Shown piece by piece: positions 1-35,489 of a DNA stretch of 35,489 bases. The notes beneath the pieces were generated by a model that saw nothing but the letters and a program-made list of their open reading frames with translations, ran no database searches and was not told the origin of the DNA. Positions within the stretch are counted from its first letter, which is position 1; every line of letters begins with the position of its first letter. This DNA is from Stramenopiles sp. TOSAG23-3 (Eukaryota): positions 1 to 35,489 of the forward strand of contig LT642199.1 of NCBI GenBank assembly GCA_900128585.1. Direction: 5' to 3'. Position numbers and translations under genes: made by a program.

Positions 1-78
1 AAGAAAGAAAGAAAGAAAGAAAGAAAGAGTCGAAAGAAAGAAAGAAAGAGTCGAAAGAAAGAAAGAAAGAAAGAAAGA
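1..78. repeat. (GAAA)n microsatellite with two GAGTCGA interruptions
   Basis: Directly visible tetranucleotide run; GAGTCGA at 27-33 and 48-54. Confidence 0.95.
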
Positions 79-625
79 ATGATCAGATCACCATCCAACA
101 TCACAGGGAGGAAAAAAGGAGTCATCGTAATATTATATTACAGTACAATAAAAAATTAAAATTAAATAAATCGTAATTAATTAATTATTAAATTAGTGTC
201 TATAATAATTAAAATGTATCGTATTCTCTTACGGTATAATACTATAGTACCACCAGTATATCTGTCTGTTTTTAAAAAAATTAGAAAAGGGGTCTTGAGC
301 GATTTGTGGGAGTGTGTGTTCCTAAAAATAAATTCTTTGTGTAAAATGATTTCGTTAAAGTGTCCTTCTTATCAATTGTTTGAGGATTTGGTACGTACAC
401 ACAATAAAACTTCTGATGAAAAGCCTCCCGGTTAAAGTTTAATACATGTCTGTGCTCAATATTCGTACATTTCCGGTAAAATTAATCATTTTTAAAAATA
501 ATTTATTCATCCGCCGCACCCTGAGCTGCCGGTGTTTCCTTGGCACCCGCCGTTTGAACGCCACCACGTGCTTCCACGTGGCCAGCGAGACGCACGAAGC
601 TCCTTTCCAAAACTTGACCCAATGG

Positions 626-1156
626 TTACACGATCGTGCAGCATATTCCATTCTTTCGTCGAGGTACATAATCTTCCAAGAAACGGATTTGCTTATCGTT
701 GATCGCGCCACGGCGTTTTTCACGAATAAACTGGATCGCATCAAAGGGGTTTTTCCCCGCTTCGATCAAAGCGATGGCGACGAGGACCGGGGCCCGGCCG
801 AGACCAGCGACGCAGTGGACCGCGATGGCGGCGGCTGCATCTTGCTGTTCGTACTTGTCCGCCGCCGTGGCCGGGCCAAACGTCTCGTCCACCACGGCAA
901 GCCACCGTTTGATAATGTCTTCGGAAGGAGGATCGCCGTCTTGAAATTCCATCTCGTGCATTTTTATCCCCGCGGATTCCATGGAGGCCGCCTCGTAGTG
1001 GGGCTCGCAGCACCGCACGCAGGCGGTCGCGCGCCCCCGAGTGAGGTCCTTCACGTACATATCGATGTTGGACTTGCTCGGGGAGTCCATGATGAAGAAC
1101 TTCATGTTCTTAAACATGACCACAGAGGGCTTGTTGTACCTATCCAGCTGATTCAT
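626..1156 (-). CDS. PTP4A: PRL/PTP4A-family prenylated protein tyrosine phosphatase (176 aa from ATG at 1156)
   Basis: P-loop VHCVAGLGRAPVLVAIALIE (the PRL-type CX5R followed by Ala), VRCCEPHY, FQDGDPP loop, IREKRRGAIN and C-terminal CaaX CCTIV. The ORF track starts at a non-ATG codon; gccATG at 1156 gives MNQLDRYNKPS..., matching the PRL N-terminus. Confidence 0.95.
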   Translation of the reverse strand: MNQLDRYNKPSVVMFKNMKFFIMDSPSKSNIDMYVKDLTRGRATACVRCCEPHYEAASMESAGIKMHEMEFQDGDPPSEDIIKRWLAVVDETFGPATAADKYEQQDAAAAIAVHCVAGLGRAPVLVAIALIEAGKNPFDAIQFIREKRRGAINDKQIRFLEDYVPRRKNGICCTIV

Positions 1157-3033
1157 GGCTGATGCGGGAAGTCGAGTTGCAGAACACCGTTTCACTAATA
1201 TTATACAGAAACACACACACTAATTCTGACCAGTATCGTTTACCATACAGACCAGTGTACAACTACGTATCTTGTCGCTATCCACAGAACGCAAATATAC
1301 CTCCACCTTTCCTCCGTGACGTTTTTAACTATCGTACTAACAGATCTACTACCTTGGATGCTTCGTGAAAAGGATTCGGGATTGGCATATATATTATTCT
1401 ATAGAAAAGAAAAAGTAGAACCAACCTAACAAAACGTGCGTGCGGGCGTATCGACCAAAGGAAGGGAGCGGACGAATGACCGTACTATTACTACTTTCAA
1501 AATATATTAGTTACGAAAACAATTTCTTTATCTGTAACTACTTTTCTCTTGGTCTTTTTAAACGTGTATCTCTGTATGAACCGCCATCCACGAACCAAAT
1601 GTGGAATTCATCGTTGCCCCATTCAATGATGAGATCATATGCTCTATAGAACCTCTCCAAATTAATTCTTTTGGCCGGTCTGTCGGTCGTCGGTTGGGAC
1701 TTGGACCTGGTGGTCGCTCGTCCGTCGTTGAAAACAAAACATCTAAACAGCAAGGAAATAGAAGAAGAATGGCTTTATTTCTTTTTTATTCCTATGCTAT
1801 AGCTACTACAAGAGGTTAATCTACTCTTCTTTTAGGAAATAATAGCCTTCGATTCGGATTGTGTTTTCCATGATTTTGTACTTGTAATATTTTTATTTCG
1901 TATTGTGTTATTAGGTAAATGTTATATACTGAATAGGATACAGAAAATTAAGCCATTTTTTCTTCTTCTTTTTGAATTATTACAGATTCGCTATCGTTAC
2001 ATTTCAGTACTTAATATGGTACCGTAGAATACAACTAATAATGTATGATATGATTATGCTGTTATTTTTTTATTATATAGAATATTTGAATGTATTTGTA
2101 TATAGTCGTTTATTATAATATTCATTAATTTATAGGTAAAAAGGTACAGTAAACAGAGGATCTCGTTTTTAAAATATTATTTACAACAAATAGCAAACAG
2201 CGGAGAAAGAAACTCAACCCCTGGCTCTCTTCTCTGTTAAAAAGACAAAAACTGCCTTTTCTTTTGATCCGCAATCAAGTCATATGGGAGGGATGGTGTC
2301 TTTTTTTGCAAAGTCAACGTATGCTACAGTACAGCTATTCGATTGTATTAATATGCAATATGGTGAAAGGGCCAACTTTGAACTTCCTTGTGCAGTTTTC
2401 TTTAAAATCTCCTATGAAGAAATATTAGAACAGACTGTATCTTACCATTCTCTTTATTTACTTACTTCAGAAAGAAAGAGGCTCTGCCGTTTGCAGGGGT
2501 TTCAACTATTAATGACATAAATATAGAAACAGATAAGGAGACGAGAACTCCTCTTTTGTATTTTATCGAGATATTATTTTATAGTCTTCGTTCATAGCGT
2601 AGATTAGATTAGATTCGATTAGGATGATTTTTACTTAGTTCCCAGCTTATCTAACCTAATGCACAGAACCAATCACTTAGAACTAGTCGTCCACTACAAC
2701 TTACTTAATTAATAGAATAACAAGACCAAACATAGTAGAACCAACAACACCCCCACCATCAAGAAATAAAATAAGATAACTACTAATAATAACAGCAATA
2801 AATAATAATAGACAATAATAAAAAGAAGAAGAAGTAATAAATTTAAATAATATAAAACAAAACAAAAATAGCAGCAATTTGTTGCTGTTCAAATTTTACA
2901 ATGGTTTCTTAAGGCCATGTTTCAACAGCCACCAAGGAACTCTAATAGCGAGGCAATGAAAACTCCACTTCATGCACAAAGCAACGCCGAAGAGTTGATA
3001 TTAGGATAATTTTTAACCCGTTTTGAATACATA

Positions 3034-5889
3034 ATGGGCGGTGGCTCTTCGAAACCCCCGGTGCGGGAAGAGTTAGCTGACGCGGGTCACCAAGACTTTG
3101 CTTCGCCCGTCCCCGGCACAAACAATTTTGAGAACACGGATATCAGTGCTGGCTCTGACTTCAACGCCCGGGTCATTACCGCAAACGTAGTAGACGAGCA
3201 CGAGCCTTTTCATGCAAACGATTATGAAACGGCAGCAACCACCCACGACACTGCCGCAGAGACGACAAAGTGGGCCTTCGAACTGATACCTTGGTATGAC
3301 GAACAAAACCGCGATGCTGTGGAGACACTGCAGTCCGTGATAGCAGGGATTCATATTGACACGAGGGATGACTTCGGGAACACCTTGTTGATGATGGCCG
3401 TTCACCACGACAAAACGACCCTTGTGCGGTGGGCGATAGGCCAGGGGGCAGACGTCAATGCCATCAATTTCGCGGGCGTGTGCGCACTCCACATTTGTTG
3501 CCACGAGTCCAGTGTACACCATGAAATGGTGGAGACGTTACTAGAGAACAAGGCGAACACGGAAATTCCAGATTCCAACGGCTGCACCATCTTGCACTAC
3601 GCCGCGTCGGCGGGGGATGCAAAACTTGTCACCCTGCTGCTCCGCTATGGGTCAAAGGCGGGCGCTGCGGATTCCCAGGGGTTTACCGCTATAGAGTATG
3701 CGTTCGAATCTGGGGATGACCGGTGCACCGCGATGCTAATGGACGCACAGGAACGCCAAAGAGAACAGGACAATCGTTCCAACGCCTCGGCCTCCGGGGG
3801 GAGGGAAGTTGGCGTGGCAGCTGATGGGGACTGGGAAGAATACGTGGACCACATGTCGGGGCACGCTTACTATTTTAACAAGAAAACGAAGGAGACGTCG
3901 TGGGAGCGGCCGTACGGCTACAACATGCAAATTGCAGGTGCGGAGGCAGAGTTGATGACGAGGCAGTCCAGCCCTGATCGAAATAGAAAGAAAGAGAAGA
4001 AAGACAAGAAGAAGAAGAAGAAGAAGAAGAGGAAGAAAGAAAGAAGGGAAAGAGAAAAGGCGTTAGAGGAAAGCCAAGAAGGGGAAGAGCCCACGTCCGC
4101 ACAAGCCAGCAAAGCTTCCGCGTCTGACGATGGTAGTTCAAGCGATTCGGGGTCAGAAGCCGAAAGGATACAAAAGAAGAAGGCCAAGAAGGCCAAGAAG
4201 AAAAGACGGAAAGAACGAGAAAGCAAGGAGGCGGACAACGACGACGATGATGAAGAAGAAGGGAGCAAAGTGGCATCGGCTGGCAAGCGTAGCACCCTCC
4301 TTGACACCTGGCGGCGGGTCGCGTGGAGGGAAGGGATAAAACGCGTAGCTCAGCGGCGAAGAAGGAAGGCTCTCCAGGCCGCCAGAGAGCACATGCGACA
4401 GCAGCAAATTGAGACTATGCGACAAATGGAAGAAGAGCATAAGAAACGGATGGAGGAACTGACTAAGAAGACGCTCCAAGAAACCCAAATTATCAAAAAG
4501 GAAGCAGAAAAGCATAAAATGGAAGCTGCGCACCATAGAACGGAGGCAGAAAAGCACCGAGACGAGAAGGAGAAAATACGAGGAGAAATATCGGCGAGCA
4601 CGAACGAGGAAAAGAGGCGGCTGGAGGAATTAGCGGCAAAGCACAAGGCAGAAGCGGAAGAGTGGAAGCGCAACCACGCTGAAGAGCAGAAGGCCAGGGA
4701 AATAGAAGAACACGCACGAAAGGAAACAGAAAAAGCCTATAGAATAGCGAACGAAAGGGCCAAGAAGGAATACAACGAGAAGATGAACATCCTTGGTAAC
4801 ATCAGAGTCTTTGCAAGAATTCGGCCATTGATTGGTATAGAACGAGACAAAGGCTGCGAAAGGGTGTTGTCCAGTGAAAAGTACGATAAGTATGACAGCG
4901 TAACGGTAAATAATCAAGAAAAAGGCCGCAAGAAGGCGTTTCAGTTTGATCGAGTATACACAGATACGGCAACGCAGGCAGAGGTATACGCTGGAGCAGA
5001 ACCATTGCTGCAGAGCGCATTGGATGGGCACAATGTGTGTATCTTTGCCTATGGCCAAACTGGAAGTGGGAAAACCTTCACCATGAACGGTGATAGGAAA
5101 AACAAGGAAACAAGAGGGCTAATGCCGAGAACATTTGACTTGGTGTTCGAGAAGATTGAACAAGAAAAACTCTTAGAAGTTGAGGTCCGAATGTTTATGC
5201 TCGAATTGTACCTCGACAAATTGATCGATCTGTTTAGCGATAGTAGTGATGACCAGAAAGAAAAAATTATAATACGAAAAAATAGGTTTGGGACGGTGAT
5301 GCCGACGGGCGTGAATGTACGCGTTGCAAACGAGGCTGCGGACTTGTACGACTACTTTGACGAAGGCATGGTCAAACGGAAGGTATCTAGTACAAAAATG
5401 AACGCAGAGAGTAGCAGGTCGCATTTGATCGTAAGCATCATACTCAATCTGAAAGACAAGCGGACAAACGATGTATCCGAGGGAAAAATCACCCTGGTTG
5501 ACTTGGCAGGATGCGAACGGGTGAAAAAAAGCGGCGCAGAAGATCAGGCGCTAAAGGAAGCACAGTCCATCAACCAAAGTCTGTCAGCCTTGGGGAACGT
5601 AGTATCCGCTGTGTTGGGAGGTCAAAAGCACATTCCATACCGAAGCAATGTCCTGACCCTTCTGATGTCAGACACAGTAGGTGGCAATGCAAAAGCACAA
5701 ATGTTTGTGAATCTTAGTCCTGCGGATTATAATGCCGGTGAAAGTGAAAATTCAATGGTTTTTGCCCAAAGGGTAAAACAAATCAAGAACCAGAGTAAGA
5801 GCGAACGGGATGCAGAGATTGTCAAAATTAAGTTGCAAAAGCAAGTCATGGAACTTCAACGAAAGTTGGATGCTCAACAAAAGGTTTAG
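3034..5889 (+). CDS. Kinesin-14 (KCBP-type C-terminal motor) with N-terminal ankyrin repeats and a WW domain
   Basis: MGGGSS putative myristoylation start. Ankyrin repeats (GNTLLMMAV, GVCALHICC, GCTILHYAA, GFTAIEYA). WW domain WEEYVDHMSGHAYYFNKKTKETSWERP (3826-3912). Lys-rich and coiled-coil stalk. Motor from GNIRVFARIRP (4795) with YGQTGSGKT, NAESSRSH, DLAGCER and HIPYR. Confidence 0.93.
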   Translation: MGGGSSKPPVREELADAGHQDFASPVPGTNNFENTDISAGSDFNARVITANVVDEHEPFHANDYETAATTHDTAAETTKWAFELIPWYDEQNRDAVETLQSVIAGIHIDTRDDFGNTLLMMAVHHDKTTLVRWAIGQGADVNAINFAGVCALHICCHESSVHHEMVETLLENKANTEIPDSNGCTILHYAASAGDAKLVTLLLRYGSKAGAADSQGFTAIEYAFESGDDRCTAMLMDAQERQREQDNRSNASASGGREVGVAADGDWEEYVDHMSGHAYYFNKKTKETSWERPYGYNMQIAGAEAELMTRQSSPDRNRKKEKKDKKKKKKKKRKKERREREKALEESQEGEEPTSAQASKASASDDGSSSDSGSEAERIQKKKAKKAKKKRRKERESKEADNDDDDEEEGSKVASAGKRSTLLDTWRRVAWREGIKRVAQRRRRKALQAAREHMRQQQIETMRQMEEEHKKRMEELTKKTLQETQIIKKEAEKHKMEAAHHRTEAEKHRDEKEKIRGEISASTNEEKRRLEELAAKHKAEAEEWKRNHAEEQKAREIEEHARKETEKAYRIANERAKKEYNEKMNILGNIRVFARIRPLIGIERDKGCERVLSSEKYDKYDSVTVNNQEKGRKKAFQFDRVYTDTATQAEVYAGAEPLLQSALDGHNVCIFAYGQTGSGKTFTMNGDRKNKETRGLMPRTFDLVFEKIEQEKLLEVEVRMFMLELYLDKLIDLFSDSSDDQKEKIIIRKNRFGTVMPTGVNVRVANEAADLYDYFDEGMVKRKVSSTKMNAESSRSHLIVSIILNLKDKRTNDVSEGKITLVDLAGCERVKKSGAEDQALKEAQSINQSLSALGNVVSAVLGGQKHIPYRSNVLTLLMSDTVGGNAKAQMFVNLSPADYNAGESENSMVFAQRVKQIKNQSKSERDAEIVKIKLQKQVMELQRKLDAQQKV

Positions 5890-5962
5890 GAGAGTTTGTT
5901 TAAATTTTAAAGTAAAAAAGCGTAAGGTACTAGATGCGCATTTTTTTGGTGTCTTTTTTTTT

Positions 5963-6005
5963 AAAAACAAGAAAATTGGCTGTTGTTGTTATTTAAGTAA
6001 TTAAA
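5963..6005 (+). repeat. Dispersed intergenic element, copy 1 (core AAACAAGAAAATTGGCTGT at 5965-5983)
   Basis: Exact 19-mer shared with 26766, 30757 and 33656, followed by TTATTTAAGTAATTAAA as in the 30757 copy. Confidence 0.85.
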
Positions 6006-6240
6006 TATAGCTTCATCATACCCTAATCCTAACTTGGTTCTGTTATAGTATGTTTTATGATATTAAATATCTAATGTTGCAAATTTAGATCAGTTCTACA
6101 ATTGGGATAATCGTTAGAGAGTCTTAAAACATTACACTATGATATATCATTAGTTTTTTTTTTTTTAAATATGTAAATTATCATTTATTTTGCGCACTCG
6201 TATTTCAGACAACTGTAAAAATTCATTCCAACACGCGACT

Positions 6241-9200
6241 TTAGCGGACCCAGATGCCGACGACAGAGGGAATTTCTGCGTCGCTGCTACCCGATGCCCT
6301 CTTCGAATCAACTATCCCAGCGCATTTCGGTGTATGGTCAACCGAAACATAAAACGAAGTGTAGCCTTGTTGGGCATCGACTGACCAATCGCATTTCGAT
6401 TTGCTCGGTGGAACGCCTACGAGGCCGTAGGCATGACCATTGCATACGCCCATCGTCCCCGTCCCGGTGTACATTTTCCGTGGAAGGTTACAGTTGCCTT
6501 TCAGGCAAGTCACATCTACTGGACTAAAGTAAGAAGAATCTTGGCTATCCCTATCGTTGCAATTTCTTGCGGAGTGAAGCTCCGGGGCGACAGATTGGTC
6601 CTTTGGCGTTGGAATTCCGAATTTAACAACCTTTTGGTACGATTGCAAAGATCCGGTCGATTCTAAATTCTCGGCGGCCTTGTACGCGCTATTCCAGGAG
6701 TACGCCATGGACTCACTAGCCTGAACTACCCACAACGAGTTGATATTCGCGCTTCCCTTACGCTCAGACGGAGACCACTTCCCGTTGGTGGTCAACAATC
6801 GTCCACTCAGTTCACCGTGTTGAGCGTAGCCCAACAGTGTCCAGCCTCCTCCGTCCGTTGTCATATCACAGTATACTTCCGTGCCTTTGTACATTCTAGC
6901 GCAATCATCACTGTAACCGTTGCCGTTATCGTCGGCGCATGCAGCTCCAAAAGTGGTATGCTCAGGTGGGAAAATGGTGTAAATTCCATCCCCTCCGCCG
7001 GTCGCCAAGCCCTGCAATTGCTTGCAAGTCTTCGGGCGGGCCAGCCGAACGACAGCTTCCTCCCATTTTCTTCTCTGCGCATCTACAGCTTTCCTCTCTT
7101 TGTCTAATAAAGATTTGGCATTGGTCATATTTCTTTTGCACGGGGAATTTTCCGCGCAGGCCTCGTCTGGGGTCAACCCCGGAGGGGGTGTCTCCACAGT
7201 GTAATTGAAGACCATTACGTAGTTATCAGCCCCACAAGCGGTTTTGGCATCGCCAGCACATGGCATCGAGCACGAGGACATGGGCGCCTTATCAGCGGTT
7301 GGCATGTCTTCCCCACATACGCAATATTTGCCTGCCTTCACACCGGCGTACGTGAAATTTACATTTTGTCTATAGCATGCCGCGGCGCACTTGTCTGGCG
7401 TCATGTCTTCTTGTGCAACATGGGCGGTGTAAGGAAGGACAACTGGAAGGTCGTCGGGGGTCTTGGAACCACCAGATTTTGCAGCAAGAAGGTTTTCGGC
7501 TTTTTCCGCTGCCTTTTTCGCATTTTTGGCAGCTTCCGTCATCTCTGTCATGCGATGGTTGGACGATTCCTCCGCAGCTTTCAAGCCTTGGACTTCCTCT
7601 TCCATCTTCTTCAGTTTGGTGCGCATTGTGACAGCATCGCCCGATTTGTCAGATTCACTATCCGACAGGGATGTTTTCGCGGCTTCTGCTGCTTTCAACG
7701 CCTTCTGAAGGCGCACATCGTTGTCTTTCGCGTCTTTTGCTTCCTTGAGAGCATCGCGCGCTTCACCTTCCAGTGTTACCAGGGCGGAGTTGCTTCGATC
7801 CAGCGTTTCTTTGTAGCACCCAACCTCGACCGTCCCAAAAGTCTCCGATCCAGTTCCCGCCAACAATTTCATGACGGTTGCTCCTACTTGAGACGTTCCT
7901 GCGGGTGCATTGAGGGGAAGAATCTTGTCGGTGAACTCTCCGCCACGGCGGCGCACGTGGAAGACTTGTCGCCCAATGCGAACAGCTTCGCCACGCTCAA
8001 CCTTACCCCGCAAGTCACAGTTCGTTTCCAGGGTCAACGAACCCTGGATGACACTTCCAGTGCATGGAAGTGGTATCCAAACTGGGGCTCCTACGGCAGC
8101 AAATCTGTTGGCAGATTTTCCATACTTCCAGAATTTCGGGAAACGGCTATTGGGTCCAGCCACCGGGGAACCACGACGGTTTCCAGTTTCTCTTTCCTGC
8201 TCGCTCTTCATTTCTTCCGGGCTCATGGATGCGGTTTCTCCAGCATGGCGCACGTACGGTACACGGCCGCGCAGCTTTTTCTTGCTATCGCAGTTCTTGC
8301 ACTTGTCGCCAGTGAGGTCTTTCATTCCGCCACTAACGCCTTCGTCCCTCAATCGTTCGAGCTTGTTCAACTCCGATTCGTATGCGCCGCGCATGCTTCG
8401 CTGCTTCTGCATAATTTCTAGCTTGTACTTTTCTGAGCTCTGGGCGTATCCAAGCGCGAGTTTGTCGCGACGAGAGCGCTCCGATATGTATAGCTCGTCT
8501 AGACGGTCCTGCTCTCGGCGCCACGCTTCCTCAGTTTTTGCATCACGCAGGCGAAGGTCGTCTTCCAGTTTAAGTGTGTCCTGCCTCATCTTTTCGAGCT
8601 CACGCATATGCTTCTTGCGCGCCTCTTCGAGCTTGTGGTCTTCCTCTTCTCTAGAGTTGAAGTCTTGGCGCTCCTTTCGTAGCTTGGATTTGTCCCCTTT
8701 AATTGTGTTTGCTACGTGTTTCTTGTACTTCTCTGTTTCTTCCCGCAAGGCATCTCGCTTCGCGCGAAGCTCCTTCATGGCCTTCACCATGTCCCTGGTG
8801 GTCAACTCGGCACGCTTTTGTGATTCCTCCGTCATGGACTTGACGTCCTCTTCTAGCTTCTTCTGCACTGCGGCAACGCGCTTCCTCATCTCGGCGCGCT
8901 TCCTCTCCGCCAGCTCGTTTCGAGAGGGGGGCAAATGGCTCAGTGGGAAGGCGGGGGTGCTGTGAAACTTAGATGTGACTGGGTAGGGCGTCGGGGCTGG
9001 GCCACAGGCAGTCGATTCCATTGCGACTTCGCTCGGGGCACTCCCCATTTCATCGTAGCACAGGCAAGACAGGGTGGCATTGACGAGCATGGCAAAGTCC
9101 CCGCTGTCAATGTGCGCTGCTTGCTGGACCATCGCTTGGGCCTTGGCATCTACGCTCACGCTTTGCTTAAATCGGAACTCGCCGGGGTGTGCCAATTCAG

Positions 9201-12200
9201 CGGCTAGACTATCTCGTGCCGCAACCATTGCAAACGCCTCTGGACTCAGGCGACTGGCCACAGGGGAGTCGGACGTTACTACCGCGCTGACGCCCTTTTC
9301 CGCCAACATTTCAGAGATTTGGTTCAACTCCCAGTGCACTTTTTGCAATTGCTGGTGGGCCATCCCTTTCTTCTCCATCACCCGTGCCTCCGCGTTTTGC
9401 AGAAACGAGACGAAGTCCATGTGCGCGGCGTATTGCACGCGGCCTGCTACCCCAGCCATGGTGGTTTTGCTGCTCAATTCGAGGAACTGAGCGTTCATCC
9501 CCAACGCATCGGCGAAATGGGCCCCGCTCTCCACGGCGGCGCAGGCCTCCTTCAACGGCGACTCGTTCGCAACAAAGCCGTTGGGAAGGCCGTCTTTCCC
9601 CTTCGAAGCTCTAATAATACCCTCCTTCATCAGCTGCTTCTCCAACGTCGAAAACAAGGTAGTCCCTCGCGCCAAATTGAGGCACCGGACCACTTTGAAG
9701 GCGCGCGCGTTCTCTACCTTGGCCTTCTTTTCCGCGCCCGAGATCGCGGAGTAATTCCCACGCTCGCTCTCAGCCCTAGTGACGGTCGCATTCAGCCACG
9801 CCTCTACGGTGGCGACGTCGCGCTCAAGCATGGCGCGCTTCATGGTAACCTTTGCCCCACCATCGACCTTTGGAAATTTGGCGTCGACATCCCTCCATTC
9901 GTGGGAGTTCGACGTGGCGATGAACGGCGACCTGGCACTCAACCACGGGTTTCCCTTCGTTTCCAGAAGGCTTTCGTCGTCGCCGTTGAGGATGCCCACG
10001 AGCGGCCCGTCCGCGGTCGCATTTTCTGGGTTCTTTTTCTCCTCCTGTGCTTTCAGGTCCTCCAGGGAAGTCGCGTTCAGGTACTTGCCAAGCCCAGCGC
10101 ATTTGGACTTGACCGAATACGTAAGCCACCCGCAGCCCGCCGGCTTCGCAAACCCGCAGTTCTGGTTCACGTGGACCTGGCTGCGGCCGTTGGCAACGGC
10201 AATCTCGTACGTGCCGACATAGTGCTCGGGCTCGTGGTGAGGGCGCAGGCCAAGGCAGTCCTTCCTATCGCACCCGTACACGTGCATCCAGCACTTCGCG
10301 CCCGCCTTCAACGCTGCGCCCTGGGCCGTCTTCAACGCCGCGGTTTCGTGCCAGATCATGTCTGGGATCGCAGTTCCCATGTCGTTCGTTGCGTTCTTGG
10401 GCGAGTCCGAAAATGTGTAAATGCCGGCCGTCTGCGACGGGTCGTTGGACTGGCAGGAGACGCGAACAACGAGGTCGTCGTCGGCCATGAAGCAGTTGTC
10501 AAACTCGGGCGAACAGGTCTTTCCGACTTGGCCACCCTTGATGAGTGAGATTTCTACCTGGTTTCCCCGATTTTCGCACTTCTTCGCGGTGTGGCTTTTG
10601 TACCGGAACTCGGCCTCCTCTTCCGAGGAAAAGCCGCGAATGCCTGTGGCTCCGGTCGCGCCACCCAAGGCCTGGACGGCTTCGGGGAGGGATTCCTTGA
10701 CCTTTGGCACGAGCGGGATGTTCCCTAAGAGGTCCTTGGTTTTGATCGGGGCCACTTCGTCCTCGAACGTATTGGTCTCTGCAAGTTCTTGCTTGAGCAC
10801 GTTCAGCTTCTCCCTTGCGCAGTCATGCTGGGTGACGCACTCGGACACCTGGGCCCACTTCGCGCGAAGCGTCTCCTGGACCTTCTTGTGGTCGTCTTTG
10901 ATCTTGGTCAGCTTCAGGACGTTCTCCGCGCTGCAGACGGCCGAGCTGGTGCTCCCCCGAACCTCGCAGGCCGCCAAGCGCTCGCTGGCGCGGGTCAGCT
11001 GGCGCCCGTTAGCCTTGAGCTTTTGGGTCAGCTCCTTCCGCTCCGTCGTCTTGCTCAGGAAGCACTGCGCGGCCGCGGCGTCCCCCTTCGAGTCGGCAAT
11101 GGCCTCGCCGGTCATCCGCGTGTACTCGACGCGGACTTTTTCCAGCGTGCGCTTGGCCGCGCGTAGGCGCGCCGCCAGGGCGTCGTCTTCTAGGTGGGAC
11201 AGGTCGCCCTTCTGAAAGGTCGTCCGCATGGTCATGTGGCGCTGGCGCTCGATCTCGGTGTGTAGAGCGACCTCTTGCTTTGTCTTCTGTGCGGTCCACT
11301 TCCCGTGGCAGGCCTCGGCGTCCTTCTGGGCCTTGATGGCGTCCGCCTGGGCGGCGACGAGAGCCTTGCGCTGCGCGGTGAGCTGGTTGTGGTACGCCTC
11401 GCCAGGCTCGCGGCGGGCCTGGTACATCGTTGCGTCCGCGGTGGTGGCCAGCGTCTCGCCGACCTGGGCCAGCTCGTCCATGATGCCCGCCTCGCGGGCG
11501 ACGGCGGCCTTGCGCTTGGCGGCGCAGAGCCGGACCTGGCAGGCCGCGTAGCAGACGGTGTAGTTTCCTAGGGTGGTGACGCTGCACTGGTGGTCGCAGG
11601 AGTCGACCAGGGGGCTGGTATCGTTCCCGAAGTCGACGGTGGGACCCAAGGGCCCCTCCGGCAGCTTCTTTACGCGCTTGGGGGCCGGGGCCTTCCCGAA
11701 CTCGCAGTCCCCGCGCTTGAAGCAGTCCTCCCACTGCTTGCTCTGCTCGAGCTCCTGGCGCTCCCGGGCCTTCTCCTGCTCCTTGACGGCCTGCTCCTCC
11801 CGCTTCTTGAGGGCCTGCTCCTCCCGGCGGCGGCGCTCCTCCTCGGTCATCGGGGCGGGCTGGGGCTTGGGGTGGCGCGGCTTCAGCAGGTGGTGGTAGT
11901 CCGACATGTTGAAGTGCTTGACCTTCGGGGCCGGGGCTTCCTCGGCGTGGTGCTCGCAGCGGCAGGTGAGGAACTCCCCCTCGTTCTCCGCGCGGCAGTA
12001 GCAGATCGCGTGCTCGTACCGGGCGGTCATCTTGGCGATGATGTCCGACATGCGCATGACCTCGTCGGTGGTGACGACCCAGTCCTTGTTCTCGTAAAAA
12101 TAGGCCGTGGTGTTGGTGAACGGCAGGTCGAACCTGAGCTTCGGGACGATGTCCTTGTTCGGCTCGTAGATCAAAAGGGCGTCGGCGGGCTGCCGGTCGA

Positions 12201-12459
12201 CTATTTCCATTTCCGCGTTAATGTTCATTTCGATCCCGCGGGGGGTCGCACTCTTGCGCTCGCTGCTATAATGGTTCTTGTGGATGATGATGCCGTTCTC
12301 CGGCACCACAATCTTCTTGCCCGGCTGCTTTCTACTACTTCTAATATTCGCGTTCAACAAACTATTGACCCGCCTCCGGCCGGCCGTCTCCGAGAGGGCC
12401 GTCGCCGACGCGAGCGTTATTGCCAGCGCGAGGCATAGTACGACTCGTGCCAACGTCAT
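6241..12459 (-). CDS. Large secreted coiled-coil protein with WSC and C-terminal fibrinogen-like domains (2072 aa)
   Basis: Signal peptide MTLARVVLCLALAITLASATA. Long Ala/Glu/Lys coiled coils and Cys-rich patches. WSC pattern MTPDKCAAAC...YAGVKAGKYCVCG...CSMPCAGDAKTACG. Fibrinogen/intelectin-like PKTCKQL...DGIYTI...VYCDMTTDGGGWTL. Uninterrupted 6.2-kb ORF. Confidence 0.85.
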   Translation of the reverse strand: MTLARVVLCLALAITLASATALSETAGRRRVNSLLNANIRSSRKQPGKKIVVPENGIIIHKNHYSSERKSATPRGIEMNINAEMEIVDRQPADALLIYEPNKDIVPKLRFDLPFTNTTAYFYENKDWVVTTDEVMRMSDIIAKMTARYEHAICYCRAENEGEFLTCRCEHHAEEAPAPKVKHFNMSDYHHLLKPRHPKPQPAPMTEEERRRREEQALKKREEQAVKEQEKARERQELEQSKQWEDCFKRGDCEFGKAPAPKRVKKLPEGPLGPTVDFGNDTSPLVDSCDHQCSVTTLGNYTVCYAACQVRLCAAKRKAAVAREAGIMDELAQVGETLATTADATMYQARREPGEAYHNQLTAQRKALVAAQADAIKAQKDAEACHGKWTAQKTKQEVALHTEIERQRHMTMRTTFQKGDLSHLEDDALAARLRAAKRTLEKVRVEYTRMTGEAIADSKGDAAAAQCFLSKTTERKELTQKLKANGRQLTRASERLAACEVRGSTSSAVCSAENVLKLTKIKDDHKKVQETLRAKWAQVSECVTQHDCAREKLNVLKQELAETNTFEDEVAPIKTKDLLGNIPLVPKVKESLPEAVQALGGATGATGIRGFSSEEEAEFRYKSHTAKKCENRGNQVEISLIKGGQVGKTCSPEFDNCFMADDDLVVRVSCQSNDPSQTAGIYTFSDSPKNATNDMGTAIPDMIWHETAALKTAQGAALKAGAKCWMHVYGCDRKDCLGLRPHHEPEHYVGTYEIAVANGRSQVHVNQNCGFAKPAGCGWLTYSVKSKCAGLGKYLNATSLEDLKAQEEKKNPENATADGPLVGILNGDDESLLETKGNPWLSARSPFIATSNSHEWRDVDAKFPKVDGGAKVTMKRAMLERDVATVEAWLNATVTRAESERGNYSAISGAEKKAKVENARAFKVVRCLNLARGTTLFSTLEKQLMKEGIIRASKGKDGLPNGFVANESPLKEACAAVESGAHFADALGMNAQFLELSSKTTMAGVAGRVQYAAHMDFVSFLQNAEARVMEKKGMAHQQLQKVHWELNQISEMLAEKGVSAVVTSDSPVASRLSPEAFAMVAARDSLAAELAHPGEFRFKQSVSVDAKAQAMVQQAAHIDSGDFAMLVNATLSCLCYDEMGSAPSEVAMESTACGPAPTPYPVTSKFHSTPAFPLSHLPPSRNELAERKRAEMRKRVAAVQKKLEEDVKSMTEESQKRAELTTRDMVKAMKELRAKRDALREETEKYKKHVANTIKGDKSKLRKERQDFNSREEEDHKLEEARKKHMRELEKMRQDTLKLEDDLRLRDAKTEEAWRREQDRLDELYISERSRRDKLALGYAQSSEKYKLEIMQKQRSMRGAYESELNKLERLRDEGVSGGMKDLTGDKCKNCDSKKKLRGRVPYVRHAGETASMSPEEMKSEQERETGNRRGSPVAGPNSRFPKFWKYGKSANRFAAVGAPVWIPLPCTGSVIQGSLTLETNCDLRGKVERGEAVRIGRQVFHVRRRGGEFTDKILPLNAPAGTSQVGATVMKLLAGTGSETFGTVEVGCYKETLDRSNSALVTLEGEARDALKEAKDAKDNDVRLQKALKAAEAAKTSLSDSESDKSGDAVTMRTKLKKMEEEVQGLKAAEESSNHRMTEMTEAAKNAKKAAEKAENLLAAKSGGSKTPDDLPVVLPYTAHVAQEDMTPDKCAAACYRQNVNFTYAGVKAGKYCVCGEDMPTADKAPMSSCSMPCAGDAKTACGADNYVMVFNYTVETPPPGLTPDEACAENSPCKRNMTNAKSLLDKERKAVDAQRRKWEEAVVRLARPKTCKQLQGLATGGGDGIYTIFPPEHTTFGAACADDNGNGYSDDCARMYKGTEVYCDMTTDGGGWTLLGYAQHGELSGRLLTTNGKWSPSERKGSANINSLWVVQASESMAYSWNSAYKAAENLESTGSLQSYQKVVKFGIPTPKDQSVAPELHSARNCNDRDSQDSSYFSPVDVTCLKGNCNLPRKMYTGTGTMGVCNGHAYGLVGVPPSKSKCDWSVDAQQGYTSFYVSVDHTPKCAGIVDSKRASGSSDAEIPSVVGIWVR

Positions 12460-13335
12460 CTTTTCTACAACGGCAAGGACGAGCGGCTAGGCTAGCTGAC
12501 ACTACTATTGTGTGCTAAACCAAACGAACCAATTCTTTCCAACAGCAGACTAGACCAGAGATAAAGAAAAAACAACCCGCCCTTCTTCACAAGGATGCTA
12601 CAATACGATTACAGCAACACGAATGAATACAACGAACTAACTCTGTAAAGTGAACGTACTCTCGGACGAGCTAAGCTAACTACTCTAACTCTCACTCTCT
12701 CTCTCTCTGCACTATGTAAAGAACAAAGGACAACTATCTAATCAAGAATCACACACACTGTCTCTCTCTCTCTTTCCAACTTTCTTTCGTGAACAAGACC
12801 ATCTATCTACCTTTCTCTTTATAAAGGTCATTAACTCACTTGGTACCTACCTCACCTACCTAACCTTCATTTTACTTCCTTCACTTCCTCTAATGGATTC
12901 TTTTAAAATTTCTTCTTCTAAAAAGGTCTTTTTGTTCGTAGGATGTTAAAGTAAGCATAGCATTGGAAAAGAGATTCTGAAGGTTAATTATTTAACCCTG
13001 TAATGTCGGTACTGTGTTAGTATAGTATGTATTATGTATTAATGTGATAGGGTTGTTGAAGTATTAAGTACAGTTTATAGTGTTATGATATACAAGTATA
13101 ATTTATATTATATATCCTATGTATATATATTGTTTGTATGTATTAATTAATCTATATTTATATTGTATTGTTAATTTATTATATAAGTACATTGATTGAC
13201 ATCCCCCCCCTTTTTTTAATTTTTAGAATCAATTTCATTCCGTTACCTCTTTCCTTCTTTTTATTTCATTTAATTTAATTTAATTTAAATAGGGAGTTTA
13301 TATAGGAAAGGATGGTTTTATAGATGAGATGAAAT

Positions 13336-13523
13336 AAGGAAGGAAGGAAGTGAAGGAAGGGAAGGAAGTGAAGGAAGGAAGTGAAGGAAGGAAGGAAGGA
13401 AGTGAAGGAAGGAAGGAAGGAAGTGAAGGAAGGAAGGAAGTGAAGGAAGGAAGGAAGGAAGTGAAGGAAGGAAGGAAGGAAGTGAAGGAAGGAAGGAAGG
13501 AAGGAAGTGAAGGGAGGAAGGAA
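13336..13523. repeat. (GGAA)n microsatellite with periodic GT interruptions
   Basis: Directly visible GAAG runs punctuated by GAAGTGAAG. Confidence 0.95.
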
Positions 13524-13948
13524 TTAGTTTTGTTTTTATTATAATTATTTAAATACATATATTCATAGTCTAAATCTACTAAGTCTGAATCGAAATCGAA
13601 ATCGGAAAGCGATGATTAATTCATTCCATTCCATTTTCTTTCTTTCTTTCTTTTTTTATTTATCCAAAAGTTTATTTCATTTTAAACTCCAGCCTATTTA
13701 GGTTCTATCCTATTTTATACGAAGCGACAAAGGAAAGCAAAACCAACCACCCAACCACCCAGAAGAGAAGAGCCGCAGCAATTAATTTTCATTGAAACTG
13801 TACTTATCATTCGTATACTATTAATACATATATCCAATATAATTTATTTTCCACTTAAATACTGTTGATATCTAGCTGTATAGTGTACATATAAATATAT
13901 ATATATAAAATATCATAGCATCAAGATCAAAGCATGATGATTCGACTC

Positions 13949-14019
<71 letters not shown>

Positions 14020-14080
14020 NNNNNNNNNNNNNNNNNNNNNNNNNNNNNNNNNNNNNNNNNNNNNNNNNNNNNNNNNNNNN

Positions 14081-14155
<75 letters not shown>

Positions 14156-14157
14156 TC
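13949..14157. repeat. (CTTT)n microsatellite spanning an assembly gap
   Basis: Pure CTTT runs on both sides of the N block. Confidence 0.95.
14020..14080. other. Assembly gap (61 N)
   Basis: Run of N inside the microsatellite; true length and contiguity are uncertain. Confidence 0.99.
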
Positions 14158-14832
14158 GAAGCTGAAGTAGGTAGGTATAAAATATAATGTAGGGTTATGT
14201 AATAGGGCTGGAGATAAAGGAGACTGGAGAGATAAGAAACTAAGCTACAATTAAGGTATGAACAAATTAGAATTTTGGATGTATGTCTGTTATGTATTTA
14301 TATGCTGTGTGTATATATTTAGAGGTATACTTTTGTTTTCTACTAAAATTATTTTTTAGTTCTATTCCTATATAAGAACTTATTACATTCTAATTTAAAT
14401 ATATCAATTTAAAAATAATTTCATTGAAATCCCATTATAAACAAAACAATCCCTTATCATTAAAAAGGGTATCATTTTAACTCAATATATTTAATTATAT
14501 AATCATATCCTTAACATAAAAACGTACCATCCGCCATCCATTAAACAAAATAAACAAAATAAACAAAAATAATAATAAATAATTTGCTCTTCTCTTCTTC
14601 TTATAGTTAATATAGCAATACCATCATAATACATATGAAGCTGTATAATAAATAATAATAAAATTAAAGAAATAAAAGAAGTCAAGTATTATTATACAAC
14701 ATAAGCACAGCATTAGACTACAACAAAGAAGAAGAAGAGATTGGATTGGATTGGATTCGCAATTAGATTGTGGATAACAGAATTTTACAAATAGTTCGAT
14801 AGACAGATAGTGTAGATAGAGTGACAGATCGT

Positions 14833-14864
<32 letters not shown>

Positions 14865-14921
14865 GACGTGGACAAGTGAAAGTAATCTATCACCTTTAAC
14901 GTTCAACTTCAAAGAGATATT

Positions 14922-14951
<30 letters not shown>
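14833..14951. repeat. (TAGA)n (14833-14864) and (TA)n (14924-14951) microsatellites upstream of dyskerin
   Basis: Directly visible tandem runs. Confidence 0.9.
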
Positions 14952-14953
<2 letters not shown>

Positions 14954-15014
14954 TTTCTACATTGAAAATAACTGTTCTACTCTTTTCTCTCTCGCACCAA
15001 GAAGAAGACAGAAG

Positions 15015-16394
15015 ATGCCGAGTACGACCTCCGTAGGAGACGCGCAAGTGGCGGGGAACTTTATGATAAAGCCGTCCAACGAGAAGAACGTAGTGGACAC
15101 TTCCCAGTGGCCGTTGCTGCTGAAGAACTACGACAAACTCAACGTCCGCACCGGGCACTACACCCCGATCCCGTCCGGGTCCTCCCCACTCAAGCGAAAC
15201 TTGAAGGATTATTTGTCGTACGGGGTCATCAACTTGGACAAGCCGGCGAACCCGAGCAGCCACGAAGTCGTCGCCTGGATACGCAGGATCCTGCGCGTGG
15301 AGAAGACCGGCCACAGTGGTACCCTCGACCCGAAGGTCACCGGGTGCCTGATCGTATGCATCAACCGGGCGACCCGGCTGGTAAAGGCGCAGCAAGGCGC
15401 GGGGAAGGAGTACGTTGCGGTGGTAAAGTTCCACGGCGCGATCGAGAAGGAGGCGAAGGTGGCCCAAGCCATCGAAACCCTCACCGGGGCCCTGTTCCAG
15501 CGCCCGCCGCTGATTAGTGCAGTGAAGCGCCAGCTGCGCGTGCGGACGATTTACAAGAGCACCTTGATCGAGTTCGACCAAAAGCGGTCGCTCGGGGTCT
15601 TCCACGTCAGCTGCCAGGCCGGGACCTACATCCGGACCCTCTGCGTCCACCTCGGCCTGCTGACCGGGACCGGGGGCCACATGCAAGAGCTTCGCCGCGT
15701 GCGAAGTGGGGCCCTGGACGAGGGCAAGCACCTGGTGACCATGCACGACGTCCTGGACGCGCAGTACCAGTACGACAACCATAAAGACGAGAGCTACCTG
15801 CGCCGGGTGGTCATGCCGCTGGAGGTCCTTCTGGTAGGGTACAAGCGCATCGTGCTGAAGGACAGCGCCGTCAACGCCATCTGCTACGGGGCCAAGCTGA
15901 TGATCCCCGGCCTCCTGCGGTACAGCGACGGGATCGACGTCAACGAGGAAGTCGTCCTCATGACCACGAAGGGGGAGGCCGTCGCGATAGGAGTGGCCCA
16001 GATGAACACGGCCGTCATGTCCTCCATCGACCATGGCGTGGTAGCGAAGATCAAGCGAGTCATCATGGAGCGCGACACGTACCCACGAAGGTGGGGGCTA
16101 GGCCCCATCGCGTCGAAGAAGAAGTCCATGATCAAAGACGGCAAACTCGACAAGCACGGGAAGCCTAATTCGAGCACCCCCTCCTCGTGGGCGTCGGAGC
16201 AGCCGGATATTTCCAAAGCACCAAAAATCGAAGAGGTAGGCGGAGACGATAGAAAACGCAAGGTAGAAAGTGATTCTTCCCCAGAAGGCAGCCCAGAAAA
16301 GGCGAAGAAGGCAAAGAAGGAAAAGAAGGAAAAGAAAGAGAAGAAAGAGAAAAAGTCGAAGAAGGACAAGAAAAAGAAGAAGAGCAAAGATTAA
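15015..16394 (+). CDS. CBF5: H/ACA RNP pseudouridine synthase dyskerin/Cbf5
   Basis: [43 protein letters not shown], catalytic [28 protein letters not shown] domain ([18 protein letters not shown]), YPRRWGLGP and KKE-rich tail. Confidence 0.99.
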
Positions 16395-16656
16395 AAAGGA
16401 AAAAGGGAAACCCACTAACTTCGATGGAAAAGGCTGGCGAACGCGTGGTTCGTGTCCCGGCACCAGGCGCTTACTTCGCCCCCAGGCATGTCTCTGTAAA
16501 AAATAAACTCTTTTTTTAAACATGTAATATCATATGTGTGTTTGATAAATTTTCAAAGCCTTTTATATTTCGTATTAAGTTATTTACCACAGCGCGCACG
16601 TTTTAAACTTTTTGCAGTTTTCCGTGCCTGTCCTCCTGGTTTCGTCTGCCACACCT

Positions 16657-17847
16657 TCACTCTATTCGGACGGCATCGGCCTGGAGCTTCCGTATCCTTA
16701 GCTTCGTTTTGAAGTCTGTGATGTCGAGGACTTGGCACAGAAAGTCGGCCGCGGTCTCGTTACTATGGTCCATCGCTAAGTCCAGCGGAGTCTTTTCATC
16801 AAAGTCGCGGTCTTCCCACTTGAACTTGTCCCTTGCATTGTCCCAAAGGTACTCCAACGACGCTATTATCCCCCCCAACGCCGCGTAGTGGATGACGTTC
16901 CGGCCCCGGTACCCGAGTTGGTAGAAGTTTACCACCCCGTCGACCCCACCCCCTTCTTCCGTTCCCACGTTGATGAAGTACGCCAAGGCTTCTATGTGCC
17001 CGTTCAATGCACAGAACATTACTGGGGTTTCCCCCAACTCGTTTTCCTGGTCCAGGGACACGCCTAAACTCTGACAATATTTGACGATATGAGTATGCCC
17101 GTTGTACGCGGCTTCGTGCACCATGTTCTCTCCCGCAATGTTTTGTTTCATAAAATCCACACTGAATTCATAGCCATACTCTATAATTCTCTGGTGGCCC
17201 CGCCATGCACCTTTCAAGCAAATGTTTCGCCCGTGGTCGTCGCAAACATGAAGGTCGCAGCCCTTCTCTGCAAACAACCACTCCATCGTTCGCAATTCAT
17301 TGTTCGCGGCCGCCCAAAGAATCGGCATATCTCCACCAAACCGTGACGGCAACTTGAGCGCCTCGTCAAACCCAGGCGTCTCCTGCAACACTATCAGCTC
17401 ATTCAGAAACCCATACCCCGCCAAAGAAAATATCTCGTCCGCGAGCTTTTGCAACCGTTCCTTCTCCTTCTGGGCATCGTCTAACCGTTTCTGTGCCCTG
17501 AGACGTTTGGCGCGCTTCATTGCCTTTCGTTTTGCTTCCCGCTCTTTTTCCTCCGCCAAGGCCTCGTCGAACGTAGACTGGTTGGCCACGGCCGCTCTCT
17601 TCATGTCGGCCACTGCTTCTGCATTGCGACGCCTGTACTCCTGCGCGGCTTTGAGAGATTTTCCCTGCAAATCCCCTTCACTATCGCTGCTGCTGTCGCT
17701 GTCGTCGCTGCTGTTATCCCCTTTCGGCTTTGCATTTTTCAAAATGGAAGTAGGCGTGGCTGTCGACGATTTATTTGTGCGCACCCGCTCCACCCCTGTC
17801 CCATTGCCAACCACAATTTTTACACGTCTTCCGACTTTCGATGACAT
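16657..17847 (-). CDS. Ankyrin-repeat protein with N-terminal acidic/coiled-coil region
   Basis: About 6-7 ankyrin-like repeats (GDMPILWAAANN, GRNICLKGAWRGH, GENMVHEAAYNGH, GETPVMFCALNGH, GRNVIHYAALGG, EKTPLDLAM). First ATG at 17847 (MSSKVGRR); the ORF-track start at 17958 is not ATG. Confidence 0.88.
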   Translation of the reverse strand: MSSKVGRRVKIVVGNGTGVERVRTNKSSTATPTSILKNAKPKGDNSSDDSDSSSDSEGDLQGKSLKAAQEYRRRNAEAVADMKRAAVANQSTFDEALAEEKEREAKRKAMKRAKRLRAQKRLDDAQKEKERLQKLADEIFSLAGYGFLNELIVLQETPGFDEALKLPSRFGGDMPILWAAANNELRTMEWLFAEKGCDLHVCDDHGRNICLKGAWRGHQRIIEYGYEFSVDFMKQNIAGENMVHEAAYNGHTHIVKYCQSLGVSLDQENELGETPVMFCALNGHIEALAYFINVGTEEGGGVDGVVNFYQLGYRGRNVIHYAALGGIIASLEYLWDNARDKFKWEDRDFDEKTPLDLAMDHSNETAADFLCQVLDITDFKTKLRIRKLQADAVRIE

Positions 17848-18685
17848 TTGTTCTAGGAAGACGGGGGGGGCGAGAGAGAAACCAATGAGATAATAAGTAA
17901 GCAGTCCTATCACGCCCAACAAGAATTCCTGAAAACAACCTTCCCTACAAAGAAACAAACAGTATTAATAATTATATATTCGTCGTCTATAGATATATAA
18001 AGCTAATGATAAACATTAGAATTCTTTGTACCGTACCGCCGACCGCCAGTTGGTTGGAATAATGAAGTTTTCATATTCAATTTCAAAGTAGTACCTAGAA
18101 GAAAGAAGGAAGAAAGAGGAGGCAGGTACAGGTAGGTATAATAGGCTATAGGAGAAGAATTTAAAATATTCGTTCTTCTATCTAGTCTCTTCTGTTCTGT
18201 CTTCTAGTAGTCGTCTGTTCTTCTAGGCTCTAGTGGATCTAGACTCTAGGCTCTTCTAGCCCCCACCACACAGAACACAGAGAGGAGGAGTTAGAATAAA
18301 ATAATAAATCCGTTTTGTTGTTGAGGATAATTTTTTAATGGTATGTCTATATATAAGCTATATGAATATATTAATATAAAAATATAAAAGATCATCATAT
18401 TTATTATTTTATTAAATATGAATATATCTAATATCTACACACCATTATTTATAATAAAAAAATAGAATACTACTACTTTTTTACGACGACACGAACGATG
18501 GATGATCTATATATATATTTTTACAACATGCATGTGGAAAATATAAATTATGATTTTATATATAGATGTGTGTTCATGATGAATTGAAGAACATGGTTTA
18601 ACATTTCTACCATTCGTCACGGAAAAACATTTTTTTTTTCATTCACACTTAACACTTCCGCGCGCACGTCTTGACTGAATGAACG

Positions 18686-20377
18686 ATGACGCATAGGGTC
18701 AAAAAGCAAGACTTGGCATATGCCAAGCAAACCCTGAAGCGTCTGGTGGATGCGGACAGAAAGAGAATTTCCAGCAGGAAGATGAAATCGTCTACGCGTA
18801 TTCGCCACTCGCTGGAGTGGAACGTCAATAAGATAAAACGGGTATTGCACGACAAAATAGTTAGTCGGGTCCGGAGACCCCAGGATACCATGCGCGTTGC
18901 ATACAAAATATTCGGCGTGCCAAAAGATGGAATCAACAAAGCGTCCTTTAAAAAGTCGATGAGGCGCCTCGACATGAATTTGTCGGAGGAAGAGTTTGAG
19001 GAAATATTTGCTATCTTTGATCCAGATGGGAGCGGGATTGTGACATTCCAAGAGTTTATAAACGCCCTCATTCCCCGAGGCTTCTCGGAGAAGACCTGGA
19101 CGGAGAAGCGAGCAGCAGAAATACACGAACATTCCCGTAACTACATTCACCCGGACGCCCCCAACTTTCCGGCTTCAATGAAAAACTTTCGCTGGTCGCT
19201 GTCGGAGATCGAAAGTATGATACGGGAAAAAATGATGAATCACTGCAAACGGCCGGAGGACCAGTTCCGCGCCGGGTTCCAGCTCTTTGGGCGCCCAAAG
19301 CATGGTATAGGCCCAGAAGTCTTGCTGAAAACGTTGCGAAAGTTAGGGATATCATTGACACGCGACGAGGCCATTAACCTTATGGTCAAGCATGATACGG
19401 ACGGAAGCGGAAAACTTGATTTTGAAGAGTTCGCAAAATCCCTTATGCCGAAAGATTACTCGAGAGACCCCTGGTCGTACAAACGGAGCAAACAGTTCCA
19501 ACAGGAGCTGAGAGCGCGGCAACTTCGTGTAGGGGTTAATGTCGTGAAAGAACACGCATCGCTTCTTAAAGAAAGGTCCCAAAAGCGGGAAGACGCGCGG
19601 GTTCAACAAATCCACGATCGCACGGAGAGGTTCAGACAGGCGCAGCAGCGCCTAAACACCACTTTCCATGCTCAGCAAAGGAAAAATTTCATCAAAGAGC
19701 GGAGGCGAAAGACTGGCGCCCGGCCTAAGTCGGTGCTCACGAGCTTGTACAATAAACGGGCGATGAGCACGATAGATGCAAGGGTTTCACCACTTAAAGT
19801 TTCCCAATCCATGAAGTACACGAGGAAGCCTCGGGCCCGCTCTGCCTATGGATCGAGAAGCGGCGTTACCGTGGACGGCATGATGCGAAGCAAGTCGTCC
19901 AGTGGGCTGACCATGAACAAAACTGTCGGGTTTGACATGACTGCGACCGCTGGTGGGAGTGCCATCGACAGCGAACGAAGCGAACACAGTGGGACCAGCG
20001 GCGGCATATTAAAAAATAAACGGCACCGTGCCCAATCAGCGTATGGCCAGCGGTCAACTGGCCCCTCCGCAAACGAGCAATCAAAGTTTGGAGGCGGTAG
20101 CAGCGCGTCAAGCAGGAGCGGAAGTTCCCCGGGTCAACGCCCCTTTAGTGCTGCGCCAGGTAGAGTCTCCAAGCGTCACCTCCAGGAAGCGCTACAATTT
20201 TCCTCGGGGTCCCCACAGGCTGTTCAAGGGGCATCGTCTTATCTGGAGAAAAAATTAAGTAGACACAGTAAACGGCCGAAAACCCCAATGATGCTCTCCG
20301 GGCTCAGTCTTAGAACTGTTCAAAGGGATGTGAAATCGGACACAAGGGTCAAACACCATCGTGGATGGGGAGTATAA
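18686..20377 (+). CDS. EF-hand protein with two duplicated EF-hand pairs and a basic disordered tail
   Basis: Canonical loops DPDGSGIVTFQEF and DTDGSGKLDFEEF, each preceded by a degenerate hand (FGVPKDGI / FGRPKHGI). Ser/Arg/Gly-rich C-terminus. Confidence 0.85.
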   Translation: MTHRVKKQDLAYAKQTLKRLVDADRKRISSRKMKSSTRIRHSLEWNVNKIKRVLHDKIVSRVRRPQDTMRVAYKIFGVPKDGINKASFKKSMRRLDMNLSEEEFEEIFAIFDPDGSGIVTFQEFINALIPRGFSEKTWTEKRAAEIHEHSRNYIHPDAPNFPASMKNFRWSLSEIESMIREKMMNHCKRPEDQFRAGFQLFGRPKHGIGPEVLLKTLRKLGISLTRDEAINLMVKHDTDGSGKLDFEEFAKSLMPKDYSRDPWSYKRSKQFQQELRARQLRVGVNVVKEHASLLKERSQKREDARVQQIHDRTERFRQAQQRLNTTFHAQQRKNFIKERRRKTGARPKSVLTSLYNKRAMSTIDARVSPLKVSQSMKYTRKPRARSAYGSRSGVTVDGMMRSKSSSGLTMNKTVGFDMTATAGGSAIDSERSEHSGTSGGILKNKRHRAQSAYGQRSTGPSANEQSKFGGGSSASSRSGSSPGQRPFSAAPGRVSKRHLQEALQFSSGSPQAVQGASSYLEKKLSRHSKRPKTPMMLSGLSLRTVQRDVKSDTRVKHHRGWGV

Positions 20378-20539
20378 AAAGCAGGAGGGGGATCGCTTTT
20401 TTTTAAAAACAAAAATCATAATTCTTACGCTGTTATTTTGGCAACCAATCTTAAGACAATATGAATACAAGCGCAAGGGGGTGCTCTGCTTTTCGCATTA
20501 CCCCCGTATCTCTGGCGGCGTCTATTTAAACACTTTATT

Positions 20540-21406
20540 TTACAGCGCCTCTCGTGGCTCTACGTTGTGAAGCAAGACCGAAGATTCTTCGTTCGTTCTG
20601 TCAGGGTTCACATTTTCTTTGACGGGGGAACTCTCTCCGGCAAGCTCAAATATTGTTAACGAGTACTTCAAAAATATAAACCCCGTTGATACAAATGTGA
20701 TCAGCAGAAGGTTAAACGGGTGAATGCTCTCTTGAAAGTAACGAATCGTTGGTTTTGAAGCGAGCACTAATATAGTCCCAGCGCATGCCGCGAAATAACA
20801 GCCGATGAGCTTCAAGGAAAGAGGCATGGACGAGTGAAAGAACCGAAAGCAGCCCGTCAGGATCATTGCAAACGCAAATGCGAAATGCAACCATTTTGCG
20901 TACTCACTGGGCTGGTAGTGCATCAAAATCACAATCCCCACCCCAATCAAGCCAACGCCCAACCCCCTCTCGGCGATTTCTTTAACAACGACCAGGCACC
21001 GGCGAATTTTCACCTTCCTCTGTCTTACAACAATCAATGCCATGTTCGCCACACCAACGATCACCAAAACACCCCCGACCGCAACGTGACCCTTGTCAGC
21101 AGCGGACCATGCGTTTGATTGCCAGTCGTGCTGCGTAAACAAAAGAATTATTCCAACCGGGAATGTCACGACCATATCGCAAGAGTGCATAGATGGCCTG
21201 GTCCACTTTTGCGAATAGCGCAAAGCCAAATACAGACTGTAGTACCAAATTAATGACCCCAGAAGAAAGTGCGAAGACACGTTTCCAAGGAAGTGTTTTC
21301 TAATTCCTGGTATGGACAGTGATAAAACCCATAAAACGGCAGGGAGCGACGACCACACTGTAACAATGTAACAAAGTAGAAGGCAGCGCGGAGTGTACTT
21401 ACACAT
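20540..21406 (-). CDS. Multi-pass membrane protein, Ytp1/TMEM45-like
   Basis: About 7-8 hydrophobic segments with spaced His residues: HFLLGSLIWYY, QHDWQSNAWSAADKGH, MHYQPSEYAKWLH. These recall fungal Ytp1 motifs (from memory, not searched). Confidence 0.7.
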   Translation of the reverse strand: MCKYTPRCLLLCYIVTVWSSLPAVLWVLSLSIPGIRKHFLGNVSSHFLLGSLIWYYSLYLALRYSQKWTRPSMHSCDMVVTFPVGIILLFTQHDWQSNAWSAADKGHVAVGGVLVIVGVANMALIVVRQRKVKIRRCLVVVKEIAERGLGVGLIGVGIVILMHYQPSEYAKWLHFAFAFAMILTGCFRFFHSSMPLSLKLIGCYFAACAGTILVLASKPTIRYFQESIHPFNLLLITFVSTGFIFLKYSLTIFELAGESSPVKENVNPDRTNEESSVLLHNVEPREAL

Positions 21407-22938
21407 GGTGGTGATGGGAACGTCTATCTATATTGTACGATATTTGTTCGGTTCTAAACCAACGCAAACCTTCTATGTGCCTTGTCTCTTTCTTCGTATC
21501 GCTTCCACCAATATTAAATCAGTCCCCTCTTCTTTGCCGTTTAATAAATTATCCGTAAACAAAAACATCTATTTTGCAATGTGTAGTCGTATATATTTCT
21601 TTCTCCTATCCTTCAACACGTCTTTCTTCATTTTGTTCGTGGTATTTTGGGGCGGGGGATCTGGTGGTGAAATTATTAACAATCACACATCACACAACAT
21701 CAGATTGTTTTTAAAACTTAATAATTATTTTTTGTTAATAACACATTCTATACTGTGTCCCTTTCACAAATAAAATATTACAGTAATTAAAACAATAAAA
21801 TTCTTCCTCCTTGATGCTGTGCCCATTCATTTTTTTAAATAGAAAGGCTGTATTATATTACAATATGTACACAATATACACAATATATGGTACTTGGTAG
21901 TCCTATCCTATTACTTCTTCTAGAAGAAGAAATAGGACTATTAAATAAAAAAATGTAGGAGCAAAAAATAATAAACAAGTAGGCTAATAATTATTTTTAG
22001 TCGTCTTTATTATAATACCAATATTGTTGTTGAATTATTTGTCATTGTTGAATATAATAAAATAGAATGACTAATTGGATTCTATATTGTCATTATATTA
22101 GTTATATTGTACATTGTATTTTAGTTAAAACAAATCTCCTTTAGCTTTTATATAAAAAAATAGAAAACATAAAAAAATATCTTAATAATGATTTTTTCTT
22201 ATTTTGCGAAGAATATATATTTAGGTTGTTTTTAATACATTCATAATTCTCGTAGACTATACCGGTAATAGCCTAATCCTGAAAAAGAAAACGTCCTTAA
22301 TTATATAATACTACTAAAATTGATGTGAAGCTAATAAAATTAAGTACAAACAAATCTTAACGTTAGCTTTCCAGGTATTGTAATGCTATTTTGATGTTAG
22401 ACTAATTTCATGAACTCTGTAATCAACAACAAAAAGAGCAACGCCAGCATTGAAGGAAAATATTTAATGCTGTGTGAGTGTTAATGTACTGTATAAGAAG
22501 AAAGAAGAGGAGGGTGTTGTTAGTTGTGGTGTGTGGTGCTGGCTGGTGTACGAAGAAAGAACGAAGAAGAATGTTTGTGGGTTTATATTTAAATAAAAAA
22601 ATATAATACTGTAATAAAAATAAATAAAAAAAACAATAATATACGTACAGTAATACAGTAATAAATATGATAAATAAATTTTAAAAAACAAATACGGACA
22701 TAGGATAGAAGACAAACGATGAAAAAAACAGATGAAACGCGTGCTTGGAATGCTAAGGCTTATTTCATTTTCAACAATTCTTACTTTGCATGATTGGGAA
22801 ACATACTAGAACACAAAACTTGCGAAAGTGCACAATACAATCGATAGAACGGTTCAAATTTTTGAGACACTCTTTTGTGGAAGGACTTAGCAACTGAGGA
22901 ATAGGAGACGGGCGATTACTACCCGAACTTTGCTACGA

Positions 22939-25900
22939 ATGAACTCTCCTACAGTTTCGTTTGGTGGCTCTTTGATATTCAAGAGCAAGCCAAACCAAGG
23001 GAAAAAGAAGAAAACAAAAGTAAATGATAAAACTATTGCAAACATAATTTCCGAAGGGTGGGCCCAGCGCATTGCTGAGGCGCGGGCCCTCATCGTTGAA
23101 GAGCTGGGCATCGAGGAGAACACGATCGCGACCGAAGAACTGTTTGCGGCTGCGCTGCAAGATGGATCGTTGTTGTGCAAATTGGCGCAGTCGCTGAGCG
23201 ATTCGCGGGGCTTAAAATTGCAAATTAGGCCATCCAGATCGGCCGCAAACGCCGAAGCTAGGGTGGTTCACCAAAACCTTTCTCGGTTCAGTAGGTTTTG
23301 CCGAGCAATTAATCTCCCCTCGGAAAGCGTTCCTTCCATCCAAGACTTGACGTCGATGCGTTTGAAGCCGTTGGTCACGTGTTTGTGCGACATCAAACGC
23401 TTGAAAGAAAACGACAACTTTATTGTGTATGCGGCCACATGGGAAGCGTTCTGCACTCCAAAAAAATCTGGATCCGGCTCTCCATTCTCAAAATCCAAAA
23501 GCGGGGTGAAATCCACCCTAAAAATGGCAATTGAGAATTCCATTACAAAATCAGAAAAAATGAAGTCAGGGGGGAGCATCATGCAGGCGCTTCGGGAATC
23601 GGGGCAAGTTGTTCCCGGGTTGTTTTCATCAAGCCCTGCGGCTATGTTTCATTTAAGCGCGAGAAAGCACCTCCAGACTTCTTCCGCAATCAAAGAAGAG
23701 GGAGGCGCCCCAGAATTCAACGGAGATGGTGTCACAGAAAACCTGCTGAAATCATTGAACAAAGTCGAAGAGAAGGCAAAGTTGACAAGCGACAACAGGG
23801 TGCTTGAGGACAAATTAGAAGAAGCGCTAATGGAAATCGAAACTTTGAAAGCACTGGTGTCCCAAAAAGACCAAGGTATCGAAGTTATGAAGGCTGAGTG
23901 CAAAGAGGCGGTACATGGAATACAGGCAAAGCGAGATGAACTTAAACTTGCTACAAAAACGGTCAACGCAAGTGTGAGTGTTCTGGAATCGAAGGAAGCT
24001 GAAATTAATACCTGGACGCAGAAGTACCATAGTGCAGTTGCGCTTCACGCCAAAGAAAAGAAGGAAATTATTGAAACCCACGATTTGGAAATCCAGAAGT
24101 TAAAAGACACGTTGACTGCGAGCGAGAAAAATGTCGATAACCTCGTCGTCGAACTCTCGGAAACGAAAATGCGAGAGTCTGAATTGACAAAGAAGGTGAA
24201 AGACCTCTCGTATGACGTGGAAGAGCATGTTGAGCAGAACCGAGAGCATGTTGCTGCACTGAAAGATTTAACGTCCCAAAACAAGAAGATGAGCAACATT
24301 TTGGACTCTACGTTTCAGTTGAATAAAAGCGCCATGCTAAAGACAAAGGTGAGGTTTCAGGGAATGCAAAATTCATACGGTGCACTGAAAGATACCGTTC
24401 GCTCACAGTTGGCAGCCATCAAAAACGACTTCAACGGAGTTGGACGGACGTTGATCCAGAAATGCCAAGTGGCGGATGCCGAAAAAAAGGAGGTAGTTGA
24501 AAATTATGAGCGTGAGATTGAGTCGCGACGGAAAGTATTCAACGAACTTCAACGGCTCCGAGGTAATATTCGTGTTCTCTGCAGAGTCCGACCACTCGAC
24601 TCTGAAAGCGACAAAGGTACAATCAAATTCCAAGATAACGAAAACATGTTCATTTCTCCATCCGAGACAGGGCGCGCAAAACATTTTGAGTACGATACCA
24701 TCTTTCGACCATCCTCCACACAAGAGCAGGTGTACAAAGAAGTGTCTCCAATGGTTCAATCTTCCATGGACGGTTTTCATTCCTGCATCTTTGCTTACGG
24801 TCAAACTGGTTCCGGTAAGACGTACACTATGCAAGGGCCAAAATCGGACCCGGGGGTATACACGAGGTCGCTGAAAGAGCTCTTCCTGATTCAAGAGCAA
24901 AGAAAAAGCACGCACAATTACAAAATTTGCGTCAGCATGGTTGAAATTTATAATGAAAAAATCAGAGATCTATTGGCCCCACCGTCAAGCCTAAACGATG
25001 GGCCGACTCTTCTTGAGATCAAGCGCGGCAAATCTGGTAACTATTTGCCAAATGCCAACGTTATGCAAGTGAACAGCATTGACGACATCCACCGCGCAAT
25101 GGCCCGCGGCGAAGAAAACCGTTCTGTTGGTGCCACCAAAGCGAACGAACACAGCAGCAGATCGCACTGTTTGTTAATTATTACCACCGATGGCGAAGAA
25201 ATGGAGAGTGGCTCGGTCATGCACGGTCGGTTGGTACTGGTTGATTTGGCGGGTTCGGAACGGGTTGGGAAAACGGATGCGCAGGGGGAACGGTTGAGAG
25301 AGGCAAAGAACATCAATAAGTCCTTGTCAGCGTTGGGCAACGTAATCAACGCGTTATCGAACAAACAAAACCATGTGCCCTTCCGAGACTCCAAACTAAC
25401 TTACTTGCTGCAGGACTCTCTTTCCAAAGACAACAAGGTCTTAATGATTGCACAAATAAGCCCCAGTTGTGCTGATTACCAGGAGTCTGTGTGCTCTTTG
25501 GACTTTGCTGGCCGCGCCCGAGGGGTACAGTTGGGAGGCGCCAAAGCCAAGACCCAAAACATGGAGCTGCCACGTTTGCAAGCGCAGTTAAAAAAAGCCA
25601 AAGAGCAGCTAGATACCCAAAATGATAAGATGAAAGGATTTGTGGAAATGAGGCGGTCGATTAAGAAAATGGAAAAGGAGAATGACGCTCTCCAAGAGAA
25701 GTTGGAGTCGTTGGAGGCAAATAATCAAAACTCAAACCGGGGCATGAAGGAAATAAACAGTGCAATGGTGGAAAAGCAGGCCGCGTGCAGAGCCCTTGAG
25801 AAAAAGCTGGTGGACTCCAAGAAGCAAATCTTTTCCATGAAAGAAAAACTTCACACTTGTGAGTCGAAACTCTCTGCGTCTGAGAAACTTGTGGGGACAA

Positions 25901-26622
25901 TGAAAGAGAAAGTACAAACGTGTGAAACACGCTTACGAAAAGCCGACAAAAACGTCGAAACGTTGGAAAAAGAGCTGGCCCAAAGGTCGGTGACGACCCC
26001 CATCAATAGCAGAACTAAAAGTTCAACCAGAAGCTCGTCCAAAAAAAGCGTCTCGCGAAGTGCGACCAGAAGCGCACCCCGCAGCGCCCCCAAAACTTCA
26101 AATAAAGTTACGTCGGCTCGAAAAAGTGGGAAAAAACGAAAGAGTGAAAGTCCTCCCAGCGACAGGCCAACCAAAGAAAGCAAGTCGATATCCGGCATTT
26201 TGAAAGCATCCAGTTCTCAGCAAGAGGCAACGAAATCAACCAAGCGCGTAAATTTCAATAATGAACTTTCTGTAAAAGAACTATCGTTCGATGAGGACTC
26301 CTTTCCTCTTTCGCCAAGTGCAGAAAGTAATGGAACCAGAGAGGAAACCCCTGCAAAGAAAAAAGTGGCTTCAATTTTATTGTCTGGTCGTGCCCAAAAC
26401 ACTGTTCCAGAAAACGAAGAGAATTCGATGACGACTCGCCAAAAGGAATTGGAAGAGTGGCGAAAGCGAAAAGGGCGCGCCGCTCCAAAACGGAAGGGGC
26501 TGATGGGCGGGGCCACCAGGGTAAAGCAACCCACAAAATCTTCCCGAAAGCCCCTTCGGACGCGGTCAACAGCCCTTAGTAGCAGTAGAAACGCTGCCCG
26601 ATCTTCCTGCCGGTGGAATTGA
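22939..26622 (+). CDS. Kinesin-14 with N-terminal calponin-homology domain and internal motor flanked by coiled coils (KCH-like layout)
   Basis: CH-like segment FAAALQDGSLLCKLAQSL...QNLSRFSRFCRAINLP...IQDL...LVTCLCDI. Kinesin-14 neck RRKVFNELQRLRGNIRVLCRVRP, then YGQTGSGKT, NEHSSRSH, DLAGSER, HVPFRDSKLT. First ATG at 22939. Confidence 0.92.
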   Translation: MNSPTVSFGGSLIFKSKPNQGKKKKTKVNDKTIANIISEGWAQRIAEARALIVEELGIEENTIATEELFAAALQDGSLLCKLAQSLSDSRGLKLQIRPSRSAANAEARVVHQNLSRFSRFCRAINLPSESVPSIQDLTSMRLKPLVTCLCDIKRLKENDNFIVYAATWEAFCTPKKSGSGSPFSKSKSGVKSTLKMAIENSITKSEKMKSGGSIMQALRESGQVVPGLFSSSPAAMFHLSARKHLQTSSAIKEEGGAPEFNGDGVTENLLKSLNKVEEKAKLTSDNRVLEDKLEEALMEIETLKALVSQKDQGIEVMKAECKEAVHGIQAKRDELKLATKTVNASVSVLESKEAEINTWTQKYHSAVALHAKEKKEIIETHDLEIQKLKDTLTASEKNVDNLVVELSETKMRESELTKKVKDLSYDVEEHVEQNREHVAALKDLTSQNKKMSNILDSTFQLNKSAMLKTKVRFQGMQNSYGALKDTVRSQLAAIKNDFNGVGRTLIQKCQVADAEKKEVVENYEREIESRRKVFNELQRLRGNIRVLCRVRPLDSESDKGTIKFQDNENMFISPSETGRAKHFEYDTIFRPSSTQEQVYKEVSPMVQSSMDGFHSCIFAYGQTGSGKTYTMQGPKSDPGVYTRSLKELFLIQEQRKSTHNYKICVSMVEIYNEKIRDLLAPPSSLNDGPTLLEIKRGKSGNYLPNANVMQVNSIDDIHRAMARGEENRSVGATKANEHSSRSHCLLIITTDGEEMESGSVMHGRLVLVDLAGSERVGKTDAQGERLREAKNINKSLSALGNVINALSNKQNHVPFRDSKLTYLLQDSLSKDNKVLMIAQISPSCADYQESVCSLDFAGRARGVQLGGAKAKTQNMELPRLQAQLKKAKEQLDTQNDKMKGFVEMRRSIKKMEKENDALQEKLESLEANNQNSNRGMKEINSAMVEKQAACRALEKKLVDSKKQIFSMKEKLHTCESKLSASEKLVGTMKEKVQTCETRLRKADKNVETLEKELAQRSVTTPINSRTKSSTRSSSKKSVSRSATRSAPRSAPKTSNKVTSARKSGKKRKSESPPSDRPTKESKSISGILKASSSQQEATKSTKRVNFNNELSVKELSFDEDSFPLSPSAESNGTREETPAKKKVASILLSGRAQNTVPENEENSMTTRQKELEEWRKRKGRAAPKRKGLMGGATRVKQPTKSSRKPLRTRSTALSSSRNAARSSCRWN

Positions 26623-26752
26623 GGAATGAGGAAAACAGTGATTACAAACCGGTGTAACCCTGGTGATAACACGCGAGTAGAAAGATCTCTCAAGCATAAC
26701 TTACACCTTCCGAAGTATCATAATTCTTAATTTGATTTAGTTACCACACACA

Positions 26753-26795
26753 CACGTTAACATAAAAACAAGAAAATTGGCTGTCACGTTAACAT
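26753..26795 (+). repeat. Dispersed element copy 2 (26764-26784) flanked by 11-bp direct repeat CACGTTAACAT
   Basis: CACGTTAACAT-AAAAACAAGAAAATTGGCTGT-CACGTTAACAT read directly. Confidence 0.88.
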
Positions 26796-26812
26796 TACGT
26801 TACTCTTACAAT

Positions 26813-28493
26813 TTACCTGTACATTCTCCGCAACCGTAAGTCTTCAATCCCAAGGGTATACGCAACGCCAAAACTGGGCTCTAAATTAATTACCGCGTGC
26901 GCCCAGCCTGCTGGGATGTAAAGAGCCTCACCTGTATGCTGCACGACTTCTAATGGCCGAATTGGCAGAGACGGGTAGTATACGTTTAACCATGTTCGCA
27001 TATCACATACACCAGGTCCATAGTAAGCCCTTGGAGGCAGTAAATACCACTTTTTCGTCCCTCCTAAAAGAACATTAAGCGCAGACTGATGGAAGTGAAA
27101 GTACGTGCCCGAACCCGCAAAGCCCACGTAAAAAAGAGGCAAAATTTTTTCATTCGTTTGGAAAGTTCCATAACGTCTGCTCGGGAAGTATGATTCCAAA
27201 AAGGCAGGGTCTAATGCGTCCAAGATCGAAGAGTCGTTTGCAATGGGGCCAAAAATATACTCGTCGCGCAGTTTTCCAACGTCGGGTTGCCCGTCTAAAA
27301 AATTCGAAACAGTAGTTCTATTTTGGAAAAAAAGTGCGTTGCCGGCGGCAGCATGGTCGCAATCAAAACCATTTATCACGGGCATAGTCCTGCAATCTTC
27401 AACCCACTGGCGGGGAACAATGTCTGTTGATGAGCTTACTGATACCACTTGAGACCCTACTTCACTAATTAATTTCTCTAAGCTCCATTGGAATGACCCA
27501 GACAGTAGCCCGGGAAACACGACGGGTTTGCCTAGTAAGCTGTATCCATTCCAAAATACTTCTTTAGGCGGCAGCGATGCAAGGCTTTCAATATGCGATT
27601 TGCTTTCCAACACGAGGTTTTCCCCAAAGTAATCTGTTATTGCGGTGTACCTGTTTGGAACAATGCGGGCTTTCGTATTTGCTACGGGGGGCAATGCTGC
27701 ACCGAGAAGGACTTCTTTCGCATACGGTGTAACAGCATCGGTAATGTAGGTACATTTTCCGGGCCGAGCTTCGGAGTCAACGTACTCCAAAACACAGGAT
27801 TCAACGACGTTTCGATACAAATATTCCGCAAGCACATTGTCCTCTGCCCCCCCCCCCTTTATCTTTCATATACGCAATGTAGAGCTTTAGGCTGGCCTTT
27901 ACTTGGTTAACATCCGGAAATTGCTGGATCACCACCTCTGCCAGGTTGAATTTCTCTGCAACGTCATAGGCCGCAAGCTCTATAATTTCACGTAGGAGCT
28001 TTACCCAGTTCGCGGGAGTGATGCCTTGCGGGTTGCGCATGACATCTGTCGCCACCAGATTGGCTAAGCTCATACGAGATCTAATAATGTTTCCCTCTAA
28101 TTTTTGTTGTGAAATCTTAATCAGTTTGTCTTTAAATGATGGCTCAAATGTACTGCTGCTAGAGACGCTTGACTGTCGCACTTGGTCCAGCAAACTTTTG
28201 ATGCTGTCAACTATTGTGTTCAATTTCTTGTTGCCTTCTATCTCTGGTGTGCTATATATACGGTTCAGTTTGTTTAACGTTTTCTCTAGGACATAAGCCG
28301 CGTCATAAAAGTAGCCATCCCGAGACATGTCCTCGGCGAATGACAGAATCGTCGAAATCCTCTCTGTTTGCATGGAAACATTGTTTATAGCACCGGAAGA
28401 AAGCGGGCTGTGGGCGCGCGTGTCATGGTTTCCCAAACAAGAGAAGAAAACAAACCAAAAGACCCCGACACTGCAGACCAGCACTATCCTCAT
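26813..28493 (-). CDS. Secretory-pathway JmjC (cupin) oxygenase, JMJD8-like; apparent frameshift at G11 run (27847-27857)
   Basis: Upstream ORF (27801-28493) has a signal peptide and helical region. Downstream ORF has GSGTYFHFH...GTKKWYLLPP...QHTGEALYIPAGWAHAVINLE and its ORF-track start is GTG. Removing one G joins them as KDKGGGAEDNVLAEYLY (559 aa). Confidence 0.8.
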
Positions 28494-29338
28494 GATTGTG
28501 TCTCGGATCTATAATCTGATAACCAAAGGTGCGTTTGAACCGGTTCTTATTCGTAAATCTCCAGTCGTTTTAGCTCAATTGCTGTGTATAGATAGAGAGA
28601 AGAAAACTGAATATGCAATATTAATAATTACTATATTATTTTACCAAGGTAGGTATAATATTTTATTATTATAATACCAATATATTATTATTTTGAATTT
28701 TGTTTTTTTTTAGTCTCGTCGGTGAAGAAGCAATTTCTTCTGCGCTGCATTTTTTTTTTTTTTTTTTTGGGCAAAGTTCGAAGATGATCCTCACAACATA
28801 ATCACAGCATAGTATTCGACTATAATTACTAGGACCAGAAATGAGAATTACTATAGACTACTAAGGCCCACACAAATAAGTACAATAATAAAAATAAATA
28901 CATTCGACAGCATTGGGTATATTTTTCTATTTTTTATTTATTGATGCTGTGCTGATGTATTTTTGTCTTTCATAATTGAATGTCGTCGTCGTTTGTTCTA
29001 CGAATAAATAAAAAAATAATAATACAGTAAAAAACTTTTTTTTAAATTGTTTCACCACGCCATCCACGACGTGTGTCACCGTCGTAGTATGATGATTATA
29101 ATATATTATTATTAGGACTATTAATTGAGAGAAAAAAAGAAGAGAGTAGTAGGCGCTATATATATTCAACTAACAATCACAACTTCTTGACATTTTGCTT
29201 TTGTTTGGTATGTAGACAAAAGTAGAACGTGAAATGTTTCTTGTGTTTCACGTGTCTTTGTGAATGCTTCAAAAAGAGTTTGGCAATACCTCTTCCTTTG
29301 TCTACAGCTATTGAACGTTATTTAAAACACGCGCATAC

Positions 29339-30685
29339 ATGAGGGTCTCCACTGTTCCTTCTTCCCTTCGTAGAGTTGGTTGGGCCAGCTGTGCTCGGCG
29401 TGCCGCTTTCAGCTCTGACGCTGCCCGTCGCCCGCCCACGGCGTGGCCGAGCCAGGAGGACATCAAGAAGAGTGCTTCCCCTCATTGGCGCGAGGAAGCT
29501 ACAGACGATTTGGTGCTTTTGGGGAGGAAGGCCATAGGGAACAAAAAGTTTAAAGTCGGAATAGAGTGTTTCAAAGAGTCTGTCGAACTGTTGAAACGCA
29601 GCGAAACCCATTCTCAATTCCTCGCCACTGCGACCCCCTCTGCGAGAAACAGTCTGAATGCCCTGGGGGTAATGAGATTAATTTGCGGTGATATTTCGCA
29701 GGCAACACAACTCCTAGAAGACGCCCAGCGTGCGCAAGACAGCATATCGGAATCTGGAATGGGTGACGACAATTTTTGCGATCGGGCTGGCTTGCTGAAC
29801 GACAGGGCAATCCTGCACGCATACAAGGGAGAGATGGACGAATCAGAAAAGCTACTGAAGCAATGCTACTACATGGTGAGCAGGGCGTACCGCCCTTCCA
29901 ACCGCGCTATTGCGGCGTGTTTAGGAAACCTCGGCGAGATCAATTGTATAAATGGAGACTTCAAAGTGGCTGTAAGGAATTTTGAAAAAGCGTTGTTCCA
30001 ATTGCAGAAAGATGATGGAAACAAAAACAGCTTTCTTGACATCCTACACTCGAACGTTCAGGTTAAGCTGATGGCAAGCATGGGGAAGGCAACCAGGATG
30101 CAGGCGACAGACCCAGAGTGCGTGAAAAAATGCCGAACGTTGCTGAACGATGCTCGCATTAGTCTAGAGGGGGGGCTACTCGCAGGAAATGCCGACATGT
30201 CAGGGGAGGGCATTGACCAGGAATCGGAGGTGGACCGTGTGTATATAACGTCGCAGGAAGGCAGTTGTGACGCAGCTTCCGGAGATTACGTTGCTGCGTC
30301 GCAACACTTTCTGCGCGCCTTCGAAATTTCTAGAGAACTGAACAAGGCCGGTTTGGAAATGCCTGATTTTCATTTAATTTGTGAAAATAACCTCGCTATT
30401 TTTTCCGACAACGTAGAAACCGCCCAGTCTCGGATAAAGGTGTGCATGCGGAGCCATGGAAATACGAGCTCAAAACTGACTAAGGCCATTGAGCACAACC
30501 ATAGGGTCATATTTGGTGACAGCATTGGTGGGGAAAGCGCGGCAGTCGATTCTGGCCAAGCAGAAAGGCTAGGCTTGCCTGGAGAAAAAGTCGTCTACCA
30601 ATTGAACCACCCTAGCTTTATATTTGGATTCGGTGTTGTGGCCAATCAACGCCCATCCGAATTCTCGATGTTGAAAGCGTCATGA
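29339..30685 (+). CDS. TPR-like repeat protein with probable mitochondrial targeting peptide
   Basis: Arg/Ser/Ala-rich N-terminus (...CARRAAFSS). Helical repeats SLNALGVMRLICGD, LLNDRAILHAYKGE, CLGNLGEINCINGDFKVAVRNFEKAL. Confidence 0.75.
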   Translation: MRVSTVPSSLRRVGWASCARRAAFSSDAARRPPTAWPSQEDIKKSASPHWREEATDDLVLLGRKAIGNKKFKVGIECFKESVELLKRSETHSQFLATATPSARNSLNALGVMRLICGDISQATQLLEDAQRAQDSISESGMGDDNFCDRAGLLNDRAILHAYKGEMDESEKLLKQCYYMVSRAYRPSNRAIAACLGNLGEINCINGDFKVAVRNFEKALFQLQKDDGNKNSFLDILHSNVQVKLMASMGKATRMQATDPECVKKCRTLLNDARISLEGGLLAGNADMSGEGIDQESEVDRVYITSQEGSCDAASGDYVAASQHFLRAFEISRELNKAGLEMPDFHLICENNLAIFSDNVETAQSRIKVCMRSHGNTSSKLTKAIEHNHRVIFGDSIGGESAAVDSGQAERLGLPGEKVVYQLNHPSFIFGFGVVANQRPSEFSMLKAS

Positions 30686-30756
30686 TCCCATTGCTATAAT
30701 CATATCAAACAACAAATTTGCTATATTTCCTTGATGATAGTCAATATTTTTTATTT

Positions 30757-30817
30757 AAACAAGAAAATTGGCTGTTATTTAAGTAATTAAAATTTATGTA
30801 CTGCGAGAACTGCGAAC
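30757..30817 (+). repeat. Dispersed element copy 3 (extended form)
   Basis: 19-mer core plus TATTTAAGTAATTAAA and ATGTACTGCGAGAACTGCGAAC, homologous to 33656-33718. Confidence 0.85.
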
Positions 30818-31108
30818 TTTTTTCTTTATCATAATTAGGAATAATAATGTTTGTTGCTGCCTGGTTTTTGCTGAATGCTGCTTCCTGCTTCCTTGGCTTT
30901 GGTTGGTCTAACCCCCGCCCTCAACAACAACAACGACGACGAACGACGATGCGACGACGATAATAATAAAAAAAAAAGATACGAGGAGGGAGGATAACCA
31001 ATAAGAAGCAAGAAGAAGAAAGGAAGAAGAAGAAGATTAAAATTATTATAATAATAAAAATAAAAAATAATAATAATAATGAAGAAGAAGTAATACCTTG
31101 GTACTTCT

Positions 31109-31133
31109 TTAAATAACTGCCAATTTTTCGTTT
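31109..31133 (-). repeat. Dispersed element, degenerate inverted copy
   Basis: Reverse complement reads AAACGAAAAATTGGCAGTTATTTAA versus consensus AAACAAGAAAATTGGCTGTTATTTAA. Confidence 0.65.
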
Positions 31134-31313
31134 TTTAAAGTACGGTACATAATTAAAAAAAGAAGCGAATCTGCTGTGAATCTTGAGTGCCAAACAACTT
31201 TATTTCAAAGCCTGCAATTTATAGATACTTCGCGTTTGATTGTCATAGTTCGCATTGACATCGTTTTCCCCAAGCGTGTATACAGTTGCTACCCGTGGCT
31301 ACGCAGATAAACC

Positions 31314-33545
31314 ATGGAAGCGGAAGATATTCTATACGCCGAAGGCGTTTACCGAAGTTTCGCTGAACTCCCTACCATTACTGGCGGTGTGATGACGAAA
31401 ACAAAAGACGGTTCAAACGTGAAAATATCCCTTACAAAGAATCAGAAAGATGTTGTAAACAACAGCAAGAATAAACTGTTGAGCGAATTCTATGTCTCTA
31501 CTCAGACGCCGAGTTTAATTGTCGAACCTACCCTATTTCCACTTTCGCCCAAAACGGTCCTTCACTTGCCTTCTCCAACTGGTAAGTTTTCCCTTAGACT
31601 TATAAAAGAAGACAGTGACAAGAAAGGTGGCAGCGACGGCCCTAATTTTGTGTTTGAAATATACGACCGTTCCGGGAGACTCCACCGCGTAGAATCCCAG
31701 GGCGTTCATGGTCAAGTATTCTTAGGCCACCCATTTGGCTCTGTCGTCTGGTCGCCTTGTGAAACCAAAATCGGCTACGTTGCGGAGCGAAAGAAGAAAG
31801 ACAGGCTGAAGCTGTTTTCCCAGGACAAAGACGCAAAGAGTGGCGAGGATGGGGTAAACGGAATGCGGAGTGAGTTTGAATACGAAGACGATTTTGGCGA
31901 ACAAATGAACGGTGCTCAACAGCCAGTGCCGTTTATTATTGATTTGGGCAAGGCCAAAGTGACGATTCAACCGGTCAACATTTCCGAAGAGTTTAGCACG
32001 CTAGCGTTTGGTCAGTTTCAGTTTACCCCCAAGAACGACCTTGTCGTTGCTGTAGGATGGAGAACGACCCCGAGGCGGTTCGGCATAATCTACTACAACA
32101 CAAGGCCCTCCAAACTGTACATGTTCAACGTTAAGGGGCCGCCAGCAACGAAATGCATTACCCCGAATGAGGAGGATTACAGCGTTTGCAACCCGCGTTT
32201 TTCACCTAGCGGTGCCAACCTGGCGTATCTTACGACGCGGAAAACAGCCGTGCACAACTCTTGCAGTTGCTTGAGACTGGTCCCATGGAAGAGCGTGCTA
32301 GAGACAGATAATGCAGCACCAGAAACAATTATTGATTATGTTGAAGTACCGAATGGTCCAGGCGGGTTTTGTGGTCTGTTTGACCAAGGCACATGGCCCA
32401 AACAACCTTTCTTGAACGAGGAGACCATCATCTTCTCCTCGTTGCACCGTTCTATATTAAAAATCTGCTGCGTCAATCTTGCCACTAAAGCGCTATCGAC
32501 GATGCCACTCCCATTGGCACTCGAGGCGAACGAAACGGTCGGTTATTGCGCAAGTGCGCTCTTTGCGCGCGACAATACCGTTCTCTGGAAGTTTAACCGG
32601 CCGAACTGTCCCGACAGATGCTTTGTGTCCCAGTTTGGCGAAGAAGGTGGCGTCCAGCACCTCGAGATTTCCCGGGAGAAATGCAGGTCAGCCCTTCCAT
32701 CGCACAGAATATTTTCAATGGAGAAAGATGGAATGGTACTGGAAGGCCTGCTCTCGTTGCCCTCTAACGGGGGTGACAAACTACCCCCGTTGATTCTGTC
32801 CCCACACGGAGGGCCGCACAGTGCAACAATGTCCAGTTTTAACGCGACCATATGCACGCTGAACCACTTGGGGTTCGCCGTTTTGCAGGTAAACTACAGG
32901 GGATCCTTAGGGTATGGGCTCCGTTCTCTCGAAAGTTTGCCTGGAAAAGTTGGAAGGCAAGACGTTGACGATTGCATGTCTATATTAAACGAGGCCTTGC
33001 AAAGCGGTGAGTGTAGCAAAAGCGAGGTCTTTGTGCTTGGGGGTTCCCACGGTGGTTTCTTAACAGGTCATTTAATCGCACAGTTTCCGGACAGGTTTCG
33101 CGCAGCAGCGGCTCGAAATCCTGTACTAAACATGGCGGGAGAGTTTGTTGCGACGGACATTCCAGACTGGTGCCACGTGGAGGCTGGCACGGGGGTAGAC
33201 GTTGTGAATGACGGACTCCCGTACGTGCCAACACCGCAAATTTACTCGTTGCTGTATGAGACCAGCCCCATCTCTTTGGTAAACAGTGTGAAAACCCCGT
33301 TGATGCTGATGGTAGGTGGTGCGGATATTCGAGTCCCATGGGCCCAGAGCTTTGATTTCTTTCACATACTAAGGTCCAAAGGCGTCCCAGTGAAACTCTT
33401 GGCGTACCCGAAAATGCAGCATGCGCTGGCCGACTTTTCTCGAGAAGAGGCCGACGTTTGGATAAACGTTATCATGTGGTTCAGCAAGTTCGTGAAGGAG
33501 AGGGGTGACCTTGACCCAAATTTTTGCACAGCTCGTGCCCTCTAG
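31314..33545 (+). CDS. APEH: Acylamino-acid-releasing enzyme (acylpeptide hydrolase, S9C)
   Basis: N-terminal propeller (VWSPCETKIGYVAERKK, EYEDDFGEQM), PHGGPHS, VNYRGSLGYG, nucleophile GGSHGG, RNPV...TDIPDW, Asp in GGADIRVP, His in MQHAL. Confidence 0.95.
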   Translation: MEAEDILYAEGVYRSFAELPTITGGVMTKTKDGSNVKISLTKNQKDVVNNSKNKLLSEFYVSTQTPSLIVEPTLFPLSPKTVLHLPSPTGKFSLRLIKEDSDKKGGSDGPNFVFEIYDRSGRLHRVESQGVHGQVFLGHPFGSVVWSPCETKIGYVAERKKKDRLKLFSQDKDAKSGEDGVNGMRSEFEYEDDFGEQMNGAQQPVPFIIDLGKAKVTIQPVNISEEFSTLAFGQFQFTPKNDLVVAVGWRTTPRRFGIIYYNTRPSKLYMFNVKGPPATKCITPNEEDYSVCNPRFSPSGANLAYLTTRKTAVHNSCSCLRLVPWKSVLETDNAAPETIIDYVEVPNGPGGFCGLFDQGTWPKQPFLNEETIIFSSLHRSILKICCVNLATKALSTMPLPLALEANETVGYCASALFARDNTVLWKFNRPNCPDRCFVSQFGEEGGVQHLEISREKCRSALPSHRIFSMEKDGMVLEGLLSLPSNGGDKLPPLILSPHGGPHSATMSSFNATICTLNHLGFAVLQVNYRGSLGYGLRSLESLPGKVGRQDVDDCMSILNEALQSGECSKSEVFVLGGSHGGFLTGHLIAQFPDRFRAAAARNPVLNMAGEFVATDIPDWCHVEAGTGVDVVNDGLPYVPTPQIYSLLYETSPISLVNSVKTPLMLMVGGADIRVPWAQSFDFFHILRSKGVPVKLLAYPKMQHALADFSREEADVWINVIMWFSKFVKERGDLDPNFCTARAL

Positions 33546-33655
33546 GTAGCATTTATTATGGTAGGCGGGCTGACTGTGTTTAATTTAGGAATTGAGGAGA
33601 AAAGAAAGAAAAAAACCTTATTTTTGTTTCTAGATATGATATCTAAATTAATTAA

Positions 33656-33718
33656 AAACAAGAAAATTGGCTGTTATATTTATAAGTAATTAAATTAATG
33701 TACTACTGCGAACTGAAC
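33656..33718 (+). repeat. Dispersed element copy 4 (extended form)
   Basis: 19-mer core, then TAAGTAATTAAA and ATGTACTACTGCGAACTGAAC. The sub-motif ATGTACTGCGAACTGA recurs at 33760-33775. Confidence 0.85.
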
Positions 33719-33848
33719 TCTAAATTTAGACATTCGACATTCGAGGTTTACATTCCTTCATGTACTGCGAACTGATCTTTGCTCTTTTGGTGTTACTAAT
33801 CGATATACCCTTGTCACTTAGTGTTGACTATCATTCTCAGGTGTACTC

Positions 33849-33984
33849 CATGCATGATCTGAATCCTATTATAAGAATCCCAAGAGTAAGTGTAAAAAAA
33901 CCTATGATAATTCATTTTATCTAAATTTATACTTCGTAGTAAATGTAATAACGGGATCGACATTACCGATTCGGATCATGCATG
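33849..33984. repeat. 17-bp inverted repeat with 102-nt spacer
   Basis: CATGCATGATCTGAATC (33849-33865) versus GATTCGGATCATGCATG (33968-33984): 16/17 Watson-Crick pairs plus one G-U. Confidence 0.8.
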
Positions 33985-34014
33985 ACTTAAAAAATAACAG
34001 CCAATTTTTTGTTT
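33985..34014 (-). repeat. Dispersed element, inverted copy
   Basis: Reverse complement reads AAACAAAAAATTGGCTGTTATTTTTTAAGT. Confidence 0.8.
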
Positions 34015-34286
34015 GAAAGTAAATGCTTCCATTTGCTGTTAAACCACTCAAGGTTACTTTGATGTTAACCATTCACGTTAATTTGTCTTATATTCCTCTT
34101 TCACTTAAATAAGTTAAATTTTTAGAGAAAGCGAAGTTTAGGTTTTTTTTTATTAGGAGGTTTCTTATCATTAATTATTTACAGTACTGATCCTCCTTCG
34201 CGGACTTCAACTTAGTCGGGAAAAATGCAATTTCGATATTCAAACGAACGCGCGCGAGTGAAATCTGCGAGGGACTTTCAAAGGTT

Positions 34287-34919
34287 TCAAAAAGACTCGC
34301 AGTAGTACCCTTCGTCTTCCTCCATCGAACCATCATCGTGTGTATTTTGCTGACTACCCTGGTGGAACGTACCTTCCGAGCCGTGTGAACGGTTGTCACC
34401 GTACAATATGCCATCGGGAATCCTTCCTGTAGTCCTCACGTTTCCCATTTGATCGCTCAAATCGTCCATATCGCCACTATCGACAACGCCCAGTTTTGGG
34501 CACCAGTAATCGCGATGCGCGTCAAAGCGGTCCCTCGCAAAGAGTCCACCGCAACGGACACACACGACCGACGACCCACTCTCCATCGCGTGTCGTAAAA
34601 TAACCGAGCCCTCCCGTTCGTCTTTTAAAATACTATCCCGCTGAAGCATATCATCGCATATTGCCCTCGCAGCGGCCAGCTGCGCCGCTTCTTCGACGTT
34701 TCTTGCACCCCGTGACAGAGCACTCTGGCGCCCAGCTTCCGCATTCGCTTTCGCAGCGTCCAAACACTTTATTACTTCCCCTTCGTCCCCGTTGCACTTC
34801 AGGGTAGCGGCATTTATAGCATACGCAATGGCAGATTTTCCATCGCCTTCTTGAAGCTTTTGTCGTGCCAAATTAAGAAGTGCTTCTATCTGCTTGTCAA
34901 CGTTTTTTGTAGAGGCCAT
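34287..34919 (-). CDS. Uncharacterised protein with C2HC zinc finger
   Basis: ATG start. SILKDE...SGSSVVCVRCGGLFARDRFDAHRDYWC (C-x2-C-x12-H-x4-C) resembles an uncharacterised family I recall from plants. Acidic tail. Confidence 0.75.
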   Translation of the reverse strand: MASTKNVDKQIEALLNLARQKLQEGDGKSAIAYAINAATLKCNGDEGEVIKCLDAAKANAEAGRQSALSRGARNVEEAAQLAAARAICDDMLQRDSILKDEREGSVILRHAMESGSSVVCVRCGGLFARDRFDAHRDYWCPKLGVVDSGDMDDLSDQMGNVRTTGRIPDGILYGDNRSHGSEGTFHQGSQQNTHDDGSMEEDEGYYCESF

Positions 34920-35489
34920 GACCGTACAATTTTATATGGGTTCCACTTCTTGATCGTAAAGTAACAGCCACGCTCTCGAAACGTTTCTCGCAGACGTTTC
35001 TCACAGAGAGGGAGGGGGGGGGGGGGGCAAAAAATAACTCCATCTGTTCAACATAAATTATAATAATAATAATAATATAATAATGAAATAATGAAATAAA
35101 ACAACAAAAAAATTTTAAAAAAAGAAAGAAGAAGAAGAAGAGGTAGGAGAAGAAAAAAAAAGAAGAAGAGGAAGAAGAGGAGTATCATTGGAAGAATTAA
35201 ATTTTATTAGCTTTACGTATAATAGATCTAGTCAATTAGACACAAGAGCTCTATCACTAATAAAATCAATCAATCCAGAAGAAAACACCGAGCAAGCAGC
35301 GGAGAGAGAAGAAAAGAAAAGACCAGACGACCAAAAGTGGAACCAGACACCAGCAGACCAGTAACAGAATTTTTGTATTTTTTTTTTAATTTTTTGTATA
35401 ACGTTGAGTGTAATAATATTAATAATAATAATATTTATATCACCCTGTGCGCCGCGTTTCGTTTCATTCGCTTGTTCTTCTTCTTCTTC

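Follow-up and report, generated by a model that had tools for sequence, protein, structure and literature searches.

Why does the same 19-nt word recur just behind genes in this DNA? The window, by which is meant the whole 35,489-nt stretch analysed, carries exact copies of the 19-mer on its + strand at 5965, 26766, 30757 and 33656 (exact-match count). A preliminary description placed these copies 75, 143, 71 and 110 nt past stop codons and a near copy on the - strand 272 nt past the stop of another gene; these positions and distances are reproduced from the ORF ends (stops ending at 5889, 26622, 30685 and 33545, and a - strand ORF beginning at 34287). Allowing the 19-mer up to three mismatches yields no window match beyond the four exact copies. 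Its core, AAAATTGGCWGT, searched with at most one mismatch, has six matches, namely the four exact copies, one at 33997-34008 (-), which is the near copy, and one at 31116-31127 (-), which recovers a sixth, degenerate copy reported near 31109-31133. Chance had been judged a very unlikely origin and remains so, as shuffled windows contain on average 0.03 exact matches and 0.76 core matches, and 0 of 100 shuffles reach four of the former or six of the latter.

The 19-mer is very probably the invariant terminal sequence of a short, non-coding, SINE-like retroposon family and not a dedicated gene-end signal. Both possibilities had been raised in the preliminary description; the second, a small mobile element found at gene ends, is borne out by target-site duplications, a fixed end combined with variable truncation, a shared tail and occurrence of the exact 19-mer in at least 132 stretches of metagenome contigs (exact-match scan). 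Alignments among the matches listed define a short interspersed element of ~250-335 nt at full length, with at least three body types (A, B and C) and a common ~40-nt tail that reads (A)AAACAAGAAAATTGGCTGTTATTTAAGTAATTAAA on the strand on which the 19-mer was first described. The copies in the window, together with one member of a different repeat family, are as follows.

5963..6046, + strand: copy 1, tail (exact 19-mer at 5965-5983) and ~60 nt of body type B, ~84 nt in all, far end cut (alignment)
6076..6159, - strand: member of a second repeat family, whose tail differs, not of the 19-mer family (83% identity over 84 nt to the L083 copy)
26753..26763, no strand: left target-site duplication CACGTTAACAT of copy 2 (11-nt direct repeat, word unique to the locus)
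26764..26784, + strand: copy 2, a 21-nt insert consisting of tail alone, AA followed by the 19-mer (every reference copy matches at positions 1-21 with 100% identity)
26785..26795, no strand: right target-site duplication CACGTTAACAT of copy 2 (11-nt direct repeat, word unique to the locus)
30757..30806, + strand: copy 3, tail and start of body type A, ~50 nt (92% identity over 51 nt to positions 3-53 of L001, type A)
31109..31135, - strand: copy 4, degenerate and tail-only, ~27 nt (core match at 31116-31127; 89% identity over 28 nt to reference positions 1-28)
33654..33865, + strand: copy 5, 212 nt long, with tail and ~190 nt of type A body, far end truncated (alignment)
33963..34014, - strand: copy 6, near-exact tail (34014-33988) and a piece (33984-33963) matching type A positions 188-209 (core match and identity)

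Copy 1 aligns over 83 nt, with 86.7% identity, to positions 2-78 of L038, a full-length copy of type B. Copy 5 is 87.4% identical over 215 nt to L001 positions 1-204 and 84-89% identical to eight metagenome copies; it is oriented head-to-head with copy 6. Copy 4 runs antisense to the TPR gene that precedes it, and the ATG of the next gene follows ~180 nt further on.

Beyond the window, the 19-mer is followed by the extension TAT in 124 of 137 usable copies among the matches listed, and members of the family are embedded in diverged sequence, with 84-98% identity among the listed copies. Conservation ends 1-2 nt before the 19-mer (in the matches listed, A at -1 in a fraction of 0.89, A at -2 in 0.61 and T at -3 in 0.70), and the DNA directly preceding the fixed end reads T-T/A-A-A. 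In 596 Gb of prokaryotic genomes, six matches occur; five lack the extension and are chance matches, and the sixth, L136, is a true copy on a misbinned contig.

The structure of the listed copies is asymmetric. One end, the 19-mer, is invariant, while the other is cut back variably, leaving anything between ~335 and 21 nt. The common far end of three independent type B copies (L038, L021 and L096) indicates that ~335 nt is the full length, and comparison of non-allelic loci among the matches listed found no similarity past ~340 nt. Flanking direct repeats of at least 9 nt occur at 42 of 133 listed sites versus 7 of 126 displaced controls, and those whose word is unique to the locus at 25 of 131 listed sites versus 2 of 124 control sites; these counts take in exact repeats only and miss diverged ones. 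The locus-unique repeats in the matches listed measure 11 nt (11 cases), 12 nt (9), 13 nt (3) and 14 nt (1), plus a single case of 25 nt that is a locus duplication, and they bracket inserts of 21-335 nt, many of them 21-60 nt.

For inserts of 60 nt or more, the length set by the duplication and the reach of similarity agree for 11 of 18 rows among the matches listed, such that similarity to other copies stops at the second repeat. The agreeing rows (duplication/similarity, nt) are 63/66, 78/77, 110/109, 151/148 (two allelic rows), 170/174, 184/180, 189/187, 190/188, 295/299 and 335/336, and the seven disagreeing rows are 125/72, 133/147, 172/61, 257/213 (twice), 262/210 and 323/307. Over 44 listed cases, the two measures correlate with a Spearman coefficient of 0.71; L022 (487) is a locus duplication. 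A fixed end, variable truncation and locus-unique flanking repeats together indicate target-primed reverse transcription. Thus the marks of non-LTR-type retroposons are present, with dispersed copies at unrelated loci, target-site duplications and a constant 3ʹ end with variable 5ʹ truncation. Counting against this reading, an exact duplication is found at only 19-32% of the listed sites, and 16 of 41 listed repeat words stem from nested or tandem copies and are thus repeat-derived. Among the fetched loci, all allelic pairs carry the insert, and no empty, pre-insertion allele turned up; this comparison concerned loci other than the window's own.

Copies also cluster. Among the matches listed, an inverted core lies within 700 nt of 12 of 63 copies on the body side, so that the tails point outward, and of 1 of 63 on the other side. 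Direct tails lie within the same distance in 12 of 63 (right) and 8 of 63 (left), and at 28-118 nt in 10 of 63. Of 19 inverted pairs, at least 7 abut or come close to it. At L013, each arm of the inverted pair has a separate duplication, and at L027, one copy is inserted into an older inverted copy; self-targeted nested insertion of the latter kind can also yield the tandem and inverted pattern. A 10-nt duplication surrounds the whole inverted pair at L044/L130, which simple single-primer insertion does not predict and which therefore counts against the retroposon reading.

In the proposed mechanism, the element would move through RNA by target-primed reverse transcription. Its RNA would be the complement of the strand on which the 19-mer was first described, ending ...AUAACAGCCAAUUUUCUUGUUU(U)(U). 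An autonomous partner would supply the endonuclease and reverse transcriptase and nick A/T-rich DNA after TTA/TAA, and the exposed A-rich 3ʹ end would pair with the terminal U run and prime the cDNA. With priming at this run, every insert would start with the 19-mer on the primed strand. Synthesis may often abort early, leaving tail-only copies, and a second nick 11-14 bp away would give rise to the duplication.

Searches near the copies returned neither a partner nor a known promoter. Clustering of 502 flanking ORFs found no recurrent ORF family, and a Pfam scan of 63 of the 119 non-overlapping flanking ORFs of at least 230 aa found no reverse transcriptase or endonuclease family (0 of 63); the scanned ORFs are ordinary host genes. 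That the scanned flanking ORFs contain no reverse-transcriptase-bearing partner with this tail, either LINE or Penelope-like, counts against the retroposon reading. An Rfam look-up, which the preliminary description had proposed as a route to a known element, returned no tRNA, 5S or 7SL head at E <=1 in eight loci with full-length copies, where a diverged head could escape the models, and no hammerhead ribozyme at E <=1 in these loci or at gathering score in the window. ARAGORN likewise found 0 tRNA genes. The element thus differs from a strict SINE, which has an internal Pol III promoter in a tRNA-, 5S- or 7SL-derived head. Pol III transcription is a guess for which the sole hint is the terminal T run, and an argument against it is the T6 run found, in the RNA sense, inside body type C. 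The tail RNA shows no stable fold (z-scores of -0.23 to +1.37).

Several known systems resemble the family in part. LINE families are mostly 5ʹ-truncated, and under "stringent" recognition SINEs share the 3ʹ tails of LINEs (described in PMC3747384). Like the stringent SINE/LINE systems described there (e.g., eel SINE/UnaL2), the 19-mer family is short and non-coding, with several bodies on one conserved 3ʹ tail lacking poly(A), and combines a fixed 3ʹ end with variable 5ʹ truncation and target-site duplications. Unlike them, it has no partner LINE in the scanned flanking ORFs and no detected tRNA, 5S or 7SL head, and unlike many stringent LINE/SINE tails, its tail has no stem-loop fold. Truncation among the matches listed is also extreme, the duplication is unusually narrow, and tandem and inverted clusters are common. 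Another SINE/LINE pair from a protist with densely packed genes is EhSINE/EhLINE of Entamoeba, which is described as having target-site duplications and whose genomic placement with respect to genes has been studied; it has no sequence relationship to the 19-mer family, and its host lineage differs. According to PMC1635306, those elements lack targeted insertion.

The position of the 19-mer family relative to genes is far from random. All six window copies fall within the spacers holding a gene 3ʹ end, which together measure 2,334 nt (P ~1.3e-4 by length), and the observation that divergent promoter spacers lack copies stands, with 0 of 6 in 8,031 nt of divergent or 5ʹ-side spacer. Among the matches listed, copies adjoin 126 gene 3ʹ ends versus 17 5ʹ ends, and spacers with both neighbours known are convergent in 43 cases, tandem in 13 and divergent in 1. 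This residence could reflect removal of promoter-proximal insertions by selection in a compact genome, or integration that favours termination zones.

A more specific proposal, which is rather unlikely, is that the family owes its mobility to a Penelope-like element with an endonuclease, the host being a stramenopile-like marine protist, and that integration is actively directed to the termination zones of convergent genes. In the account of PMC8557442, Penelope-like elements are heavily 5ʹ-truncated, insert in tandem or inverted arrangements and have non-autonomous derivatives with common 3ʹ ends, and non-autonomous Chlamys elements and MRC1 are described in Chlamydomonas. The 19-mer family is like such derivatives in its heavy 5ʹ truncation, head-to-tail partial tandems and lack of poly(A), as well as in inverted truncated copies abutting the 5ʹ end with 3ʹ ends outward; in those derivatives, similarity to the autonomous element is confined to the 3ʹ end (PMC8557442). 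The partial tandem and inverted arrangements expected of Penelope-like elements are thus present, as seen in the excess of outward over inward partners among the matches listed. The hammerhead ribozyme of Penelope-like elements and retrozymes was not detected in the eight loci or the window, and most Chlamys and Naiad elements lack it as well (per PMC8557442). In contrast to Penelope-like elements, no GIY-YIG/reverse transcriptase partner is seen in the scanned flanking ORFs, and insertion occurs at TTA/TAA-type A/T-rich sites with clear duplications rather than at (CA)n, (C)n or (TA)n microsatellites (as given in PMC8557442). The main text of that source does not contain the word "stramenopile", and the sections consulted report no endonuclease-bearing member from that group. 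The signs behind the proposal (outward pairs, tandem tail-only copies, the 11-14-nt duplication and the 126:17 bias, all among the matches listed) do not tell targeting and selection apart. If the proposal were true, termination zones would offer the retroposon a "safe haven" where genes are tightly packed, and its tails might double as terminators in either orientation.

It is improbable that the motif is primarily a host cis-element acting in the sense orientation in mRNA 3ʹ-end formation, termination or 3ʹUTR regulation, or, in a weaker form, that tails were secondarily co-opted for such a role. The strong bias to gene 3ʹ flanks speaks for it, as does the nearness of upstream same-strand stops, which lie at a median of 115 nt (59 of 68 within 300 nt, among the matches listed). 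Furthermore, the tail is A/T-rich with AATTAAA-like words, and marine RNA runs contain parts of the region, so the genes are expressed, the small word shares being no measure of expression level or habitat. Against it, the listed copies show no orientation preference: in 41 convergent spacers the sense gene end is closer in 19 and the antisense end in 22 (p=0.76), and tandem spacers hold 5 sense and 8 antisense copies. The first reading of the preliminary description, a dedicated polyadenylation, termination or factor-binding signal in sense, is not supported by these counts. Moreover, the distance from stop to copy is unconstrained, spanning 10-1029 nt in the matches listed, and of the 11 Pfam-supported genes in the window, only 5 are followed by a sense copy. 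The copies also bear insertion marks and long bodies unrelated to any signal, and they occur in tandem and inverted clusters.

Five of the six window copies had been described as lying in sense. Each gene named does have a sense copy behind it, but four of the six copies lie between convergent genes and are hence antisense to the other gene; the copy at 26766, for example, follows the stop of the sense gene by 143 nt, whereas the antisense gene's stop is just 28 nt away. The apparent sense orientation is a small-sample effect of convergent gene pairs. Random strand and position had been offered as evidence that would tell against a 3ʹ-end role; among the matches listed, strand is indeed random, and position is not.

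Still less probable is that the 19-mer is the terminal inverted repeat of a MITE, with single copies as broken MITEs. Like MITEs, the family is small, non-coding and abundant near genes, and some copies form inverted pairs: in the window, two pairs stand face to face, at 378 and 360 nt, inverted partners in the matches listed favour the body side, and L044/L130 has its duplication around the whole pair. However, 51 of 63 listed copies lack any inverted partner within 700 nt; of the 19 distinct inverted pairs among the matches listed, 1 is bracketed by a duplication (2 of 21 rows when allelic twins are counted), and the two window pairs have unrelated interiors. Inserts of 21-335 nt that are single-ended and each have an 11-14-nt duplication of their own are impossible for cut-and-paste transposition, and the separate duplications on the two L013 arms and the nested copy at L027 likewise oppose a MITE. 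The family does not conform to the two-ended structure with a fixed-length duplication that defines MITEs, and this candidate was rejected. An artefact, be it a library adapter (a match to which, per the preliminary description, would remove the novelty), an assembly chimera or a vector remnant, has next to no probability: although the window comes from a draft assembly and contains an N gap at 14020-14080, copies lie inside contigs from several independent public assemblies, in diverged family sequence and (among the matches listed) flanked by duplicated unique host DNA, and viral contigs hold 0 matches to the 19-mer.

The claimed new gene-end signal is thus replaced by a concrete retroposon family, which in wider biology is an ordinary kind of thing. 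The motif strings were not found printed in the literature searched, and the host is an uncultured-looking marine protist. What is unusual is that copies reside almost exclusively behind genes, that tail-only inserts are so short and that the duplication length of 11-14 nt varies so little (among the matches listed), and the family could show how retroposons survive in compact genomes. In practice, the tail is useful in annotation, where it helps to mask 3ʹ-spacer repeats and to recognise eukaryotic contigs, such as L136, that have been misbinned with prokaryotes.

Two side observations concern the window itself. The best named relatives of its dyskerin are mostly stramenopiles, at 74-79% identity, with one fungus among them, which makes for a weak placement. 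Additionally, the second repeat family (6076..6159) shares the convergent spacer of copy 1 and apparently has the same lifestyle as the 19-mer family; a 17-mer from it has 17 matches across the loci and the window.

The 19-mer occurs in the window as four exact copies, all on the + strand (starts 5965, 26766, 30757 and 33656), and no further match was found there at up to three mismatches. Shuffled versions of the window held a mean of 0.03 exact 19-mers and 0 of 100 reached four, which bears out the preliminary description's claim that these copies are unlikely by chance. The distances from the preceding stop codons claimed there were likewise reproduced from the window ORFs (75, 143, 71, 110 and 272 nt). 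The 12-nt core AAAATTGGCWGT, at one mismatch or fewer, has six window matches versus 0.76 expected; the extra matches are two near copies on the - strand (31116-31127 and 33997-34008).

Copies of the 19-mer family in the window (A and B are body types; the tail is the common ~40 nt that include the 19-mer)
Copy 1: 5963-6046, + strand, type B, 84 nt
Copy 2: 26764-26784, + strand, tail only, 21-nt insert
Copy 3: 30757-30806, + strand, type A, 50 nt
Copy 4: 31135-31109, - strand, tail only, degenerate
Copy 5: 33654-33865, + strand, type A, 212 nt
Copy 6: 34014-33988, - strand, tail, then 33984-33963, corresponding to type A positions 188-209

Beyond the window, an exact-match scan found the 19-mer in at least 132 metagenome contig stretches, with 148 occurrences within these 132 among the matches listed. 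Viral contigs gave no matches and prokaryotic genomes (596 Gb) gave six, five of which have unrelated flanks and are chance background. The sixth (stretch L136) is a typical type B copy with a full tail; its 4.1-kb contig, binned in a bacterial MAG labelled uncultured Dehalococcoidia, is very likely misbinned eukaryotic DNA. Among the matches listed, TAT directly follows the 19-mer in 124 of 137 usable copies and an extension with TAAGTA and AATTAAA is present in about half of the 137, while the preceding bases are A at -1 (0.89), A at -2 (0.61) and T at -3 (0.70). Conservation ends 1-2 bases before the 19-mer, and farther out there is merely A/T-richness. Because conservation continues on one side and stops on the other, the 19-mer marks one edge of a larger unit. 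Of the 148 listed occurrences, the one in L072 falls within a 1049-aa ORF, lacks the extension and is counted as a chance match. The 19-mer is thus part of a longer conserved sequence repeated genome-wide, in which at least three body types extend beyond the common tail.

Body types of the family (L-numbers are fetched contig stretches containing the 19-mer)
Type B: ~335 nt, three independent copies (L038, L021, L096) with identical far end
Type A: ~300 nt, L027 and L001
Type C: ~250 nt, L101/L129 and L006

A short internal block is common to types A, B and C. No similarity extends past ~340 nt between non-allelic loci, so the elements are short and non-coding. Rfam and ARAGORN detected neither a ribozyme nor a head derived from tRNA, 5S or 7SL, and the tail RNA has no fold.

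Copies of the family carry marks of insertion. Flanking direct repeats of at least 9 nt (exact words) were present at 42 of 133 sites versus 7 of 126 controls shifted by 79 nt; with words restricted to those found nowhere else in the data, the counts were 25 of 131 versus 2 of 124. These locus-unique repeats measure 11 nt (eleven cases), 12 nt (nine), 13 nt (three) and 14 nt (one). The remaining 25-nt repeat is a duplicated locus, L022, in which copies at 2001 and 2513, 512 nt apart, have identical 25-nt left flanks; here a piece of spacer, element included, has been duplicated locally in tandem, and the 25-nt repeat is no target-site duplication. In sixteen further cases the repeat word belongs to the repeat family itself and derives from nested or tandem copies. 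Insert length between repeats ranges from 21 to 335 nt. Copy 2 (26766) is the extreme case of a short insert, its 21 nt (26764-26784) lying between two copies of CACGTTAACAT (26753-26763 and 26785-26795). The second repeat coincides with the end of family similarity in 11 of 18 rows with inserts of at least 60 nt; below that length, BLAST extents overshoot into A/T-rich flanks.

Insert length set by the flanking duplication / extent of similarity to other copies (nt)
Agreeing: 63/66, 78/77, 110/109, 151/148 (two allelic rows), 170/174, 184/180, 189/187, 190/188, 295/299, 335/336
Disagreeing (seven): 125/72, 133/147, 172/61, 257/213 (twice), 262/210, 323/307
L022 row (487): locus duplication

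The combination of one constant end, another truncated to varying extents and target duplications that vary in length within bounds indicates insertion by target-primed reverse transcription. According to PMC3747384, 5ʹ truncation is typical of LINE families, and the 3ʹ tail of a LINE can be common to SINEs. Under target-primed reverse transcription, the element RNA would be complementary to the strand shown in the preliminary description, with the 19-mer as its last stretch ahead of a short U run. In the mechanism that we infer throughout, from nick and priming to early abort and second nick, the target would be nicked after TTA/TAA, the A-rich DNA end would pair with the terminal U's and prime cDNA, synthesis would frequently abort early, and the second nick would fall 11-14 bp away. 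The earlier suggestion of a small mobile element at gene ends is thus supported by the fixed end, the truncation and the locus-unique target duplications. The elements are a new family of short non-autonomous retroposons with a common 3ʹ tail, newness being judged on the literature searched, where neither motif nor complement is in print.

The ORFs flanking the copies are unique host genes (among them MCM7, prolyl-tRNA synthetase, Sec24, glycine-cleavage T protein, CFAP298 and ODAD1). Reverse transcriptase and endonuclease families were found in 0 of 63 scanned ORFs, drawn from 119 non-overlapping ORFs of at least 230 aa, and no autonomous partner was found among those scanned. Two features would favour a Penelope-like partner over a LINE. 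Of 63 copies, 12 have an inverted partner on the body side and just 1 has one on the other side, so that tails face outward, and several pairs abut; in 10 of the 63, tail-only copies follow one another in tandem at 28-118 nt. Such tandem tails and inverted truncated copies match the partial tandems and 5ʹ-adjacent inverted truncated copies of Penelope-like elements described by Craig et al. (PMC8557442), whose account includes non-autonomous derivatives with only the 3ʹ end in common and states that LINE insertion does not produce such partial tandem and inverted arrangements. However, outward-facing pairs also arise by nested insertion into older copies, as demonstrated by L027, since its duplication consists of older element sequence. 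Moreover, the family's clean 11-14-nt duplications at A/T-rich sites are unlike the Penelope-like targets described in that account, which are microsatellites. A MITE is rejected: among the 63 copies for which 700 nt is available on either side, 51 lack a nearby inverted core; a duplication encloses the whole pair in just 1 of 19 distinct inverted pairs; and cut-and-paste is unable to yield single-ended inserts, each with its own duplication. That sole pair (L044 2001-2185, with allelic twin L130) consists of inverted tails spanning 185 nt, with mutually diverged arms, flanked as a unit by the 10-nt direct repeat AGTAAGGGTA, and might be a two-primer insertion event.

The family is confined largely to gene 3ʹ flanks. 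Among the matches listed, with flanking ORFs of at least 150 aa as neighbours, an upstream neighbour shares the strand of the copy in 68 cases and is opposed to it in 10, whereas of the downstream neighbours 58 are opposed and 7 share the strand, giving 126 adjacencies to gene 3ʹ ends versus 17 to 5ʹ ends. Where both neighbours of listed copies are known, 43 spacers are convergent, 13 tandem and 1 divergent, a count biased to short (convergent) spacers because the fetched flank is just 2 kb. In the window, all six copies lie within 2.3 kb of spacer containing a gene 3ʹ end and none in 8.0 kb of divergent or 5ʹ-side spacer (P ~1.3e-4 by length), in agreement with the reported lack of copies in divergent promoter spacers. 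This bias is real. Of the two outcomes named beforehand as refuting a 3ʹ-end role, random strand was observed and random position was not. Orientation is cleanly readable in tandem spacers only, where five listed copies are sense and eight antisense. In 41 convergent spacers among the matches listed, the closer gene is the sense one 19 times and the antisense one 22 times (p=0.76; medians 128 versus 139 nt, with the insert's own length subtracted). Stop-to-copy distance varies from 10 to 1029 nt, a sense copy stands behind only 5 of 11 Pfam-supported window genes, and the copy at 26766 is 28 nt from the stop of the antisense gene. A dedicated 3ʹ-end signal acting in sense is thus not supported. 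Pfam-supported window genes alternate almost strictly in direction (5 convergent, 4 divergent and 1 tandem spacer, the convergent short at 162-741 nt and the divergent long at 727-2555 nt), and under such alternation a copy that follows a gene will nearly always be in sense to one of its two neighbours; gene order accounts for the "all in sense" pattern of the window.

Insertions near promoters may be purged from this compact genome, or a non-sequence cue may steer integration to termination zones. TTAAA/TTTAA words are just ~2x as dense in window 3ʹ spacers, partly because the elements themselves supply such words, and aligned flanks among the matches listed contain no target motif beyond TTA/TAA. 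For mobile-element biology, the 3ʹ-flank confinement, the very short inserts and a possible Penelope-like mode in this protist lineage are of interest; the significance for general biology is modest.

The window is compact, intron-poor eukaryotic DNA with A/T-rich spacers, and marine and seawater RNA runs contain parts of the region. Its Pfam-identified products include a C2HC zinc-finger protein, an acylaminoacyl-peptidase, two kinesins, dyskerin, and ankyrin, EF-hand, TPR and JmjC proteins. Most of the named relatives closest to the dyskerin are stramenopiles (74-79% identity, a fungus included), and the host is tentatively placed as a marine, likely stramenopile-like protist. The JmjC/cupin gene (26813-28493, - strand) comprises two overlapping ORFs (26813-27835 and 27801-28493), which points to a short intron or frameshift. 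A 2072-aa ORF (6241-12459, - strand) has one WSC domain and a stretch reaching 65% G+C at 10-12 kb, well in excess of the window mean; its probable product is a surface protein rich in repeats. Simple repeats include (GAAA)n at the window start (1-82), a GAAGG/GAAGT-type microsatellite (13315-13540) and a long (TTTC)n run (13942-14164) containing a 61-N assembly gap (14020-14080).

A second dispersed repeat family has a different end, an A run then CAAATTATATAGTATGTTTTAAGACTCTCA in the strand shown; its RNA-sense end is likewise TTG then a T run. Its 17-mer has 17 matches at two mismatches or fewer in the loci and window.

Copies of the second family
Window: 6076-6159, - strand
Other loci: L008, L012, L022, L071, L083, L095, L104, L108

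The window copy shares one spacer (5890-6240) with copy 1, so that about half of this spacer is repeat remnants. Type B copies of the 19-mer family (for example window 6022-6036; L038, L018, L021) and the second family both carry a telomere-repeat-like block, CCCTAATCCTAAC, ~60-75 nt from the fixed end.

Follow-up and report, generated by a model that had tools for sequence, protein, structure and literature searches.

How does a 21-nt sequence come to stand between two identical 11-mers in the spacer of a convergent gene pair? The question arises at positions 26753–26795 of the window, the whole 35,489-nt stretch of DNA that was analysed, where the letters run 11-mer, 21-mer and identical 11-mer exactly as an earlier sequence-only reading had claimed. 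The features of the site are these.

26753–26763, + strand: left copy of the probable 11-bp target-site duplication (TSD), CACGTTAACAT, ending at the presumed first-strand nick
26764–26784, − strand: 21-nt insert, AAAAACAAGAAAATTGGCTGT on the + strand and ...ACAGCCAATTTTCTTGTTTTT on the minus strand
26785–26795, + strand: right 11-bp copy of the probable TSD, CACGTTAACAT, 18 nt from the stop of the JmjC/cupin ORF
26813–27835, − strand: JmjC/cupin ORF, stop codon at 26813–26815

The insert sits in a 190-nt spacer between the convergent ORFs 22930–26622(+) and 26813–27835(−). The second of these overlaps another ORF on the same (−) strand, 27801–28493, which has no Pfam match, and a single gene may have been divided here by an intron, a frameshift or an assembly error. 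The window is eukaryotic, with long, intron-free, G+C-rich ORFs and A+T-rich spacers, and its ORF products include two kinesins, a dyskerin-type pseudouridine synthase, ankyrin and EF-hand proteins, and WSC, JmjC and prolyl-oligopeptidase-family proteins. Near-identical sequence is present in many marine metagenome and metatranscriptome runs, and the host is therefore an uncultured or little-studied marine protist. Long GAAA/GGAA-type microsatellites (window 1–90 and 13300–14165) and an N-run near 14020–14080, placed in an A+T-rich spacer of 2.4 kb, mark the window as a draft scaffold.

Our analysis supports, with high probability, the identification of the 21-mer as an extremely 5′-truncated insertion of a LINE-like (non-LTR) retrotransposon and of the 11-bp repeat as its TSD. 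Insertion of the LINE type is most likely because flanking repeats are in excess, because one end of the copies is constant and the other variable, and because longer copies are continuous with a multicopy ORF that is reverse-transcriptase (RT)-like. Positions 26764–26784 are most likely the final 21 nt of the retroelement RNA, with the + strand as first-strand cDNA.

Copies of the motif in the window

With up to three mismatches allowed, the 21-mer has four matches in the window, all on the + strand, compared with none in 100 shuffled windows. It is exact at 5963, 26764 and 33654 and carries two mismatches at 30755. The 11-mer occurs in the window only at its two flanking positions (26753–26763 and 26785–26795), a uniqueness that is weak when taken alone, as with one mismatch allowed at least two matches arise anywhere in 11 of 100 shuffled windows. 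The chance of flanking repeats was accordingly judged by swapped-flank and shifted-flank controls and not by the 11-mer count. Searching with a tail profile brings the number of window copies to six, of which four are on the + strand and two, both diverged, on the − strand (5963–6005+, 26764–26785+, 30757–30791+, 33654–33694+, 34014–33985− and 31127–31109−). Those beyond the 26764 insert are given here with the strand of the RNA sense.

5963–6043, − strand: subfamily (b) copy of ~81 nt, comprising the tail, in which 6 additional nt (TGTTGT) follow the 21-mer, and a portion of the 3′ UTR
30757–30819, − strand: subfamily (a) copy of ~63 nt, internally deleted between two ACTGCGAAC repeats
33654–33865, − strand: subfamily (a) copy of ~212 nt, extending from the tail through the 3′ UTR to the first codons of the ORF end
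33961–34014, + strand: diverged copy in opposite orientation, with the tail joined straight to ORF-end sequence (short-UTR variant)
31102–31136, + strand: degenerate tail-only copy in opposite orientation, ~180 nt upstream of ORF 31314–33545

The 5963–6043 copy is placed between the convergent genes 3034–5889(+) and 6241–12459(−), the 30757–30819 copy begins 72 nt past the stop of ORF 29339–30685(+), and the 33654–33865 copy begins 109 nt past the stop of ORF 31314–33545(+). The diverged copy at 33961–34014 has a possible 8-nt flanking repeat, CATTTACT.

Two further sequence features accompany these copies. The 3′ UTR of subfamily (b) contains a telomere-repeat-like CCCTAATCCTAAC, at 6019–6031 in the window and also in the metagenome loci L022, L025, L043 and L105. 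A second short repeat family with the core ...AAACAAATTATATAGTATGTTTTAAGACTCTC... forms an inverted pair at 6040–6150 of the window and occurs in loci L012, L020, L092, L103, L115 and L120; in L103, ~25 nt of it lie inside a subfamily (a) tail. Since its minus strand also ends in ...TTTGTTTTT, this second family may represent a related element's tail.

Ends, flanking repeats and positions of the copies

An exact-match scan of metagenome contigs with an 18-base core of the motif yielded at least 132 stretches, and the matches listed give 153 instances with the window included, or 149 without duplicates. The statistics that follow thus describe metagenome contigs, possibly from several related organisms, and not the window's own genome. 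One viral-contig match, L001, was rejected as a copy, being a chance match in GC-rich coding sequence.

All copies, among the matches listed and in the window, share the constant end (A)AAACAAG... and vary at the other. The sequence-only reading had likened the minus strand to a 5′-truncated copy ending in oligo-T, and this proved apt, since it is the oligo-T side that is constant and the other side that is variably cut back. The A-run before CAAG is 5 nt long in 63 and 4 nt long in 40 of 148 listed copies, and T precedes it in 123 of the 148; the target side of the junction, on the + strand upstream of the copy, mostly ends in A or T among the matches listed. In the other direction, the letters after ...GGCTGT are T, A and T in 132, 133 and 126 of 141 listed copies, followed in most by a common stretch of ~16 nt. 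The window copy at 26764 instead reads CAC, and homology does end where the second repeat begins, as had been noticed. It is one of few copies, among the matches listed and in the window, to end directly after the core. Further downstream the listed copies diverge: at least two main continuations, termed (a) and (b), can be told apart, and there are others besides. Subfamilies (a) and (b) agree exactly over the last ~37 nt, with UTRs that are otherwise unalignable, so that this tail is probably the recognition element of the enzyme. Beyond the shared tail a third continuation exists (...TATTTTATAGTAATTAAAATTAAAGAAAAAAGAAGG..., loci L008, L048, L104 and L112), which suggests further element families with the same 3′ tail.

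Flanking repeats were sought by searching the 25 nt before each copy against the 200 nt after it. Repeats of at least 11 nt were found at the junction flank in 27 of 124 listed copies, against 29 of 2459 combinations with flanks swapped between copies, and repeats of at least 9 nt in 40 of 124 against 134 of 2459. Among the 118 listed copies with enough upstream sequence, same-locus flanks shifted upstream by 30, 60 and 90 nt gave repeats of at least 11 nt in 2, 1 and 0 cases, compared with 26 at the junction, and repeats of at least 9 nt in 7, 2 and 1 cases, compared with 39. Unique direct repeats of 9–15 nt thus bracket inserts among the 124 copies, drawn from the listed matches and the window, as expected of the staggered-cut insertion that had been proposed for the site. 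In 31 events among the matches listed the repeats comprise 10–15 nt of unique sequence, each sequence being different, and duplication length is therefore variable. A clear repeat of at least 10 nt is present in only about a quarter of the listed copies; the others may be old, have short duplications or be of other origin. Repeat-bracketed inserts measure 19, 21 (window), 24, 25, 25, 25, 25, 27, 32 ... 150, 171 ... 192 nt among the matches listed. Tabulating flanking repeats and truncation points over the copies, as the sequence-only reading had proposed, therefore returned an excess of repeats over controls and a continuum of truncation.

That reading had also named the case that would undo it, a one-off local duplication (considered here as slippage) or an assembly artefact confined to 26753–26795. 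In favour of this, the draft scaffold has an N-run near 14020 and only one window copy a perfect long repeat. Thirty other independent places, on contigs of several assemblies, nevertheless show this architecture, and to a single local accident we give almost no credence. A cut-and-paste DNA transposon, of which the insert would be a footprint or a MITE-like miniature with its TSD, is also highly improbable. Direct repeats flank the insert as such an element would have them, and other short repeat families in inverted arrangement lie nearby. Against it, repeat length ranges from 9 to 15 nt and is not fixed, there is one constant end only with no terminal inverted repeat seen, and the longer copies hold a one-directional ORF with its stop 110–185 nt from the constant end.

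Several loci bear on how single insertions arose. L024 reads target, 25-nt insert, target, 29-nt insert, target; the two inserts differ, which indicates that a single nick site was used twice. Target and short insert alternate in tandem in L024, L009, L047, L111 and L100, as if a regenerated target had been hit repeatedly. In L033 a 19-nt reversed tail with a 6-nt duplication lies within a subfamily (a) copy, and the other (a) copies, four of four, have no interruption at this point and so represent a paralogous empty site. Among the fetched metagenome loci, none matched the window over at least 250 nt or contained the 11-mer. Five locus pairs overlapped over at least 450 nt, three of them near-identical (at least 99%) and two sharing common repeat copies, and none of the five displayed presence and absence of an insert.

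The copies are placed unevenly with respect to genes. Among the 87 listed copies with enough upstream sequence, a same-strand ORF ends 0–311 nt upstream in 56, an opposite-strand ORF is faced in 17 and neither applies in 14. Both flanks are available for 68 listed copies; the neighbouring genes are convergent in 34 of these and divergent in 3, and the copies are therefore biased towards 3′–3′ spacers and away from promoters. Tandem pairs divide into 13 (opp,opp) and 5 (same,same) arrangements among the matches listed. From the window alone it had seemed that a tag would always be directed away from the closest stop codon, an idea that fails in these tandem pairs; some of the (opp,opp) assignments may be remnants of the element's own ORF. 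Accumulation in 3′ intergenic regions could reflect a preference for A/T-rich T(T/A)AA sites or selection against insertions in promoters.

This placement, with 56 of 87 listed copies behind a same-strand ORF end and half of the 68 in convergent pairs, is also what recommends a different origin for the motif, as a cis-element of the host that selection maintains at gene ends (a terminator or 3′-processing signal), with the 11-bp repeat a local duplication or a chance occurrence. Read in the direction of the upstream gene, the full tail moreover includes the hexamer ATTAAA. A host signal nevertheless seems very unlikely, given flanking repeats about 20-fold above controls, continuity of the motif with a multicopy ORF, copies that occur in both orientations and nested in one another, and a 21-nt window copy that is without the ATTAAA part. 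Co-option of the tags by the host may still have followed as a secondary event.

Source ORF and candidate enzymes

The furthest-reaching copies of subfamilies (a) and (b) run into a conserved reading frame on the minus strand, whose stop lies ~110 nt from the constant end in (b) and ~185 nt in (a). The sense of this ORF identifies the window minus strand as RNA-sense, so that the RNA finishes 3′ with ...CAGCCAAUUUUCUUGUUUUU at the constant end, and the variable end represents truncation on the 5′ side. The conserved peptide of the ORF end is the C-terminus of P0002, a protein of 776 aa with 116 members at 90% identity, and tblastn places this C-terminus beside the tail in L025, L043, L032, L107, L105, L120 and L003. 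P0002 has 265 relatives (E ≤0.001) among 1.84 billion representatives, all of them short fragments, and no longer relatives of its residues 1–420 were found. In P0077, a fatty-acid elongase/type III PKS-like host domain (FAE1_CUT1_RppA, Pfam, E 4.9e-80) is fused to a fragment of the element ORF, probably through a 5′-truncated insertion at or in the end of a host gene.

Continuity with this ORF also bears on the template of the short copies. They could be retro-copies of a separate small RNA mobilised in trans, such as a polymerase III transcript with a U-run end or a 3′ piece processed from the element mRNA, and not abortive copies of full-length mRNA. The minus strand ends in TTGTTTTT, which resembles a polymerase III terminator, and the last ~37 nt are common to otherwise unrelated continuations. 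Most copies are very short as well: homology extends no more than 60 nt from the constant end in 65 of 123 listed copies and no more than 100 nt in 101, by a measure that over-extends in A/T-rich flanks. The truncation points are, however, continuous from 19 to more than 200 nt with no discrete size class, the longer copies enter the ORF without a break, and the window has no tRNA and no Rfam match to suggest the tRNA-, 7SL- or 5S-derived head of a SINE. Nor was a structure predicted for the tail RNA, with z-scores of +1.22, +1.06, −0.66, +1.79 and +1.51. A separate small-RNA template is thus unlikely. Of the earlier suggestion of a 5′-truncated copy of a small RNA, the truncated RNA copy stands, while the small RNA gives way to an mRNA whose longer copies cross the 3′ UTR into the C-terminus of the RT-like ORF.

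The P0002 cluster has a member of 1689 aa, P0158, on a 5554-nt contig. Its sequence contains GIRPIAIGE, DAKNAFNS, QQGDPIG, AFADDLNIV and LLGIPI in that order, which, reading by eye, we take to be the RT motifs 2, A, B, C and E of LINE-type enzymes in canonical order. P0158 may on these motifs be called a reverse-transcriptase-like protein, and it would be expected to possess RT activity. Profile and sequence searches with Pfam, NCBIfam and the PDB gave no RT match for P0158, P0157 or the excised RT stretch. For the element proteins, Pfam returned nothing except a sub-threshold zf-primase match and sequence and profile searches of the PDB nothing meaningful, and no relatives of P0157 were present in genome contigs or viral contigs. 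In the ESM Atlas, 30 unnamed clusters were found, the nearest named one having zf-RVT in 17% of its members (score 0.87), which serves as a lead only. The RT stretch folded alone from a single sequence reached a pLDDT of 36.8 and was unusable, and an alignment of 150 fragments was set aside as too ragged. P0158, the near full-length element protein, is annotated in its source as hypothetical and assigned to a metagenome bin of a gammaproteobacterium; its contig is probably eukaryotic and binned with bacteria.

About 1100 aa follow RT motif C in P0158. Roughly 600 aa past the motif there is a Cys/His-rich stretch, after which the conserved columns H...ED, KR and E.WDV.F appear, the first of them within I.C.S.G...H...ED. 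A model of this region from a 43-sequence alignment (pLDDT 61.4) has the order alpha-beta-beta-beta-alpha-beta. Foldseek found no match to the model at E ≤0.001. The best VIA-align comparison, a weak one, was with the Bax1 endonuclease (Z 3.5, rmsd 2.7, 71 residues aligned), and 12 of 37 rows were restriction enzymes or endonucleases by title, none of them at Z 5. A putative restriction-like endonuclease in the C-terminal region of P0158 is therefore plausible. LINEs with such an enzyme (R2, R4, NeSL, Utopia) have a zinc-finger motif and a PD-(D/E)xK nuclease C-terminal to the RT, and no APE endonuclease at the N-terminus. At E ≤0.1, P0158 has no Pfam match to an APE endonuclease (Exo_endo_phos) or to any other family, and this absence of APE is weak evidence because Pfam also misses the RT domain.

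Insertion model and known systems

Our results suggest a molecular model for how so short a sequence may be inserted as a unit, of which we infer the nicking step, the priming step and the type of endonuclease. The element endonuclease would nick the + strand after ...AACAT, in an A/T-rich context of the T(T/A)AA kind. The freed 3′-OH would then serve as primer for copying the RNA from its T/U-rich 3′ end (...CAGCCAAUUUUCUUGUUUUU), element transcripts being expected to end at ...CUUGUUUUU, and the target's own A residues may sometimes share in pairing with the U-rich tail. An A/T-ending target side together with an A-run junction fits such target-primed reverse transcription. At 26753–26795 synthesis would have aborted after 21 nt were copied, and a cut in the second strand 11 nt upstream, followed by fill-in, would have duplicated the 11-mer; across copies the stagger would be 9–15 nt. 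The element tail is T/U-rich and not poly(A). The sequence-only reading had considered a mechanism that seeds a very short fixed sequence at gene ends to be unusual. Its kind is not, as LINE-type target-primed reverse transcription with 5′ truncation is well known; the shortness of the products is. The family itself appears undescribed, and no description of this element was found in the literature, where one may nevertheless exist.

On this LINE-type reading, a conserved gene-end motif of an uncultured marine eukaryote is in all likelihood transposon debris and not a host signal, and inserts of 19–25 nt with an intact duplication exemplify a minimal product of retrotransposition. A multicopy protein family of 1689 aa would also have escaped profile libraries as a candidate reverse transcriptase, and in protist metagenome bins the element protein may otherwise be annotated as hypothetical or misassigned, as with P0158 and its bacterial label. 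More ambitiously, the family may represent a deeply divergent retroelement lineage, with a Pfam-invisible RT, U-rich-tail priming and a restriction-like nuclease, in which habitual abortive reverse transcription seeds thousands of 20–60 nt tags in 3′ intergenic regions. Such tags, with their fixed 21–37 nt between convergent genes, might then have been co-opted for termination, 3′-processing or small-RNA targeting. To this larger picture we would give only a small chance.

Among known systems, L1-type LINE insertions have a constant 3′ end, variable 5′ truncation, duplications of ~7–20 bp and an A/T-rich nick site. The copies described here share the constant 3′ end, the variable truncation, duplications of variable length and an A/T-rich nick site. 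They differ from L1 in having no poly(A), the tail being ...CTTGTTTTT, so that the primer ends in A or T as a mirror image of L1. Pfam also detects no APE endonuclease domain in P0158, and L1 inserts are usually much longer.

R2 has far fewer residues after RT motif C than the ~1100 aa of P0158. Utopia, NeSL and R2 elements are characterised by a zinc finger, RT, zinc finger and restriction-like endonuclease architecture (PMC4640811). P0158 would resemble these proteins in its single ORF with a candidate RT in the middle followed by a Cys/His motif and a putative nuclease, and its copies resemble theirs in a precise 3′ and a variable 5′ boundary. These elements are mostly site-specific in the same description (rDNA, U2 and spliced-leader genes), whereas the copies here occupy many sites, the 31 duplications among the matches listed all being different sequences.

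Site-specificity is not universal among LINEs with a restriction-like endonuclease, as illustrated by EhLINE1/EhSINE1 of Entamoeba histolytica, a LINE with a restriction-enzyme-like endonuclease that inserts without targeting in the account taken from PMC1635306. That paper also gives TSDs (22 bp in its figure 1), a preference for intergenic A/T-rich DNA and a 3′ tail rich in T, for which pairing with A-rich target DNA is proposed (PMC1635306). Among the systems compared here, the Entamoeba pair is the closest working analogue, its T-rich tail matching the T/U-rich tail and A-ending primers found here. This likeness is one of description. The copies here are mostly tail-only fragments of 20–100 nt, and the nick context is T(T/A)AA for an endonuclease that is putative, versus GCATT as given for EhLINE1 (PMC1635306). 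In RTE-clade LINE/SINE pairs, too, a 3′-end sequence is held in common, with priming and cleavage linked to the tail (PMC6007223). The 3′-terminal sequence common to otherwise different elements is thus a shared feature on that description. RTE elements are characterised there by microsatellite-like tails and an APE-type endonuclease, in contrast to the unique tail of ~37 nt that occurs here in two LINE subfamilies.

Short degenerate retroposon pieces at gene 3′ ends of a compact protist genome are also reminiscent of SIDERs. SIDERs are ~0.5 kb long. The copies here, unlike SIDERs, keep the 3′ tail. Many of them are apparently young, as their duplications are intact, and SIDERs are extinct elements of Leishmania 3′ UTRs with regulatory roles shown (PMC2323293, PMC5689007). 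If the tags affect 3′-end formation of convergent genes, they would provide a parallel to the Leishmania SIDERs in another protist.
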